Shown: positions 1 to 64,000 of the stretch, in pieces | How the letters are laid out: every line of letters starts with the position of its first letter | How positions within the stretch are numbered: position 1 is the first letter of the stretch | Origin: an uncultured Chlamydiae bacterium | Lineage (GTDB): Bacteria > Chlamydiota > Chlamydiia > Chlamydiales > JAJFMB01 | NCBI GenBank assembly: GCA_963697995.1 | Contig: OY969110.1 | Span: forward strand, 63,585 to 127,584 | Direction of reading: 5' to 3' | Length of the DNA: 64,000 nt | Position numbers and translations under genes: made by a program | The notes under the pieces: generated by a model | What the model saw: the letters and a program-made list of their open reading frames with translations, nothing else | Told to the model about the DNA's origin: nothing | Databases searched by the model: none

Positions 1-2
1 AT

Positions 3-1037
3 TTAAACATTCAAGTGGAACCAAAGGCGCTCCATCTGATTGCCGGGAGAGCTGAAGGGGGATTAAGGGATGCCGAGTCACTTCTTGACCAGATTATTTC
101 ATTCCACGGAGAGAGTATTACAGAAGAGGTGGTTGCGAGCTCGTTAGGACTTGTCTCGAAGGATCTTTTTTTTGAAATTGATGGGGCTGCAAAAGAGGGG
201 GATCTTGGGAAAGCATTTGAAGTTTCAGAGCTTATTTTTTCCCAAGGGAAAGATTTTATTCAATTTACCGAAGCGCTTGCAGAGCATTTTAGGCTACTTC
301 TTGAAATCAAGCTTTCTCAAGGGATACCGGAACATCTTTCGATTTTGAAAGAGGAGTATCCTCTTTATTTAAATTCAGCGGCACACTATTCAAAAGAGAA
401 CCTACTGCACCTCTTAGAGGAGCTTATCGACGCGATGAACGAGATCAGATTTGCTCCAAACAGTCGTATTTATCTGGAGCGACTTCTGTTAAACGTGCTC
501 AGATCGCACCGAAGGGTGCCTATCGAGCACCTGGTCAAACGTTTAAGCGATTTAGAGGAGACGCTTCTGAAATTGCCCTTCGAAAAGGCCTCTTTTGTGG
601 GTGAGGAAACAAGATTTGAGGGTGAGGAAACAAGAGATGTTTTGCCTTTAGCAAATGAGCCACAAACAAAGCTTGCGCCAACCTTGCAACAGGTAAAAGC
701 GACAAGTGGAGCGGAGATAGCCCAGGAAAGGAGGGCAACCTCCTTCGAAAGGGAAGCAAACGACCCTCCAACCTTTCAGGAGGTAAAAGCGAAGAGAGCG
801 GCAGAAACTCAAAAGGCAAACAAAGAAGAGAATAAGGTAAAGGAGCCAATGCCACTTGTAAGGCCCCCTCAGACATCCGCTCCAAGGCCTATTCCGCAAC
901 CTCCGCCAAAACCTGTCGTAAATAATGAGATTTTAACTCCAAGACCTTCTTTAACAAAAGAGCAAGAGAGTCGGTTTGACACCATTCTGCAATTTATGGC
1001 TGTTGAACTAGAAGGCAAAATAGAAAAACACCCTTAA
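3..1037 (+). CDS. dnaX: DNA polymerase III gamma/tau, C-terminal part (5'-truncated by window edge)
   Basis: GGLRDAESLLDQ motif of the clamp-loader domain; frame open to the window start; Pro-rich linker; followed by ebfC as usual. Confidence 0.95.
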   Translation, partial: LNIQVEPKALHLIAGRAEGGLRDAESLLDQIISFHGESITEEVVASSLGLVSKDLFFEIDGAAKEGDLGKAFEVSELIFSQGKDFIQFTEALAEHFRLLLEIKLSQGIPEHLSILKEEYPLYLNSAAHYSKENLLHLLEELIDAMNEIRFAPNSRIYLERLLLNVLRSHRRVPIEHLVKRLSDLEETLLKLPFEKASFVGEETRFEGEETRDVLPLANEPQTKLAPTLQQVKATSGAEIAQERRATSFEREANDPPTFQEVKAKRAAETQKANKEENKVKEPMPLVRPPQTSAPRPIPQPPPKPVVNNEILTPRPSLTKEQESRFDTILQFMAVELEGKIEKHP

Positions 1038-1048
1038 AAGGAGACCAC

Positions 1049-1348
1049 ATGGGATCAGGATTTGCAAAACAAAAAAAACAAGCGAAAGAAATGCAAAAGA
1101 AATTTGCCGATCTACAGGAAAAGATGAAGGGTGCGACATTTGAAGGAACAGCTGGCAATGGTCTTGTAACGGTGACTCTGTCTGGAGAATTTGCGCTAAA
1201 AGCTCTTAAAATCAAACCGGAGTGCGTCGACAAGGACGACTTAGAGGGTTTAGAGGACTTAATCATAGCTGCACATCAAGCAGCATTCAAAAAAGCCGAA
1301 GCTGAATCGATGCAGGGACTGCCTCAAGGATTGCCCTTCCTTGGTTAA
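1049..1348 (+). CDS. ebfC: YbaB/EbfC nucleoid-associated protein
   Basis: GTAGNGLVTVTLSG and DDLEGLEDLI motifs; RBS AGGAG; directly downstream of dnaX. Confidence 0.93.
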   Translation: MGSGFAKQKKQAKEMQKKFADLQEKMKGATFEGTAGNGLVTVTLSGEFALKALKIKPECVDKDDLEGLEDLIIAAHQAAFKKAEAESMQGLPQGLPFLG

Positions 1349-1414
1349 GTTAGTTTCCCTTCACGCAAAACAGATTCGTTAAGTTAAAGCTGCTTTTTCA
1401 AGTTTGTTGCTTTA

Positions 1415-1606
1415 AGGTTAACGTCATAGGGTTTAGGTTAAAGTTGTTTTTAAAGTTTAACTTAAAACAATTAGCAAAAGCTGTTTTTTTAATGTTAACG
1501 TAATAAGGTTTAGGTTAAAGCTGTTTTTTTTATGTTAACGTAATAAGGTTTAGGTTAAAGCTGTTTTTAAAGTTTAACTTAAAACAATTAGCAAAAGCTG
1601 TTTTTA
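1415..1606 (-). repeat. Left tandem tail: five ~38-40 bp units (core-outward order Y X X Y X)
   Basis: Reverse complements of X (AAAAACAGCTTTAACCTAAACCTTATTACGTTAAC) and Y (AAAAACAGCTTTTGCTAATTGTTTTAAGTTAAAC). Confidence 0.9.
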
Positions 1607-2582
1607 AATTTTAAGGTTTTGAAATAGTTTTTTCAAGTTTTTGGCTTAAGCCAAACTTGAAAAGGGGAGGGGGGGAGAGAGGGCTTTAAAAGCCCTCTCT
1701 CCCCCCTTAACCCCCCACCACTCACCCTAAATTCGGAAATGAGATAATGGCTCCAACCTTTGGTTGGAGGGGTTCTAAGGGGGAAAATGCTTTTCCCCCT
1801 TAGGATCCCCCTTTTGCTTCCACTCCTAAGTTGAAAGCAGGGGGGAAAAGCGATTTCCCCCCTACCCCCCCCTTTGCGTCAAAGGGGGGAAAGTTCACTT
1901 TCCCCCCTACCCCCCCCTTGATCCTTTGACTTATTTTTATAACTGTTTGGCGATCAATCTATTCGGAAAAGAGCAAAATGCATTTCTTCAAGTTTTGGCC
2001 TTAAGCCAAAACTTTGGAAATGCAAAGGGGGAGGAGAGGTTTCGCACCTCTCCTCCCCTTCCCACCTCACCGCGTTAGGGGCTTTCGCCCCTAAAACCCC
2101 TTATAATTGGGTTGCAAGGGCGAAGCCTTTGCTGCGGAGAGAGGGGTTAAGGGGAGAGAGGTGCAAAACCTCTCTCCCCTTTGCCTTAAGGTTTGGCGTC
2201 AGCCAAAAACCTTAAGGGATTAAACTTCATCCGATTAGATTGAACGCCAAATAGTTACAACAATGGGTAAAAGGATCAAGGGGGGGGTAGGGGGGAAAGG
2301 AACTTTCACCCCTTTGACGCAAAGGGGGGGGTAGGGGGGAAATCGCTTTTCCCCCCTGCTTTCAACTCAGGAGGGGAAGCAAAAGGGGGATCCTAAGGGG
2401 GAAAAGCATTTTCCCCCTTAGAACCCCTCCAACCAAAGGTTGGAGCTATTATCTCGTTTCCGAATTTAGGGTGAGTGGTGGGGGGTTAAGGGGGGAGAGA
2501 GGGCTTTTAAAGCCCTCTCTCCCCCCTCCCCTTTTCAAGTTTGGCTTAAGCCAAAAACTTGAAAAAACTATTTCAAAACCTT

Positions 2583-3090
2583 AAAAAAACAGCTTTTGCT
2601 AATTGTTTTAAGTTAAACTTTAAAAACAGCTTTAACCTAAACCTTATTACGTTAACCTTAAAAAAACAGCTTTTGCTAATTGTTTTAAGTTAACCTTAAA
2701 AAAACAGCTTTAACCTAAACCTTATTACGTTAACCTTAAAAAAACAGCTTTTGCTAATTGTTTTAAGTTAAACTTTAAAAACAACTTTAACCTAAACCTT
2801 ATTACGTTAAACTTAAAAAAACAGCTTTGACCCAAACCTTATTACGTTAACATTAAAAAAACAGCTTTAACCTAAACCTTATTACGTTAACCTTAAAAAA
2901 ACAGCTTTAACCTAAACCTTATTACGTTAACCTTAAAAAAACAGCTTTTGCTAATTGTTTTAAGTTAAACTTTAAAAACAGCTTTAACCTAAACCTTATT
3001 ACGTTAACCTAAACCTTATGACGTTAACCTAAACCTTATGACGTTAACCTAAACCTTATGACGTTAGCCTAAAACTTATGACTTAAACCT
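2583..3090 (+). repeat. Right tandem tail: eleven ~38-40 bp units (Y X Y X Y X X X X Y X), then about four 20-bp units
   Basis: Units read directly from the sequence; 20-mer ACGTTAACCTAAACCTTATG repeated over 3001-3080. Confidence 0.92.
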
Positions 3091-4820
3091 TAGCGACTAT
3101 CCAACAACTGATCGATCTCCTCAGAAGTGCCAAGCTCCAAAGCCTTCTCTGCTAAAAGATACGACTCCACGATACTTAACTCTCTGATCGTTTGCTTGAT
3201 AATCGGTAAAAAACGAAGTGAAACCGATAGCTCGTTTATCCCTAAACCCAAAAGAAGAGCTGTGTATTTAGGATCGGCCGCAATCTCTCCACAAACAGAT
3301 ACCGGTATCCCAACAGCACCAGCTTCCTCGGCAACCAGGCGAATCAAACGAAGAACGCTCGGGTGGGTTGGCGTGTAGTGTCTGCTCATCGAATGGTCCG
3401 TTCGATCTACTGCCAAGGAATACTGCACCAAATCGTTTGTTCCTATAGAAAGAAAATCACACTCCCTAGCCAAAAGATCGGAAATGATCGCAGCTGATGG
3501 AACCTCCACCATGCAACCCACCGGAATCGGTTCACCAAAAACTTGCCCCTCCCGAATCAGCTCATCTCGTGCCTCGTAAAGAAGAGCTTTGGCCTCCCGC
3601 AGTTCACTCAAAGTCGAAACCATCGGAAACATCACTTTCACTTTTCCAAACTGGGAAGCCCTTAAAATAGCTCGAAGCTGCACTTTAAACAGCCCCTTCT
3701 CCTTCAAACAAAAACGAATCGCTCGGCAACCCAAAAATGAAGCAGTCTCACCCATCCCCTTCTGCCCCACCATCAACTTATCACCACCAAGATCAAACGT
3801 CCTAATCACACAAGGCAATCCCCTCATCCCATCCACAAGCCTTTTATAAAAAGCAAACTGCTCCTCTTCTGTTGGAAATGAATCTTTTGCTAAGAATAAG
3901 TACTCCGACCGAAATAGCCCCACTCCACTGCCGTTGTGCTTATGAAGCGATTCAAGCTCATCCGGCACCTCGATATTGGCAGACAGGCGCACCTCATACC
4001 CATCAAACGTCTCTGCCTTAAAGGAAGCTAGTCCCTCTAATTTTAACTCTGTTTCATACGATTGTTGTACACGCGCCTTATAAACACTTAGCGTCTCTTC
4101 ACTTGGATTAATGATCAACTCACCCAAATGACCATCCACAATCACCAAATCCCCTTCAGAAATCAAATCTAAATTAAGAGGCAAATTCGAAAGATAGGGA
4201 ATCCCTTTAGCCCTTGCAACAATCGCAGCATGCGCCGCCTCACCACCAAACTCGGTCACAAATGCCTTAATTTCAGAAGGATTGGCCTCAGCTGCGTCAG
4301 AGGCACTAATTTCTTTGGCAAAAATCACTGAATCTTTTGGAAAAGATAAAAAATTAACCCTTGTTTGATGATTTAAATAGCTCAATATCCGACGGGAAAC
4401 ATCCTCTAAGTCTTTAAACCTCTCCCTAAAAAAAGGATCCTCCATGGCGTAAAACTTTTTTCTAAAATCATCGATCACTTGATCAAATATGTAAGCGGCA
4501 TTTCTCTGTCTTTTCTTGATCTCGTCTTCAACTACTGGAATGATCTCTGGATCCTCGAGAAGATGCAAATGCGCCTCTAAAACAGTCACGCCATCTAAGG
4601 CCTTCTCCTCTTTAAGGGTCTCTTTGAGCTTCTCAATCTCTTTTTTTGAATGGAGTAGCGCTTCCCTAAAACGGGTCACTTCTCCAAGCACCTCTCCCTG
4701 AGAAAGAATCTCTTCCTTAACCTCATGGGCCGTCAAGAAAAAAAAGGCGGCTCTGCCCATCACCAATCCTGGAGAAATTTTTGTACCCTTTATCCTAATT
4801 TCACGAGTCACTAGTTTCAT
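3090..4820 (-). CDS. ptsI: PTS enzyme I
   Basis: GGEAAHAAIVAR phospho-His motif; GVGLFRSE, RTFDLGGDK, SIGTNDLVQY. Confidence 0.97.
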   Translation of the reverse strand: MKLVTREIRIKGTKISPGLVMGRAAFFFLTAHEVKEEILSQGEVLGEVTRFREALLHSKKEIEKLKETLKEEKALDGVTVLEAHLHLLEDPEIIPVVEDEIKKRQRNAAYIFDQVIDDFRKKFYAMEDPFFRERFKDLEDVSRRILSYLNHQTRVNFLSFPKDSVIFAKEISASDAAEANPSEIKAFVTEFGGEAAHAAIVARAKGIPYLSNLPLNLDLISEGDLVIVDGHLGELIINPSEETLSVYKARVQQSYETELKLEGLASFKAETFDGYEVRLSANIEVPDELESLHKHNGSGVGLFRSEYLFLAKDSFPTEEEQFAFYKRLVDGMRGLPCVIRTFDLGGDKLMVGQKGMGETASFLGCRAIRFCLKEKGLFKVQLRAILRASQFGKVKVMFPMVSTLSELREAKALLYEARDELIREGQVFGEPIPVGCMVEVPSAAIISDLLARECDFLSIGTNDLVQYSLAVDRTDHSMSRHYTPTHPSVLRLIRLVAEEAGAVGIPVSVCGEIAADPKYTALLLGLGINELSVSLRFLPIIKQTIRELSIVESYLLAEKALELGTSEEIDQLLDSR

Positions 4821-5080
4821 TAAAATTGCCGCTCAAATGCCAGTATAAGTTTTTCCATCGTTTCAGTGGCGTCCTCACCCTCAATTGTCACGCTTATTTT
4901 TGCCCCTTTCTCTGCTGTCAAACTCAAAAGACCAATTAAACTTTTAGCATTCACCTCTTGACTGTTTAACGAAAAAAAGACCTGACTTTTAGAGTCCCTT
5001 AAAAGATTCACTATTTCAGCAGCAGGTCGCATGTGCAATCCCGAAGGATTTTTTACAACAAGTTTACGCGTATACTTCAC
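4820..5080 (-). CDS. ptsH: Phosphocarrier protein HPr
   Basis: GLHMRPA (His15) and NAKSLIGLL (Ser46) motifs. Confidence 0.96.
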   Translation of the reverse strand: MKYTRKLVVKNPSGLHMRPAAEIVNLLRDSKSQVFFSLNSQEVNAKSLIGLLSLTAEKGAKISVTIEGEDATETMEKLILAFERQF

Positions 5081-6026
5081 GATTTTTCCCTAAATTCTTT
5101 TGCTTGCTCTTTATCATCTCTAAAAGCTTTGAGTTAAAATCTTTCGCAGAATTGTAACCCATCACGCGAAGACGATGGTTTAAGGCAATCGTTTCCAGTA
5201 AAAGAACCACATCTCTTCCAGGCTTCACAGGCAATATATGATGAGGCAATTTTACCCCTAAAATCTGACAAGACTTCTCATCAATCCCCACCCGATCGTA
5301 ATATTTTTTTTCATCCCACGTCTCAAGCTTTACAACAAGATCAATACTTTTGTGATCCCGTACGCAAACAGCACCATAGAGATGAGCCACATTAATGATC
5401 CCAATCCCCCGAATCTCCATGTGATGCCGAGTCAACTCCGCACCAAACCCCTCCAAATGGCCACTCTCTCTTCTTTTGACCTTGACGACATCATCCGAAA
5501 TAAGGCGGTGGCCTCTTTCAATCAATCCGAGCGCTGCCTCACTTTTCCCAACAGAAGAATCCCCTTGAATCAAGACACCAACCCCAAAAACCTCCACAAG
5601 CGTTCCATGGCAACTCATACTGGGAGAAAACTCTTCGTTTAAAAGCAAAATCAATCGACTTAAAAAAGGGGTCGTCGACATCGTCGTCGATAAAAGAGGA
5701 ATATTAACCGCTTTACACACACTTTTAAGCTCTCTCATCACCTGGTAGCCTTGAGTCACGATCACTGCAGGTATTTTTTTCGAAAGGATTTTCTCAAGTC
5801 GCTCAATTCTAATCTCTTTACTCAAATCTCTTAAGTAAGCCATCTCCACTTGACCGAAGACCAGCATCCTTTTATCGCTATACCCCTTCAAATACCCCGT
5901 TAAACTTAAACCGGGTCTCTCAGCTTCAGGAGAAGGAATCTGCCGATTCAACCCATCTTGCCCTGAAACAAGCTCTAAGCTTAAACGTTTTTGGTGACGG
6001 CGGTAAAGGTCTGCAACAGTAATCAT
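5064..6026 (-). CDS. hprK: HPr kinase/phosphorylase
   Basis: GDSSVGKSE Walker A; LISDD; MEIRGIGII. Confidence 0.96.
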   Translation of the reverse strand: MITVADLYRRHQKRLSLELVSGQDGLNRQIPSPEAERPGLSLTGYLKGYSDKRMLVFGQVEMAYLRDLSKEIRIERLEKILSKKIPAVIVTQGYQVMRELKSVCKAVNIPLLSTTMSTTPFLSRLILLLNEEFSPSMSCHGTLVEVFGVGVLIQGDSSVGKSEAALGLIERGHRLISDDVVKVKRRESGHLEGFGAELTRHHMEIRGIGIINVAHLYGAVCVRDHKSIDLVVKLETWDEKKYYDRVGIDEKSCQILGVKLPHHILPVKPGRDVVLLLETIALNHRLRVMGYNSAKDFNSKLLEMIKSKQKNLGKNREVYA

Positions 6027-6030
6027 ATAC

Positions 6031-6849
6031 TCAATTAATTTGATCTAAATAAAAAGCCAACCACTCAAAAAATGTTTCAAAAGCTAAACTTTCTGCTCCC
6101 TTGGCTCCTTTTTTTAAGTCAGAGATTTCAAGAGTGTTGGCAGAAAAGTAGACGTTTCCTATCTCGTTTAAAGGACGCCATTCCGATAGAAAACACTGAA
6201 AAAAAGGCATTCCAAACGACTCGTAAAAAGGTATAAGTGATTTCGGCTCCACAGGCTTTCCCTTAAATTTTAAAGCGACATCCCTTTCGACAAGCATCTC
6301 CTGAAGCTCTAAGTAAAGCTCCTTCATCTGGTTTGTCGGAGTGATCCCCGTCGTGTCTGTCGCCTTTGAAAACCCGTTGTGTATTTGCAAAAAAGCTAAA
6401 TAATCTGATGGGAAATAAAAACCTGAAAATTCAATTTTAAGCCTCTCAAGCTGCTCTTCCGTTGCAGGAAGAGCTCCTCTAAAAAAACCACCCCCATTTT
6501 TTCGGCTATAAACCATCTCGGCAAGATAAGGATCTTGGGCTCTTTTATTCGAAAGATAAATACCTATATCGTCAAGGGAAGAAAAAAATTGAGAAACGGT
6601 GGCCTTTAAATCTTTGTGATAGGGAAGCTTTGAAAGCCAAAAATCTCTTAAAAACTCAAGCCTGTCTATTCGATTTAAATGGGAAAGTTCAAACCAACCT
6701 CTAGAAAAGTTAGGCACTTTTAAACACACATCTTTAAACGAAAGATCTGACCGATCGTGGAGAGCAATCACGTCTAAAAAATTTCCCGATGGGGTTGGAT
6801 CAGAAAATTGAGAATAATATTCACTTACATGCTCGTCCAAAAATCTCAC
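6031..6849 (-). CDS. Chlamydial conserved protein with SMI1/KNR4-like domain
   Basis: FPSDYLAFLQIHNG and TFFEWL motifs; position between ptsH and comEC as in Chlamydia. Confidence 0.7.
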   Translation of the reverse strand: MRFLDEHVSEYYSQFSDPTPSGNFLDVIALHDRSDLSFKDVCLKVPNFSRGWFELSHLNRIDRLEFLRDFWLSKLPYHKDLKATVSQFFSSLDDIGIYLSNKRAQDPYLAEMVYSRKNGGGFFRGALPATEEQLERLKIEFSGFYFPSDYLAFLQIHNGFSKATDTTGITPTNQMKELYLELQEMLVERDVALKFKGKPVEPKSLIPFYESFGMPFFQCFLSEWRPLNEIGNVYFSANTLEISDLKKGAKGAESLAFETFFEWLAFYLDQIN

Positions 6850-6969
6850 CGCTGTAAAATCGAGTTTTCCACTCTTTTATACCAATTTCCATATTTTTTT
6901 TGTGACAAAAAAGGGTAAATCAGCTATTTTTTTGCTTTTTTTTAACCTTACAAACCGAAAAAAAATAAT

Positions 6970-8448
6970 TTGCTCTTTTTAAACAAGACTCCAGCACTTC
7001 TCATTGCAACTTTTGCTCTACTTGGATTTTTTATCCCCCTATACCCTTTTTTAAGCTTCCCCACCCTTTTTCTTATCACCCTTTACCCCCACTTTCCTAA
7101 AAGAGGGCAACAAGCCTTTTTTTTAGCCGTACCCCTCTCTCTTTTAGCGGGCCTCTTTAGTTTTTTATCCCTTCCAAAAATTGCTACCGATGAGCTAAAA
7201 GGCACTTTCCATTTTGCAATCGATGAGATCAGAGAATCAAAAACAGCCTTTGGAAAAGGGGTTCTCTACAAAGGACACATCGTCGCTATAGAGAGCCCTC
7301 AATTAAAAATAAACTTTTGTAGACTCCCCTGTTCTCTTTACCTCAGTAAAAAAAAAGAGATTTACCCAGATAAAGTGATTATCGAGGGCACTCTTGCGAT
7401 GAAAACACCCTATTTTGCGCGCCTAAAACCTCATCTAAAAACACCCTGGATCCCCAATTCCTCCACCTTTTTTGCAGAAGGACGCTTTCTTTTAAAGAAA
7501 AAACTTGCGCGCTTTATCGAAAGTAAATTCTCTTTTCCCGATACAAAAAAATTAATCACTGGGCTTGTAACGGGAAACTTTGATGATTTTTTAGTGAGCC
7601 AGGAGTTTTCAAGGCTTGGACTTTCCCATTTAATGGCGATCTCTGGTTTCCACTTTAGCCTTGTCGCCAATGTCTTAAGCCTTTTTTGCATTAACTTTTT
7701 TAAAAGAAAAACAGCGACACTTTTGCTTTATTTTTTTTTAAGTTCCTACTTTCTATTCCTTGGAGCTCAAGCTTCTGTCTTAAGAGCCTGGACGATGATT
7801 TTGATCGCTTTAGGAGAACATTTCGTAGAAAAAAAATCAGAACCGTTAAATTCCCTAGGGATCTCATGTCTCCTTATTCTTCTCATCAATCCGACAGAGA
7901 TTTTAAGACCAGCTTTTTGGTTAAGCTACGGGATCACAGCCTCTATTTTACTTTTTTCCTCTCCTTGCCAAGCCCTTTTAGATTTCGTTTTTAAAAAAAG
8001 AAGTCACGAGGAAGTGTTAGCCTTAACCCCTCTCAATCAGTGGGGCTATTTCGCCTTATCTTTTTTAAAAAAAGGGATTGCTTTAAACTTAGCCGTCACA
8101 ATTTTTGCCCTACCTCTCACCCTCTTTTTTTTTCACCGCTTTCCCTGGATAAGCCTTTTTACAAACCTGTTGTTTCCACCCTTAGTAGGTATCAGCCTGC
8201 TTCTTTTTCTTCTTTCAATCCTGCTTTTTCCTCTCTCTAAAACAATCGATTTTATAAACGATTATTTCACCCATGCCCTTTTGAGCCTTATGACGAACAT
8301 TCCCCTAAAAGTAGACTTTGTCTTAAGAGTCTCCTCAATGGAGGTGATTATTTTAGCCTACATCCTTATCCCGCTGCTTCTTATCGGACTTTACCTCAAA
8401 AATAGAGTTGATAAATTTTTCTTGTACCAAAATCAAATCTCCTTTTAA
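6970..8448 (+). CDS. comEC: ComEC/Rec2 competence membrane protein (no C-terminal MBL domain)
   Basis: GLSHLMAISGFH, SVLRA and FWLSY motifs; many TM segments. Confidence 0.9.
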   Translation: MLFLNKTPALLIATFALLGFFIPLYPFLSFPTLFLITLYPHFPKRGQQAFFLAVPLSLLAGLFSFLSLPKIATDELKGTFHFAIDEIRESKTAFGKGVLYKGHIVAIESPQLKINFCRLPCSLYLSKKKEIYPDKVIIEGTLAMKTPYFARLKPHLKTPWIPNSSTFFAEGRFLLKKKLARFIESKFSFPDTKKLITGLVTGNFDDFLVSQEFSRLGLSHLMAISGFHFSLVANVLSLFCINFFKRKTATLLLYFFLSSYFLFLGAQASVLRAWTMILIALGEHFVEKKSEPLNSLGISCLLILLINPTEILRPAFWLSYGITASILLFSSPCQALLDFVFKKRSHEEVLALTPLNQWGYFALSFLKKGIALNLAVTIFALPLTLFFFHRFPWISLFTNLLFPPLVGISLLLFLLSILLFPLSKTIDFINDYFTHALLSLMTNIPLKVDFVLRVSSMEVIILAYILIPLLLIGLYLKNRVDKFFLYQNQISF

Positions 8449-8490
8449 GATGCAAAAGAAAACAGCTTAACCTTACAAAGGATTTTTAGT

Positions 8491-8931
8491 ATGAAACAAC
8501 AAAACATTGTAAAATCAGAAACTGGACGTCCAAACCTCCGTCCCCACTCTTTTTTTTCACCCTTTTTTGAAAATGACTTTATTCCTTCACTTTTTAGCGC
8601 CCAAGAACACACAGGTCTTTCCGTTTCAGAAGACGACAATAATATCTACGTAGAGGCGGCCCTACCGGGACTTAAACAAGATGATGTTCAAATCACCTTT
8701 GAAAATGGGACCCTTTGGATAAAAGGAGAAAGACAAGAGGAGCAAAAAGATAAAAAACGCTCATTTTACAAAAAATGTCAAAGTTCTTTTTCATATCATT
8801 TGAATGTTCCTGGCCACATCGACGAAAAAAAAGATCCTTCTGCTTCTTTTAAAGATGGTGTTGTACAAATCACATTTGCCAAAGCCAAAGAGAAGAAAGC
8901 TAAAGAAATTAAAATCACAAAGAAGGCTTAA
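8491..8931 (+). CDS. Hsp20/alpha-crystallin small heat-shock protein
   Basis: VEAALPGL...FENGTLWIKGE...ASFKDGVVQITF. Confidence 0.92.
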   Translation: MKQQNIVKSETGRPNLRPHSFFSPFFENDFIPSLFSAQEHTGLSVSEDDNNIYVEAALPGLKQDDVQITFENGTLWIKGERQEEQKDKKRSFYKKCQSSFSYHLNVPGHIDEKKDPSASFKDGVVQITFAKAKEKKAKEIKITKKA

Positions 8932-8933
8932 CA

Positions 8934-9136
8934 TAGTCGGCCCTTAAAAAGTAAGGGTTCCTTGAGAAAAATTTGCAAATGGAACATGCACTCTCCAAAG
9001 AAAAAGTGATACTTTTGCAACAAAAAAAGCGGTGAAGGACGCTTCCCCCCCCTTGAGGGGTTTGGTGAGGAGTAAAGCGCATTTTTTGTCAAAAGGGGCA
9101 CTTTTTATTGGAGAGGACTTTTTTAAGGGCCGACTA
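8934..9136. mobile_element. MITE-like element, family A, copy 1 (203 bp)
   Basis: ~19 bp TIR TAGTCGGCCCTTAAAAAGT; TAACATA direct repeat at both ends; homologous to 42536-42815. Confidence 0.85.
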
Positions 9137-9140
9137 ACAT

Positions 9141-9175
9141 AATGCTCCCTCTGCTTGGGTAGAGGGAGCATTTTT
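9141..9175 (+). terminator. Rho-independent terminator of hsp20
   Basis: AATGCTCCCTCT...AGAGGGAGCATT stem followed by a T-tract. Confidence 0.75.
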
Positions 9176-9223
9176 CAAGTTGACTAAAAAAGGTAAATCG
9201 CTTAATAATGATTCTCATCTTGC

Positions 9224-9298
9224 GGCGATTGTAGCTCAGCTGGTTAGAGCGCCGGATTGTGGTTCCGGAAGTCGCGGGTTCGAACCCCGTCGATCGCC
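9224..9298 (+). tRNA. tRNA-His(GUG), with G-1; CCA not encoded
   Basis: Cloverleaf: D arm TAGCTCAGCTGGTTAGAGC; CCGGA-TTGTGGT-TCCGG anticodon arm; GGTTCGAACCC T arm; upstream TTGACT...TAATAAT promoter-like. Confidence 0.95.
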
Positions 9299-9307
9299 CT
9301 TTTTACA

Positions 9308-9700
9308 CTATTGATTACTTGGTATCGGTTGTTCATGTGGTGTTGCTACCACAATTTCCCAACCCTTTTTCCCCTTTAAAAGATTATAAGTGTAATTCCA
9401 ATTCCACACGACAGCCCCACTTTCAGTCACAAGACACCACTCAACAGTTAACAAAGCCATCATCTCATCTAAAAAAATCACCTGATTGACTGCGCACTTT
9501 GAGTGAGCAACCCCTTTTTCAGTAAATAACTTAAAGACTTGATTAAACTCCTTTTCAATTTCATCGCGGTTGTGAAAATTAAAAATTCTGTGTTCGCTAA
9601 CGATCAAACTTGGTGTAGCAAAAAGAGAGGCCATTCCTTTTGCATCTTTTTTATCAAAAACTTTCGATATTCGCTTAATAAATTCTTGAATTTCGTGCAT
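9308..9700 (-). CDS. NTF2-like fold small protein
   Basis: Helix-then-beta-sheet pattern ending in GWEIV; RBS GGAGG. Confidence 0.6.
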   Translation of the reverse strand: MHEIQEFIKRISKVFDKKDAKGMASLFATPSLIVSEHRIFNFHNRDEIEKEFNQVFKLFTEKGVAHSKCAVNQVIFLDEMMALLTVEWCLVTESGAVVWNWNYTYNLLKGKKGWEIVVATPHEQPIPSNQ

Positions 9701-9810
9701 ATTTCCCTCCTAAAGGAATAAATTCGTGTTATACATTTTTATTTATTTGAATGAAACCAAAACCTTATGAGACCATAAGATTTAGAGAAAAAATGTAAGG
9801 GCTAAATTCC

Positions 9811-12147
9811 ATGGGAAAAAAAGGAAACGAGAACATCTCTTCTACAGAGGATCCAAAAGAAGTGAAGGGGCTTCTCTTCATATCGGGAGGGTTAATCTTA
9901 AGCTTAAGTCTTTTAAGTTTTGTCTATCAGGTTCAGACAAAAAATCTACTTGGGGGTTTGGGTTACACTATCGCTTACCTCTTTCACTCAGCGTTTGGGC
10001 TTGCCTCCTACCTGATCCCCCCCTTTCTCATCTGGGCTGGCTTAAGACTTCTCTTTCAAAAGCCAATCAACAACCCCAAGAGAAAGGTGTTTCACTTAAG
10101 CCTTTTACTCTTTTCAGTTTGTATTCTTCTGTCGCTTTTTGAGGAGCACTCCCCTCTTTTGCAAAACATCGTTCGCTCAACGACCCAATCGAAGTATTGG
10201 CACAAACAGATGAACTACCACTTGGGAGGAAAACCGTTTTTCTACCTCTACAAAGAAGCGTCCCTTTTTTCTTTAAAAATGGCTTTAAACGACTTAGGGG
10301 TATTTATCGTCTTCACCACAACTCTTTTGATGAGTGTGTTTGCCCTTGCAAAAATACGCTTAGAAACGCTCCTTAAAAATGCCCTTTTAGGTTTTGAAAA
10401 AGCAAAAATCAAAATCGACTCTTACTTTTTAGAACGATCAAAGGAGGAGAGCCGTTTTTTACGCTTTGTCAAACTCAAAACCCCCGATTTTTTCGCTTCA
10501 AAAGAGAAAAAAGAGGAGCTTTTAGAAATTCACCCCGAAAGGCACTTAAAAGAGCGCCCTTCGATGACAAAAAAAATACCTGAACCTTTTATCAAATCTG
10601 AAGAGGTCGCTCCTAAAAGAGAGCTGATTCGACAAAAGGCGCTGGAAGCCCAAAAAGTCTATAACGGCGACTTCACTCACCTTAAAATGCCCTCCAATAA
10701 GCTTCTTACAGCCCCTCAAAAAATAGACACCACTGAGCTTAAGAAAAATTTAAAAAAGCAGGCAGAAGTGCTAGAAGAGACCCTTTTGAGCTTTGGAATC
10801 GAGGCTAAAGTTGGAGAAATTAACTGTGGGCCGACCATCACTTCATTTGAAGTCCATCCGGCCATTGGGGTTAAAGTGCAAAAAATCAAAGCGTTAGAAA
10901 ACGATATCGCCCTTAATATGGAGGCCAAATCGATTCGTATCATAGCACCGATCCCAGGAAAAGCGGCCATCGGGATCGAAGTGCCAAACGCTTACCCGCA
11001 AGAGGTCAGCTTTAAAGAGATGTTAGACACGTATCAAAGTGAGAAAAAAGCGCTTCACATTCCTCTACTTCTTGGGAAAGCGGTCAATGGGGATTGGGTG
11101 ATGAGCGATTTGGCTAAAATGCCTCACTGCATCATTGCAGGGGCCACGGGATCTGGAAAGTCTGTTTGTATCAATACAATTGTGATGTCGATCTTGATGA
11201 ACGCAAGGCCCGACGAAATCCGCCTTCTCATGGTCGACCCAAAGAAAGTGGAGCTGTCAGCCTACAGTAAGTTGCCTCACATGTTAGCTCCTGTGATTAC
11301 CGAGCCACAAGGGGCATGCGCAGCTCTTAACTGGCTTGTAAAAGAGATGGAGAAGCGGTACGAACTTTTAAGAATCAGCGGTGTTCGCAATATTGAAGCG
11401 TTCAATAAAAGAAAAATCAATAAGGAATTTGAAGCTTCACTCGATTATGAGATCCCTGCCACCCTTCACTACATTGTAGGGATTATCGACGAGCTTGCCG
11501 ACTTGATGATGATCTCTTCAAACGATATTGAAACGCCGATTGCACGTATTGCGCAAATGGCGCGAGCGGTGGGAATTCACTTAATTTTAGCCACGCAGCG
11601 CCCCTCACGCGAAGTGATCACAGGGCTTATTAAGGCGAACTTCCCGACCCGTATTGCCTTTAAAGTCGCAAGCCGCATCAACTCGCAAATCATTTTAGAT
11701 GAGACGGGAGCTGAATCGCTTCTTGGAAACGGGGACATGCTCTTTTTGCCTCCAGGGACCTCCCACCTGATTCGCGCTCAAGGAGCTTTTATTCGAGATG
11801 AGGATATCAATCGAGTTGTTCAATCGATTTGTGAACAATCTCCTCCAAACTACGTGATCAAGTCGTTTGACGATTTAAGTCAATTAGACAAGTCACTTCT
11901 GCCTTCTGCCATGAAGGAAGAGAAAGAGGAGAAAGACCCTCTCTATAAACAGGCAGAGGAGATCGTAATGAAGGCAAATAATGCTTCCACAACCTTTTTA
12001 CAAAGAAAACTTAAAATCGGTTATGCCAGAGCTGCAAGCTTAATGGATTTATTAGAGGAGAGAGGAGTGATTTCTGAGGCAGATGGGATCAAGGGAAGAC
12101 GCGTTCTTAACGGCTACCAAGAGGAGTTCCGAGAAGAGGAGGAATAG
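9811..12147 (+). CDS. ftsK: DNA translocase FtsK
   Basis: N-terminal TMs; AGATGSGKS; IDELADLM; ILATQRPS; gamma domain LKIGYARAA. Confidence 0.97.
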   Translation: MGKKGNENISSTEDPKEVKGLLFISGGLILSLSLLSFVYQVQTKNLLGGLGYTIAYLFHSAFGLASYLIPPFLIWAGLRLLFQKPINNPKRKVFHLSLLLFSVCILLSLFEEHSPLLQNIVRSTTQSKYWHKQMNYHLGGKPFFYLYKEASLFSLKMALNDLGVFIVFTTTLLMSVFALAKIRLETLLKNALLGFEKAKIKIDSYFLERSKEESRFLRFVKLKTPDFFASKEKKEELLEIHPERHLKERPSMTKKIPEPFIKSEEVAPKRELIRQKALEAQKVYNGDFTHLKMPSNKLLTAPQKIDTTELKKNLKKQAEVLEETLLSFGIEAKVGEINCGPTITSFEVHPAIGVKVQKIKALENDIALNMEAKSIRIIAPIPGKAAIGIEVPNAYPQEVSFKEMLDTYQSEKKALHIPLLLGKAVNGDWVMSDLAKMPHCIIAGATGSGKSVCINTIVMSILMNARPDEIRLLMVDPKKVELSAYSKLPHMLAPVITEPQGACAALNWLVKEMEKRYELLRISGVRNIEAFNKRKINKEFEASLDYEIPATLHYIVGIIDELADLMMISSNDIETPIARIAQMARAVGIHLILATQRPSREVITGLIKANFPTRIAFKVASRINSQIILDETGAESLLGNGDMLFLPPGTSHLIRAQGAFIRDEDINRVVQSICEQSPPNYVIKSFDDLSQLDKSLLPSAMKEEKEEKDPLYKQAEEIVMKANNASTTFLQRKLKIGYARAASLMDLLEERGVISEADGIKGRRVLNGYQEEFREEEE

Positions 12148-12213
12148 ATCTCTTGAAATAAACAGCCAAACCATGCTAAAACAGCTGTATCAAAACGATA
12201 AAAGGCATCTATC

Positions 12214-12987
12214 ATGGCAGGTTTTTGCCCTTTAGCCTCAGGCTCAAAGGGAAATGCGATTTTTTTTAGTAGTGAAAAAACAAAAATCTTGATCGATGCG
12301 GGTTTAAGCGCTAAGCAACTGCTCTTAAGACTCCAAGAGATTAATGTCGACATCTCAGAAATCGATGCCATCCTCATCTCACACGAGCATATCGATCACA
12401 TCCAAAGCTTGAAGGTGTTAGCTCTTAAATACAGAATCCCCATTTTTGCAAACACCGAGACAGCAAAAGGGATTATCGCAAGCTTAAAATGTGTTCCCAA
12501 CTTCAAGATTTTTACCACAGGTGAGCGCTTTACTTTCAAAGACTTAAATATTTTACCCTTTAGCATCAACCACGACACATTGGACCCGGTAGCATTCACG
12601 ATCGAAAATGAGGGGCTTAAATTTGGTTTCTGTACAGATTTAGGGTTCGTCACTTCCCTTGTCAGAACAAAACTGCAAAAATGTGACTACCTTTATATCG
12701 AAGCGAATCATGAACCTGATTTAGTCTACGCCTCACACCGTCCAGACGTCTACAAGCAAAGGGTCTTAAGTCGCAATGGGCACCTCTCTAACAAAGATTG
12801 TGGAGAGCTTTTAACACAAATTGCTCACGACGATCTAAAACACGTCTTCCTTGCCCACCTCTCGTCTGAGTGCAATACACCTGAAAAAGCATTAGTCACC
12901 ATTAAAGAGGCTTTGGAGCGCTCTCAAATGAGCTTAAACATCTCAATCGCCCATCAAGATAAGATAAGCACTCGAATTTGGTTATAA
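12214..12987 (+). CDS. YycJ/WalJ-like MBL-fold hydrolase
   Basis: LASGSKGNA; SHEHIDH; GHLSN; LAHLS. Confidence 0.9.
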   Translation: MAGFCPLASGSKGNAIFFSSEKTKILIDAGLSAKQLLLRLQEINVDISEIDAILISHEHIDHIQSLKVLALKYRIPIFANTETAKGIIASLKCVPNFKIFTTGERFTFKDLNILPFSINHDTLDPVAFTIENEGLKFGFCTDLGFVTSLVRTKLQKCDYLYIEANHEPDLVYASHRPDVYKQRVLSRNGHLSNKDCGELLTQIAHDDLKHVFLAHLSSECNTPEKALVTIKEALERSQMSLNISIAHQDKISTRIWL

Positions 12988-13011
12988 CCCTTTTAAGCTG
13001 ATTTTGGGTTT

Positions 13012-15057
13012 TTAGCGAAACCAGGAAGGAATCGGACAAGCAGTCAGCGTTATATTGCGAGTTTTATCGACGACTTTAATTGTTTGAAACACCCCTTCCC
13101 CTTCAACTGAAAAGTTAAGAGAATCAAAAACACCCTCTCGCCCCTCATTTGACAAGGGAACAGTATCAGTTTCATCCTCTTTTTCTAACATTTTCTTTAA
13201 GTAAGGAACCATTTTTGCAGACTCATTTCCTGGATTAAAATACCTATGCACAATAACGTCCGGTTTTTGTTTGTGAAAACCAATCCTTACCCTTCCGTAA
13301 CGGGGTTCATAATTTTTATATTGAACAGAAACGACCATCACAAAAGATTTATTATTATCTACGATTTGTTCAAGAACAAATCGGCTTCTTAACTCTTCAT
13401 CCTTTAGGATCACCTCGATTGGGGGAAAAGAGTGACGCAGCCAAGCATCCAGTAATTCCTCAGGGGAAGCATTCTGCAAGATACACTCCCCCTTGTGACG
13501 AAATGTCCTTATTTGCTCTAAATGTTTTGACGGGTTTATCGCCAAATAACGAGACACCGTTTCTTCATACTGGAACAAAGTGTAAGCTAACTTGCGAAGT
13601 TTTTCACCAATTTCAATCTCAGGAATTGAGGAAGACGTCTTTTTCGCCTCATTTTTTTTAATGTTTAAACCCTTGTTTTTTGCAATACTTGATAAAAAAG
13701 GGGAACCTTCAAATATTAAGTCCTCTTCCTCTTCAGAAGAGGAGGGTGAATTCAAAACTTGAGAACTTCCTTCATCTTTAGCACAAGATGAGCCCCCTTC
13801 TTTTTGATTGTTGACCGGGGAATTATTGGTAACTCTTGTGCTTTTTTTCCCCTTTTTTTTCTTTTTGTCTATCTCTTTATGCCAATCGGATAAATCCAAG
13901 GGAACCACTTCCCGAGACTTAGGTTTTGCAAAATAAGGCTCAAACAAAGGATCAGCCCCTTGACCATACCGCTCCTTTAACTCATTGAGTATCCCGTTTT
14001 GACGCAAAAAAAAGTAATTCTTATTTAAAGCATCCTCAACCAAACCACGAGCAAGCTGACTGTACTTCCAGTTCACTCGGTCTCTTAAAGAAAATTTTAA
14101 CTCGAAAAAATTTGGCCATTTTTCTTGATAACGATCTGCAATATCAATTGCAGTATCCCTTTGAAAATGAATATTAAAGAATAAACCCAAAAAGGGAAAC
14201 ATTTTGAAGATTTTCGGAATAATAGAAAATCTTCGACACTCTAAAAGAAAAATTTCACCAGTCTTATCTATCAGGCCAAACAAGTTAATGCCAAATTCGA
14301 TCAACTTGTCATATTGGACCTTCTGAAAAATATCATTTATTATTGAAATAATTTCTTTGTCTTGTGTTGATTCTAAAAAAGTAACTAAAAAATCTTGCTT
14401 TTTTTTGAATACTTCAATATCAACTAGATTATTTTTAACAATATCGTGAAAAAATTCAGCGAATAGGTGACGCGTCATTGTTGTAGATTCGGGTAGATTA
14501 AAAGCAAAGCCTGCAAGTTCGTTTTTTTTTTGAATGAAAACCAAAGGCTTAGTAAATTTATATTGCTCTTTAAAATTAAAGCTCGAATTCTTTTCTAATT
14601 CCAAGGCTAAAAGCGCTATTTTCTTTTCTGTATCAAAGAAATTTAATAGGATTTTAATAGCATCTTTTAAGGCAATTTTTTTTTGAGTTTCTAAACGAGC
14701 CTTGGTCAGACTTTCACTTTTAGCGATTTTTTCTAATAGAAGTTGTTGAGAGAGATCTTTGAGGATTGAATCAATTGTTTCTTTAGGCAAAATCGTCTGG
14801 TAAGTTTCAGCAACCTCTACCATATCGACCGGTTGATTAAAAAAAACAAGTCGACCTTTAAAAATGGTATCCAATGGTTCGGGATGAAGTTGCAATTCAT
14901 CTGGTAAGCCGGGATACTCCTTAAAAGGAGTATCATCATATATGACATTTTCTACACTTTGATCTTCAGAATCCCTTTTCTGAAGAGAGTTTAGAAGAGT
15001 CTCTTCATTAAACACACCTTCCAGGGGATAAAAACTACCATTAACTGAACAATCCAT
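13012..15057 (-). CDS. Hypothetical protein (orphan, possible effector)
   Basis: 681-codon ORF; low-complexity Lys-rich and Ser/Glu-rich linker; no recognised domain. Confidence 0.75.
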   Translation of the reverse strand: MDCSVNGSFYPLEGVFNEETLLNSLQKRDSEDQSVENVIYDDTPFKEYPGLPDELQLHPEPLDTIFKGRLVFFNQPVDMVEVAETYQTILPKETIDSILKDLSQQLLLEKIAKSESLTKARLETQKKIALKDAIKILLNFFDTEKKIALLALELEKNSSFNFKEQYKFTKPLVFIQKKNELAGFAFNLPESTTMTRHLFAEFFHDIVKNNLVDIEVFKKKQDFLVTFLESTQDKEIISIINDIFQKVQYDKLIEFGINLFGLIDKTGEIFLLECRRFSIIPKIFKMFPFLGLFFNIHFQRDTAIDIADRYQEKWPNFFELKFSLRDRVNWKYSQLARGLVEDALNKNYFFLRQNGILNELKERYGQGADPLFEPYFAKPKSREVVPLDLSDWHKEIDKKKKKGKKSTRVTNNSPVNNQKEGGSSCAKDEGSSQVLNSPSSSEEEEDLIFEGSPFLSSIAKNKGLNIKKNEAKKTSSSIPEIEIGEKLRKLAYTLFQYEETVSRYLAINPSKHLEQIRTFRHKGECILQNASPEELLDAWLRHSFPPIEVILKDEELRSRFVLEQIVDNNKSFVMVVSVQYKNYEPRYGRVRIGFHKQKPDVIVHRYFNPGNESAKMVPYLKKMLEKEDETDTVPLSNEGREGVFDSLNFSVEGEGVFQTIKVVDKTRNITLTACPIPSWFR

Positions 15058-15169
15058 AACAATCCTAATTTAAAAAAAAAGGATTATAAAAGTGTAATGC
15101 AGTTTTTGTCAATAAAATTGATTAATGAAATAAATTAATCTTTAAGTTTGTTTGTTAAATCAAAAACTT

Positions 15170-16339
15170 TTAACTAAAGAGACCTTTCAACTTATCAAGA
15201 AATCCTTTTCTTAAAGGTTGATTGCCTGGCCCCTCAAGTTTCTGAAACTCTTCTAACAGCTCTTTTTGCTTTTGCGACAAATTAGTCGGTGTCTCAACAA
15301 AGACTTTGACAAGAAGATCCCCCTTTCCGCGTCTGTGCACGTTTGGGAATCCTTGTTCTTTTACACGAAGCACTTTGCCATTTTGAACACCGGCTGGCAC
15401 TGTCAAAACACACTTTTGATGAGAACCAAGCGTTGGGACATCCTTTTTACATCCAAGAGCTGCTTCAGCAAAACTTATCGGTAGATTTAATAGAAGATCG
15501 TTGCCTTCCCTCTCAAAAATATCGTGCGGTTTAATCCCCACAAAAACAAAAAGGTCTCCAGCAGGACCACCCATGGGACCTGCATCTCCATAACCGCTCA
15601 TTTTTAGGCGCATCCCATCATCGACGCCTGCCGGAATATGCACTTTCACATGGGTCTTTTTCTTAACGACACCCTCACCGCGACACTCTTTACAAGGATC
15701 GACGATCACTTGCCCCTCACCATGACATTTGGGACACCCCATGCTCATGCTGAAAAAGCCTCTTTGCTCAAAAACTTGCCCTTTACCCCCGCAAGTCGAA
15801 CACACTTTAATACTTTCAGGGCTAGCTGCCCCTTTACCATGGCATACCTCACAGCTCACTAAGTTGTGCACGACAAGTTCCTTGTCGACACCGGCTGCCA
15901 CCTCTTCAAAGGTTAGCGTGATATTAACCCGCTTACTGGCGCCCTGCCTTGGGGCATTATACCCTTGAGCTCCTCGACCACCGCCAAAAAAAGACTCGAA
16001 TATCGTGTCGGAACCACCGCCGCCAAAAGCCCCCATGAAAGTGCGCAAAGCCTCGTCCATCGAAGAGAAACCCGCCCCGCCAGGACCTGCACCCATGTGC
16101 GCTCCGTCAAGGCCCGCCTTACCGTACTGATCGTACATATGACGCTTGTTCTCATCGCTCAAGACTTCGTAAGCTTCTGAAATTTCTTTAAATTTGAGCT
16201 CCGCTCCCTTATCGCCAGGATTGCGATCGGGATGATACTTAAGCGCCTGTTTGCGATAAGCTTTTTTGATCTCTTCTGGGGTGGCCTCTTTAGACACCTC
16301 TAACACAGTATAATAATCTGTTGCCATAGTCCTCGTCAT
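15170..16339 (-). CDS. dnaJ: Chaperone DnaJ (start may be 16327)
   Basis: HPD J-domain; G/F region; four CxxCxGxG repeats. Confidence 0.97.
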
Positions 16340-16434
16340 AGGTGTATATCTCCCATCTCGTAAAAATTACAAGCAGAAGCCAACAAAGTGAAAACACTTG
16401 TCAGCTAAAACACTTGGAGAAACGCTGGTAAATC

Positions 16435-16614
16435 TTAACGCTGCTTTTTGTACTTGAGAGCAGCTTTTGCTTTAGCACGCTTTCTAATCGACGGCTTAAC
16501 ATAAAAACGGTGCGCTTTCACCGATTTCATTACGCCTTCTTTATCTAATCTCTTTTTAAGAGCGCGCAAAGCCTTATCAATCGGCTCACCAATACGAACT
16601 TTTACGAATGACAT
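16435..16614 (-). CDS. rpsU: 30S ribosomal protein S21 (59 aa; absent from the ORF track)
   Basis: Manual translation [59 protein letters not shown]; upstream of dnaJ as in Chlamydia. Confidence 0.95.
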
Positions 16615-16963
16615 GTACGTTGTTACCTTTTCTTAAATTTCACTTTAAAGGCTGCCACTTCAACTAAAAAAAGCAACCTATCCTTTAAGCTCACCACTAT
16701 ACACAAATGGGAAAATAGAAGCAATACCCAATTTCACCTACCCCCTAGAGTCGACCTGAAAGAGTGCTAAAGCTGCCCAAATTAGAAGACAAGTTAACAA
16801 AATTTTACGACAATCAGGAGAGAAAATTTGTAGAATTGAAACAAATAAAATATTAAATCTCAGTTATTAGTAAAATTATTATTAAATGTTAATAAAATTT
16901 ACAGTTTAAGCAAATTAAAATTCATATTATCATTGACTTTAACTTATTTATTTTGTATATTTT

Positions 16964-17734
16964 GTGATTAAAAAGGAGTTTTTACACATGAGTAGTAGTA
17001 ATATTAGTTTTGACAGTCAAGTAGGTATTCCTGAGGGATTTGGAATAAGCAGAGATAATTTACATAGAAGACAACCACCAGTACCTTTTGTCGACAGAAT
17101 AGCAGAAGTGATGACAAAAACAGTTCCTAGATTAGGGGTTACTGTTGAAATTGAAAATACCCGTTACAAAATTAAAGAATTTGGTAAACAAGGAAGATTT
17201 AAGAGCTTTAAAATTAAACACGATATCGTATTCGAATCAAAAGATTTAATTTATAAAAATCGATCTCATTCCTGTCGTAAATGGATTCTAAAAATCTTCA
17301 ATCCTTTAATGGGAAATGCACTTTTCAGAGACTTTGAAAACACAAGAAAAACAATACAATACCTTAAAGATAATCAAATAAATCATCCCGAATGTCTTAT
17401 TACACCTGAGACTTACAAACATCCTACTAATGGTAAATTTTGGGTAGTTAGAAAAATTTCAAAGGAGATCGACATATCAAAACCTCAAGTTGTTGCATTT
17501 ATTAAAAATCTTTATAATTTAAATGTAATAAACCCCGATAAAAAGCTTAAGATTTTTAAAGAGAATATTCGATTAGACAAACATGACGTTCCTTATTTTA
17601 CTGGTATGTCGATGTATTCTGGATTATCTCTTAAAGAATCGATCGAAGAGGAGTTGTTCAAACTTATTCAAGACGGTGAGGCAAGTGAAAACTCAAGTCA
17701 TGTTGATACAGAAGATAGTATTTCAAACAATTAA
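16964..17734 (+). CDS. AT-rich hypothetical protein, possibly a degenerate protein-kinase fold (likely start 16988)
   Basis: WILKIF and FKENIRLD resemble kinase subdomains II and VIb, but the catalytic Asp residues are not evident. Confidence 0.55.
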   Translation: MIKKEFLHMSSSNISFDSQVGIPEGFGISRDNLHRRQPPVPFVDRIAEVMTKTVPRLGVTVEIENTRYKIKEFGKQGRFKSFKIKHDIVFESKDLIYKNRSHSCRKWILKIFNPLMGNALFRDFENTRKTIQYLKDNQINHPECLITPETYKHPTNGKFWVVRKISKEIDISKPQVVAFIKNLYNLNVINPDKKLKIFKENIRLDKHDVPYFTGMSMYSGLSLKESIEEELFKLIQDGEASENSSHVDTEDSISNN

Positions 17735-17853
17735 TATTCCACTTTTTCAGAATGAACTACTAGTAACTAGAGTCGACCAAAGAAGGGGATTTGAACCAAG
17801 AAAATTCAGTCCCATTCACTCGAGTAAAAACACCAACTAATTAATTGACTTGT

Positions 17854-17889
17854 AAGACGACAAAACAGGATAGACTGTTTTGTCGTCTT
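17854..17889. terminator. Hairpin between convergent genes (likely bidirectional terminator)
   Basis: Perfect 15-bp stem AAGACGACAAAACAG / CTGTTTTGTCGTCTT. Confidence 0.7.
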
Positions 17890-17894
17890 CGGTT

Positions 17895-18491
17895 TTAATA
17901 ATGAATCTTAATAGATGTTTCCCCTTTTAACAAAAGGGAGCGCCCCTCAAGATAAAGCCCTTTTGGGGAAATGGGCTCTTCAAAAATAGGCAAACCTGGC
18001 AACTTATCTTTAATTAAGTTTTTATGAGGTGTAACAATCACTTCCCCCTCTTTTAAAGAGAACTCCTTTGGTTTTAAAAGACTCGGTTTTCCCTCAAAAA
18101 TCACTTGATCCCCCTCTCTTACTCCCCTCTCCATATAAAGCCCCCCCGATCTTGCATCGATCACCGATACAAAAGGACCTGAATTGCTTCTTACAAAACC
18201 TCTTAATGAACTGACACCTACTAATGGAATCCCACATGCAAATGAAAAGGCTTGAGCAATCGTGACGCCAACACGCAATCCTGTATAAGAGCCTGGGCCT
18301 ACCCCCACAATCAAAAGGGAGAAAGAGCTAATTTCAAGGTTAAAACGAGCCAATAAGTCTGATAAAACCGGCATAAGATGGGTCGAGCTTTGTAGTCCCT
18401 CCGGCAAAGTGACCACTTCAATTGGCGTATCTCCTTGAAAAAGAGCTACTACCCCTTTTTCTGTTGCTGTATCAATAATCAGTGTTTTCAT
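17895..18491 (-). CDS. tsaB: t6A biosynthesis protein TsaB
   Basis: MKTLIIDTA start; GVGPGSYTGLRVG; VIDAR. Confidence 0.93.
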   Translation of the reverse strand: MKTLIIDTATEKGVVALFQGDTPIEVVTLPEGLQSSTHLMPVLSDLLARFNLEISSFSLLIVGVGPGSYTGLRVGVTIAQAFSFACGIPLVGVSSLRGFVRSNSGPFVSVIDARSGGLYMERGVREGDQVIFEGKPSLLKPKEFSLKEGEVIVTPHKNLIKDKLPGLPIFEEPISPKGLYLEGRSLLLKGETSIKIHY

Positions 18492-18540
18492 AATTTTACA
18501 AGAACAGTATAGAGTAAAATAGATCAAAAGTCGAGAACTT

Positions 18541-20983
18541 ATGGAAAAAGAGTCGGAAGAAGAGTTTGAAATTGAGGAGACCCTATTCAAGTCACTAGGG
18601 CAAGAGAGAGGTCTTACCTCTCACGAGTTCACCCCCCCGGAGGAGCTTTCGATTATTCCTGTCGTGAAACGCCCATTTTTTCCAGGAATGGCGGCGCCAA
18701 TTGTGATCGAACCTGGGCCCTACTATGAACTTTTAAAAAAAATAGCTAAATCTGATCACAAATGCCTTGGGTTTACTCCTTACAAAAAAGGAGGAGTTTA
18801 ATCCTAATACTGTTTCATTTAAAGATCTCTATAAAGTTGGAACACTTGCGCGTATTTTGAAAGTCGTTCCCTTAGAACAAGGGGGAGCTCAAGTCATTTT
18901 TAATATGGAGAAAAGGTTTAAAGTGATCGAACCTCTCCATCAAAAAAGACCGCTAAAAGCTCTCGTCAAGTACCACGAAGATTCAGAGGTGATCACAAAA
19001 GAATTGAAAGCTTACGCGCTAAGTATTTTATCGACGATAAAAGAGCTTTTAAAGCTAAATCCCCTCTTTAAAGAAGAGCTCCAAATTTTCCTTGGGCATT
19101 CAGACTTTACAGAACCTGGAAAACTTGCCGATTTTGCAGCCGCCCTGACAACTTCTTCAAGAGATGAACAACAAAATATTCTTTCAACATTCAACATTTC
19201 CAACCGAATCGAAAAAGCTCTTCTTCTCTTAAAAAAAGAGCTTGATTTAGTTGCCCTTCAAACAAATATCACTCAAAAAATTGAATCGACGATCTCTAAA
19301 AACCAAAAAGATTTTTTCCTAAAAGAGCAGCTCAAAACGATAAAACGGGAACTTGGAATCGAAAAGGATGATAAATCCTTAGATAAAGACAAGTTTGAGG
19401 CAAGACTACAAGATCGAAAACCCACTGATCAGGTCCTCGAAGTGATCAATGAGGAGATCGAAAAACTTTCAGTCTTAGATATTCAATCCTCAGAGTACGC
19501 AGTTTCCAGGGGGTACCTCGACTGGTTGACGATCATCCCTTGGGGAGTTAAAAGTGAGGAGTGTCACGACTTAAAACTTGCTAAAAAGGTTCTCGACACC
19601 GACCACTTTGGCCTTAAAGACATTAAGGAGAGGATCTTAGAGTTTATTAGCGTCGGAAAACTCACCCACGGCGTGAAGGGAAGCATTATTTGTCTTGTAG
19701 GCCCCCCTGGAGTTGGAAAAACGAGTATTGGAAGAAGTATTGCAAGAGCTTTAAACCGCAAGTTTAACCGGTTTTCCGTTGGAGGAATGCGAGATGAGGC
19801 TGAAATTAAAGGGCACAGACGCACCTATATTGGCGCGATGCCGGGAAAACTGGTTCAAGCTCTAAAACTTACACAAACGATGAACCCCGTGATCATGCTA
19901 GACGAAGTCGATAAAATGGGTTCGAGTTTTCAGGGAGACCCAGCGTCTGCCCTTTTAGAAGTTTTAGATCCTGAACAAAACAAAGACTTTCTCGATCACT
20001 ACCTCGATGTGCCCTGCGATCTGTCTGATGTGCTCTTTATTGTCACAGCAAACGTTTTAGACACTATCCCAGAGCCCCTACTCGACCGAATGGAGATTCT
20101 TCGCCTTTCAGGATATATCTTAGAGGAGAAAATTGAAATTGCAGAAAAATACTTAATTCCGAGAAACAGAAAAGCGATGGGACTTAAAGGGCAACACGTC
20201 TCTTTTACAAAACAGGCTCTTATTGCCTTAATCAACGGCTATGCAAGGGAAGCTGGGGTTCGTAACTTAGAGAATCTTATCAAAAAGATTTTCAGAAAAG
20301 TGGCTATGGAGATTGTCGAAGGGACACATAAAACAAAAGAAAAAAGTCACAAAATTACCCTCAAAAATTTAGAACACTATTTGGGTAAACCTATTTTCAC
20401 CTCAGACAGATTTTACGAAGAGACTCCTGTGGGTGTCGCCACAGGACTTGCATGGACAGCACTTGGGGGAGCTATTCTCTTTATAGAAACAGTCAAAGTG
20501 CCCGCTGAAAAAACGGTGATGGTTTTAACTGGACAAGCAGGGGATGTGATGAAAGAGTCTTCCCAAATTGCCTGGAGCTACCTGCACAGCACCATCCATA
20601 AATATGCTCCTGAGTACACCTTTTTTGAAAAATCGCAAGTTCACATCCATATTCCTGAAGGGGCGACTCCAAAAGATGGTCCCTCAGCTGGGGTGACGAT
20701 GTGCACAGCTCTTCTCTCACTTGCCATGAACACGCCTATAAAACAAGATCTTGCGATGACAGGCGAGATCACTTTAACCGGACGGATTCTTCCTGTGGGA
20801 GGAATTAAAGAAAAAGTCGTTGCGGCAAGAAGAGCTAAAATTCAAACACTTATTCTTCCAAAAGACAATAAAAGAGATTTCGATGAACTTCCAACTCACA
20901 TAAAAGAGGGACTTGTGATACACTATGTGAGTACTTACGATGAGGTGTTTCCCATTGCCTTTAAAGATAGAAACCCAACCTGA
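18541..20983 (+). CDS. lon: Lon protease, split by an apparent 1-bp frameshift near 18770
   Basis: N-domain start (RPFFPGM) in 18541-18801 continues as GLLLTKK in the 18767 frame; GPPGVGKTS; PKDGPSAG. Confidence 0.93.
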
Positions 20984-21473
20984 GACTTTAGAACTCTTCG
21001 TTGAAACAAAATTTATTTCAAGAGAAGAGCTCTCCTCTTTTGCTGAGGCGATTCGCGCAAAAGGATTAACGATTGCGACTCTAAACGGCTCATTTGACTT
21101 AATGCACGCAGGGCACCTTCAGATCATCTTTGAAGCTAAACAACAAGCCGATGTTTTGATAGTCGCTTTAAATTCTGATGAATCGATCAAAGCGTACAAA
21201 TCAAAAGATCGCCCCATTGTTCCGTTACATTATCGACTAAAAATGATGGCAGCACTTCAATTTGTCGATTATGTGACCTCATTTGAAGAGACTGATCCTA
21301 TCCGTTTACTTCAAGAGATTAAGCCAAATGTTCACGTCAATGGCTCTGAATATGGGATCAACTGCATCGAATCGGAGGCTGTCAAGCAAATGGGAGGAGT
21401 TATCCACATTGTGGATCTCGTTGCCTCTCTTTCGACCTCTCAACTGATCAAAAAAATTAAGGAATTACCATGA
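20940..21473 (+). CDS. RfaE/HldE domain-II-like nucleotidyltransferase
   Basis: NGSFDLMHAGH; ALNSDES; LSTSQLI. Confidence 0.85.
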   Translation: MRCFPLPLKIETQPETLELFVETKFISREELSSFAEAIRAKGLTIATLNGSFDLMHAGHLQIIFEAKQQADVLIVALNSDESIKAYKSKDRPIVPLHYRLKMMAALQFVDYVTSFEETDPIRLLQEIKPNVHVNGSEYGINCIESEAVKQMGGVIHIVDLVASLSTSQLIKKIKELP

Positions 21474-22213
21474 GAGAACCTCCTCTTGGCCCTCTCACTA
21501 AGTTTATCGTAGGTTTTTGCACCCTTCTTTTTGCCATCTCAGCCATTACTACTCCAACAGATGAAACAGGGCCTGCCCTGTCTACAATAAAAAAAGAGAT
21601 GCTCTACGACTACCCAAAAGCGTATGAACTCAATCAGAATATCCCCTACTGGGAAGGGTTTTACAATCAAATCGTTTCCCATTTTAAAGAGGGCACTGCC
21701 TTCAAAATTCAAGCTCCCGTCTTTGAAAAAATTAAACAAGGTGAGGTCTGGCGCCTTTTCACTCCTATTTTTTTACACGGAGATATTTTTCATCTTCTTT
21801 TCAATATGGCTTGGGCCATTGTGATTGGAAGGCAGCTTGAAAGTCGCTTAGGTCTTTTTAAAACATCCCTTTTTATTTTGATCACAGCTTTAGTCTCAAA
21901 TACGGCCCAATACCTGATGAGTGGTCCAAACTTTATTGGTTATTCGGGAGTTCTTTGCGGAATGTTTGCCTTTATCTGGGTAAGGCAAAAAAAAGCTCCT
22001 TGGGAGGAGTACGATTTGGATTCCTCAACCGCCCTTTTTATACTCGTTTTTGTTTCAGGACTCTTTCTTTTTGAAACGTTTGCTACGTTACTAAATATTT
22101 ACGGAAATATTTATATATCACCAAATATTGCGAACACGGCCCATATCACCGGAGGATTAACGGGAGCTTTTCTTGCAGCTCTTCCCTATTTTTCTAGAAA
22201 AGATACCGCTTGA
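21470..22213 (+). CDS. Rhomboid intramembrane serine protease
   Basis: WRLFTPIFLH; HLLFNM; GYSG (catalytic Ser); AHITGG (catalytic His). Confidence 0.92.
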   Translation: MREPPLGPLTKFIVGFCTLLFAISAITTPTDETGPALSTIKKEMLYDYPKAYELNQNIPYWEGFYNQIVSHFKEGTAFKIQAPVFEKIKQGEVWRLFTPIFLHGDIFHLLFNMAWAIVIGRQLESRLGLFKTSLFILITALVSNTAQYLMSGPNFIGYSGVLCGMFAFIWVRQKKAPWEEYDLDSSTALFILVFVSGLFLFETFATLLNIYGNIYISPNIANTAHITGGLTGAFLAALPYFSRKDTA

Positions 22214-22231
22214 TTCACTATAATCTCTCGT

Positions 22232-23146
22232 ATGAGCGTTCGCGATTTAAAAGTTTTAGGCACCTCCTCTCAGCAACCAACTCGGGAAAGAAACCATGGA
22301 GCTTACCTTATTCGGTGGAATGGGGAGGGTTTCCTCTTTGACCCGGGGGAAGGCACTCAAAGACAATTTATTTTTGCAGATGTAGCCCCTCCTACAGTGA
22401 CTAGAATTTTCGTCTCCCACTTTCATGGGGATCACTGCTTAGGACTCGGCTCAATGCTCATGCGTCTTAACTTAGACAAAGTGAATCATCCCATTCATTG
22501 CTACTACCCTGCTAGCGGTAAAAAATATTTTGACAGATTGCGGTATGGAACGATTTACCACGAAATGATTGAAGTGATAGAGCATCCGGTTGATAAGGGT
22601 GGGCTTGTGCACGATGATGGGCATTTTAAGATTGAAGCTGGCTTTTTAGTCCATGGCGTCGACAATTTAGGTTGGCGAATCACTGAAAGCGACACGCGTA
22701 AATTCGACAAAAAAAAATTAAAAACATGTGGAGTCGAGGGTCCAAACGTGAGACTGCTTCAAGAGAGAGGAGAGCTTCTCATCGATGGAAACCTAGTGGT
22801 TTTAGATGATGTGAGTGTGATCAGAAAGGGAGATATTTTAGCCTATGTGGTCGATACAAGACCTTGTGAAACGGCCGTCAATTTAGCAAAAGGTGCCAAA
22901 CTTTTCATTTGCGAAAGCACCTATACGGATGAGCATCAAAAACTTGCCCACAAGCATTTTCATTTAACAGCAAGACAGGCTGCAGAGATGGCAAAAGAGG
23001 CGGGGGCTTCTCAGTTGATTTTAACCCACTTTTCAGCTCGTTACGCGAGTGTGAGAGAGATTGAAAAAGAAGCTAAAGAGATTTTTCCAAATACAATCGT
23101 TGCAGAAGATTTAATGACGTATTCCTGGCCAAAAAATGAGCAGTAG
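22232..23146 (+). CDS. rnz: Ribonuclease Z
   Basis: DPGEGTQRQ; SHFHGDH; THFSARY. Confidence 0.94.
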
Positions 23147-23157
23147 TATATATCTTT

Positions 23158-24171
23158 ATGCAAGGAGAATCTTCCATGTTTATAGAGACTGCATACCGTT
23201 TTTTAGAGCATTTAAAAGTTGTCAAAGCTGCATCTGAACACACCGTCAGAAATTACGCTATCGATCTTAATGCTTTAAAGCTATTTATCGAATCGACTGC
23301 TTTTAGCGATAAAAAACCGGAAGATTTACCAGAAAAAATCAGACACGACGCGAAATACAACGAGCGGTGGAAAGGTAACGACAATTTAATTGTGTTGTCT
23401 GAAGTTGATCGAAACACTATTCGAAAATTTATTGCCTCGCTAAACGACACAAACGCCCACAAGAGAACCATTGTGAGGCGCTTATCGTCCCTTAAGACCT
23501 TTTTTAAATTTGCGCTTTCCCTGCAACTGATTCGTGAAAACCCGATCGAGGATATAGAGTCGCCAAAACTAGAGAAGAAAATTCCTCTTTCAGTTTCATT
23601 CGATCAGATCAAGATTCTTTTCAACCAACCCGATACGGACACTTACCTTGGATTTCGGGACCGAGTGATTATGGAGCTTTTTTACAGCTCAGGATTACGG
23701 GTGAGCGAGCTTGCCGATTTGAATCGGGAAGATGTCGACTTAAAAAATTGCACACTTAAAGTTAGGGGTAAAGGAAAAAAGGAGAGGGTTGTTCCTATAA
23801 CAGAGCATGCGGCAAAATGGATACGTGAGTATTTGGAGCACCCTGAAAGACACCTTGATGGAAGCGGACATTTTTCTCAAGTGGACGAAAGGGCTATTTT
23901 CTTAAACAAACTTGGAACGAGGATCACAACTCGTTCAATCGACAGAAACTTTGATAAGTACTTAAAGGGTTCAGGCCTTGCAGCAGATATCACACCCCAC
24001 ACGATTAGACACACGATAGCGACCCATTGGCTAGAAAACGGGATGGACTTAAAAACGATACAAACGATTTTGGGTCACAGCTCTCTTGCAACAACGACGA
24101 TCTACACCCAGGTCTCACCAAAGGTAAAACAAGAGACGTACAACAAAGCGCACCCTCACCAGCTCTCTTGA
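23158..24171 (+). CDS. xerC: Tyrosine recombinase XerC (housekeeping; start may be 23176)
   Basis: GLRVSEL; GKGKKER; HTIRH; LGH; TTIY; rnz-xerC-ABC-F synteny of Chlamydiae. Confidence 0.92.
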   Translation: MQGESSMFIETAYRFLEHLKVVKAASEHTVRNYAIDLNALKLFIESTAFSDKKPEDLPEKIRHDAKYNERWKGNDNLIVLSEVDRNTIRKFIASLNDTNAHKRTIVRRLSSLKTFFKFALSLQLIRENPIEDIESPKLEKKIPLSVSFDQIKILFNQPDTDTYLGFRDRVIMELFYSSGLRVSELADLNREDVDLKNCTLKVRGKGKKERVVPITEHAAKWIREYLEHPERHLDGSGHFSQVDERAIFLNKLGTRITTRSIDRNFDKYLKGSGLAADITPHTIRHTIATHWLENGMDLKTIQTILGHSSLATTTIYTQVSPKVKQETYNKAHPHQLS

Positions 24172-24227
24172 GGGGATAAACCTTTTAGTTGATGAATTCT
24201 CTCTTCTTTAAGATTTGCCCTCTTTCA

Positions 24228-24336
24228 CAAAACTTGCCCCTGCCCTCTTCTCCTTCCCCTTCCCCAAACTTGCCCTTGCCCATGCCCGTGCCCTCTTCTC
24301 CTTCCCCTAAACTTTCCCATGCCGTTGCCCGTGCCC
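24228..24336 (+). repeat. Pyrimidine-rich short repeats (TGCCCN hexamers and CCCTCTTCTCCTTCCCC modules)
   Basis: AAACTT-(TGCCCN)n-TCTTCTCCTTCCCC repeated 2-3 times; a short inverted copy lies at 25144-25169. Confidence 0.8.
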
Positions 24337-25155
24337 TGTAAGCGTCAAACGAGACCCTGTATTAAAAACCGCGAAGCGGTTGCCGGAGGGGGTAAAGGGG
24401 GAACCGCGCAGGGGTTCCCCCGCTTAGATGGAATCATTACAATTGATCAAGATGATTCGAGATTATAGTTTGTTCTTCGATGTTTATTACTTAAAGCATC
24501 TTTAAAAGGGGGAACCACGCAGGGGTTCCCCCGCTTAGATGGAATCATTACAATTGATCAAGATGATTCGAGATTATAGTTTGTTCTTCGATGTTTACAA
24601 CTTAAAGCATCTTTAAAGGGGAAACCGCGCAGGGATTTCCCCACTTAGATGAAATCATTACAATTGATCAAGATGATTCGAGATTATAGTTTGTTCTTCG
24701 ATGTTTACAACTTAAAGCATCTTTAAAGGGGGAACCGCGCAGGGGTTCCCCCGCTTAGATGGAATCATTACAATTGATCAAGATGATTCGAGATTATAGT
24801 TTGTTCTTCGATGTTTATTACTTAAAGCATCTTTAAAGGGGGAACCGCGCAGGGGTTCCCCCGCTTAGATGGAATCATTACAATTAATCAAGATGATTCG
24901 AGATTATAGTTTGTTCTTCGATGTTTACAACTTAAAGCATCTTTAAAGGGGGAAACCGCGCAGGGGTTTCCCCACTTAGATGAAATCATTACAATTGATC
25001 AAGATGATTCGAGATTATAGTTTGTTCTTCGATGTTTACAACTTAAAGCATCTTTAAAGGGGGAACCCCTGCGCGGTTCCCCCTTTACCCCCTCCGGCAA
25101 CCGCTTCGCGGTTTTAAATACATGACCTCGTTTGACGCTTACAGGGCATGGGCAA
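24325..25155. repeat. Element with 97-bp terminal inverted repeats enclosing six ~110-bp tandem units
   Basis: TIRs 24325-24421 and 25059-25155 (~5 mismatches, no indels); hairpin GGGGGAACCGCGCAGGGGTTCCCCC at 24397, 24508, 24618, 24728, 24838, 24948 and inverted at 25059. Confidence 0.95.
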
Positions 25156-25175
25156 GTTTGGGAGGAGGACAAGGA

Positions 25176-26918
25176 TTAAGGCAAGAAGCCATTGGTTTGC
25201 ATAGCCCAACGTCTTGCGTAAATCCCCTTCTTCTTCAATAGCTCCTCGTGAGTTCCCTCCTCTACGATCACCCCATCGTCTAAAACAAGAAGACGATCCA
25301 TATGACTCAATGTCGATAAACGGTGCGCTATCGCAATCACCGTCTTACCCTCCATCAAAATCGATAGCGACTCCTGAATTTTACCCTCCGTCTCCGAATC
25401 TAAAGCACTCGTCGCTTCATCTAAAATCAGTATGGGCGCGCCTTTCAAAAAGGCTCTTGCTATCGCGATCCGCTGTCTCTGGCCACCTGAGAGTTTAACA
25501 CCACTCTCACCAACTAACGTTTGGTAGCTTTGAGGCATCGACTCAATAAACTCATCGCAATACGCAAGTTTCGAGGCTAAAAACACCTCGTCATCTGTCG
25601 CCCCCTCTCTTCCATACCTAATATTTTCCATAAGCGATCGGTGAAAAAGGTAGGTGTCTTGAGGTATTAATGCGATTTGTGAACGAAGCGACTCTTGTGT
25701 TACCGAACGCACATCTTGACCATCGATCAAAATAGCCCCTTGATCGACGTCAAAATTCCGAAGTAAGAGATTCACAATCGTCGATTTACCACTCCCCGAT
25801 GTCCCAATTAACCCCACTTTCTCGTGAGGCTTAATCTTAAACGACTTATCTTTAAAAAGAGGAGGTTGCTCTAAATGTTGAAACGTGACGTTGTTAAAGA
25901 AAATCTCCCCATCAGTCACTTTTAGAGGCACTGCACCTTTTGAATCGGTGATTTCAAAAGGAATCTTATAAAAGGTAAATGCCTGCTTTGCAATCCCAAT
26001 CTCTTTAAAATAAATCACAAACTGCTCGGCAAGCCACCAGGTAAACATCAACACGTTAATTGCTGTCGTCATCACAAACGTGAAATCTCCCACGGTAATC
26101 AAACGGTATGACCACATGTAAAGAAGCAAAAACAAAAGACCCGTAAATAAAAAGATGCTTGAAATCCCCTGAAAGGTGTGCATCTTAAACATGTGGTAAT
26201 GAAGCTTTCGAAAACGACCAATCTCCTCCTCTTGATACTCGGTCAAACGCTCATTTTCAAACCGCTTTCCAGAAAAAGCCCTGACTGTCCCCATGTTTTT
26301 AAATGTATCCACAATCTGACCGCTAATCTCTGATTGCGCTTCCGAATGTTCGTTTGAATACTGAATACACTTTTTTGCAAAAGCAAATGTTACCCCAATG
26401 TACACGACGATCCACAAGACTACAAATAACCCAAAATAAACGTTAACAGAAAAAAGAAAGGCCGTTGTGATCACATACATCACTCCAATGGGCAAAAAAG
26501 CATAGTCGACACAGTTAAAAAGCTCCTCAAAAGCCCTCGCCATATCAAGCACTTTGTTCGATAAATTCCCCGCTAATTGATCCTGAAAAAAACGGTAAGA
26601 ATGATTTTGAAAGGATTCAAATAAATCCTTTCTCATTAACGCTTTGATATCGGGAATCATCCAAATACGCAAAAGCTCTTTAATCCTATAGGTCGCTTCA
26701 ATACAGATTTCTGCCAAAAGAAATAACACAAGAGGCCAACCAATATGAATAAACAAGGGCAAAGGAGCCCCTTCAAAACTAATAGCGCGATCGATAATTA
26801 CTTTTAAAAGGTAAGGGCTTGCAGAACTAACAACCCCCCAAATAATAGACATTAAGACAAGAAAAAACAGGCTTAAACGATGAGGCTTTAAATACTTCCA
26901 AAAAAATAGAGCTAACAT
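25176..26918 (-). CDS. ABC exporter, fused TMD-NBD
   Basis: N-terminal TM helices; GTSGSGKS; LSGGQRQR; ILILDEATSALD. Confidence 0.93.
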   Translation of the reverse strand: MLALFFWKYLKPHRLSLFFLVLMSIIWGVVSSASPYLLKVIIDRAISFEGAPLPLFIHIGWPLVLFLLAEICIEATYRIKELLRIWMIPDIKALMRKDLFESFQNHSYRFFQDQLAGNLSNKVLDMARAFEELFNCVDYAFLPIGVMYVITTAFLFSVNVYFGLFVVLWIVVYIGVTFAFAKKCIQYSNEHSEAQSEISGQIVDTFKNMGTVRAFSGKRFENERLTEYQEEEIGRFRKLHYHMFKMHTFQGISSIFLFTGLLFLLLYMWSYRLITVGDFTFVMTTAINVLMFTWWLAEQFVIYFKEIGIAKQAFTFYKIPFEITDSKGAVPLKVTDGEIFFNNVTFQHLEQPPLFKDKSFKIKPHEKVGLIGTSGSGKSTIVNLLLRNFDVDQGAILIDGQDVRSVTQESLRSQIALIPQDTYLFHRSLMENIRYGREGATDDEVFLASKLAYCDEFIESMPQSYQTLVGESGVKLSGGQRQRIAIARAFLKGAPILILDEATSALDSETEGKIQESLSILMEGKTVIAIAHRLSTLSHMDRLLVLDDGVIVEEGTHEELLKKKGIYARRWAMQTNGFLP

Positions 26919-26995
26919 GACTTTTCCAACAGATTTTCCCTTTTCATTATATCTTAGTTTTTGGTAAGATTCTAGAGAATTTTAATGGAAATTAT

Positions 26996-28570
26996 ATGTT
27001 TACTCTCAATTCTGTTTCTAAAAGTTTTGGTAGTCGCGTCCTTTTCGACAAAGTCTCTGCTTCATTTCTTACTGGGCACAGGTATGGTTTGACAGGTCCA
27101 AATGGAGCTGGAAAATCAACCTTGATGAATATCATGATGGGTAAAGAAGAGCCGACAAGTGGAACAGTCACTCTTCCGAAAAAAGTGGGTTGGCTTAAAC
27201 AAAACATCGAACCTTTCAAAAATTTCCGGGTTTTAGACGTTGTTATTCAGGGAAATGCCCCACTTTGGGAAGCCCTCCAAGAAAGAGATCGCCTTTACGA
27301 AGAAGAGTTTACAGACGAAATTGGAATGAAACTTGGCGATTTAGAGGGCATCATTGCTGAAGAAAATGGTTATAGCGCTGAATCAGATGCTGAAGTGCTC
27401 CTTGAGGGAATGGGAATCGAGAAAGAGTACTACGATAAATTGATGGGTGAAATTCCCTCAGACGTACAATTTCAAGTGCTTCTTTGCCAAGCTCTTTTTG
27501 GCAATCCTCAAGCTCTTCTCCTCGACGAACCTACCAACCACTTAGACTTAAAATCGATTCGTTGGCTTGAAAATTTCCTTTTAACTTATAAAGGGGTTTT
27601 AATCGTCATCAGCCACGACCGCCACTTCTTAAATACCGTCACAACAGATATTGCAGATATCGACTACGAGTCGATCATCATCTATCCTGGAAACTACGAC
27701 AATATGGTCGTGACAAAGAGTGCCGTTCGCGAAAGAGCCCTACAAGATGCTAAATCGCAAGAGAAAAAGATCTCTCAACTTAAAGACTTTGTCGCAAAAT
27801 TTAGCGCCGGAACAAGAGCTAGCCAGGTTCAATCCCGACTTAAAGAGATCGAGCGGTTAAAACCTGAAGATATGAAACAAACAAACATTCAACGCCCCTA
27901 TATCAGATTTATCCCTTCAGATCCTTCAGGACAAATCGTCTTAAAAGTGGATAATGTCTCTAAAGCGTACGATGGGCATCAGGTATTGAAAAATGTTTCT
28001 TTCGAAGTCTTAAGAGGAGACAAAATCGGAGTCATCGGAAGTAACGGCCTTGGAAAATCGACCCTTATGAAGATTTTAGCAGGTCATTTACCTCCCGATC
28101 AGGGTAAAGTTGAAAAAGGACACAATGTGGCCTTTTCCTATTTTCCTCAAAACCACGCCGACGTGATCGTTAAAAGTGAAAAAATCACCTCGTTTGAGTG
28201 GTTAAAAAAACTAAGACCCACTGTTTACGAGCAAGAGATTCGGGGTGCTATGGGCAAGCTTTTGTTCTCTGGTGATGATGCGTTTAAAAATGTTCCCACT
28301 CTTTCGGGAGGAGAAACAGCAAGACTGCTCCTTGCTGGAATCATTATCTCAGAACATAATTTGCTTATTTTGGATGAACCCAACAACCATCTCGATCTGG
28401 AAGCAGTATCAGCCCTTGCTTGGGGATTAGAAGAGTATAAAGGAACCGTGGTCGTCGTCAGTCACGATAGAGACTTAATCGATAAAGTGGCCACTAAAAT
28501 CATTGCTTTTGAAAAGGATGGGGTCCACTTCTTTAATGGCCCTCTAGAAGAGTATTTAGCGAAAAAATAA
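26996..28570 (+). CDS. ABC-F family ATPase (YbiT-like)
   Basis: Two NBDs (GPNGAGKS, GSNGLGKS); LDEPTNHLD and LDEPNNHLD; no TMs. Confidence 0.93.
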   Translation: MFTLNSVSKSFGSRVLFDKVSASFLTGHRYGLTGPNGAGKSTLMNIMMGKEEPTSGTVTLPKKVGWLKQNIEPFKNFRVLDVVIQGNAPLWEALQERDRLYEEEFTDEIGMKLGDLEGIIAEENGYSAESDAEVLLEGMGIEKEYYDKLMGEIPSDVQFQVLLCQALFGNPQALLLDEPTNHLDLKSIRWLENFLLTYKGVLIVISHDRHFLNTVTTDIADIDYESIIIYPGNYDNMVVTKSAVRERALQDAKSQEKKISQLKDFVAKFSAGTRASQVQSRLKEIERLKPEDMKQTNIQRPYIRFIPSDPSGQIVLKVDNVSKAYDGHQVLKNVSFEVLRGDKIGVIGSNGLGKSTLMKILAGHLPPDQGKVEKGHNVAFSYFPQNHADVIVKSEKITSFEWLKKLRPTVYEQEIRGAMGKLLFSGDDAFKNVPTLSGGETARLLLAGIIISEHNLLILDEPNNHLDLEAVSALAWGLEEYKGTVVVVSHDRDLIDKVATKIIAFEKDGVHFFNGPLEEYLAKK

Positions 28571-28571
28571 C

Positions 28572-28601
28572 AAGTGCGCTTAAAAAAGTTTAAGCGCACT
28601 T
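28572..28601. terminator. Bidirectional terminator-like hairpin
   Basis: AAGTGCGCTTAAA / TTTAAGCGCACTT between convergent genes. Confidence 0.7.
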
Positions 28602-28608
28602 CAAAAAG

Positions 28609-29253
28609 TTATTTCTTTCGACGTGCAAAAGCGTCTTTCATCTTTGTTTCAAACTGATTTAAGTAACCTCGAAACTCTTCAGTCACATCTTCTTCGTTAA
28701 ATAAATTTTTAGAGACAACTGAAGCTTCTTCCTTAAGCTCTATGCACTCTTTTATTTTTTGAAGTTTCTCCCTCTCGCTGACTGATAACTTCCTACCAAT
28801 ATCGGCAACAAACTTTTCTAAAAGAAGCGCATCGAGAGCCTCTAAAAAAATCTGCTCGTTAATCTCTTTAACATAAATCGCATCGGCTAAAGTAGAAATC
28901 TCTAGAGTCCCCTTCTTTTTTGAATCAATAAATTTCTTTAAGTTAGAATCTATGATAAATTCGTTAAATTGACGGTTAAGATAGGAGTGAAATGCAATAC
29001 CAATATTAAAAGAAGTCAAAACAGTACCAGACAATTTTGGCTTGGTCGTTTCAAATTTGCTTTGAAGGGAGGCATAAATATTTCCAGCCACAAACCCTTT
29101 TACAGCTTTATGGTTATCTCCAAAGGGAGAGCGATCCAAAAAAGAATCGGAATAGTAGGTTTGGGCGATAGCACCAAGTTCGTACTCTTTAGCTTCAATC
29201 GCAATTGAAGAAAGTGAAAGAGATACGCAAAGTAATGAAACAAATTTTTTCAT
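28609..29253 (-). CDS. Hypothetical exported protein
   Basis: Start reassigned to MKKFVSLLCVSLSLSSIAIEA (signal peptide, GAGG RBS); the longer ORF would overlap rnpB. Confidence 0.7.
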   Translation of the reverse strand: MKKFVSLLCVSLSLSSIAIEAKEYELGAIAQTYYSDSFLDRSPFGDNHKAVKGFVAGNIYASLQSKFETTKPKLSGTVLTSFNIGIAFHSYLNRQFNEFIIDSNLKKFIDSKKKGTLEISTLADAIYVKEINEQIFLEALDALLLEKFVADIGRKLSVSEREKLQKIKECIELKEEASVVSKNLFNEEDVTEEFRGYLNQFETKMKDAFARRKK

Positions 29254-29323
29254 AGTCAACCTCAATGTTAAGGAGTTAAACATTTGGTATAGCAGGCTTG
29301 ACTTTAATTGGATAGAAAAAAAA

Positions 29324-29686
29324 TAAGTTGGGAAGAGATAAGCCGGGTTCTGTGACTTAAAAAAACTCTTAAGCGGCAATCATTCCTCTAGGGATTTTGT
29401 CGCCAAAATCCTCAAGCGATACTTTTAAACGGAATTATTAGCGGAGTACTAAACCGTTTTATTCGATCTTGCTTCGGATAGGGTTTACAGCTTTCTAAGA
29501 TCTCTCTAGATAAGGTCGCACTCTCAAAGTGGACATTTCAACCTGTCACAAATTAGTGCGGAATGTTCTCTGTTGCACTTTCCGTAGCCTTGCGGCCCCC
29601 AGCCTTTCGCTGGTATCCTCTCCTCTGAAGCCCAGACTTTCCTCCATTTTTTAACAAAAACAGCGATTGCCTTTCTTCCCAACTTA
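29324..29686 (-). ncRNA. rnpB: RNase P RNA
   Basis: Minus strand has GAGGAAAGTCTGGGC and ACAGAACCCGGCTTA (P4 halves), TGCAACAGAGA, and terminal P1 helix TAAGTTGGGAAGA/TCTTCCCAACTTA. Confidence 0.95.
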
Positions 29687-29690
29687 AAAC

Positions 29691-30461
29691 TTAAACCGCA
29701 ACCTTGCGACGACGTCGTTTTGTCGCTGTTGCTTGCCCTTCATCTTCAATCTCTTCAGCTTCAGCCCAATAATGAATACGAGAGCAATGCTCACAAAAAA
29801 CAAGTCTTTCACTTTTTCGCACTAAATTTTCATCTTGTGCTGTGATCTGGATATGGCAACCACTACAACATCTATTTTCGATAGGAACCACAACGCAATC
29901 TTTTTTATTGCCAAGCAAGCGCTCATAAACGCGGAAAACTTCAGGATCAGCCAATTGAACTAAACCATCTCTTCTCTGTTTTATTTCCCGTCCCTCTTGA
30001 TTGATCTTATCGATGCTATCGTAGATCTCCCCCTCAAGAACGCGACTGCCTTCTGCCGTCTGCTCAAGTTCTTTTTGAAGATGTTGAAGAGCATCCTCTT
30101 CAATAGCTAATTTGTCATAAAGATCGCTCAAAAGATGCTCCTTAGCACCTCTTTCTCTTTCAACCTGCGACATCTCCTGACTCAACGCATTAAACTCATC
30201 CACTTTTCGAATGGAACTTTGCTGCTCTTCTAATTTCTTAAGACGTGTTTTCACATCCAAAACAGAGCTTTCTCCAATTCGGATCTCTTTCTTAATTTCC
30301 TGGATAATTTGATCTTTTTCATCAAGCTTATCTTTTAGATCAAGCTTAGCATTTTGAATCTGCTCTAATTCCTTAATACGCCTCGACTTCAACTGGATCA
30401 GTTGAATCATTTGCATATCTAATTTTTGAATTTCAAGAATGGGTTTAAGAGCCTTTAGCAT
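29691..30461 (-). CDS. cdsZ: CdsZ/CT398-like coiled-coil zinc-ribbon protein
   Basis: Long coiled coil plus CSGCH...CEHCSRIHYW zinc ribbon; adjacent to rnpB. Confidence 0.85.
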   Translation of the reverse strand: MLKALKPILEIQKLDMQMIQLIQLKSRRIKELEQIQNAKLDLKDKLDEKDQIIQEIKKEIRIGESSVLDVKTRLKKLEEQQSSIRKVDEFNALSQEMSQVERERGAKEHLLSDLYDKLAIEEDALQHLQKELEQTAEGSRVLEGEIYDSIDKINQEGREIKQRRDGLVQLADPEVFRVYERLLGNKKDCVVVPIENRCCSGCHIQITAQDENLVRKSERLVFCEHCSRIHYWAEAEEIEDEGQATATKRRRRKVAV

Positions 30462-30532
30462 AAATGGGATTCCTCTATTCTTTAAGACTCTGGATCATAC
30501 CCGTTTTTTTGATATTGATCAAGAGAAAAAAA

Positions 30533-31889
30533 TTACTTTGTCAAATCAAAGATTTCTTCTATCTCACAAGAGTGACTCCCCACCTCTTCTACCTTTTTCA
30601 TACCATCAAAAATCTGTTTAAAACTGATCATTACAGGAAACTCTGGTTCCTTTTCCAACTCCTTAATGAGGGAGGTACTTTTGAGAATGAGACTAAAAAA
30701 CATATTATAAGCCTTTTTTGCAACCGGTTTTAACTCTCTGTCGTAATCACCACTAGAAAAAAAACTATAATATTCTTTTGAGGGTTTTAACTCGCTACTG
30801 TTTATATCTGAAACAATTTTATCTCTAAAACTTATGAACCTATTGTTATCCACTTCAACTTTAAAGTATCTAAGCAGAACTCTTAAAAGACTGAACCGAT
30901 CGTTAAAAGGTGTAGCCACACAAGTATTTTGAAAGCAAGGATCCCAAACAGGGTAGGATAAATGAGCGGGATCTCCGCTAAAACGACGGTATCCAAAAGG
31001 AGACATAAAATCGACATCTCCAAGAAAAGCCCGAGGCTGACCTTCAAGTAATTTTATAAAGACATTTTCTTCCTTGATATCATTGTGACTGACATTTTGA
31101 AAATGAAGCCATCGAGCAGCTAAAATAACATCCTGCAGGCATTTTAAAAAACTAAAAGAATGCATTATCACTTTCACGACCCAACGTGCATAAATACCTT
31201 TCTTGGGTGTAGTAGGGATGAGAAAGAAGACTCAAAGGAGAAGAGAGACACACATCCTCCGGTTTTTTTTTATAAATAGTCTCGTAAAGATTCATGCCCT
31301 GGATCGTCAACTGGTCGGTGAACACATTTCTCATCTTTAGGCGAACGGCATTAAGATGAAAAAAACTTCGAATATACCCTTGAGTCGTTTTAATAGGTTT
31401 CATATTTATTTCAAAAACATCAGCAGGAACAATCTCTTCCTTATATGATCCTTGCCGTTCCCACTCCTCTGAGAAAATTCTAAACACAAGTTTCAATATT
31501 TTTTCTCTTAAGTCAAACGACAACAAACACTCAATTTCTTTCTCAATAGAAAAGCTTTTCTTTTTTACCCTATTTTTTAGAGCCTGATTGATATTAGAGA
31601 TAATATAATTTTTAAATCTTAAGCTCTTTTTATCGGTCAAAAAGGGAGCTATTTGCTGATCAAAACGGTTGAAAGAAAAATAATAAACCCGCTCTTGATA
31701 ACCCTTAAAAATTTTTTGAATCTTCGAGGCAGCCTCCCCTCTTTCCCTTTCTGAATAAACCTTTTTGGGAATCACGCGGGGATAGACTACTCCTGGGTGA
31801 AAGTAGAACGAAACTGCTCCATAACTTGAAGAGATGGGTCTGCTGCTTTGTGGTGGTAGATAGTAGTATTTTCTTTCAATTGGTTGCAT
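30533..31889 (-). CDS. IQ-motif plus protein-kinase-like protein, split into two overlapping frames near 31152-31190
   Basis: IQKIFKGYQER in 31152-31889; HNDIKEEN and FLGDVD in 30533-31177. Confidence 0.65.
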
Positions 31890-32053
31890 AAACTGCGGAA
31901 TTTTAAGAAATAAACACCATTAATGCAAGAAAAAAAAATTCCCTTTATCAAAAGTTTTTAAAGAAAAATGAATCGTTTGATAAAAACTTCATGTTGAGTA
32001 GAATTACCCTACCTTGGTAAAATACGATTTTTCACCACTTTTTTAGGATTTTC

Positions 32054-33568
32054 ATGACCTCATATCTTGCCTCTTATTTAAAAAATACTCCAAAAGAGGA
32101 GCAAAAAACAGCAGCAATTGCCTATCTTGCCTCTCTTGATCACCTCTCGGAAGAGCATAAACCGATTGCCGACACAATCATCTCGGAGCTTATCGATCAA
32201 AGAGAGCGACTAAAGCTAATCGCCTCTGAAAACTACTCCTCTCTTGCCGTTCAACTCGCTATGGGAAACCTTCTTACAGACAAATACGCCGAAGGATACC
32301 CTCACCACAGGTTTTACGCAGGGTGTGAAAATGTCGATAAAATCGAAGATTTAGCTAAAACAGAACTTGAAAATCTCTTTGGTGCTGAGCACGCCTACGT
32401 TCAACCTCATTCAGGAGCCGACGCTAATTTGGTTGCCATTTTTGCAGCTCTTATCACAAGAGTGCAACAAAAAGAGATCGAAGCACTTGGAAAAAAACAC
32501 CTAGAAGATCTGACGGTAGAAGAGTATGAAACAGTCCGAAAACACCTTGTGAATCAAAGACTTCTCGGCATGTCTTTAAATTCAGGGGGACACCTCACCC
32601 ACGGGTTTAGACACAACATTTCTTCAAAATTAATGCAAGCTTTTGCCTACGACGTCAATCCCAAAACAGGACTTCTCGACTACGATATGATTTTAAAACA
32701 AGCGCGAGAAGTTAAACCTTTTATTTTAATGTGTGGTTATTCGGCGTATCCTCGCCTGATTAACTTTGCAAAAATGAGAGAGATCGCAGATGACGTCGGA
32801 GCTGTTTTAATGTGCGATATGGCTCACTTTGCAGGTCTTGTTGCAGGAAAAGCCTTAATAAACGAATTTAACCCGATCCCTTACGCCGATATTACCACGA
32901 GTACCACTCACAAAACGATGAGAGGGCCAAGAGGTGGTATGGTGCTTTGCAAGAAAGAGTTTGCAGAAGCCGTTAATAAAGGATGCCCCTTAGTGATGGG
33001 AGGACCTCTTCCCCATGTGATGGCCGCAAAAGCGTGTGCCTTTAAAGAGGCTGCAAAACCTGAATTTCAAGTCTATGCAAAAAACGTCGTGGCTAACAGC
33101 CAGGCGCTTGCGGAAGCTTTAAAAAATGAGGGATTTGAGCTCGTTACAGGAGGGTCTGACAACCACTTGAACATTCTCAACGTCTCAAAATTGGGTTTGA
33201 CCGGAAGACAGGCTGAGATTGCTCTTAACCAATCCGCAGTCACTGTCAATCGCAATTCGATCCCTTTTGATCCAAATGGCGCCTGGTACACCTCTGGAGT
33301 TAGAATTGGAACAGCAGCAATGACCACTTTGGGGATGAAAAGCTCAGAAATGAAAGAGATAGCATCAATTTTAGCTCTTGTCCTTAAAAATACCAAACCG
33401 ATTTTATCCCACGACGGTTTAAGTAAAGCCAAATTTGAAATAGACGACCGAATTGTTCAAGAGGCGAGAAGACGAGTCAAAGATTTACTTAAAAAACACC
33501 CCCTTTACCCTGAAATCATTTTAGAGGAAGAAACAAGTCCGATTTTTGACTTGAAATTTGCAAGCTAA
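32054..33568 (+). CDS. glyA: Serine hydroxymethyltransferase
   Basis: LIASENY; KYAEGYP; TTTHKTMRGPRGG. Confidence 0.97.
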   Translation: MTSYLASYLKNTPKEEQKTAAIAYLASLDHLSEEHKPIADTIISELIDQRERLKLIASENYSSLAVQLAMGNLLTDKYAEGYPHHRFYAGCENVDKIEDLAKTELENLFGAEHAYVQPHSGADANLVAIFAALITRVQQKEIEALGKKHLEDLTVEEYETVRKHLVNQRLLGMSLNSGGHLTHGFRHNISSKLMQAFAYDVNPKTGLLDYDMILKQAREVKPFILMCGYSAYPRLINFAKMREIADDVGAVLMCDMAHFAGLVAGKALINEFNPIPYADITTSTTHKTMRGPRGGMVLCKKEFAEAVNKGCPLVMGGPLPHVMAAKACAFKEAAKPEFQVYAKNVVANSQALAEALKNEGFELVTGGSDNHLNILNVSKLGLTGRQAEIALNQSAVTVNRNSIPFDPNGAWYTSGVRIGTAAMTTLGMKSSEMKEIASILALVLKNTKPILSHDGLSKAKFEIDDRIVQEARRRVKDLLKKHPLYPEIILEEETSPIFDLKFAS

Positions 33569-33621
33569 AAGAAGATAATCCGATCGATTGATAAAAATTT
33601 GATAAAAGGACCACTACAGTT

Positions 33622-34206
33622 ATGCCAGAACAACAATCCCAATTCTTGGACCTCAAAAGTAAGATTGATGAAACAATTTTACAAGCAAGACGCATTTTTC
33701 TCTCAGATGCTGTGGACTCAGATTCCGCAGCCGAAGTGATCAGAAAACTGTGGTATCTTGAGCTTCAAAGTCCTGGTAAGCCTATTTATCTAATCATCAA
33801 CAGTCCTGGAGGCTCTGTCGATTCAGGATTTGCGATCTGGGATCAAATCAAAATGATCTCCTCCCCTGTGATCACCATTGTGACAGGACTTGCAGCGTCT
33901 ATGGGATCAGTTTTGAGTCTTGCAGCCTCTAAAGGAAAGCGGTTTGCAACTCCAAACGCAAGAATTATGATCCACCAACCTATGATTGGAGGCGTTGTCA
34001 AGGGACAAGCGACTGACTTAGAAATTCAAGCCAAAGAAATGCTTAAAACAAGAGCTCAGCTGATCCAAGTTTATGTCGATGCTACAGGAAAATCAGCAGA
34101 GGTTGTTGAAAAAGCCATCGACCGGGACACTTGGCTCTCCCCTCAAGAAGCACTCGAGTTTGGTCTTTTAGATGGGATCGTCAAAAGCTATAAGGAGCTC
34201 AATTAA
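33622..34206 (+). CDS. clpP: Clp protease proteolytic subunit
   Basis: INSPGGSV; AASMG; IMIHQP. Confidence 0.96.
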
Positions 34207-34209
34207 GCT

Positions 34210-34977
34210 TTGCAAACCCACACGTATTCGGGATCGGGCAATACTTTCACTTTGATCGACAACAGAGAGGGCTCGTTTTTGCCAGAAAAGAAAACGATTA
34301 AAGCCCTCTCGTCTGGAAAAGATGGGGTTGTTCTTCTTGAAACATCCCATTCTGCCGATTTAAAGATGCGTATTTTTAATGCCGATGGGAGTGAAGCTGA
34401 AATGTGTGGCAATGGGGCGAGGTGCCTTCTGACGTTTTATAAAGATTTGACAGGGTACCTTGGAAAAGTCACCCTGGAGACTAAGGCTGGTCTCATCTCT
34501 GGTCAAATCGATGAAACCTCTGTTTCCCTTTTTCTTCCCCTACCAAAAGAGATCAAAAACGATCTTCAAATCGACCAATTTTCCTTTGATTTTTTAAATA
34601 CGGGCGTTCCTCACGCTGTTTTTTTTGTAGATGATTTAGAAAAACACCCCCTGATCGAAAAGGGACATGCCTTGAAAACTCACCCTTTGTTTGGACCCTC
34701 TGGCAGCAATATCAACTTTGTCAAATGTTTATCGGATAAATTAGAAATTCGAACTTTTGAAAGGGGGCTTGATCACGAATCGCCAGCTTGTGGTACTGGC
34801 GCAACTGCTGCTGCGTATCTTGCGATCACCAAATTAAATAAGGACTCTCCTATTACTGTCCTTCCAAAATCAAAAGAGCCTCTTCAAATTGGATTCGATC
34901 GGGAAAAGGGGTTCGAATTAAAAGGAAAGGTCGAGCTAATTTTACTTGAACTCTTCCACGAAAGTATCGTAAACTAA
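34210..34977 (+). CDS. dapF: Diaminopimelate epimerase
   Basis: AEMCGNGARC; NTGVPH; ACGTGA. Confidence 0.94.
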   Translation: MQTHTYSGSGNTFTLIDNREGSFLPEKKTIKALSSGKDGVVLLETSHSADLKMRIFNADGSEAEMCGNGARCLLTFYKDLTGYLGKVTLETKAGLISGQIDETSVSLFLPLPKEIKNDLQIDQFSFDFLNTGVPHAVFFVDDLEKHPLIEKGHALKTHPLFGPSGSNINFVKCLSDKLEIRTFERGLDHESPACGTGATAAAYLAITKLNKDSPITVLPKSKEPLQIGFDREKGFELKGKVELILLELFHESIVN

Positions 34978-35059
34978 ACAACAGCGGTTCACATTGAAAG
35001 AATTTTCCTTGAAGGAAAAGAATTGCTGACTTAAACAATTGAACGAAATATATGGATAT

Positions 35060-36265
35060 ATGGCAAAAAAAAATCCTTTTCCAGAAGCTCAAACTCCTTT
35101 AATTTTGAACTGTCACCGTTTGATGGAAGCGTTTGCAAAATCAAACGATGAAAGGGATTTTTACCTCGATAGAATCGAAGGATTTATCCTTTTTACCAAT
35201 CTCGACAAAGATGATGAAGAGCTCATAGCCTTTGAGAAAGAACTGATTGACTCACACGAAAGGTATTGCCTTATTCCAAAATTTTCTTACTTTGAAACGA
35301 AGAAAATTATGGAAAACTTTGTTCATGAAAAAGTTTACGATATCGATACGAAAGAAAAATTAACTGAAATCATCCAATCAAAAGAAGCGAGAGAAAACTT
35401 TTTGGAGTTTCTTTTCGACCATCACTCTGAATTTGAAAAATGGCAACAATTTTATCAAGAGCGCTCCCGTGTTCGGATCATCGAATGGTTAAGACAAAAC
35501 CAATTTCATTTTGTTTTTGAAGAGGACCTTGAGATTTCAAAACCACTTCTTGAAAAAATCAAAGAGAGTCTTTTTGAAACAAAAGCTGGTAAAGAAATCA
35601 TTTCCGCAAGAAAAACTCTTGAAGCTAAAGCTAAAACATACTACTCGAGTGAGGCTCTAAACCCAAGACCTAAAAGGGGACGTCCTCCAAAGCAACAGGC
35701 AAAGCTTGAGGTGGAGCATCAAACCTCTGTCGACATCTACACAACCGTTGCCCCAGCTGCAAGGCCCTTTTTGTTTACACCTGATGTGAATGCTGCGAAT
35801 GCTTTGAGTTTTTCCTCTAAATTTGATGGAGAGGACTTAGGTGCGGCTCCAAAACCTCTCTCCCAAAAACCCGAAACTGACCTGACCCTTAAAACATTAA
35901 ATGAAAAGCTTGCCACTTTGAGAAGTTTTTCAAGTCGTTTTGCTCAAGAAGGGGGGCAATTAAACGAAGAAGGGCTTGTGCATCCCGATGCCCTAAAGAA
36001 AGGCTCGGAAAAATTTGGCTTCGACGACGATGAAGACGAAGAGGACGAGGATAAAGATGATGATTCTGAGGATGAGGATTTCGATAAACAAAAAATGGCA
36101 AAACCAAAGGTTGTTAAAAAAAGAGTCACTGAGCTTAAACCTGTTGCCTCAAAACCTTTACCCCCTCCGGTAAAGAAAAAGACTCCTCCTAAAAAAGTAG
36201 AAGAGGCTCCGAAAAAGCCGATTCAAAGACGATTGAGGAAAACAGAACCTAAAAAGAAAGCTTAA
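35060..36265 (+). CDS. UPF0158/CT429-like chlamydial protein
   Basis: ERDFYLDRIEGF; position after dapF; PKRGRPPK; acidic then Lys/Pro-rich tail. Confidence 0.8.
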   Translation: MAKKNPFPEAQTPLILNCHRLMEAFAKSNDERDFYLDRIEGFILFTNLDKDDEELIAFEKELIDSHERYCLIPKFSYFETKKIMENFVHEKVYDIDTKEKLTEIIQSKEARENFLEFLFDHHSEFEKWQQFYQERSRVRIIEWLRQNQFHFVFEEDLEISKPLLEKIKESLFETKAGKEIISARKTLEAKAKTYYSSEALNPRPKRGRPPKQQAKLEVEHQTSVDIYTTVAPAARPFLFTPDVNAANALSFSSKFDGEDLGAAPKPLSQKPETDLTLKTLNEKLATLRSFSSRFAQEGGQLNEEGLVHPDALKKGSEKFGFDDDEDEEDEDKDDDSEDEDFDKQKMAKPKVVKKRVTELKPVASKPLPPPVKKKTPPKKVEEAPKKPIQRRLRKTEPKKKA

Positions 36266-36848
36266 GAAGCGCATTTTTTGTTTTTTCAGCCGACTCGTGA
36301 TGAATTGCCTTAAATCCCATGCGGTGACCCATTTCCACAAACTCCACTCTGTCTTCAATGTAGGCTATCTCCTCTGGTTTTTTTTGGGCAATATGGGCGC
36401 TTAAGTGAAATATCCCAGGATCTGGCTTTCTCATTCCTACAAAGCAAGAGACACAAAAAAAATCATACCCGGAAGAGAGCCATTTTTTCACTCGATACTC
36501 GGTCAAGTCTTGCCCTTCATTGCTTAAAATCCCAATTTGAAGCTTGAACTTCTCCTTAAATTCCTTAACCAAATCAAGCATCTCTTGAAACGGCTTTGAT
36601 TGTTCAAACATAAAATGCTTAAAGTCCTCTTTTGTAAAGGAGCGTTTCTCGTAAAAGTAAGTAAATTCAAGGTAGGCCTCTAAACTAAGCTTCCCTAACT
36701 CATGAGTTGAATACATCAACTGATGCCTCTTTTCGACGACTGAGAAATTTAACCCAAACGTTTCAGCAGCTAATTTTCTCGACGCGCTATCCCATCCGTT
36801 TGTCAAAAGAACGCCGCCGACATCAAATATTAAAGTTTTAATCTTCAT
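36249..36848 (-). CDS. HAD-superfamily phosphatase
   Basis: FDVGGVL; KPDPGIF; YIEDR. Confidence 0.9.
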   Translation of the reverse strand: MKIKTLIFDVGGVLLTNGWDSASRKLAAETFGLNFSVVEKRHQLMYSTHELGKLSLEAYLEFTYFYEKRSFTKEDFKHFMFEQSKPFQEMLDLVKEFKEKFKLQIGILSNEGQDLTEYRVKKWLSSGYDFFCVSCFVGMRKPDPGIFHLSAHIAQKKPEEIAYIEDRVEFVEMGHRMGFKAIHHESAEKTKNALLKLSF

Positions 36849-37737
36849 TTTTTATAAAAGCTGCTCCTAAAATTGTGGGATGAGAAAGCTCAACGAGCTT
36901 GACTTCAACTCCCCTGGCACTTTTTAATGCTTTCTCTTTTATTCCCCTTCTAACAACCTCGACAATTTCGGGCAACCCCTCCACAACACCCCCTCCCAAA
37001 AGAAGCTTTTTAGGGTTAAAAAGATTCACAAGAGACACAAAGCCTGCAATATACACCTCAAAAGCTCTCTTTATCAATTTTTCTGCAACAGTATCGTGTT
37101 CTCTATAAAGAGCAATTATTCGATACATATCATACCTATTTGGATCAATTAAAGGATCTGTTTTAATAACAGCTTCCCTAAACTGCCTTGTCAAGCCTAA
37201 ACCTCCAGCAAGAGCTTCAAAACACCCATGAGATCCACATGTACAGAGAGGACCTCTGTAATCAAGTTGCATGTGCCCAACTTCTAAGCTAGAGCCAGTA
37301 GCTCCTACAAGAAGCTGCCCCCCCATTATAGCTCCCCCTCCAATCCCGGTTCCGATAAAGACACACAATAAGTCCTGGCACCCCCGACCCGCACCAAACT
37401 TCCATTCGGCAAAAGTGGCGGCTCTCACATCGTTCACAACATTAACAGGCTTTGAAAAAAAATTCATAAGCTCTTCTTTTAAAGGGACATCGCTCCAAAA
37501 AAGATTGGGAGCAAAAGTGACCACACCTTTCCGATTGACCTGTCCAGCAACAGCTACCCCTATCGCATCAAACGGGACTTGAAGCTCCTTAATCCCTTGA
37601 ACGATTTGCTCAATCACTGCTTTTGGACCTAAAGAGACTTCTGTTAAAACACGTAAGGCTTTGATAAGGCGCCCCTTTTCATCAATGGCACCAAACTCAA
37701 TTTTTGTTCCCCCGATATCGATCCCTATTGTGATCAT
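36838..37737 (-). CDS. ROK-family sugar kinase (glucokinase-like)
   Basis: GIDIGGTK; NDVRAA; GTGIGG; CTCGSHGCFE. Confidence 0.9.
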   Translation of the reverse strand: MITIGIDIGGTKIEFGAIDEKGRLIKALRVLTEVSLGPKAVIEQIVQGIKELQVPFDAIGVAVAGQVNRKGVVTFAPNLFWSDVPLKEELMNFFSKPVNVVNDVRAATFAEWKFGAGRGCQDLLCVFIGTGIGGGAIMGGQLLVGATGSSLEVGHMQLDYRGPLCTCGSHGCFEALAGGLGLTRQFREAVIKTDPLIDPNRYDMYRIIALYREHDTVAEKLIKRAFEVYIAGFVSLVNLFNPKKLLLGGGVVEGLPEIVEVVRRGIKEKALKSARGVEVKLVELSHPTILGAAFIKNED

Positions 37738-37741
37738 AAGA

Positions 37742-38521
37742 TTAAACCAATGAAAAATCAGCCGCGATATAGGCGTGATCTGAAGGGTGTTCTTTACTTG
37801 GAAGAATGGTGTGTTCATCTATCGGAAGAACAGGGTGCGGTGTGGCAATAAGTCCTCGACTATGGAAAAAATAATCGACTCTTCCCAAACCCCCGATATT
37901 GATCGTCCACTCTTTAGTTGAACCAAACACATCACTTAACCCCAAATCAAACAAAAAATCGATAACAGGGGTATCGAAATCGGAATTAAAATCGCCACAA
38001 ACAAGCCATTCATCCGCCTTTTGATCCCGTTTGATCCAATGAGTCAATTCCTGCATTTGCCGGTAACCCACATGTCTATCCCCTTCATGCAAAGGATCAT
38101 CCCATCTGATGTGTGTGTTGATCACGCCGATAATCGTATTTTCCCATTGGAGGTAAACTAAAAGAGCCGCATGCCCCGAAGGAAACTGTTTAAAATGGTG
38201 TTGATCTTTGAAATAAAGAGCATTAGCACCCAAAAAAGCCAATGGACCTCGACGAAAATAAGTGGCAATCCCGTCTGGTCGTCCCATCCCTTTTTTCACA
38301 TAAATGCTTTTATAATTGAGCTCCTCAAGCTCTTTATCTAAAAGGGCAACCACATCTGACTCAACTTCTTGAAGGCAAATGATATCTGCGTTTAATAAAA
38401 GAAGCTGTTTTAAAAGGGTTTGTCTTCTCTTGACAGGATCTAACGCTTGTTTGTCGACATGGGGGTACCTTTCAGGACGAATGTAGCTGTCTGCCAAGAT
38501 GTTATACGAAACAACTTTCAT
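37742..38521 (-). CDS. EEP-family phosphoesterase (CCR4/nocturnin-like)
   Basis: SYNILA; CLQEV; GDFNS; VDYFF; PSDH. Confidence 0.85.
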   Translation of the reverse strand: MKVVSYNILADSYIRPERYPHVDKQALDPVKRRQTLLKQLLLLNADIICLQEVESDVVALLDKELEELNYKSIYVKKGMGRPDGIATYFRRGPLAFLGANALYFKDQHHFKQFPSGHAALLVYLQWENTIIGVINTHIRWDDPLHEGDRHVGYRQMQELTHWIKRDQKADEWLVCGDFNSDFDTPVIDFLFDLGLSDVFGSTKEWTINIGGLGRVDYFFHSRGLIATPHPVLPIDEHTILPSKEHPSDHAYIAADFSLV

Positions 38522-38627
38522 AAATCACTTCAATTTAACTTCAATTGCATCATGACGTTTGCTCCCTCTTTTAGACAATACTTTTTTTGTAAGGAATTTT
38601 ATAAACGATTAGGTTATATTTTCTGCC

Positions 38628-39836
38628 ATGGAAACGGTTCTATTACTTATTTTTACTCTTGTGTACCTTGGCATGGCTTTTGGAAACCTTCCGGGTTTAG
38701 TTCTTGACAGAACAGGAATTGCTTTACTTGGGGCTATTGGGGTCATTGTATTTAAACGACTCTCTTTAAATGAAGCTCTTCTTGGGATTGACATCTCATC
38801 GCTTGCGATTCTTTTTAGCTTTATGATCATCTCCTCTCAGCTCTACTTTAGCGGATTTTACTCAAGAGTTGCGACCTATTTAAGCGATACAAACCACTCG
38901 CCTAAGACTTTTCTTTTAAAAGTGATTTTCACCACAGGGCTACTCTCAGCACTTCTCATCAACGATATCGTCTGCCTTGCGATCACTCCCCTGATCATCC
39001 AAATCTGCCAAAGAAAAAGCTTCAACCCCGTTCCTTTTCTTATAGGGGTTGCTTGTAGTTCAAATATTGGATCTGCTCTCACACTGATTGGCAACCCGCA
39101 AAATATGTTGATTGGACAAGCGCTTCAAATTCCTTTTAGAACATACACTTATGCCGCGCTTATCCCCTCACTTTTGGGAGGATTGATCACTTTTGCAGTC
39201 ATCTGTTATAAAACCACATCGTGGTTTGATGACACCTTGAAAGAGACAAAAGTCGAGACCCCAAAATTTGACCGGTGGCAAACTCTTAAAGGATCTCTTA
39301 CGATTAGCCTTGTAATTCTCATGTTTCTTTTCTTTGAATGGCCAAGAGAGCATATCGCTCTTGTAGCTGCAGGATTTTTGCTTTTGAGCCGCCAAATGGC
39401 CTCTAAAATGATGTTAAGCCTTATCGATTGGGAGCTACTCGTCTTATTTTTAGGACTCTTTATCGTAAACCACCAGTTCAATCAAACCTCGTTCATGCCC
39501 TCTTTGCTTCACACTTTAGAAGAATACAAGATTAACCTCTCTTCCCCATTCTCCATTTTTTTTATTTCCTCACTCCTCTCAAATCTAATCTCCAATGTCC
39601 CCACGGTGATGCTTCTTCTTCCCTTCACCAAAACGGAAGAAACAGGCACTCTTCTAGCTCTTTCAAGCACTTTTGCAGGGAACATGTTTCTTGTGGGAAG
39701 CCTTGCCAATATTATCGTCGTGACGCAAGCCGCACGGTTTGGAATCAACATCTCGGGAAAACAACACTTCTCGTATGGGTTTCCCATTGCGATTGCAACA
39801 CTGATCTTAGCCTTTTTCTTAATCAGTTACCCTTGA
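38628..39836 (+). CDS. ArsB/NhaD-superfamily anion transporter
   Basis: LINDIVC; SNIGSALTLIGNPQN; ISNVP; GSLANII; ~11 TMs. Confidence 0.85.
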   Translation: METVLLLIFTLVYLGMAFGNLPGLVLDRTGIALLGAIGVIVFKRLSLNEALLGIDISSLAILFSFMIISSQLYFSGFYSRVATYLSDTNHSPKTFLLKVIFTTGLLSALLINDIVCLAITPLIIQICQRKSFNPVPFLIGVACSSNIGSALTLIGNPQNMLIGQALQIPFRTYTYAALIPSLLGGLITFAVICYKTTSWFDDTLKETKVETPKFDRWQTLKGSLTISLVILMFLFFEWPREHIALVAAGFLLLSRQMASKMMLSLIDWELLVLFLGLFIVNHQFNQTSFMPSLLHTLEEYKINLSSPFSIFFISSLLSNLISNVPTVMLLLPFTKTEETGTLLALSSTFAGNMFLVGSLANIIVVTQAARFGINISGKQHFSYGFPIAIATLILAFFLISYP

Positions 39837-40789
39837 TGTACTCTCTTATCAAGATCGCGAAGGGCCCCTTCAATCTCTTCCCTCTCGTGCCTCTTAAGTC
39901 TGTCGATAAAAAGAGTGCCTTGAAGATGGTCGTTTTCGTGCATAACAACCCGAGCTTCCCACCCACTCACGCGCTTCTCACATCTTAACCCCTCAATTGT
40001 CGTGTACTCCACCGTAATCTCCTTTGGTCTCTCCACAACCTGTCTGATCGTCGGAATCGATAAACACCCCTCGATTGCCTTCCAACTCTCAGAACTTGGG
40101 TCTGATAACTTAGGGTCGATAAACACCTGAACCTCTCCCAGCCCCACTCTTTCCCCCTCTTTTTCTAAAGGAGTTCTGAAGACAAACAATTTTTGATAGG
40201 AATGGACCTGAGGAGCGGCAAGTCCTAAAGCTGAAAAAGAATCCATCGTATCAATCATCATCGCCACAAGGGTCTTAACGTCATCAGTGATATCTTCCAC
40301 CGCCATTGCCTTTTGTCTTAAAAAAGGATCGTCATAATAAACTAAAGGGAGAAGATTTAAGCCGCCCGGTTTGACAAGCTGATGGTTCTCTCCCTGAGCC
40401 CACTCCCCATTGCGATAAAACCACTTCTCTCCTACCTTTTCAAAATAGCTTCTTTCAGTAAACGTCGCCTCTTGCCCCTCTTGAGTAAGAAAAGCTACAA
40501 AAGTGACACACCCAAATAATCCCCTCTCTTGAAAATCGAGAATTTTAAGCCCTGAAAACGAAGAGACTTTTGAAAATTGAGACAAACTTCTGGACCAACC
40601 AAACTTGTTTTGTGAATAACCAGGACTTGCAGGGTGAGTCGTTCCAATGATATAGTCAGGTTTATTCAAAACGTAGGCTGAATAGCGAGAGCGCATTAAC
40701 TCAAGAGGATTTTTCGGCAGTACATTTTTGTGAAACGGCTCGCAACAGGCGTTATACGCACGACCACTACAACAAGGACACTCCATCAA
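39827..40789 (-). CDS. def: YchJ (SEC-C + NTF2-like) domain fused to peptide deformylase
   Basis: N-terminal CPCCSG..Y..CC and LMRSRYSAY; C-terminal GLAAPQ, EGCLS, HENDH. Confidence 0.88.
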   Translation of the reverse strand: MMECPCCSGRAYNACCEPFHKNVLPKNPLELMRSRYSAYVLNKPDYIIGTTHPASPGYSQNKFGWSRSLSQFSKVSSFSGLKILDFQERGLFGCVTFVAFLTQEGQEATFTERSYFEKVGEKWFYRNGEWAQGENHQLVKPGGLNLLPLVYYDDPFLRQKAMAVEDITDDVKTLVAMMIDTMDSFSALGLAAPQVHSYQKLFVFRTPLEKEGERVGLGEVQVFIDPKLSDPSSESWKAIEGCLSIPTIRQVVERPKEITVEYTTIEGLRCEKRVSGWEARVVMHENDHLQGTLFIDRLKRHEREEIEGALRDLDKRVHQG

Positions 40790-41259
40790 TTCACCCCTAA
40801 AGATTCATGTTTAAGAAGAGCTTCTTTTCTAAAACAGCCCCCACCATACCCCCCGAGTTTATTCGTTGTCAAAATCACTCGGTGGCAAGGAACGATAATA
40901 CTTAAGACATTGGCTCCATTGGCCGAACCGATCGCTCGACAAGCCAAAGGATGACCACAAGCCTCAGCTTGCAGCTTATAACTCCTCACCTCACCATAAG
41001 GAATTTCTCTTAAAGCTTCCCAAGCTTTTTTTTGAAACGGCGTGCCTTGAAGAAAAATAGGTGTTTTAAAAACTTTTAACGTTTTCGCAAAATACTCTTC
41101 CAATTCTTTCTCAATCATCAAAAGAGGAGGAGTCTCTCCCTCTTCAACATCTTTAATTTTTGGTAATTTCCGATCTAAAAAATCAAGACAAAAAAGATGA
41201 GTCTCATCTGCCATGGCAACCATTGTCCCTAAAGGTGTTTTTAAAATCTTCTTTTTCAT
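40786..41259 (-). CDS. ogt: Methylated-DNA-protein-cysteine methyltransferase
   Basis: GTPFQ; IPYGE; VPCHRV active site. Confidence 0.92.
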   Translation of the reverse strand: MKKKILKTPLGTMVAMADETHLFCLDFLDRKLPKIKDVEEGETPPLLMIEKELEEYFAKTLKVFKTPIFLQGTPFQKKAWEALREIPYGEVRSYKLQAEACGHPLACRAIGSANGANVLSIIVPCHRVILTTNKLGGYGGGCFRKEALLKHESLGVN

Positions 41260-41326
41260 GAGGTTAAGATCATATAATAAAATGAAGTTTCTTGACAAGG
41301 CCTCCTCTTCTTGCTATTTTGGAGAC

Positions 41327-41590
41327 ATGAATTGCTGGAAATGTCAAAAAACGATCGAAGGCAAGATCTCATTTCGCACGATTTGCGAGGGGTGTGGCAC
41401 CGATTTACACTGCTGCAAAGGGTGTGTCTTTTATCAAGTGGGGCTTCCAAACGATTGCAGAGTTCCAAACACCGAATTTATTTCCGATAGAGAGAAAAAC
41501 AACTTTTGCGAAGAGTTTAAAGGGGGAGATTTTGTGGCTCCTAAAAAAATAAACACAGATGATGTCGCAAAAAAACTATTTAAAGACTAA
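41327..41590 (+). CDS. Small Cys-rich putative metal-binding protein
   Basis: MNCWKC...CEGCG.DLHCCKGCVFY...C...NNFC; TTGACA-17-TATTTT promoter-like sequence just upstream. Confidence 0.75.
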   Translation: MNCWKCQKTIEGKISFRTICEGCGTDLHCCKGCVFYQVGLPNDCRVPNTEFISDREKNNFCEEFKGGDFVAPKKINTDDVAKKLFKD

Positions 41591-41593
41591 ACG

Positions 41594-42382
41594 ATGAGCA
41601 TCCACTCAATTTCAAGTACAGCCGAATTAAAAAACTGCTACTCGATTGCAAAAAATCACTTCCATACCTCTAACCCCCTGCTAAACAAAGAGAGTGAACT
41701 TAAAACAATAGAGGCCGCCAAACATTTTTTCAAAAAACTCTATGAGATCCTAAGTGATGAGAATCGTTACCCTTTTATCAACTGCAATAAATGTCTTGGA
41801 ATGGTGGTTGTTCCTCAAACAAACCTCGTTTTGATCTCTGTTTCAGAGGATAGAAACCCTAACTTAGACGATGAACGGCGAAAAAACTTTTTAAAACTCA
41901 TCATCCAAGTGAATGAATTGACCAACCAATGGAAGTATGAGCTTGTTTACCGCCCCAATTTGTCAGAGTATTTAATGCTTCGGGCTCTCACGTTAGCTCA
42001 ATACGACATCTCAGTAGACCAACTGCCAAAGGCGAGGACCCGATGTGCTGAAGTGGCCCTGGCTTTTGCCCTATTTAAGGTGGGGCGGTTTAAAAGTTTC
42101 TCGAAAAGCTCTATAGGGATCGTCACTTTTGGAGCCACTCTTTGGAGCTCAAAAGAAGGGGATAGTGCCATAAACTATTTTAGTGAAAAAAAACGAAACA
42201 GAAAGTACACCCTTACCGACCCGATCGAAGTGCCACTAAAAGAGGGTGGAATTGGTTGGATTGACAGGTGGAGCCCATGCAAAGAGCACTGCCTACCTTA
42301 TATGGACGCGATGCTTACCATAGCCACATCGGGAAAGCCAGGAATCAGCCTAAAGACACCGAGAAGCGAGTCATCCTTTTAA
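41594..42382 (+). CDS. Hypothetical protein with deaminase-like Zn motifs
   Basis: RCAEVALA and SPCKEHC. Confidence 0.6.
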   Translation: MSIHSISSTAELKNCYSIAKNHFHTSNPLLNKESELKTIEAAKHFFKKLYEILSDENRYPFINCNKCLGMVVVPQTNLVLISVSEDRNPNLDDERRKNFLKLIIQVNELTNQWKYELVYRPNLSEYLMLRALTLAQYDISVDQLPKARTRCAEVALAFALFKVGRFKSFSKSSIGIVTFGATLWSSKEGDSAINYFSEKKRNRKYTLTDPIEVPLKEGGIGWIDRWSPCKEHCLPYMDAMLTIATSGKPGISLKTPRSESSF

Positions 42383-42535
42383 TTTCGCAATACTTTTTTA
42401 ACGTCAGCTGGAAGTAACCTCTTTCTACGTTCATCAAGCTCCATATAACCCAAAGCACGCCTTAGAAACGCTTCGGAGTCACTTGTGTCGTTAAGTGGTA
42501 ATTCGCCTTCGGCTTCTAGGCTCCTTAGTTTTAGA

Positions 42536-42815
42536 TAGTCGGCCCTGAAAAAGTAAGGGTTCCTTGAGAAAAATTTGCAGTTAACGAGGAAGAGAGACAT
42601 AGCCTATTTTGCAAGGTTTATTTATATGGCAATTAGAAAAGCTCTAAAATTTCGCGAATGGAACACGCACTCTCCAAAGAAAAAGTGATCCTTTTGCAAC
42701 AAAAAAAGCGGTGAACGACGATCCAAACCCCCTTGAGGGGTTTGGTGAGGAGTAAAACGCATTTTTTGTCAAAAGGAGCGGTTTTTATTCGAGAGGACTT
42801 TTTCAGGGCCGACTA
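42536..42815. mobile_element. MITE-like element, family A, copy 2 (280 bp)
   Basis: Perfect 19-bp TIR TAGTCGGCCCTGAAAAAGT; body homologous to 8934-9136 plus ~77 bp extra. Confidence 0.85.
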
Positions 42816-42895
42816 AATATGGTGGAAAAAATTCCCGAAAAAAATAGCAAATTTATCGATTGAATGGAATTTCGAAAGAGATCTAATATCCCAAG

Positions 42896-44059
42896 TTATC
42901 TTTTAAGACTTAATAAAAAAGGGATGGCAGCCCACTGGGCTAGAAGGGAGCAAGCAATCAAGCCAGGTCTTGAAATATCGTATAAATAACCCGTAAGAGC
43001 GCTTCCTAAAAACCAAAACAAGCCAAAGAACATGTTAAGTGTGCCATACCCTGTTGCTCTCTTCCCAACAGAACACACTTCTGCAACAAAAGCTTTGATA
43101 ATCGTCTCTTGCGAGCCTATTCCCACCCCCCACAAAATCATCCCCAAAAGAGCTGAATAAAACCCTTCTAAAAAGACTAAGGGAACGAAAAATGAGGCGA
43201 TAAGGGTCGTGAAACTTAAAATCACAATCCCAAAAGTGTCGTAAAGTTTACCAAAAATAAGGGAAGAAACGCCTGCCACTCCCATTGAGATCGAAAATAA
43301 TAAAGGGATCCAAACAGCAGGCATCACAGATTCTTTTTCAAAATGGTAAGCGACTAAGGAAAAATCGATAAAACCAAATGCTACCAAAGAAACTCCAAAA
43401 CAGAGGTGCCAAAAATTGCTTGATAAATTCTTTGTCGTAAAGTGAGGAGTTTTAGATTCAAGCTCTTCGGGCTTTGGGTAGAGAAAAAAAGCTGCTAACA
43501 GAACCAAAAGAGCTAAAAGAGCCGGAATTAGCAAAAGGGCAAACCCCTCTTTGTAGCTTCCCTTAAAATAAAGCACGACACTGACGATCAAAGGGCCTAA
43601 TATTGCCCCCGTTTGATCCATCGCCTCGTGAAGTCCAAATCCAAACCCCCGCCCCATCTTTTTTGTCGCAAAAGAGAGCATGGCATCCTTGGCAGGACTT
43701 CTGATCGCTTTACCAAACCTCTCCAAAAGAATAAGGCCTGCCGCAACCTGCCAATTTCCTGCAAGAGCCAATAATGGAACGGCTAAAAGATTTAAGGCGT
43801 ACCCAAAAAAAGTAATGGCCCAGTATTTTCTCGTCGTATCAGCTAAGTATCCTGAAACCATTCTAAAGCTGTATCCAATAAATTCCCCAAAACCTGCTAC
43901 AAAACCAACAAGAGCCCCACTTGCTCCAAAATAAGCCAAATAGGGTCCCGTAATACTGCGGGCCCCCTCATACGTCATATCGGCAAAAAGACTCACAAAT
44001 CCCAAAAGCACAACAAACAGCATCGCACTTTTTTTCGATATCTGATCCATTAAAAACAC
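42896..44059 (-). CDS. MFS transporter
   Basis: ~12 TMs; SGYLADTTRK and FGKLYDTFG loop motifs. Confidence 0.9.
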   Translation of the reverse strand: MFLMDQISKKSAMLFVVLLGFVSLFADMTYEGARSITGPYLAYFGASGALVGFVAGFGEFIGYSFRMVSGYLADTTRKYWAITFFGYALNLLAVPLLALAGNWQVAAGLILLERFGKAIRSPAKDAMLSFATKKMGRGFGFGLHEAMDQTGAILGPLIVSVVLYFKGSYKEGFALLLIPALLALLVLLAAFFLYPKPEELESKTPHFTTKNLSSNFWHLCFGVSLVAFGFIDFSLVAYHFEKESVMPAVWIPLLFSISMGVAGVSSLIFGKLYDTFGIVILSFTTLIASFFVPLVFLEGFYSALLGMILWGVGIGSQETIIKAFVAEVCSVGKRATGYGTLNMFFGLFWFLGSALTGYLYDISRPGLIACSLLAQWAAIPFLLSLKR

Positions 44060-44113
44060 CTGTTATCCATTTCTATAGATAACATCGAACAAAAATGATA
44101 TGAAAAAGATACC

Positions 44114-44782
44114 ATGAGAATAGAAGTTATCGAGACCGAAGAGGAGTTTTCATTTGAAAGAGATGAAATGCTCATTTTTGTAAGAAAAGAGAAAAACTTT
44201 AGAGTTCATCCTCTCCTCCCTTATCAGCTACAAGGGTTGTTTGTCCTTCTTCACCTCTTTGCTGTTACTCTCAAAAAAACGTCATTTCCCTTAGATGACC
44301 TCTCCCTTTACTCTTTAGAAGGCAAATGCATCGACTTGATTCATGAAGTTACGGAAGTGTCTCTCCTCAGCCTTGAAAATGTAGTCTCATTACTTGAAGA
44401 GATCGTCGCTACCATTGACAAAACAGAAAAAGAGCACCCCTCAAAGGCCCTCCTGAAAATTGAAACCTTAACCCTTCTTCACTTGATCGATGAGATCAAA
44501 CACACAAGCTCCCTACAAGCCTTTCTGTGGACCGCATTCTACCTCTCTTTCTTTGAACCTATCATCAAAAACCCCTTCTTTTCCCACGTAAGAGAGTGGC
44601 GAAAAACCCTTTTGGACAAGGAAGCCTATGGAAGAATTTTAGCCTTTTCCCAAGATGAAGAGGTGTTACTAAGAAAAAAGAAGGAACTAGACGAAAGGGA
44701 GTTTTACTTTTTTCTCAATGCTACAGAAGAGGGAAAAGCTCTAAAACCGCACCTCTCCCTCATCTCTTCCCTGACATTTTAA
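44114..44782 (+). CDS. Hypothetical protein
   Basis: 222-codon ORF filling the interval; no recognised motif. Confidence 0.65.
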   Translation: MRIEVIETEEEFSFERDEMLIFVRKEKNFRVHPLLPYQLQGLFVLLHLFAVTLKKTSFPLDDLSLYSLEGKCIDLIHEVTEVSLLSLENVVSLLEEIVATIDKTEKEHPSKALLKIETLTLLHLIDEIKHTSSLQAFLWTAFYLSFFEPIIKNPFFSHVREWRKTLLDKEAYGRILAFSQDEEVLLRKKKELDEREFYFFLNATEEGKALKPHLSLISSLTF

Positions 44783-44806
44783 TATTTAGTAAAATAATTT
44801 AATAAC

Positions 44807-44977
44807 CTAGTACAGTTGAACAAAAGTTTTTACTGAAAATTTTAATTTGAAAGCTCCCGCGGTTCGTGTATCGAAAATGGGGCTAGTATGGAGTTAATAC
44901 AACCCCATTTTCGATCCGCGAACCCCGGGGCTTTGAAATCGAAATTTAAGCTAAAAACTTTTGTTCAACTGTACTAG
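44807..44977. mobile_element. MITE-like element, family B, copy 1 (171 bp, whole-length hairpin)
   Basis: TIR CTAGTACAGTTGAACAAAAGTTTTTA; inner stem ATCGAAAATGGGG/CCCCATTTTCGAT; CTAG at both ends. Confidence 0.9.
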
Positions 44978-46088
44978 AAATGCCTTCTAGCAAAACCTCT
45001 TCTCGCCTTGCAAAGCAAAATCTGATCGAGGACAAAATTTCAGGGGTCTTACCAAAATCTTTTCCCGGAACAAGAGCAACTTTTACTTTCTCTAAAATAT
45101 CCATAACAAGCTTTTCACTATCCCTCTCTTGAGTCTTGATAAAGAAAAAAATCCCCGCCTGAGGCTTAATCAATGAAAAAATACCCCTTTCGATCAAAGG
45201 GGAAAGATGGAGAAAAGCCAAATCCCTATTTCGTCTTACCACTTGAGTCTGCTCTTCGATCAAATAGTGATTCTCCAAGGCAAAAAGAGCTGCTTGTTGA
45301 CCGATAACACTGGGACAACAAAGGGTGCCATCCTGTATGGCTATCACGTTTGAAATAAGAGCTGCTTGAGCCACGACGTAACCGACCCTCCATCCACTCA
45401 TCGCAAAATCTTTAGAAAACGAACCCACTCTTATCACAAATTGAGATTCATTGACATAAGGGGTAAATGAGGTAAAACACCCCTCATAAATATAATTGTC
45501 GTAAACCTCATCCGATATAAGATAGATCCCAAATCTTACGCACCACTCTTTTAGAGCTAAAACCTCCGCTTGACTTAAACAGACCCCTGTAGGATTTGAA
45601 GGGTTCGACAAAATAAGCATCTTCGTTTTCTCCCCTCTTGCCGCCATAATTTTCTCAAGGAATACTTCTCTTGCGTGGCTATACCCCTCCACAAAAACAG
45701 GGGTAGCTTCTGAAAAAAGGACGATATTGCGGTAGCTTGGATAAAAGGGCGTTGGAATAATCACCTCATCGCCTGCCTTTAAAAGGGTCAAACAAAGCGC
45801 AGTTATTCCTCCAATAGAGCCGTGAGAGATCATCACCTGCTCAGGTTTTATGAAACTATTGTGGGTGTGAGACAACTTTTCAGCAATTTTTGTCCGGAGC
45901 GGATAAATACCACCCACATACTGGTAATAGTCTAAACTATCCCCCTCTAACTTTTTCTGAATATGCTCCTTAATTAAAGGAGGGGTTCCGGAAATTTTAA
46001 CAGTCCCTTGAGAGAAGGAAATATAATCGGGACTACTGCTCGAAATCGATTCAATCGTTTTGTACTTGGGTAAATCAAGTTTTAACAT
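44946..46088 (-). CDS. Class I/II PLP-dependent aminotransferase (C-terminus supplied by the MITE)
   Basis: NPSNPTG; SDEVY; SFSKDFAMSGWRVG. Confidence 0.92.
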   Translation of the reverse strand: MLKLDLPKYKTIESISSSSPDYISFSQGTVKISGTPPLIKEHIQKKLEGDSLDYYQYVGGIYPLRTKIAEKLSHTHNSFIKPEQVMISHGSIGGITALCLTLLKAGDEVIIPTPFYPSYRNIVLFSEATPVFVEGYSHAREVFLEKIMAARGEKTKMLILSNPSNPTGVCLSQAEVLALKEWCVRFGIYLISDEVYDNYIYEGCFTSFTPYVNESQFVIRVGSFSKDFAMSGWRVGYVVAQAALISNVIAIQDGTLCCPSVIGQQAALFALENHYLIEEQTQVVRRNRDLAFLHLSPLIERGIFSLIKPQAGIFFFIKTQERDSEKLVMDILEKVKVALVPGKDFGKTPEILSSIRFCFARREEVLLEGISSTVEQKFLA

Positions 46089-46144
46089 GAGGGCACCTCT
46101 ATTTTTTTTAATTTTTTAAATGGAAAATCGAAAATGGAAAAAAA

Positions 46145-46234
46145 TTATAGAGTAGCCCCAAGGGCTGCTGCGAATGAGAAAGAAACAAGCGTGTTTTTCT
46201 TGCTTAAATTGAAGTTTATAAGATTGTGCTTCAT
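46145..46234 (-). other. Putative leaderless 29-codon uORF upstream of the aminotransferase
   Basis: MKHNLINFNLSKKNTLVSFSFAAALGATL*; ATG 7 nt after TTGTTT-17-TAAAGT; GC hairpin at its 3' end. Confidence 0.35.
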
Positions 46235-46278
46235 AAGCCCACTTTAACACATGTTGCTTTTTTAAACAACTGATGACT

Positions 46279-47253
46279 TTAAGAGAAACGCCCTTTTAAT
46301 TCTTCTACAGTCTCTTTTAATGCTGTATAATGAGCGCAAAAGGTCCAAACATCTGGATCAACACTCCTTCTCATCGCTTGAGCCTCATTGGATTTACGCT
46401 GATCTAAAGGTATTTTCTGAAATTCTTGGTAGACAGCAAACTCTTGAGTTGGTGGTTTTAATAACTCAAGTTGCTGCTCCAATCTGACCACTTGAACTAA
46501 ACTTAAACTCCCCTTTTTAGCAGCATCGTTATAGATTTCCATCATTTTACCCATGACCAACTTTGGGCTATCTTCAGAGGGGCGCGCGCCCCGATGACTT
46601 GCCGTCATAGAAACTTCTTCTTTATTAAGATTGTTATTAACTGAAGATAATTGACCCATAAAGTGTTTTTGATCGGCATCATCAAAATCAACTTTATTTA
46701 TGTCCTCAATTTTTTGAATAAATACATTCACCCTTTTGAGTTCAATTGAGTCATGCTTTAATTTATCGACAAGTGACATCATATTAAGATAGAGACTTCG
46801 AGTTCCTTCGTTTGACCCAATTTCAACATCTTTTATTTGCTGAATAACAAGGTCTAGTAACTCTATTTGAGTTGGATTCAACCGACTTCTATCTATCTCC
46901 AACAGTTCCTTCAAAGCAGCTGTTGGAATAAAAACAGTACGCTCTAAATTTTGCCTCAAAACATCTGTGGAGTTCGCTATCTGTTGCAAACGTTGACTAT
47001 TTACGCTTCCAACTGAAACCAGTGCATGATTCTCTAAAATATTTCTTCTTATATCTTTAAGTTCATTCAACTGCTCTCCCATTTTTTGCAAATAGAGATC
47101 TCGATTAGGAGACGCATCAATTTTTGTCGCAACAAAAGTTTTAAAATCATTAGTCCACCCGGTTACAGCCTCCTTAGCACTAGTCACTAATTTTTCGTCT
47201 CTTGAAGTAATCACTTGATCTTCCTTATTACCAGAAACTCCCCCAGCATCCAT
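46279..47253 (-). CDS. Hypothetical helical/coiled-coil protein (possible effector)
   Basis: 324-codon ORF with purine-rich RBS; heptad-like patterns. Confidence 0.7.
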   Translation of the reverse strand: MDAGGVSGNKEDQVITSRDEKLVTSAKEAVTGWTNDFKTFVATKIDASPNRDLYLQKMGEQLNELKDIRRNILENHALVSVGSVNSQRLQQIANSTDVLRQNLERTVFIPTAALKELLEIDRSRLNPTQIELLDLVIQQIKDVEIGSNEGTRSLYLNMMSLVDKLKHDSIELKRVNVFIQKIEDINKVDFDDADQKHFMGQLSSVNNNLNKEEVSMTASHRGARPSEDSPKLVMGKMMEIYNDAAKKGSLSLVQVVRLEQQLELLKPPTQEFAVYQEFQKIPLDQRKSNEAQAMRRSVDPDVWTFCAHYTALKETVEELKGRFS

Positions 47254-47372
47254 CCTTTCCCCCTTAAAGATTTCTCTTAAACTAACTCCTATTATAATTT
47301 ATTTTTTAAATATTGTAAAATAATCAGTTTTTTGCTAAAATTAATTAAAACTAAACAAATGGAGAGTTTATC

Positions 47373-47585
47373 ATGGATTGTTCCGCCACTAAACGCACAG
47401 CTTCCCCAGCAGAAACTTGGAATCAAAATAGCTCTCCAGCTAAGCACCATTCAACCGATTTGTGTCAAAAAGCATGGAAAAGAACAAAACAAGAGCCTCA
47501 AGAAGAGTTCCATGTACCGATTGAAATTCAACAAAGAACGTTTAAATTGCTCGATGCGTTCCAAAAAGATATAAACTCTATTTAG
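47373..47585 (+). CDS. Small hypothetical protein
   Basis: GGAG RBS at 47361; Ser/Thr/Pro-rich N-terminus. Confidence 0.4.
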   Translation: MDCSATKRTASPAETWNQNSSPAKHHSTDLCQKAWKRTKQEPQEEFHVPIEIQQRTFKLLDAFQKDINSI

Positions 47586-47598
47586 CCATCTCTTCGAA

Positions 47599-47767
47599 CT
47601 AGTACAGTTGAACAAAAGTTTTTAGCTTAAATTTCGATTTCAAAGCCCCGGGGTTCGCGGATCGAAAATGGGGTTGTATTAACTCCATACTAGCCCCATT
47701 TTCGATACACGAACCCGAAGCTTTCAAATTAAAATTTTCAGTAAAAACATTTTTTCAACTGTACTAG
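47599..47767. mobile_element. MITE-like element, family B, copy 2 (opposite orientation to copy 1)
   Basis: Same TIR and body as the reverse complement of 44807-44977; CTAG at both ends. Confidence 0.9.
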
Positions 47768-47814
47768 TACCCCAGCTTAAAACTTTTGAGCGTAAATTTT
47801 AATTCTGGCAACTA
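47764..47814. repeat. Degenerate mini-palindrome, family C
   Basis: CTAGTACCCCAGCTTAAAA...TTTTAATTCTGGCAACTA, similar to 52246-52296. Confidence 0.6.
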
Positions 47815-48687
47815 TTTCTTAGTCGTTTTTGTGTAAAAAATGACTCGGGCCACTTCATCGAGAATAATCGCCATCCTTTCCTGACTTGAAACCTCCACAC
47901 CAATAGTATCGTATTGCCGTGTAGGATCCATTCCTTGCATAAGAAGTCCTTGCCTGACAATATAAGGAGCGTTTGATACGGCAAGATAGCGACTACCCTT
48001 AGGGGAAGTTTCTAACCAACTTCTTATCGTATCCTCAGTACTTGGACGAACACTTTTTCCCCCTTCCTGCTTCATAGCAGCACTCACAAAAACGACATTC
48101 AGTTTTCGCATCTCCTCTGGAAGGTCAGCCTGTTCAAACACAAACCTAATCATTTCAGCTTCTGTTTTTGGGAGCGTTTCAGGACGCATCCACCCTTCAC
48201 GAATTTTTAAGGGGGAGTTTTTATCCGAAGTCAGGTTCTCCTCACTTTCAAGATGGGGATCCAAAGCTCTCTCCCCACCAAAAAAAATCAGATCTTGAAA
48301 ACGAACCCCTTTGTTCCACTCACTCACTAAATCAAAGAGTCGAAGACGCACGCGCCCAAGAGTTGCACCGTGGATAATAGCTCCTTCATACGTGCCAAAA
48401 TGGGGACGAACACCATTAATAAACCCCATATTTGTCAAAAGTGGGAGGATACGCTCTTTTAATCCTTCAAACTTCGCTGTTTGCTCTTCCCACCGCTCCC
48501 CTTTCCTCAATAAGTTTTTTTGAGCCCACTCATTGATTTTGTCGATACTTTTTGACTCTGATCCCTCATACCCTACGATCTCTAAAAGATCTACAAGGTT
48601 TTTAGTTAGTTCAAAATGGTCATCAAAACAAGGATTTTGGATCATCCATTCGATCACTTGTGGCGCATGTAGGGGAACTTGACTCAT
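47812..48687 (-). CDS. Hypothetical protein (possibly DUF218-like fold)
   Basis: AIIHGAT; FFGGER; TEAEM; RPSTEDT; AVSNAPY. Confidence 0.65.
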   Translation of the reverse strand: MSQVPLHAPQVIEWMIQNPCFDDHFELTKNLVDLLEIVGYEGSESKSIDKINEWAQKNLLRKGERWEEQTAKFEGLKERILPLLTNMGFINGVRPHFGTYEGAIIHGATLGRVRLRLFDLVSEWNKGVRFQDLIFFGGERALDPHLESEENLTSDKNSPLKIREGWMRPETLPKTEAEMIRFVFEQADLPEEMRKLNVVFVSAAMKQEGGKSVRPSTEDTIRSWLETSPKGSRYLAVSNAPYIVRQGLLMQGMDPTRQYDTIGVEVSSQERMAIILDEVARVIFYTKTTKK

Positions 48688-48706
48688 GAAAGGGACTTCT
48701 TTTTTT

Positions 48707-49762
48707 CTAGTCCATTTTCACAAAAGAGTCATATCTCGTCAATTCAAACATTTTTTTCCCGAGATAGGGAAACTTTTGAATAAGGGGAAAAGCACGAGAT
48801 GAAAGATCGGGTTTTAAAAGCAATCGGTGCAAAAGTTTTGCCCAAAACAGTTGCCGAGAACATTTTTTTGCCCAGATTTTCTTAAAACCAACTGAGTCTC
48901 CTTTCACTGCGAAATGCCCCGCAAGGCACCCTCCAAAAAGGGCAAGCGACAAACCCTCTCCGGAAGCCGGAGGAATTGTGAATGCCGCGTCCCCAATAAA
49001 GTAGACTCTTTTCCAATCAGGGGTCTTTTTTATGCCAAACTCAGGGATTGGACCCTTCATCCAATCCTCAAAAAGTGGAGTTCCTTGTGAAAGAAGCTCT
49101 TGAAGAGAAGGTGTTTCCCTAATAATCGCCTCTATTGATTGCCCCTCTTTTCCTTCTGCAAGGCACGCCACATTAAACTTTCCCTCCTCAATCGGTGAAA
49201 TCCCTAAATAGGCACCCGGAAGAGAAAACATCTGCATCTCTCCCTCTTTTAAGGGAAGAGACTTAAAGTGTGCTTTAAACCCGATATAGGGAAATTTAGG
49301 TTTAACGCTTCCAGGATAGCGCCCTGTTGCAATGATCACGTTAAGGGCTTCAACGTTCACTCCATTAGAGAGTTGAAGAAGGTGAGGCCCCTTCTCACTT
49401 GGCTGAAAATTAAGAACTTGAGTTTCGGTCAAAATGTTCAATTTTAGGTCTTTTGCAAACTTTAAAAGAGCTGGATCTAATCTGATATGAGACAAGCTTC
49501 CCCCGCTTTTTTGAAAGGGGTAGATCAGTTGATTTGTTTGAGCCCTCAACTTAAGCTCAAAAATTGGGACCGGTGAAACACCCCATCTCTTTAACAGATC
49601 TAAAGATTCAGGAGAGAGAAACTCTCCACAAATTTTGTGTTGAGGATAGGAGCCAGCTTCAATCAGTAAAGGTTTTTTTCCAAGCTCTAACAGGCGAATT
49701 GCTGCGGCAAGTCCTGCGACACCCCCTCCCACAATTGCAAATTCTGTTTTCAAGAGGAGCAC
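48707..49762 (-). CDS. FAD-dependent oxidoreductase/monooxygenase
   Basis: GGGVAG; KICGEFLS; IGDAA..IPPASGEGLS. Confidence 0.88.
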   Translation of the reverse strand: MLLLKTEFAIVGGGVAGLAAAIRLLELGKKPLLIEAGSYPQHKICGEFLSPESLDLLKRWGVSPVPIFELKLRAQTNQLIYPFQKSGGSLSHIRLDPALLKFAKDLKLNILTETQVLNFQPSEKGPHLLQLSNGVNVEALNVIIATGRYPGSVKPKFPYIGFKAHFKSLPLKEGEMQMFSLPGAYLGISPIEEGKFNVACLAEGKEGQSIEAIIRETPSLQELLSQGTPLFEDWMKGPIPEFGIKKTPDWKRVYFIGDAAFTIPPASGEGLSLALFGGCLAGHFAVKGDSVGFKKIWAKKCSRQLFWAKLLHRLLLKPDLSSRAFPLIQKFPYLGKKMFELTRYDSFVKMD

Positions 49763-50433
49763 CTCTTATCTATTGAGATGACCCACCTAAAAGGAAAGTG
49801 CCATTTTATAGAGCAACGCTCTAAAGGGATCCCAGCAGCCTTTAGGTATTGGAACAACTCTTCCTTTTTAAAGCTTCTCTTAATCGACAAAAGACCGTCG
49901 TGAAAAATCAAGCGATTCTGAAAAAGAGGGTAAGCTATGAGGCCAAAAGCCATGTAAGCTAAAGGATGGCGGTGCAAATCGTTGATGATGACCCCTTTTT
50001 TAGCGGTTTGGTAGGCTGTTTTAATAAACTCAACCATCTCCTCGTCGTTTAAATGGTGACAAACAAGAGTCGCTGTCACGACATCGAACGGCTCCTTTAA
50101 AAAAGAGCCCTCTTTAAAGGAAATGTTTTTGAGTACAAACGACTGCTTCTCAAGCCTCTTTTGAGCGTGAGTTATCGCATTTGCTGAAATATCTACCCCT
50201 ACCACTTTCGCTTGCGGGAATTTTTTTGCAAGCTCAAAAGCAAAATACCCCCCACCGCAACCGACATCTAAAATTGTTTGGGGTTTAAAAGGGTGAAATG
50301 CCTTAAAAGTCGCTTCTTGAGCGCCCAAAAAGGTTCCCACTCGACCCAATTGATCAAGACACGCTTCATACTCCTTATCTGTATAGTGAGGAGGGCCTAA
50401 ATCGAGTAGCTCTTTTTCAAAGGAACGCTTCAC
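49750..50433 (-). CDS. SAM-dependent methyltransferase (GTG start approximate)
   Basis: ILDVGCGGG; LVCHHL; IINDLHR; start overlaps the PKS stop codon. Confidence 0.88.
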   Translation of the reverse strand: MKRSFEKELLDLGPPHYTDKEYEACLDQLGRVGTFLGAQEATFKAFHPFKPQTILDVGCGGGYFAFELAKKFPQAKVVGVDISANAITHAQKRLEKQSFVLKNISFKEGSFLKEPFDVVTATLVCHHLNDEEMVEFIKTAYQTAKKGVIINDLHRHPLAYMAFGLIAYPLFQNRLIFHDGLLSIKRSFKKEELFQYLKAAGIPLERCSIKWHFPFRWVISIDKRCSS

Positions 50434-51518
50434 GAACACCTCTCTAGTAAGAGCCCTTCGATAGAGAGTCCTGGGCCAAATCCTAAGCCCAAAGTCCATC
50501 TCTTTTTATTCTCCTCTTCCAAAAGCTCCTTTAAAACAAATAAAAAAGTTGCAGAAGACATATTGCCAAACTTTGCAAGGGTATTCCAGGAAGCCTTCAT
50601 CGTCTTCTCCTTGAGTTTTAAAGCCTTTTCGGTGGCTTGTAGAATCGATTTTCCTCCGGGATGAACGGCAAATTCACACTCCTCTATTGAGTGAGACTCC
50701 ATTAGTTGCGAGGTAACAAACGGCTCTATTTGCCTTGCAAGAAGAACTGGAACTGTGTGGGAGAGCTGCATCACAAACCCCTCATCTGTTGCCTCCCAGC
50801 TCATTTTGTCTTCAGTACCCTCTAACCCAAACGATCCTTTTTTACAAATCCTCCAAAGGGGTTTCTTAGAATCTCTGACATCTGCCCCAACAACCACCGC
50901 TGCCGCACCATCTGAAAAAAGGGAGTTAGCTAACATATTATCTAGTGTTTGATCTGCCTGAATATGAAGAGAGCAAAGCTCAGTACAAACCACTAAAACT
51001 CTGTGATGGGGATTCTCTTTGACAAACGAATCAGCAAGAGAGAGCCCTTTAAAAGCCCCAAAGCACCCCATAAAATTAATTCCAAAACGGTTAACCGTCG
51101 GATTTAACTGCAACCTTTTCATTAAGTCAAATTCAATCCCGGGAGCCACCATCCCAGTACAAGAGACAAAAACCACGTGAGTGATCCTTTTTGGGTCCTC
51201 TCCCCACGACTCTAAAGCCTTTAAAGCTGCCTCATACGCAAGCTTTGGCGCTTCCCTTTTATAGATCTGGTTTCTTAAATTGGTTCCAGGCCTTTTCTTT
51301 GGATAATCGCTACTCAAAAAATTAAAAGAGGAGCGCTCTTTTGTAAAATCTGGAACCACCGAAAACCTGGTCTCAATGTTTGAATTTTCGTAGAGTTTTT
51401 TTAAAGAAGCGGCTTTGTCTCCCTCTAAAGAGAACATTTGGATAAACAGGTCAGCCACTTCCCGCTGGAAAAAACGGTAAGGGGGTAGAGCTGTTGATAG
51501 AGCTAAAATTGATGACAA
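50430..51518 (-). CDS. Type III polyketide synthase
   Basis: Catalytic triad FMGCFG / VHPGG / GNMSS; LFSDGAAA; GFGPGL; TTG start after GGAGG. Confidence 0.93.
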   Translation of the reverse strand: MSSILALSTALPPYRFFQREVADLFIQMFSLEGDKAASLKKLYENSNIETRFSVVPDFTKERSSFNFLSSDYPKKRPGTNLRNQIYKREAPKLAYEAALKALESWGEDPKRITHVVFVSCTGMVAPGIEFDLMKRLQLNPTVNRFGINFMGCFGAFKGLSLADSFVKENPHHRVLVVCTELCSLHIQADQTLDNMLANSLFSDGAAAVVVGADVRDSKKPLWRICKKGSFGLEGTEDKMSWEATDEGFVMQLSHTVPVLLARQIEPFVTSQLMESHSIEECEFAVHPGGKSILQATEKALKLKEKTMKASWNTLAKFGNMSSATFLFVLKELLEEENKKRWTLGLGFGPGLSIEGLLLERCS

Positions 51519-51771
51519 AAGGGCCTCCCATTTGAAAAATCTCACCCTATCAAAAAAAAGATTTAGTAGGTATATTTAACTACAAATTCTTGAACTTGCA
51601 AACGCCAAGCCATTATTTTAATATTGCTTATTTATTTCTCTTTTCAGAAACTCAACACTTTTAAACTCTCTACCGGATGAATTATTAATAAATATTTTTA
51701 TTAGAAATACGACTCGGATAAATATAAAACCACAATTTTAATCACTTAAAAACACCCTTAAGGAGGATAAC

Positions 51772-52236
51772 GTGTTACCCATTATCAACGGATTATTAAA
51801 CTTAAAAGATTGTTTATCATCTTCCCATCTTTATACACAAAGTCAATCGAAAAAGCATCTCCAGGGGTGGAAAGTGCTCTGTTTGCAAGCACGAGTAGGA
51901 GTTGTCGCTTTAGATGCAATAAGTCTTTTAGCTCATCTATCGGGAAACGATACTATTTACTACACGGCAAGAGCCGGGCAAGTCGTCTTTGCCGCAATCG
52001 CAATAGGCCCAGAATATATCCTGCGAACTGATAAGGAACAAATCACTCATGCAGACCTCATGAAAAGCTTCCCAATCCCAATCAGCATGATTTTAGCTCA
52101 TATTGGAGAAGCGGTTGGCGAGACTTCGGGACTAACCCTCAATAGCACTCGTGCAAGAGTTGTGGCAGAAGTCATAACACTTTCCTTGTCCCATCCTAAT
52201 CGTATTTCTTTGCTTGAGAATGCGCGATTACACTAG
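51772..52236 (+). CDS. Hypothetical hydrophobic protein
   Basis: AGGAGG RBS; hydrophobic stretches. Confidence 0.55.
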   Translation: MLPIINGLLNLKDCLSSSHLYTQSQSKKHLQGWKVLCLQARVGVVALDAISLLAHLSGNDTIYYTARAGQVVFAAIAIGPEYILRTDKEQITHADLMKSFPIPISMILAHIGEAVGETSGLTLNSTRARVVAEVITLSLSHPNRISLLENARLH

Positions 52237-52245
52237 AGACAGGCC

Positions 52246-52296
52246 CTAGTACCCCAACTTAAAAGTTTTGACGGAAAATTTTAAGTTGGGGTACTA
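52246..52296. repeat. Mini-palindrome, family C (51 bp)
   Basis: TAGTACCCCAACTTAAAA / TTTTAAGTTGGGGTACTA, perfect 18-bp arms. Confidence 0.8.
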
Positions 52297-52464
52297 ATAC
52301 AGTTGAACAAAAGTTTTTAGCTTAAATTTCGATTTCAAAGCCCCGGGGGTCGCGGATCGAAAATGGGGTTGTATTAACTCCGTACTAGCCCCATTTTCGA
52401 TACACGAACCGCGGGAGCTTTCAAATTAAAATTTTCAGTAAAAACTTTTGTTCAACTGTACTAG
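52294..52464. mobile_element. MITE-like element, family B, copy 3
   Basis: Same TIR and body; CTAA at the left end, CTAG at the right; abuts family C. Confidence 0.9.
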
Positions 52465-53201
52465 GTCTATTTTTATTTGAATATAGCCAACGAATCCCAT
52501 TGAGTATCATAAAAACCTGGTCAGGATTGGCCTCTGGATGGGGACTAAACCCCATAACCCACCCTTTGCCATCTCTTCCGTAAAATATTGCAGGGCTTCC
52601 GCGCATTACACCAGGCACGCCTCCTTTTGCGACAACTTCTCCCAAGTAGTGTGCCAAAGGGGTAAAATCAGCACCTGCAGTAACAGTGGAAGCATCGATT
52701 ACAGGTCCGTTGTGGTAGAGAATGTTAAAGACTTTTTCTGTTGTGCCAAAAATCTCCTCTCCCTTTGGTGTTAAGCTTACAGGAAGCACAGCTTTTCCAC
52801 GGGACCAATGTTTTTTGTCCTTTGTATTTAGAGGTAAAAGGCCGATATCGGTGGGCTTAGCTTCCGTCAAAAGATAGCAGCCGGCGCAAATACCAATATA
52901 CAATCCCCCATTTTTTACAAATTGACGCACCTCCTCGCGCCCCTTTTCGCTCATGGCAATCGACTCAACCTTTGCAGAGCCCCCAGGAACTAAAAGCAAA
53001 TCAAACTCTTTTAGGGAGCCTTCTCGCAACTCTTCGGCAGTAAGAGTGGTCAAACTCATATCGGAAGTGTTTTCTAAAGCAGTTACTAACCCCGATCGAG
53101 GGTGAGCCCCCTTATCTAAAAATAGAGCCACCTTAATTTTATTTCCCTCAAGTGAGGACAAGATCAAGAATAAAACAGAAACATCTTAAAAGAAAAAACA
53201 T
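52421..53201 (-). CDS. BPL_N-like class I glutamine-amidotransferase-fold protein (apparent frameshift in the N-terminal leader)
   Basis: VPGG; GICAG; PHPE. The ATG at 53201 with GAGGTG RBS is out of frame with the main ORF (53167). Confidence 0.75.
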
Positions 53202-53321
53202 AACACACCTCAACCGTTTAATAACGACTTTTAAAAATTATGACAACAAAAGAGGAAAATACCCTACTAAAAAGTTTTGTGGCATTCCCAATTTTTGCAA
53301 CTCTTGGTAAAATGTTAGGGT

Positions 53322-53744
53322 ATGTTTTCCCTATTTAAGCCCGATTTTGCTTCTTATCCTTCTATTCCCCTTGTGGCCTCTTACGTCGAAGGAGGGTTCC
53401 CCTCTCCAGCAGAAGACTCGATCGAAAAAGAGCTCAACTTAAACGAGCTTTTGATTGAGCATCCAGCAGCCACTTTCTTTATTCGCGTCCAAGGGGACTC
53501 GATGCAAGAAGCCAAGATCGATTCAGGAGACATTTTAATCGTTGACCGATCGACTCCTCCAAGTTCTGGAAGGATTGTGGTAGCTGTGCTCAACGGGGAG
53601 TTTACCGTAAAACGGCTCCTTGTGAAAGAGGGGCGTATTTTTCTAAAAGCTGAAAATTCTAAGTTTCCCTTAATTGCAATCAACGAGGAAACCGATTTCC
53701 GAATTTGGGGAGTGGTGACGTACATCATCCACAAGGCCAAGTAG
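53322..53744 (+). CDS. umuD: UmuD-like S24 protein
   Basis: GFPSPA; GDSM; FTVKRL; IWGVV. Confidence 0.92.
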
Positions 53745-54952
53745 TGATTGGACTTGTCGACTGCAATAACTTCTACGTCTCTTGCGAAAGGGTCTTCAAC
53801 CCAAAACTCGAAGGAGTCCCCGTTGTAGTTCTCTCAAACAACGATGGGTGCTTTGTGGCCAGATCAAACGAGGCAAAAGCGCTTGGCATTCCAATGGGAG
53901 CTCCTTACTTCCAGTATAGAGAGCTTATCGAACGGCACCAAGTGGTCACCCTCTCATCGAATTACACCCTTTATGGCGATATGTCCCGAAGAGTGATGCA
54001 GACCCTTCGGCAATTTGGCTTACCACTCGATATCTACTCGATCGATGAGGCGTTTTTAGATATGGAAGTGGCAGATCCTGTAGCTGTTGCAAAAGAAATT
54101 AGGGAAACAGTCAAAAAATGGACCGGAATTGCCGTTTCAATTGGAATCGCTTCGACTAAAACCCTCGCCAAGCTTGCAAACCAAATCGCTAAAAAGGGAA
54201 CTGGAGTGTGCCTAATAGATCACCCCGACCCGATTTTAAAACAAACTCTGGTGGAAGAGATCTGGGGGATCGGTTCAAGGCTAAAAGTGCGCTTAAATCA
54301 AAGACAGATCTACACAGCTTACGACTTAAAAAAAAGCGACGATACGTTCATTAAAAAGTTGATGGGTGTAGTAGGAATTAGAACAGCTTATGAACTAAGA
54401 GGCATTTCTTGTTTGCCTCTTGAAGAGGCGCCTCAAGGAAAAAAATCGCTTACCACAGCCAAAGGGTTTGGTCGCCCTATTTCAAACAGGGATGAGCTCA
54501 ATCAGGCAGTAGCCTCCTACACAGCTCGCCTCGCTGAAAAACTAAGACAGCAAAAAAAAGTAGCTTCCCACTTAACTGTTTTTGCCTTCCCGATGCTAGG
54601 TTACGAGGCCGCCAGCACACCTCTTATACCAGCAACCGCCTACACACCAGAGCTTATTGAAAAGGCTCAATCTCTTTTCCAAACCCTTTACAAAGAAGGG
54701 GTTTCCTACCGGAAAGTGGGAATTTTGCTAGAGGGACTCATACCAAGAGAAACGGTACAACCCGATCTTTTCGCTATTAGGCCGTATGAAAAGGAAAAAA
54801 AGTTGATGGAGGTTGTCGACAAATTAAACCAAAGAAAAAAAACAATTCTTTTTGGCGCGGAAGGGTTAAAAGAGACGTGGAAAATGAAACAAGATAAGCG
54901 AACGGCGCGCTACACCACCTGTTTTGACGAGCTCCTCACGATTAACATCTAA
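53744..54952 (+). CDS. umuC: Y-family DNA polymerase V subunit
   Basis: [12 protein letters not shown]; SNNDGC; YSIDEAF; C-terminal W.MKQ...RYTT. Confidence 0.93.
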
Positions 54953-57139
54953 GAACCACAAGAGCCAAAAGTTCCTTGCTTTTGAATAGTCCCCGTATTG
55001 TTTTCTTCTGTCGACTCTTCAGTCAAATTAAACACGCCATTTTGAGAGTTAACAAAAAGGTAAGGGACTGGCACATTTGTAAAAGCCTCATTATGAACAA
55101 AATTTAAGCAAGTTTTACAATTCGCCTGAAACGGCAACATAAACAGCATACCCGTTTTGTAAAGACGATCCAGATAAAAACTGATTGGAGGTGATGTTTA
55201 AATAAGCATCTTGGCTAGAAGAGTCATAATGAACAATAGCTCCAGTAGACCCCTGACCTGTTAGAGTGATTTGATTAAATTTATTAGAAAAAATTGAACA
55301 ATTATTTAAGTTTCCCTTATCAAAAATGACGTTCGTTATACCTATTGCCCCATCAATATTATTGAACACATTATTAGAAACTGTATAATTCCCTAAAGAA
55401 CCACTTTGAATAATATTCCAAATGCCTATCGTTTCACTACTAACAAGGTTATTGAACCGGCAATGAGAAAGAGTGAAATTGCCAATATTTCCTCCACCGA
55501 TCAAGTTCACAAGACCTGTTGAACCACCACCTGTGGGAGCTTCTAAGAGGTTGTTCCACTCGGTATTGTTAACATTAAAACTGTTAATGACTCCTCCAAA
55601 TAACAAATTTTGAATACCATAAGCATTGACCAAATCGTTAAATTGAGTGCATGAAATATTAAATGAGTTAAGGTTTCCCCCTACAATAATTGTCTGAATA
55701 CCTGAAGAAGACCCTGAAAATTTATTAAACTGACATTTGGAAATATTTAATTTATTTATTAAACCGGATTCTAGTCCGATAAAAATACCATTCCCAGAAT
55801 TATTAAAATTTGAAAAACGGGAATTCTCCACTAGGAGCCTTCCAGAGGGGTTAAAAAGGTAAATTCCACTGGAATTTCCGCTACTTTGGTTAATAAATTG
55901 GTTGTGGGTGGCTGTTAGATCGGTAATACCAGACCCAAAAAGTCCTGTTCCATTTTGAGGGGAAATTAAAAATGTAAAACCTGACACCCTATTGCCGTTT
56001 GCCAAATTCACACAATTAAGACGATTCAAATTTGTGATGGAAGGGGCAGTTGAAGCTTGAGGAGGAATCACAAGAGGGCCATATAAGGTGTCGACCGTTT
56101 GGGGAATAGAAGCTCCAAGAAAGAGCTGCTTGTTTTTTAATCGAATCCCCTGATCCATACCCCGAACACTTCCATCGCCAGGGAAAACATAGATCACATC
56201 ATCAGGTTTTGAATGCCGTTCTGCCTCCGTTAAAGTTGGGAAAGGACTCTCAAAAGTTCCAGCAGATGAGCTTCTGTTATCGACAAAAAAGAAAGTCCAG
56301 GGTCTACCAGTCGCAGGATTAATGGCTTCTTTTTTCTCCTTTTGCTTTGCAACGGGGATAATCTCAAACCTCTCAATCCTCATCAATTCCAACTTTTGGC
56401 AAAGAGTCACAGGGCGGCAACACCCCAAAGGAATGCTAAGAGTGATTTGGGCTTGCCCTACCCATTTAAAGAAGTGATCGTAGGAGGTCCTGACTTCTAG
56501 ATTGAGGTAGTTAAGGTAGAGGTCAGAAGAGGCTCTCAACTGTCCACCCCAAGTGTGGCGTTGATTTCCACGAAGGTAGTAAGGACCAGCTGCGACGTAA
56601 AAAGGATTTTTGCGAAATCCCACTTCAGCATTCATTCCTTTCATAGCAAATTGCTTACAAGCAGATGCTAATAAATAGTGCCCCTGAAAACCTGCGAAGG
56701 TATTTGTCATTTGGATCACCTCTTGAGTCCCAAAAGGAATATAGCCATTGATTCTAAAATCCCAAACAGAACCCAAAGTTTCAAAGCCAAAACCTCCCTG
56801 CTGGTAGTGTAACTCTTCAGTGTTCCGATAGTCGTAGTAACCGTTGATACCAAAGATGCGGCCCTTGTTGAGATAGCGCCATCCAAGCCCGATGTTTGCA
56901 GCTAACTTCCCATCATCAAATACGTGCCCACGAAGATCGAGAAAGGGAAATCCGTTTTTATTCGAATTGTAGGGAACTTTTAAGAAGGCGCTAAGAGTGG
57001 TATACCCTTTATCATAGCCGATCCCTTTCAAAGAGTCGTAACGCGCTTCAATTTGAAGAGGAGTATCGATAATGTTGGCCTTTATAGATTGCAGAGAAAA
57101 AAGGCACAAGATTGGGATTAAGAGCTTCCACATTTTCAA
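54949..57139 (-). CDS. Inverse-autotransporter-like beta domain plus beta-helix passenger; frameshift near 55117 separates the C-terminal ~55 aa
   Basis: Signal peptide; ANIGLGWRY; GINGYYD; [10 protein letters not shown]; [10 protein letters not shown]; Asn/Gly-rich repeats; tail continues in 54949-55149. Confidence 0.75.
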
Positions 57140-57269
57140 ATCATCCTTTTAAAATAAGTAAGATCTTTATACTTACAAACCCCATTTTTTTTCCAGGATT
57201 TTTTTCAATTGGAATTCGATTTAAAAAAAAGAGGGTTTGAACTTAAGATGGTATTATTTGGAGAGGCCT

Positions 57270-57977
57270 ATGAGTTATACAACAAACGAACTTGGACAAC
57301 CGATCGGATTTGCAATAGAGAACTTTAATCAACCGACTTGCCCAAATTTTAAAGCTCTTTCGGGACATTTTGTCAACGTGGAGCCAATTTCTTTGACCCA
57401 TGCTCCCTCTCTTTATAAAGCGTTTTCAATGGATTTAAAGGGGGGAAACTGGACCTATATGGCTTATGGGCCCTTTAAAAACGAAGCCGAATTCACTGCA
57501 TGGATGAAATCAACCTGCTTTGGGGAAGATCCTAAATTTTATACACTCCTACTAGAAGGGGTTCCAGCAGGTGTTGCAAGCTATTTACGAATTGAACCAA
57601 AAATTGGGTGTATAGAAATTGGGCATATTCACCTATCGCCCCTTCTACAACGAACGCGTGCGGGAACTGAAGCGCTTCTTTTAATGATTAAGTGGGCCTT
57701 TGATGCTGGATATCGGCGCGTTGAATGGAAATGTGACGCCCTTAACGCCCCTTCTCGTCATGCGGCTAAAAGATTAGGATTCACCTTTGAGGGCATTTTT
57801 AGACAAGCTACAATCTATAAATCGCGAAACCGAGACACCTCCTGGTATGCTATTACAAGTGAGGAGTGGGGAAAGCTTGCAAAAGCGTATGAAGTGTGGC
57901 TTAACAAAGACAATTTCGACAAAGAGGGAAAAGAGATAAAAAAACTCTCCGAACTGACAGCTCAAATTTTTATTTAA
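57270..57977 (+). CDS. RimJ/RimL-type GNAT acetyltransferase
   Basis: NELGQPIG; IEIGHI; GYRRVEWKCDALN; LGFTFEG. Confidence 0.9.
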   Translation: MSYTTNELGQPIGFAIENFNQPTCPNFKALSGHFVNVEPISLTHAPSLYKAFSMDLKGGNWTYMAYGPFKNEAEFTAWMKSTCFGEDPKFYTLLLEGVPAGVASYLRIEPKIGCIEIGHIHLSPLLQRTRAGTEALLLMIKWAFDAGYRRVEWKCDALNAPSRHAAKRLGFTFEGIFRQATIYKSRNRDTSWYAITSEEWGKLAKAYEVWLNKDNFDKEGKEIKKLSELTAQIFI

Positions 57978-58074
57978 AAGAACTTTCGAAAAATTCTTAG
58001 CTAAATGATATTTCTTGTTGAGGAATATTCCTTTATGGTAGTATACCCTATTTAAACGGTAGGTACCTTTTTTC

Positions 58075-58437
58075 ATGAAGCTTATTCAAATTTACGAATG
58101 CCTTTGCGATGAGACACGGCTGCGTATTTTAAACCTCTTATCAGTCACCCCTCTTTGCGTCTCCCATCTACAAAAAATTTTACAAATAACTCAGGTCAAC
58201 GTATCGAAACACCTTCTCTACATGAAAGAAAGAGATATGGTTAAAGCCACCCGCTATGAAAATAGGATGCTCTATTCATTAAACAAAGAAACTTGCTGTG
58301 AACTTGAAAACAACATGAGATGTCTACAAGATTGCAGTAAAGAGTACCCTATTTTTAAAAAAGATTTGAAAGAATTGGAAGCTATTCTGAACGAAGTGTC
58401 AAAAGTAAAAGAAAAAATTAAACTAAGGAATGATTAA
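58075..58437 (+). CDS. ArsR/SmtB transcriptional regulator
   Basis: LCDETRLRILNLL...LCVSHL...VSKHL; several Cys residues. Confidence 0.88.
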   Translation: MKLIQIYECLCDETRLRILNLLSVTPLCVSHLQKILQITQVNVSKHLLYMKERDMVKATRYENRMLYSLNKETCCELENNMRCLQDCSKEYPIFKKDLKELEAILNEVSKVKEKIKLRND

Positions 58438-59180
58438 TGCGTAAATTATATAGTCTCATTTTTTTTACATTGATGAGTTTACCCCTTTTTGCTGAAAGCT
58501 CTAAGGGAATAGAAAATGCGGCAAATGAAAATAAGTATCTCTATATTTTCTTTTACAAAGATCAAAATGAGAAAACGAATCATCTCCAGACGATTTTTGA
58601 TAAAGCTGCAGAGCAATTGGGAGAACAAGCAAAATTCCTCAAAGTTCAAGCAAGTGACCCTTCAGAAAAACCGCTCATCGATCGCTTTAATTTAAAACGG
58701 GCTCCCATGCCTTTTGTCATCGTATTAGCTCCGAATGGTGCCGTTATGGGAGGCTTCCCCTCTTTTACTCAGCAACAGCTTATCGATTCTCTCTCTTCTT
58801 CAGGCGCTGCAAGTTGTCTTAAAGCCCTCCAAGAGAAAAAACTTGCTTTGATCTGCCTTCAAAACAGCCAAACTAAAGAGAATGAGGCAGCATTAAAAGC
58901 AGTTAATGAGTTTAAAGCTGATACCCGTTTTAAAAATGGAACAGAGATTATTATGATTGACCCATCAGATGTCAAAGAGCAAAAATTCTTAAATCAACTA
59001 AACCTCAATACTCAATCTTCCCAAGCGATCACAACCCTTATCTCTCCCCCATCACAGATTATAGGAACATACCACGGAGCTGTAACAAAAGCTCAATTAG
59101 TTTCTGATGTAGAAAAAGCCACCTCTCAACCATGCTGCCCTGGGGGGTGCTGTCCTGGCGGTAAATGTGGTAATAAATAA
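58437..59180 (+). CDS. Exported thioredoxin-like-fold protein with Cys-rich tail
   Basis: Signal peptide; two similar beta/alpha domains; C-terminal CCPGGCCPGGKCG. Confidence 0.65.
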   Translation: MRKLYSLIFFTLMSLPLFAESSKGIENAANENKYLYIFFYKDQNEKTNHLQTIFDKAAEQLGEQAKFLKVQASDPSEKPLIDRFNLKRAPMPFVIVLAPNGAVMGGFPSFTQQQLIDSLSSSGAASCLKALQEKKLALICLQNSQTKENEAALKAVNEFKADTRFKNGTEIIMIDPSDVKEQKFLNQLNLNTQSSQAITTLISPPSQIIGTYHGAVTKAQLVSDVEKATSQPCCPGGCCPGGKCGNK

Positions 59181-59189
59181 GGAGATCAA

Positions 59190-60410
59190 ATGAATTGGAA
59201 TACTTTAGTTTTTTCCGAATTATTAGCGCGAAAAAATAAACTCATCACAAGTGGACTGGCTATTATTTTAGGGATAGCTGTCATTGTGACCATCAATACG
59301 ATCACAACGTATTCTGAAAAGGCTATCTCTAAAGAGTTAGATGCATTAGGAGCTAATATCCTCATTTTGCCTCATGGAGCAACTCTTGTGGACTACTATA
59401 GCGCAGACCTTCAAACGGGTGAAATTCCTGAAGAGTACGTGACTCTGCTCACCACATCAAACCTCGAAGGGTTGGACAATTTGTCTCCAAAACTCTCTTT
59501 ACCTGTTACCATCGGAAACAACCAAGCGATCTTAACAGGAATCCTTCCTAAAAATGAGTTTCAAAGCAAAGCAAGTTGGCAAGGCGCAGGGATTTTTTCA
59601 AGACCCAAAAGCTGTGGTAACGTGGAGGATATTTTTGGTCTAACCCAAAAAGAGCCAAAAGAGACTCTCACAAGGAAGCGAGTCATTGAAACGCTAGAGT
59701 CAAATGAAGTTTTAGTGGGCTCAGATGTTGCAAAAAAATTAAACTTAGCTGAATCTCAAGAAATCACCATGCTTGGTGCTTCCTTTAATATCTCTGCGAT
59801 TCTTCCGCAAACTGGAACGGTGGATGACTCTCGTATTTTTGCCCACCTACACACAGTGCAAGATTTAACGGGCAAAGGCGCTGTTGTGAATGCCATAGAA
59901 GTCGTAGGTTGTTGCGAGCAAATCTCTAAAGGACTGGTCGGAAAAATCAACTATCTGATTCCCGATGCCCAAATCATCACGATTTCTCAGGTTGTCGACA
60001 CACAAGTCAAAACCAATCAACTCATGAGAAACCTCTCAACCCTGTTTTTATTAGTTATTGTGGCCATTGGAGGAGCAGGAATTGCCAATGATATGTACAA
60101 CAACGTCTATGAGAGGAGAAAAGAGATCGGCACTCTTGTGGCTCTTGGAGCTAACTCCTCGGTGGTACTTAAGATTTTTCTTAAAAAAGCTCTCCTTTTA
60201 AGTCTTTTAGGAGGAATTGGAGGGTATCTTATAGGAACGATTGCAGCAGTTATCTTAGGACCCTTAATTGCAGGAGTCCCCGTGCTGCCAATTCCTTATT
60301 TATTTTTTGTAGCTCTCGGGTTATCTGTTGGGATCACCCTTGTCGCAAGCTATTTTCCAGCAAGATATGCAACAAATCTTGATCCTTGCACAGTACTCCA
60401 GGAGGTTTAA
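59190..60410 (+). CDS. MacB/FtsX-type ABC permease
   Basis: LGANILI; large periplasmic loop; ERRKEIGTLVALGA; FPARYA. Confidence 0.9.
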   Translation: MNWNTLVFSELLARKNKLITSGLAIILGIAVIVTINTITTYSEKAISKELDALGANILILPHGATLVDYYSADLQTGEIPEEYVTLLTTSNLEGLDNLSPKLSLPVTIGNNQAILTGILPKNEFQSKASWQGAGIFSRPKSCGNVEDIFGLTQKEPKETLTRKRVIETLESNEVLVGSDVAKKLNLAESQEITMLGASFNISAILPQTGTVDDSRIFAHLHTVQDLTGKGAVVNAIEVVGCCEQISKGLVGKINYLIPDAQIITISQVVDTQVKTNQLMRNLSTLFLLVIVAIGGAGIANDMYNNVYERRKEIGTLVALGANSSVVLKIFLKKALLLSLLGGIGGYLIGTIAAVILGPLIAGVPVLPIPYLFFVALGLSVGITLVASYFPARYATNLDPCTVLQEV

Positions 60411-60413
60411 CTT

Positions 60414-61094
60414 ATGATAAAAATCAAAAATGTCAGTAAAATTTACAAAAAACGAGACCAAGAGATCAAGGCGATTGACAACGTCTCTTTAGAGGTTGCC
60501 CAAGGGGATTTTGTATCGATCATTGGACAAAGCGGCAGCGGCAAAAGTTCTTTGCTTTTAATGCTTGGAGGGATGCTCTCCCCAACATCTGGCAAAGTGT
60601 TTATCGACAACCAATCTCTTTATGATTTAAGTCCCAATGAGATAGCAGCTCTCAGACTAAAGAAAATGGGGTTTGTTTTTCAAACGTTTAACCTAATTCC
60701 CTATCTTTCAGCCCTCCAAAACGTCCAACTTCCTCTCCACTTAAGCGGCTTATCTCAAAAAGAGCAGCTTAAAAGAGCTTGCTTCCTCTTGGAAAAAGTT
60801 GGTTTAAGCGATCGTTTGGATCACAAACCCTATGAATTAAGCGTCGGGCAACAGCAACGAATTGCACTAGCCAGAATGCTTGCCAACGACCCGTCAATTA
60901 TTTTGGCAGATGAGCCCACCGGAAACCTAGACCCTGAAATGAGTCAAACGGTTATCGAATTTTTAAAGAATCTGAATAATGAAGGACGCACCATTATCAT
61001 GGTCACCCACGATATGAAAGTGGCAGCTCAGGCTAAAAGAAGTATTACGATAAGTAAAGGGGAAACGATCGCATGCAGCGCCTCTCCTTTTTAG
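60414..61094 (+). CDS. LolD/MacB-type ABC ATPase
   Basis: GQSGSGKS; LSVGQQQR; [10 protein letters not shown]; VTHD. Confidence 0.93.
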
Positions 61095-62110
61095 ACAAAA
61101 ACTTAACTCTCTTTATTTTTCTTGCGATGCTGATAGGTGTTGGAATCGGTTTTTTCTATCCCGATACCCCACACCTTGTTGGTCTGTTTCAATGGGGAAC
61201 AACAAATATCCCCATTGCGATTGGCCTTATTTTGATGATGTATCCCCCTCTTGCTAAAGTCAAATACGAGCGGATTGGAGCGGTTTTTCAAAACCTTAAA
61301 ATCGTATTTCTTTCCCTGATTCAAAACTGGCTTATCGGGCCCATTTTAATGTTTGCTTTGGCCCTCATTTTTCTTCCCCGTTATCCAGAATATATGACAG
61401 GTCTTATCTTGATTGGACTGTCAAGATGCATAGCTATGGTGATTGTTTGGAACGATTTAGCAAAGGCAGACCGAGAATTATGCACAGGACTTATCGCTTT
61501 TAATTCGATTTTTCAGATTCTTTTCTTTCCTTTGTACGCCTACATCTTCATCACTGTTTTACCCCCCTTTTTTAAGTTTCAAGGCAGTATCGTCGACATT
61601 TCCATGGGAGAAATCGGCAAAAGCGTCTTTATTTATTTGGGGATTCCCTTTTTAGCAGGGATCATGACACGTATTATTGGCATCAAAACCAAAGGTATTC
61701 ATTGGTATGAAACAACTTTTATTCCCTTAATTTCCCCTATCACACTTGCTTCCCTTTTATTTACCATCTTGGTGATGTTTTCTCTTAAAGCAGACACGAT
61801 CGTAGAACTGCCCTTCGACACTCTTCTTATTGCCCTCCCCCTATCGATCTACTTTCTGATCATGTTCCTATTTTCTTTTTACTTTTCGTATAAAGCAGGA
61901 GCAAACTACGAACAATCTGCGACTTTAAGTTTTACAGCCGCCTCAAATAATTTTGAACTTGCCATCGCTGTTGCGATCTCTATTTTTGGGATTAACTCAC
62001 CAGAAGCCTTTACAGCCGTGATAGGACCTCTTGTCGAAGTCCCTGTTTTGATAAGCTTAGTTCAAGTATCGTTATGGATTAAGAAACAATTTTACTTTGG
62101 GAACAATTGA
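61073..62110 (+). CDS. acr3: Acr3 arsenite efflux transporter
   Basis: MMYPPLAKV; [10 protein letters not shown]; [10 protein letters not shown]; GPLVEVP. Confidence 0.95.
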
Positions 62111-63999
62111 TTAAGCTTCTCTTGCCATCCTCTTATTTCGGGAATAGTAAGATAATTTTTTAACTCACAATCTAATAGAAATTTTTTAACTTCGTCTAAA
62201 GCATCTTGTTTTTTCTCTTCATTCATGCAACTTAAATATTTTCCATTGTCTCCCCAAGCCTCGAAAACAGATCTGATGATGCCATTAATTTCTTTTCTTA
62301 CTTTTGTTTTAATCGCTTCGTCATTTGTTCCAATAAGTTCCTCAAAACTGTTTATATTTTCCCAAATCAACCGCTCCTCGTATGGTCCAACAGGTTTATT
62401 GTGCAAACTAAAAAATACTTTATTTAATATGTTATATGATTGAACATCTTTCCAATGATAATCTTTCATCTCATTCATTAAAGAAGAGAAAAAACGAATC
62501 CATGATAAACAATTTTGTTTGTTTTGAAACGGTTTGGAGAGAGAGACCACAAGCAACTCACTCATCAAACAAAGCCAATCTAAACTCTCTTCTTCTTGTG
62601 CCCTTTTTAAAGCATATGAAATTAAACTTGCAGTAGCTGATCGAAATAATTCTGGATCTTCATTCCTATAACCAACCCCTTCCCCAAGAATTTTTACTGG
62701 ATTTGGTTCTCCACAAATCATCATTTCGGATACAAAATTTTCTGTTTCAGCATCTATTGCTAAAAGAATCAATTGGTATTGCTGCAAATACGTTAAAGAT
62801 TGGCAATTCGCCCATTCGAGTATCTCAAGAACGATTTGTTTTTTCTCTTTAAATTTCCGACAATTGATTTGCAAATAAGCCATTTCTAAAAGAATAGAAA
62901 TCAATTTTTCTACAGATTCGGCAATAAAAAATTCTAATAAATGAAGCTTTGAGGCTCCAAAATCGACAAGATTAATAACTTCGGCAAAATCTTTTGCAAG
63001 AATGGAGCGAGTCCCCTGGATTGTCACAACTTTCTTAAGAAGTATTTTATGGATCCAATTCATTAAAAGATTAAAACTGTCATTCAAATCATCATCTTCT
63101 ACTTCATTCTCCAAATTAACTGAAAAAGTGATTGCACACTTCCAAATCAGTTTCTGAAGATTAAAATCATTAGTATTCTCAATAATTTCTGACGCTTTTA
63201 TAAAAAATTCCTTAAAAAGAGGGGTAAAAAAAGCTTTTTGATCCTCTTTTATCTTCTTATGCCCCTCTTGAACCAACAAATGGATCTTAAACAGAGAGGG
63301 AGCAAGAATAGCTATCGATTCGTATAAGAACCCTTCAGCGTCTAGTTGATCGAAAAAATCTTCTTCAAAAGTTAAACTAATCATATTTCGAAACGCTTTT
63401 AAAAAATCTTGGACTTCAAGAGTTTCAAAATGAGAAGGGTTTTTTAAATTACTAATTGTTTCAATAAAAACGATTTTTAATTCGTCATGGATTCCAGTCT
63501 TATTAAATTCTTCAATAAAAATTGGATCTGTTACAAAATCGCAAATCATACGATAAATCACAAATTCAAACGACTGGTATTTTTTAGCCTCATCACACAA
63601 CCATTTAGTGCATAAATCGATCGGGCGAAGAGAAGCTACTCTTCCATTTTTATCTAATTTGTATGTGACTTTTTGCTGAAAAACACTCAAAAGGGTAAAA
63701 GAGACATTTTTAAATCTCTCACATTTTTCCTCTAAAGGAATACTATTATCATTTATTAAGTCTGATAACACCTTTGAAAACATCTCCAAAGAGTATTCAA
63801 CACCTTTCTTCTCATTATGGGGACTAATCAATTTCCAAAAGGTGGCAGAAAGAGGAATAAAACACGATTGAAGCTTGAATCCTCTTAACATCATCTCCTC
63901 AAAAAAGGTCACCCACTTTTTTTCAAAACTATTATGATATAAGTTCTGAAACCCTAAGATATTTTCCCTTTCGAGCAGCATGAGATAATCTTTATCCGA
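62092..63999 (-). CDS. Large helical hypothetical protein (5'-truncated by window edge)
   Basis: Frame open beyond the ATG at 63981 to the window end; no recognised motif. Confidence 0.7.
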
Positions 64000-64000
64000 G

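Follow-up and report, generated by a model that had tools for sequence, protein, structure and literature searches.

The spacer between the convergent ybaB/ebfC and ptsI genes of a circular, 2.05-Mb chlamydial chromosome is filled by one member of a family of ~14 copies that lies in spacers between genes, in most cases where convergent housekeeping genes meet at their 3' ends, carries no gene, and is copied as one whole asymmetric unit. The reading that we prefer, at a probability of about 60%, is that of a lineage-specific, non-coding, non-autonomous foldback-like repeat built from a ~985-bp compound palindrome and two inverted, terminus-derived AT-rich arrays, in which the palindrome would itself consist of nested inverted copies of a small chlamydial hairpin/mirror-purine (BoxC-like) unit.

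Positions given here are those of the window, the whole 64,000-nucleotide stretch of DNA that was analysed. The left flanking gene, ybaB/ebfC (1049..1348, + strand; Pfam YbaB_DNA_bd, E = 4.7e-26), and the right flanking gene, ptsI (3090..4820, - strand; Pfam PEP-utilizers_C, E = 2.7e-95), converge on a spacer that the element fills from ~30 nt after the ybaB stop, where the first left-array unit begins, to the ptsI stop codon. A preliminary description of this DNA had proposed a palindrome between these genes with an axis near 2104, and gapped self-alignment agrees, placing the axis at 2103/2104 and the inverted repeat at 1360-2890. The near-identical outer arms that it reported were likewise recovered: the ungapped arms (1609-1916 and 2280-2587, 308 nt) are 88% complementary, and 1450-1900 against 2298-2778 reaches 96-100% once gaps are allowed. 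Complementarity is 100% between 1609-1674 and 2521-2586, 96% between the outer tandem-array arms (1412-1568 and 2857-3013), and 81-90% at the outermost edge; it is lowest, at 73-88%, within ~200 nt of the axis, so that divergence is greater in the inner spacers, as had been described.

The core of the element (1603..2590, + strand) is an imperfect palindrome of ~985 nt with conserved polarity, and the terminus of the element reads GGTTTTGAAACAGTTTTTTCAAG. An outer-left module (1630..1714, + strand; span-limited fold; repeat families D7 and D9) combines hairpin A (1630-1663) with hairpin B (1664-1714), followed by a pyrimidine tract, and precedes a left-arm chain of G-run/C-run hairpins (1769..1930, + strand; span-limited fold; family D2) at 1769-1810, 1815-1839, 1840-1862, and 1878-1930. 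The diverged inner palindrome (1915..2290, unstranded), probably the older part of the element, comprises asymmetric spacers (~1920-1978 and ~2220-2279), A'/B' modules (1979-2058 and 2149-2219), and a central hairpin pair, and includes on the + strand a mirror-purine and hairpin unit at 2134..2177 that reads GGAGAGAGGGG-TTAA-GGGGAGAGAGG-loop-CCTCTCTCCCC. The right outer arm (2280..2587, + strand; inverted repeat I1) mirrors 1609-1916 at 96-100% in gapped alignment. Four occurrences of the module of hairpins A and B had been claimed, and all four were located, at 1630-1714, 1979-2058, 2149-2219, and 2482-2565. The reported lack of an ORF also holds, with none of at least 60 aa in 1349-3089 and only TTG-initiated frames of 50 and 44 aa.

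The outer parts of the element, 225 nt and 515 nt long, consist of tandem repeats whose periods are 20, 40, and 77 nt (TRF). The left array (1379..1605, + strand; TRF period 40 x 4.4; direct-repeat families D3 and D5) is G/T-rich on the + strand, consists of ~40-nt units of the TTAGGTTAAAGCTGTTTTT type, and has as its outermost unit a truncated copy of the core terminus. The right array (2577..3092, + strand; TRF period 40 x 12.1 and period 20 x 5.3) is C/A-rich on the + strand, passes from 40- and 77-nt units to 5.3 copies of a 20-nt unit, and reaches into the ptsI stop codon. AT-rich arrays lie beside the copies of the family, G-skewed on the left and C-skewed on the right. Allowing at most 3 substitutions, the terminal 20-mer matches 56 sites, comprising 21 core termini, 30 sites in arrays no more than 1.2 kb from a core, and 5 elsewhere, while its reversed control has 2 matches; by sequence, the arrays repeat the terminus of the element itself over and over. 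Different loci have array types in common, yet the array sequences differ from locus to locus, and telomere-like T(2-4)A(1-2)G(2-3) units are present in them, among these 14 x AGGGTTT at 512445-512536 of this genome (G000).

A blastn search of the genome with the 988-nt core as query found 13 other near-full loci, a half copy, and 5 fragment loci, making the core a dispersed repeat of 14 near-full copies plus fragments; the possibility, raised beforehand, that the structure has no other copies fails because these 14 exist. In one orientation the 13 other copies are 90.6-97.9% identical to this core, and when flipped 79.5-87.5%; core identity between copies is 93.6-98.5%. Alignment of all copies reveals a left/right asymmetry common to all of them as well as substitutions and deletions particular to individual copies, and 28 arm positions are unpaired yet invariant across 13 copies. 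Copies measure ~985 nt in the core and 1.5-2 kb with their arrays. Their termini are conserved in 12-13 of 14, and terminal inverted repeats are present, the whole element being an inverted repeat; the core grades into related array sequence, and no target-site duplication or sharp end was discernible. All but one of the 37 hairpin-B matches fall in full copies (36/37) and the other in a fragment, and a genome-wide pattern scan found no hairpin modules outside element copies or fragments. No conserved ORF under constraint was found across the copies; a 66-aa TTG ORF over the centre, considered as a candidate, is intact in 9/14, has nonsynonymous changes at 4/4 variable codons and a best Pfam E of 0.15, and is treated as spurious. 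Another repeat family of this genome, a classical MITE-like one of 282 nt that has 20-nt terminal inverted repeats, is unrelated in sequence and accounts for 198 hits, 104 of them near-full copies.

Nine of the 14 copies lie between convergent genes, whereas convergent junctions make up 298 of the 1676 in the whole genome (binomial p = 1.5e-4), a statistic based on crude ORF calls in which automatic and manual classing both gave 9/14 and differ at two loci. The copies are distributed over the two replichores, follow no rule of orientation, and are not associated with origin or terminus; the ybaB-ptsI copy is far from both the minimum (~720 kb) and the maximum (~1750 kb) of the cumulative GC skew. 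These observations do not support a unique chromosome-architecture, origin, or terminus site. The idea that the outer edge of an array marks the T-run of an intrinsic terminator used as a target was dropped because no hairpin precedes the T-run at the ybaB-ptsI locus. At 11 loci, the 22 flanking proteins (19 with Pfam hits and 3 without) are mostly housekeeping, with no mobility gene or recurrent neighbour among them. The interval between the paired copies at 1.36 Mb, considered as a site of mobility genes, contains none of these but toxin-antitoxin and ankyrin genes.

A scan of the genome for seven transposase families returned 0 matches to each, namely Y1_Tnp (PF01797; control positive in 6/14 genomes), the TnpB zinc ribbon (PF07282; control positive), DDE_Tnp_1, rve, DDE_3, and IS110 (controls positive), and the IS256/Mutator type (PF00872; control positive), and no multi-copy IS-like protein family was present among 1737 ORFs. 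The proposal of a non-autonomous element mobilised as single-stranded DNA survives as far as a non-coding, multi-copy element is concerned, but its mobilisation by HUH/RAYT or IS200/IS605 enzymes finds neither a Y1 nor a TnpB match. SbcD also had 0 matches in the genome (control 13/14), and SbcC yielded weak P-loop hits only. Across the order, SbcD scored above the cut-off in 4 of 41 genomes; being missing from most of them, its absence is permissive at best and fails to explain the restriction of the element to one lineage.

As single-stranded DNA, the core is predicted to fold into a rod of -523.9 kcal/mol, compared with -162.5 +/- 7.9 in 20 shuffles (z = -45.7), and under a 70-nt limit on pairing span into 23 local hairpins of -255 kcal/mol, so that the two folds envisaged at the outset, one rod or about 20 short hairpins, are both returned, the latter with the hairpin positions listed then. 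The ~80-nt central unit joins the mirror-purine/hairpin of 2134-2177 to a hairpin at 2107-2131. The former contains an 11-nt perfect mirror block and an 11-12-bp hairpin and is a potential purine-motif intrastrand triplex of BoxC-like type; the general layout of such triplexes, a purine/pyrimidine hairpin with a mirror third block and short loops, is present at the sequence level. A second triplex-type motif, with blocks R'-R-Y (AAAGGGGGGG / AGGGGGGAAA / TTTCCCCCCT), lies on the partner of the left-arm hairpin chain and has 19 matches genome-wide, all inside element copies. According to PMC4666352, BoxC/TMECO elements, whose triplex formation was assayed by CD/NMR or chemical footprinting, are tied to local genomic instability and occur in Enterobacteria and other bacteria. 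The chlamydial element resembles them in its three consecutive blocks (two purine, one pyrimidine) of 9-11 nt with short loops, and in being intergenic, unlinked to known mobile elements, and arranged in the inverted pairs that are frequent among them (PMC4666352). Its block order is R'-R-Y, however, rather than Y-R-R', its triplex-type units are never solitary but always parts of the 985-nt compound palindrome, and the published TMECO pattern, CCCTCNCCC-N3-6-GGGNGAGGG-N3-GGGNGAGGG, has 0 matches on both strands of the genome.

Beyond this genome, a search of 40 relatives and of 399 other genomes of the order recovered nothing of the core save the ~80-nt central unit, which occurs in at least 2 of the 399 (G002 and G243), counts that are a floor since the search scored two candidates per genome and one genome went unscored. 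An all-species scan placed the unit in 3 chlamydial records, and it also occurs in 3 low-GC metagenome contigs as palindromic doublets of 150-235 nt. The core had no blastn match in plasmid or phage collections, and no metagenome contig contained an exact match to a 27-mer specific to the element. The distant relative G243 retains the convergent ptsI and ybaB genes without the element; G002 was rejected as an empty site, its ybaB region not being syntenic. Among public sequencing runs, no RNA run matched the stretch and a single DNA run did in part, a soil metagenome (low depth, 151-nt contigs, 0.10 share of words); its three contigs on 600-3900 cover 720-1000 and 2119-2269, and none spans the element. 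No description of such an element was found in the literature on Chlamydiae/Chlamydiales repeats, MITEs, bacterial foldbacks, and SbcCD palindromes, although the triplex tables of PMC4666352 might include chlamydiae; the available part of the Waddlia genome paper reports numerous repeats and transposases and mentions no palindromes.

Eukaryotic Foldback (FB) elements, known from Drosophila and other hosts, are kilobase-sized and mostly non-coding, with long inverted arms and variable ends of short tandem repeats. The element is similar in that its long inverted arms end in locus-variable short tandem arrays, in lacking coding capacity, and in its kilobase range, but its host is bacterial, it is accompanied by no Mutator/IS256-type (PF00872) match, no match to the other transposase families scanned, and no discernible target-site duplication, and its arms are chains of G/C hairpins with triplex-type motifs. 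The bacterial REP, BIME, and REPIN repeats and MITEs such as Correia and ERIC are non-coding, palindromic, intergenic repeats, enriched at gene 3' ends and built of compound inverted units. The element shares each of these features, yet it is 5-40x larger than their units, as the preliminary description had sensed in calling it far larger and more ordered than REP/BIME/REPIN, and it is present in only 14 copies rather than hundreds, is flanked by self-derived minisatellites, and has no RAYT or parent IS that could be found. REP hairpins, at about 20-40 nt, are also found singly and in large numbers, unlike the hairpin modules here. MITEs extend up to a few hundred bp. They are described as "generally <200 bp" in PMC4666352, and a core of ~985 nt, or 1.5-2 kb with arrays, lies outside this range. 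A parent IS of the kind expected for a MITE is likewise missing from the genome (DDE_Tnp_1, rve, DDE_3, IS110, and IS256, 0 matches each), as are the PF01797 and PF07282 matches expected for an IS200/IS605-derived PATE, a class whose hairpins are subterminal and not terminal.

Among the rival explanations, selection for a functional cis-element, acting either as a bidirectional transcription barrier or insulator or through arrays that serve as iteron- or centromere-like nucleoid-organising sites beside a G/C structural block, is possible but unlikely. The excess of copies between convergent genes, the complete occupation of the ybaB-ptsI spacer, the weak symmetric terminator-like hairpins at 1769-1809 (+) and 2427-2387 (-), the reiteration in the arrays of short motifs of the TTACGWAWTAAGG type, and the covariation of the arms would all suit such a role. 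Terminator-like sites, however, number 4 against a shuffle mean of 4.4, the terminal hairpins carry their T-run before the stem and not after it, array sequences vary among loci, and decayed fragments are present; moreover, 5 of the 14 copies sit outside convergent junctions, merely 14 of ~298 such junctions have the element, and the core did not turn up in the other genomes of the family and order that were searched. That the copies are genes for a large, structured non-coding RNA, or give rise to small RNAs from their hairpins, is very improbable, even with the extreme predicted stability (z = -45.7), the high conservation between copies, the conserved polarity, and the double changes that preserve arm pairing. 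No Rfam family reached its gathering score, the 92 sub-threshold hits being led by generic miRNA-hairpin models that scored 30-35 bits where 70-99 are required (top hit 34.5 against 99), and promoter-like sites are no commoner than in shuffles, with none in the asymmetric inner part. Because the two strands of a near-perfect DNA palindrome would be transcribed into almost identical RNAs, the covariation can be accounted for just as well by the DNA; purine-motif triplexes, moreover, do not form in RNA (PMC4666352).

Movement of a REPIN/BIME- or IS200/IS605-type (PATE) element as single-stranded hairpins by a HUH Y1 enzyme would account for hairpins in inverted, REPIN-like doublets and for the related short doublets in other chlamydial genomes, but is rendered highly improbable by the 0 matches to Y1_Tnp (PF01797) and TnpB in the genome, by hairpin modules that never occur alone, and by a 985-nt unit ~10x the size of a REPIN. 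Poxvirus concatemer junctions and protelomerase targets have tandem repeats, a unique stretch, and an imperfect central turnaround in mirrored order. The inverted tandem arrays, near-perfect arms, and imperfect centre of the element, together with its telomere-like array units, recall this order, and the copies could be imagined as what is left of a linear replicon whose hairpin telomeres were replicated or fused. This reading is already weakly refuted and commands scarcely any belief, given 0 matches to the ResT/TelK catalytic domain (PF16684) in the genome, no element at the contig ends, 14 internal copies amid housekeeping genes, and no hit to the core among the phages and plasmids searched; an ORF that runs across the junction of the contig ends further indicates a circular chromosome. 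An assembly artefact, whether a chimera formed by fold-back or a repeat that was collapsed or duplicated, is equally hard to credit. The structure is known here from assembled sequence, the sole partial public run being the low-depth 151-nt soil contigs, but already on the assembly an artefact is made unlikely by 14 loci with different unique housekeeping flanks and by one shared internal left/right asymmetry with its 28 invariant unpaired positions, as it is by copy-specific substitutions and deletions and decayed fragments; fold-back chimeras, for their part, are perfect palindromes at contig ends.

For the foldback-like repeat that we favour, growth would have proceeded outward from an old ~240-nt palindromic doublet, probably through fold-back (hairpin-primed) inverted duplication. 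Growth from the centre is suggested by outer arms that are near-perfect and an inner part that is diverged, both at this locus and in the family consensus, whose arms are complementary at 294/299 positions in the outer 300 nt and at 138/178 pairs in the inner part; such a gradient would be expected equally if selection kept the centre non-symmetric, which hinders cruciform extrusion. The two arms may still be partly homogenised in place by template switching or inter-arm gene conversion. Variable arm pairs with at least two Watson-Crick types number 22 of 94, compared with 13.0 +/- 1.7 after shuffling (0 of 2000 shuffles reach 22), and arm complementarity is 0.8903 within copies against 0.8838 between them (0 of 5000 permutations reach the within-copy value), an excess that is small, at 0.65 percentage points, in tests that related copies can inflate. 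The terminal arrays might be products of slippage or restart of replication at the highly stable G/C hairpin core, and palindrome growth would probably be tolerated because the genome appears to lack the SbcCD hairpin nuclease. In E. coli without SbcCD and RecA, hairpin-capped ends form at a palindrome and, on replication, yield inverted duplications that have it as their centre (PMC3315005). That system is similar in its palindrome, its lack of hairpin nuclease, and its fold-back of resected DNA, and fold-back duplication would produce nested palindromes with younger outer parts, matching the pattern here; it concerns, however, a laboratory rearrangement of a chromosome arm rather than a dispersed element, and the parallel is offered as an analogy. 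New loci would most likely have been reached through a hypothetical enzyme acting in trans that was lost from, or never assembled with, this chromosome or, as a second option, through repair- or recombination-mediated ectopic copying. The element is taken to be selfish or neutral DNA, with any effect on convergent transcription a by-product.

A bacterial counterpart of the eukaryotic foldback elements that dispenses with a transposase, in which non-B structures stall replication forks and the resulting breaks are repaired by fold-back priming and template switching between copies, is distinctly less probable and best regarded as doubtful. There, the kilobase hairpin or cruciform, the purine triplexes, and the G-runs would provoke breaks in an intracellular bacterium free of SbcCD, and the element would enlarge from the centre outward, sprout minisatellites, and be copied to new terminator-proximal sites. 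If true, it would amount to structure-driven, self-propagating DNA.

Palindromes longer than a few hundred bp are held to be barely tolerable in bacterial chromosomes, a view drawn from work on SbcCD in E. coli (in part PMC3315005). A small chlamydial genome with fourteen ordered palindromes of ~1 kb and a MITE-like family, and with none of seven transposase families, is therefore unexpected. If the element is an ordinary fossil MITE-like family, its value is mainly descriptive. The differences among arrays between loci make these possible strain-typing loci, as the arrays may vary between strains, and the family is a caution for the assembly and annotation of chlamydial MAGs. More broadly, it offers a natural system for the origin, growth, symmetry, and spread of long palindromes without the usual enzymes, and opens the question of whether loss of a hairpin nuclease exposes the genomes of intracellular bacteria to such DNA.

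In the window, the interval between ybaB/ebfC (1049-1348, + strand) and ptsI (3090-4820, − strand), both identified by Pfam matches, as are dnaX upstream and ptsH-hprK downstream, forms an inverted repeat and contains no ORF of at least 60 aa, as the preliminary description had held. Gapped self-alignment places the axis between 2103 and 2104, confirming the estimate of an axis near 2104. Without gaps, the arms at 1609-1916 and 2280-2587 are 88% complementary, 1609-1674 and 2521-2586 are 100% complementary, and the outer arms at 1412-1568 and 2857-3013 reach 96%. When gaps are allowed, complementarity is 96-100% between 1450-1900 and 2298-2778, 81-90% at the outer edge of the palindrome, and 73-88% at distances of up to about 200 nt from the axis, so that the impression of inner spacers more diverged than the outer arms was correct. 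The 988-nt core (1603-2590) is predicted to fold as single-stranded DNA into a rod of −523.9 kcal/mol (shuffles, −162.5 ± 7.9; z = −45.7) or, with pairing spans of up to 70 nt, into 23 local hairpins at −255 kcal/mol, much as the suggested choice between a rod of more than 1 kb and about 20 short hairpins had anticipated. The module of hairpin A (TTGGC-loop-GCCAA) and hairpin B was likewise found four times (1630-1714, 1979-2058, 2149-2219, and 2482-2565). The outermost parts of the interval, 225 nt at the left end and 515 nt at the right, consist of tandem arrays whose periods are 20, 40, and 77 nt.

The host contig (G000:C1), a single sequence of 2,051,574 bp and 40.6% G+C, reads as a circular chromosome because an ORF crosses the junction of its two ends. 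The search for other genomic copies, on which the preliminary description had made its case partly depend, located by blastn 13 further near-full loci of the core (one of them 5'-truncated), together with one half copy and fragments at five more places. Pairwise identity among the cores is 93.6-98.5%. Orientation matters to the match at every locus (90.6-97.9% one way round, only 79.5-87.5% when flipped), and 28 arm positions stay invariant though unpaired across 13 aligned full copies; together these indicate that the element has polarity and that the copied unit is the entire asymmetric element. A fold-back assembly artefact is very unlikely in light of these two properties, the copy-specific deletions, and the different unique flanks.

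All copies occupy intergenic spacers of 1.5-2 kb, with nine of 14 lying between convergent genes, three between co-directional genes, and two between divergent genes by manual classification. Convergent junctions account for 298 of 1676 genome-wide (17.8%; binomial p = 1.5e-4 for the enrichment), a total that rests on crude gene calls; for the element copies, automatic and manual classification differ at two loci but both give nine of 14. Copies are present on both replichores (cumulative GC skew minimum near 720 kb, maximum near 1750 kb) without an orientation rule, a distribution that does not support the proposed role as a unique chromosome-architecture or termination site; terminator-like and promoter-like sites within the element show no excess over shuffles. 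Of 22 flanking proteins scanned, from 11 loci, most have housekeeping roles (mfd, tgt, yajC, mreB, mgtE, truB, pyruvate kinase, and others); none recurs, and none is a mobility gene. In one accessory-looking region (L050, G000:C1:1356000-1369000), two copies 2.5 kb apart and a fragment lie alongside a HicB-like/HTH gene and genes for a Gp49-like toxin with its antidote, HicA/HicB, an Ntox50-domain protein, and ankyrin-repeat proteins, of which one is 1574 aa or longer.

Every copy lies between AT-rich arrays (19-32% G+C), the left one rich in G/T and the right one in C/A. These arrays are mosaics that combine TTTAGG- or TTAAGG-like filler with truncated versions of the element's terminus. Allowing up to three substitutions, the genome contains 56 matches to the terminal 20-mer (at core termini in 21 cases, in arrays in 30, and elsewhere in five), against two matches for a reversed-20-mer control. 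These reiterated termini are consistent with slippage or restart at the margins of the very stable core. Array types are common to several loci, and the hairpin modules are confined to element copies or fragments. Because the two flanks are mutual best matches only at the window locus, the 1.7-kb palindrome first described, real at that site, is a local extreme of a family-wide palindrome of about 1 kb. Flanking the copies at G000 1213661, 1360969, 1363454, 1489069, 1930869, and 1959391 is a further type of array unit, about 58 nt long (AAAGCAAAGCCTTGATRCRATTTTTTCAAGGTTAAGCCTTAAGCC), that carries a hairpin itself; it has a TTTTTTCAAG segment in common with the core terminus, which it supplants at two copies. 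The heptamer AGGGTTT, the plant-type telomeric repeat unit, is repeated 14 times in tandem at G000:C1:512445-512536, on the outer edge of the left array of the copy at 512662.

In the family consensus, 294 of 299 outer-arm pairs are complementary, against 138 of 178 in the inner palindrome. Near-perfect outer arms around a diverged centre would be expected had the element grown outward via successive inverted duplications; selection for a non-symmetric centre would yield the same gradient. The arms also covary: of 94 variable pairs, 22 show at least two Watson-Crick types, whereas shuffles give 13.0 ± 1.7 and none of 2000 reaches 22. Some of these changes are seen in a single copy, for example T-A in the window copy against C-G in 11 others. 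Arm fit is slightly higher within copies (0.8903, a value reached by none of 5000 permutations) than between them (0.8838), which points to arm-to-arm correction in place, of which quasi-palindrome template switching is the known form. SbcD is absent and SbcC undetectable in this genome. When E. coli cells have neither SbcCD nor RecA, a palindrome is described as seeding hairpin-capped ends, which replicate to give inverted duplications centred on it (PMC3315005). SbcD exceeds the cut-off in only four of 41 genomes, and because it is missing from most of the order, its absence is permissive and not sufficient.

The whole core was not found in 40 relatives or in 399 other genomes of the order (a floor, two candidates being scored per genome), a core-derived 27-mer was not found in metagenome contigs, and the core has no match in the plasmid and phage collections. 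Its central unit of about 80 nt (2103-2186), in which a GCAAGGG hairpin precedes GGAGAGAGGGG-TTAA-GGGGAGAGAGG-loop-CCTCTCTCCCC, is found more widely: once in a genome of the same family (G002), at least five times in one of another family (G243), in three chlamydial records of an all-species pattern scan, and in three low-GC metagenome contigs. There it forms palindromic doublets of 150-235 nt, those of G243 being flanked also by GGCAC-type short repeats. As a mirror purine repeat joined to a hairpin, the unit could potentially adopt a purine-motif intrastrand triplex. Its nearest described counterpart is BoxC/TMECO, an intergenic repeat often present as inverted pairs and tied to local instability, with no link to mobile elements (PMC4666352). 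The blocks come in a different order in the two, and G000 has no match to the published TMECO pattern. Conserved multi-copy repeats with a GAGAGGGGT-N-GGGGAGAGAGG-loop-CCTCT mirror-purine/hairpin motif were seen in unrelated phyla, at eight loci in betaproteobacterial contigs (L031, L035, L037, L038, and L046-L049) and seven in Victivallaceae (L034, L036, L039, L041, and L043-L045), all from metagenome-assembled genomes; having only the purine blocks in common with the chlamydial unit, they are possibly further BoxC-like families.

Mobilization as a non-autonomous single-stranded DNA element, as originally proposed, finds no helper here, since Y1/RAYT and TnpB, like DDE_Tnp_1, rve, DDE_3, IS110, IS256/Mutator, and ResT/TelK, gave no matches in G000 in searches whose controls were recovered, and an all-against-all comparison of 1737 ORFs revealed no IS-like multi-copy protein. 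A 66-aa TTG-initiated ORF over the element centre is intact in nine of 14 copies, with differences that are all amino-acid-changing, and has no Pfam match; against Rfam the element gave only sub-threshold hairpin hits. Collagen-like repeats aside, the sole protein families found in three copies are an adjacent pair of small ORFs (122 and 155 aa, no Pfam match) at G000:C1:413623-414529, 1643261-1644167, and 1652842-1653748. For the element, neither a sharp end nor a target-site duplication could be made out. In the proposed comparison of the ebfC-ptsI interval, no close relative in the collections searched offered an empty site, and G243 keeps convergent ptsI and ybaB with two small ORFs and ordinary hairpins where the element would be, an arrangement that weakly backs insertion.

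Other repeats are also present in this genome. One is a MITE-like family of 282 nt, bounded by 20-nt terminal inverted repeats (TAGTCGGCCCTGAAAAAGT...) and showing no sequence relationship to the palindromic element; it occurs in the window (42536-42815 and 8934-9136) and genome-wide (198 blastn hits, 104 of them near-full at 250 nt or more, about 40 kb in total), often in tandem with a period of about 282; no matching transposase was found for it, and the family suggests past or external transposase activity. Another compound repeat (window 24233-25083, equal to G000 87817-88667; G000 464438-465338, 704678-704948, 951974-952637, and 1306460-1307893; L022 in G243) adjoins GGGCA(C/T)GGGCA-type short repeats to tandem units of 110-331 nt with a GGGGGAACC...GGTTCCCCC hairpin. 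Two very long tandem regions outside the window (G000:C1:1014471-1027094, 12.6 kb, and 1229449-1240005, 10.6 kb) have periods of 81 and 27 nt, 56-57% G+C, and units that read as GGN triplets, which suggests giant collagen-like (Gly-X-Y) coding repeats; their assembly may be unreliable.

Tested for membership, the element falls outside REPIN/RAYT, IS200/IS605 PATEs, TMECO, and telomere junctions, and differs from classical MITEs in size and parent IS; no printed description of such a giant palindromic repeat family was found. The family, made up of giant compound palindromic repeats with self-derived flanking minisatellites, is real and lineage-specific, and among selfish repeats its behaviour comes closest to the foldback or MITE type.

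Follow-up and report, generated by a model that had tools for sequence, protein, structure and literature searches.

Introduction

Correia-type bacterial MITEs are non-coding, dispersed, intergenic elements that are flanked by inverted repeats and may amplify in tandem. To our knowledge, repeats have been little studied in the chlamydial phylum. In the BoxC/PIT/TM-ECO elements, a 3-4 nt loop separates a purine tract from a purine stem/loop/pyrimidine stem. They are described as always intergenic and multi-copy with no transposase nearby, TM-ECO being a free-standing 37-nt proteobacterial repeat (PMC4666352; Holder et al. 2015). The main text of that paper makes no mention of Chlamydiae. REP, BIME and REPIN sequences are described as short imperfect palindromes that are extragenic and near gene 3' ends, with a genome-specific consensus, and that form inverted doublets and mosaics with other motifs (PMC3733652, PMC6006769).

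Here, two large non-coding blocks, E1 and E2, are considered in a 64,000-nt stretch of DNA (the window) from a chlamydial genome of 2.05 Mb on one contig (G000). A preliminary description treated them as two loci of a possible undescribed family of structured DNA elements. Both are instead ordinary members of dispersed, genome-specific, non-coding repeat families (F1 and F2) that are probably BIME/REPIN-like mosaics of a REP-like module. Because they are copies of two genome-scattered families, E1 and E2 are best read as a variant of a known bacterial repeat kind rather than as unique functional loci. Repeats of the REP/BoxC/PIT/BIME kind have already been described in other phyla (PMC4666352). 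The building block would join a G/C-clamped hairpin through 2-5 nt of linker to a C-tract, which reads as a G-tract on the opposite strand; a second hairpin usually follows.

Anatomy of the two blocks

As described previously, both blocks lie between convergent genes. E1 (window 1349-3092) is flanked by a ybaB-like gene (+, 1049-1348) and ptsI (-, 3090-4820), and E2 (24172-25175) by genes for a XerC/D-type recombinase at 23158-24171 (+) and for an ABC transporter at 25176-26918 (-). The proposed layout of tail, arm, core, arm and tail holds for E1, which contains the following features:

1379-1602, no strand: left tail, tandem 40-bp and 77-bp units of the TTAAGGTTT type with an A-tract every ~20 bp
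1603-2587, + strand: body, the 0.98-kb quasi-palindrome common to the 14 F1 copies of the genome
1609-1916, no strand: left arm, 308 nt, 88% complementary to the right arm
1634-1659, no strand: terminal A/T-rich hairpin H1, with a mirror copy at 2536-2561
1777-1919, - strand: three triplex-type motifs of the left arm (1777-1815, 1839-1875, 1883-1919)
2028-2071, - strand: triplex-type motif of the core, stem 12
2073-2183, no strand: central doublet of modules 2073-2136 (+) and 2101-2183 (-) with a common GAA-tipped hairpin (2113-2133)
2278-2419, + strand: three triplex-type motifs of the right arm (2278-2313, 2321-2357, 2381-2419)
2280-2587, no strand: right arm, partner of the left arm
2588-3092, no strand: expanded right tail, extending into the ptsI stop codon

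The core between the arms is 363 nt, and the triplex-type motifs of the left arm, read on the + strand, have the order hairpin, linker, C-tract. The F1 consensus folds as a single arm-to-arm hairpin in which 13 pairs are still paired despite changes on both sides. The two tails share a 40-bp period but are inverted relative to each other and differ in length (~220 bp left versus ~505 bp right). In a genome-wide listing of tandem arrays, this type of tail occurs only beside F1 copies. Diverged copies of H1 make up tails at other loci, one example being a 173-bp x 3.1 array with H1 at genome position 1960319.

E2 follows the same layout only loosely, its "core" being a tandem array of a 110-bp unit:

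24233-24337, no strand: left tail, 2.3 copies of a 43-bp C-rich repeat with NTGCCC hexamers
24325-24421, + strand: left arm, with a GAA-tipped hairpin AACCGCGAAGCGGTT, G5, TAAA and a hairpin GGGGGAACC..GGTTCCCCC
24393-25083, no strand: internal array, 6.3 tandem copies of a 110-bp unit (hairpin plus 82-nt segment)
25014-25041, - strand: promoter-like site TTGTAA-16-TATAAT, a consensus match only
25059-25155, + strand: right arm, in + strand order a hairpin, TTTA, C5 and a second hairpin, with a match below significance to covariance model R1 (see below) at 25055-25107
25143-25174, no strand: right tail remnant, ~32 bp, an inverted copy of one left-tail unit

The E2 arms are 97 nt in length and 95% complementary. 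The promoter-like site is found in four of six units (also 24903-24930, 24683-24710 and 24573-24600). The left-tail array is predicted to be G-quadruplex-prone on the opposite strand, and arrays of its type are also present elsewhere without F2.

Two dispersed families

F1 is represented by 14 copies in the genome (13 full and one truncated, E1 being one) along with fragments. The copies are 92-98% alike with a median pairwise identity of 95.6%; this is young for elements without their enzyme and speaks against reading them as orphans. F2, to which E2 belongs, is an inverted-repeat element at about 15 loci, with four further tail or fragment loci. Its minimal form is ~280 bp, and its 110-bp unit, the boundary of which is the hairpin, is amplified about 1-6 times per locus. 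All copies of both families are intergenic.

The ends of F1 fray into variable tails that hold reiterated terminal-hairpin units. Since the F2 tails are inverted at about six loci and direct at about four, no single insertion model accounts for F2. From a comparison of flanks across loci, neither a sharp end nor a target-site duplication (TSD) could be defined for either family. Direct repeats of 12-19 bp do flank the element at three to four F2 loci; these sit within hexamer arrays, where such repeats are expected. The genome holds 192 tandem arrays (73 kb in total), many of which are long-period and intergenic.

Of 40 relatives searched, none contained F2, and F1 was limited to a 76-nt match in genome G002 (79% identity, E 5.8e-9), a homolog of the - strand module in the E1 central doublet, and a 35-nt match in genome G038. 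Plasmids gave no match to either family, nor did public contigs scanned with exact patterns.

A convergent context is observed at 9/14 F1 loci and 7/15 F2 loci compared to 17% of intergenic regions. An unrelated MITE, present in 106 full copies though its transposase is missing from the genome, has an equal bias (37 of 88 host intergenic regions, 42%). The convergent position is thus generic, and not the family trait that it was taken for.

Motifs and predicted folding

F1 and F2 share no sequence homology; the best common stretch is the 14-mer GGGGGT[T/A]AAGGGGG with one mismatch. What remains of the proposed common architecture is the design of the module, which recurs in other chlamydiae. 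The pattern G4-6 N2-5 G5 N5-20 C5 was searched on both strands of the genome with 18 Markov simulations serving as controls. There were 28 (+) and 34 (-) matches, against 0-2 per strand in the simulations, and every one of the 62 fell in a copy of F1 (45) or F2 (17). The motif noted in both blocks is therefore enriched beyond them, and modules recognized by this pattern occur in this genome only within F1 and F2.

Triplex-type motifs were scanned with a re-implementation of the published ITxF rules, using loops up to 6 and 8. According to these rules, stem A mirrors a purine stem B (G:G, A:A/T:A) and stem C complements B; loops are short and stems are at least 6 nt, one mismatch being permitted from 7-8. 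F1 held 125 of the 137 genomic motifs, with eight per copy, stems of 8-12 and mirroring on both strands, while Markov controls gave 1-5 per strand. Under the same rules, no motif was found at any F2 locus: the G5 tract of F2 mirrors just 6 nt of its stem, which then goes on with non-purines. The analogy drawn to BoxC/PIT triplexes holds, by sequence rules, for F1 but not for F2. In place of a triplex, simple hairpins are a realistic fold, as the C8 tract can base-pair with the G6 run that follows it.

The heptamer GCGAAGC, also put forward as a common trait, does cap a hairpin in both blocks; its frequency is at chance level, with 71 occurrences on the + strand (48 outside F1 and F2), where 7-mers of equal composition average 65. 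Single-strand folding is strong relative to shuffles (z of -45.7 for E1 and -17.4 for E2), as expected of any palindrome. A terminator scan identified none in E2 and no more in E1 than in shuffles.

A two-hairpin module in other chlamydiae

By eye, a module consisting of a hairpin, a 3-5 nt linker, a C-tract and a second hairpin is multi-copy in other chlamydial genomes. Counts of the G-tract pattern in G054, G173, G196, G107 and G018 were 35-67, 15 and 10 versus 0 in a reversed control. Twenty-six modules in three families (G018, G107 and G196) could be aligned, with compensatory variation in hairpin 2, and were used to build covariance model R1. Matches to R1 were found in 28/151 genomes, 14 of which carry at least eight copies. 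Where a gene 3' end was nearby, 17/19 modules were hairpin-first in the sense of that gene, mostly 0-35 nt past the stop codon; a reading of ORF lists by eye placed 8/10 further modules likewise.

With filters off, R1 produced 12 matches in the window at E<=1, ten in E1 and one in E2, of which the best (15.7 bits, E 0.077) is below significance, and a search of G000 returned none at E<=0.01. As a result, the membership of F1 and F2 in this group is argued from their architecture and from the one 76-nt homolog in G002. The F2 modules point outward and, relative to flanking genes, are opposite both to F1 and to the modules of other genomes in polarity.

Function, mobilization and alternatives

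If E1 and E2 are mosaics of a REP-like module, we would lean toward the module being primarily a hairpin element of transcript 3' ends that serves in termination or mRNA stabilization, as REPs do. It would be tolerated downstream of genes and oriented there by selection. With similar likelihood, modules were joined in this genome into palindromic mosaics, which a trans-acting enzyme that has since been lost then spread to further intergenic sites; a parallel may be seen in the roughly 130-copy IS5-type MITE, whose transposase was likewise lost. The leading candidate for this enzyme, though a doubtful one, is a structure-specific Y1/HUH protein acting on folded single strands. Hairpin-promoted replication slippage or unequal exchange quite likely gave rise to the F1 tails and the F2 internal array at a later stage; this process appears to be visible in many intergenic arrays of G000.

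In a stronger form of the Y1 proposal, a RAYT/IS200-type Y1 HUH enzyme would recognize the folded single strand of the elements as its substrate, with F2 as a large REPIN, F1 as a nested one, and selection acting on ssDNA structure. The modules are REP-like, the elements have the inverted-doublet form of REPINs, and no clear terminal inverted repeat or TSD is seen at their ends. Y1_Tnp was present in all five motif-rich genomes examined, and Y1 in 11/14 genomes with at least eight R1 matches versus 102/200 in the order (p about 0.03, kinship ignored). One Y1 protein is at the NCBIfam RayT cut-off (80.1 versus 80 bits) and another, RayT-like with a DnaA-C domain, scored 66 bits; tnpA-REP genes are also described as patchy in distribution and frequently lost (PMC6006769). 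However, the preliminary description expected an HUH/RAYT gene elsewhere in the genome, and profile searches of the single contig returned no match for Y1_Tnp (PF01797)/HUH, nor for DDE_Tnp_1, IS110, rve or TnpB. Three genomes with 8-18 R1 matches are likewise without Y1. Of the ten Y1 loci in the five motif-rich genomes, only one, an IS200-type gene, lay within about 1.5 kb of a module, and the RayT-like loci had none within the flanks covered. A GTAG or CGTC foot was not consistently present in modules read by eye, CGTC preceding the hairpin in G173 and missing from the modules of G018, G107 and G196. In addition, modules hold gene-sense polarity on both sides of convergent pairs, unlike a replication-strand bias. 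Taken together, this proposal is considered unlikely.

Somewhat less likely again, and on a par with one another, are two explanations that place the elements among DDE transposons or host sites. As non-autonomous MITE/foldback transposons, their arms and sub-terminal arrays would be transposase-binding sites and the G/C hairpins incidental. The long F1 arms with sub-terminal repeat arrays, the MITE-sized minimal F2, the direct repeats around a few F2 loci and the presence of another DDE-type MITE without its transposase agree with this. The ends, though, fray instead of stopping sharply, with no TSD of fixed length; no autonomous element with F1 or F2 ends was found in the genome, the 40 relatives, plasmids or public contigs; and the lone module past stop codons in other genomes is left unexplained. 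As sites kept for a host function, the blocks would be bidirectional terminators or insulators, or nucleoid or replication landmarks of non-B DNA (cruciform, triplex, G-quadruplex or curved A-tracts). Their convergent context, extreme structure potential and the sense polarity of modules past stops elsewhere fit such a role. Yet the unrelated MITE is equally convergent, copy number, tails and arrays differ freely among loci, mismatches accumulate in the local hairpins among F1 copies, the elements are not found in sister genera, and the orientation of F1 is patternless along the chromosome. Least probable is that the post-stop module is an RNA 3'-end element whose C-tract folds back onto the G:C stem and forms a pyrimidine-motif triple helix, making it the bacterial equivalent of triple-helix RNA stability elements, or is the recognition unit of a non-Y1 structure-specific mobilizing enzyme. 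Under either version, F1 would amount to a kilobase-long "foldback" mosaic of these units, a prokaryotic element class without description in the literature searched.

With dispersed mosaics of a REP-like module as the favored reading, the question is no longer one of two odd loci but of a module spread across a lineage. A REP/BoxC-like module with strict gene-3'-end orientation is common in environmental chlamydiae, and in one genome it has probably been built into palindromes of kilobase size, parts of which are prone to form triplexes, cruciforms and quadruplexes. These may serve as a natural test bed for transcript 3'-end formation, for a role in genome instability like the one proposed for TM-ECO, and for REP-like persistence without a RAYT. 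Annotation should mask the blocks as repeats and make no RNA gene calls in them.

Comparison with known systems

F1 and F2 resemble MITEs in being non-coding, dispersed and intergenic, with inverted repeats at their flanks and orphaned from an enzyme; they differ in having no parent IS, fixed TSD or sharp ends, and F1 is 3-4 times the typical MITE size. An IS200/IS605-derived PATE was considered and rejected, given that the arms are symmetric, whereas a PATE has different sub-terminal hairpins, and that the genome is without Y1. Foldback/Galileo-type elements share with F1 very long inverted arms, outer variable tandem sub-repeats and a short middle (PMC3688188). They are eukaryotic with a known DDE or P-type transposase, and the likeness is one of form only.

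The chlamydial modules share the REP/BIME/REPIN traits given in the Introduction. Unlike REP/RAYT systems, G000 is without a RAYT, with no REPtron arrangement seen and no consistent foot in the modules read by eye. F1 agrees with BoxC/PIT/TM-ECO in motif design, intergenic location, multiple copies and the lack of a nearby transposase, while F2 fails the ITxF rules. In contrast to the free-standing TM-ECO (PMC4666352), F1 embeds eight such motifs in each 0.98-kb palindrome, and the mosaics, unlike REP and BIME, can be as long as a kilobase, with tandem tails.

Anatomy of the two elements

The genome around the window is a single contig of 2.05 Mb with 40.6% G+C. E1 (window 1349–3092) takes up all of the space separating a ybaB-like gene from ptsI. 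E2 (window 24172–25175) lies in the space between genes for an XerC/D-type recombinase and an ABC transporter, which it fills; the genes converge in both pairs. E1 is a quasi-palindrome in which two 308-nt arms (1609–1916 and 2280–2587, 88% complementarity) enclose an asymmetric core of 363 nt. The tails outside the arms are tandem 40-bp-period repeats, inverted relative to each other, the right being longer than the left. The last unit of the right tail continues into the ptsI stop codon (window 3080–3092); thus, the array abuts the end of the reading frame and perhaps supplies it.

The arms of E2 are 97 nt long with 95% complementarity, and between them a 110-bp unit is repeated 6.3 times in tandem. 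E2 is flanked on the left by a C-rich 43-bp repeat and on the right by an inverted remnant of ~32 bp. Four of the six units in the array contain a promoter-like site, TTGTAA-16-TATAAT, identified by consensus match only. The preliminary description assigned one layout to both elements; this layout holds for E1, but E2 follows it only loosely. A blastn-short comparison of E1 and E2 detected no homology beyond G5/C5 words. When the whole window was searched with Rfam at gathering thresholds, there was no match in E1 or E2, and only one tRNA and the following RNA were identified:

29323–29683, minus strand: RNase P RNA of class A (225.9 bits), a standard housekeeping RNA

Dispersal of F1 and F2

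Each element belongs to a dispersed repeat family. From a BLAST search against its own genome, the 0.98 kb body of E1 (window 1603–2587) is present at 14 sites, 13 full-length and one 5'-truncated, in addition to fragments. The pairwise identity of the 13 bodies in this family, F1, has a median of 95.6% (range 91.9–97.8%). The tails of each locus have their own unit and length, though all are made of TTAAGGTTT-type motifs and a reiterated terminal hairpin segment. Of 13 copies, just three have left and right tails that are mutual best partners, and one more has them as second-best partners, so there is no general rule of tail pairing.

In the second family, F2, ~15 loci carry the arms of E2 together with 1 to ~6 of its units, and four additional loci hold only a tail or a fragment. 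The F2 tail repeat also occurs without F2 (for example, genome 704665–704953); around F2 it is inverted at ~6 loci and direct at ~4. Outside the window, genome 1306319–1307893 holds two F2 copies within a single G-rich tandem array of 120-bp period. On both sides of each copy lies the same array unit in direct orientation, so F2 and its flank seem to have been tandemly duplicated as one unit. Four other F2 loci outside the window (genome 852017, 923781, 2048014 and 197612) contain nested insertions among repeat families. At three of them, one unrelated repeat replaces the outer part of an arm at an identical point, between TTAA and AACCGCG, and at the fourth, the abundant MITE breaks the other arm.

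A search of 40 relatives for the two families gave nothing but matches of 76 nt in the related genome G002 and 35 nt in G038, and a blastn search of plasmids gave no match. Exact-pattern scans returned no occurrence of the F1 hairpin in genome_contigs, nor of the F2 arm or an F1 23-mer in metagenome_contigs. An F2 20-mer had seven matches in genome_contigs, all in unrelated G+C-rich taxa; these were taken for chance, with ~1 expected for a random 20-mer. Among sequencing runs, no RNA data set was listed as containing the elements. In a soil-metagenome study, a fraction of 0.11 of the sampled words was present, on contigs that are 151-nt pieces at a depth of 2–3 and include neither a joint nor an empty site.

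Several other identities were considered for the two elements and set aside. Copies in 14 different contexts speak against an assembly artefact, and the 14 chromosomal copies together with the wrong strand polarity against a telomere or protelomerase site. A CRISPR-like array is disfavoured by 'spacers' that are identical. An xer gene adjoins only one of the ~15 F2 loci, which argues against an Xer/dif-linked element.

Shared traits of the families

The two elements had been linked by their convergent setting, a G-tract followed by a linker and a G5..C5 hairpin, and the word GCGAAGC. The hairpin motif has 62 matches in the genome, compared to 0–2 per strand in simulations, and all 62 are in F1 or F2, as are 194 of the 212 G5-N5–20-C5 hairpins. 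GCGAAGC occurs at chance frequency in the genome. Convergent sites are enriched in both families (F1, 9 of 14 loci, binomial p ~1e-4; F2, 7 of 15, p ~1e-2) when compared to 264 of 1536 intergenic regions (17%), a baseline derived from crude ORF-based gene calls. This enrichment is not specific, however, as a convergent setting was also seen for 37 of the 88 intergenic regions that carry a MITE (42%). Since an unrelated MITE is likewise biased, a convergent site is to be expected of any insertion that a compact genome tolerates.

Intrastrand triplex motifs were scored with our own re-implementation of the published ITxF rules (PMC4666352). F1 holds 125 of the 137 motifs in the genome, with eight per copy: the left half carries four on its minus strand, the right half four on its plus strand. 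The genome scan identified none in F2.

Joint change in the F1 arms

Eleven F1 bodies yield a consensus fold of one arm-to-arm hairpin with 424 pairs, of which 13 stay paired despite changes on both sides. Columns 40/961, 42/959 and 46/955, for example, show variant 1 on both arms of four copies and variant 2 on both arms of another four, the remaining three copies being hybrids; thus, the F1 arms tend to change together. The local hairpins gain mismatches that are mirrored between the two arms. This pattern in the aligned copies points to arm-to-arm copying or conversion as the probable process, and not to selection on each small hairpin.

The module in other chlamydiae

The motif pattern of the preliminary description matched 57 of 201 genomes of the order, several with tens of matches, while a reversed-pattern control was near zero. 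A tighter pattern gave 67 matches in G173, 46 in G196, 35 in G054, 15 in G107 and 10 in G018, with none for the reversed control in all five. The consensus is particular to each genome; many matches fall at the ends of contigs, and inverted pairs with a spacing of 0.2–1.2 kb are common. In G018, G107 and G196, the module is a REP-like unit of ~65 nt composed of G5-loop-C5, a linker of 3–5 nt, C5 and a second hairpin of the AAGGGC..GCCCTT type, in which compensatory differences are seen between copies. This order of parts was identified by eye in the genome of the window (G000):

2183–2103, minus strand: F1 core, the stretch with a homolog in G002
2073–2136, plus strand: F1 core
Each F2 arm

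A covariance model, R1, was built solely from the modules of G018, G107 and G196. In the window, 11 of its 12 matches at E<=1 were in E1 (10) or E2 (1), all weak (best 15.7 bits, E 0.077). Across the order at E<=0.01, with no more than 34 candidates scored in any genome, there were matches in at least 28 of 151 genomes, at least 14 of these with 8 or more copies; G000 was not among the matches listed. Thus, the likeness of F1 and F2 to the module family is architectural and not statistically proven.

Module orientation relative to genes

Polarity was evaluated for 28 distinct modules at 30 loci in five genomes, a module being scored if a gene 3' end within 150 nt reads toward it. Such a gene end was present for 19 of 28, and 17 of these 19 are hairpin-first in the sense of that gene. 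For G018, G107 and G196 combined, the count is 14 of 14, with 13 positioned 0–34 nt past the stop. At five further loci, where ORF lists were read by eye, 8 of 10 modules are hairpin-first in the gene sense and two lie at gene 5' ends. Convergent gene pairs have one module per gene. Such polarity is more readily explained by a constraint linked to transcription than by one linked to the replication strand. The F1 palindrome shows gene-sense polarity to both neighbours. The F2 modules point the opposite way; they would meet transcripts from the promoter-like site inside the units, if that consensus match is active.

Candidate mobilizing enzymes

An HUH/RAYT-type nuclease had been proposed to act on the elements. 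In G000 there is no match to Y1_Tnp, DDE_Tnp_1, IS110, rve or the TnpB zinc-ribbon domain, and there are four tyrosine recombinases. Y1_Tnp is present in 102 of 200 genomes of the order, including all five motif-rich genomes. Among the 14 genomes with at least 8 R1 matches, 11 have it, a weak enrichment (p ~0.03, with kinship ignored). Eight Y1 proteins were scanned: five are above the NCBIfam IS200 cut-off, and a sixth matches IS200 below it (40 vs 55 bits). Of the remaining two, the first attains the RayT cut-off, and the second is a RayT-like protein with a DnaA-C domain. The latter is a 315-aa protein in G054 (C19, locus L080, coordinates 1468–2412), a RayT-like Y1 domain fused to the DnaA C-terminal DNA-binding domain. 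PMC6006769 mentions such a fusion in certain TnpA-Y1 subclasses without a link to REPs. Modules flank only 1 of 10 Y1 loci, an IS200-type one, so the defining REPtron arrangement, a Y1 gene between cognate repeats, is not seen. The proposed RAYT link is unsupported here.

Other repeats in the genome

Repeated DNA comprises ~7% of the genome. A MITE of ~280 bp has 106 full copies and ~130 self-BLAST partners; the genome has no PF01609 transposase able to move it. Copies in the window are at 8928–9147 and 42525–42841, one just upstream of a tRNA gene (9225–9298). A palindromic repeat of ~180 bp at window 52292–52471 (also ~44801–44981 and ~47595–47783), with terminal inverted repeats of ~20 bp (TACAGTTGAACAAAAGTTTTT...) and 5–6 genome copies, looks like another small MITE family. 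Long-period intergenic tandem arrays are unusually numerous, with 192 arrays totalling 73 kb, head-to-tail MITE arrays included, which suggests a general tendency of the genome toward tandem duplication. Examples (genome coordinates) are:

48210–49185: 58 bp x 16.8
1259504–1260613: 117 bp x 9.5
1279363–1280515: 114 bp x 10
1919970–1920978: 137 bp x 7.4

Comparison with known repeats

Literature searches and passages of PMC4666352, PMC12306157, PMC3733652 and PMC6006769, the supplementary tables of which may list chlamydial genomes, gave no account of this module in chlamydiae, nor of mosaics of this kind at kilobase scale. The features first noted are real and in part exceed chance. The suggestion of an undescribed family of structured elements is retained in part: a shared structured module exists and extends well beyond this genome, but E1 and E2 themselves are members of repeat families of a known general kind, one that the F1 and F2 blocks share with the REP/BIME/REPIN and BoxC/PIT repeats.
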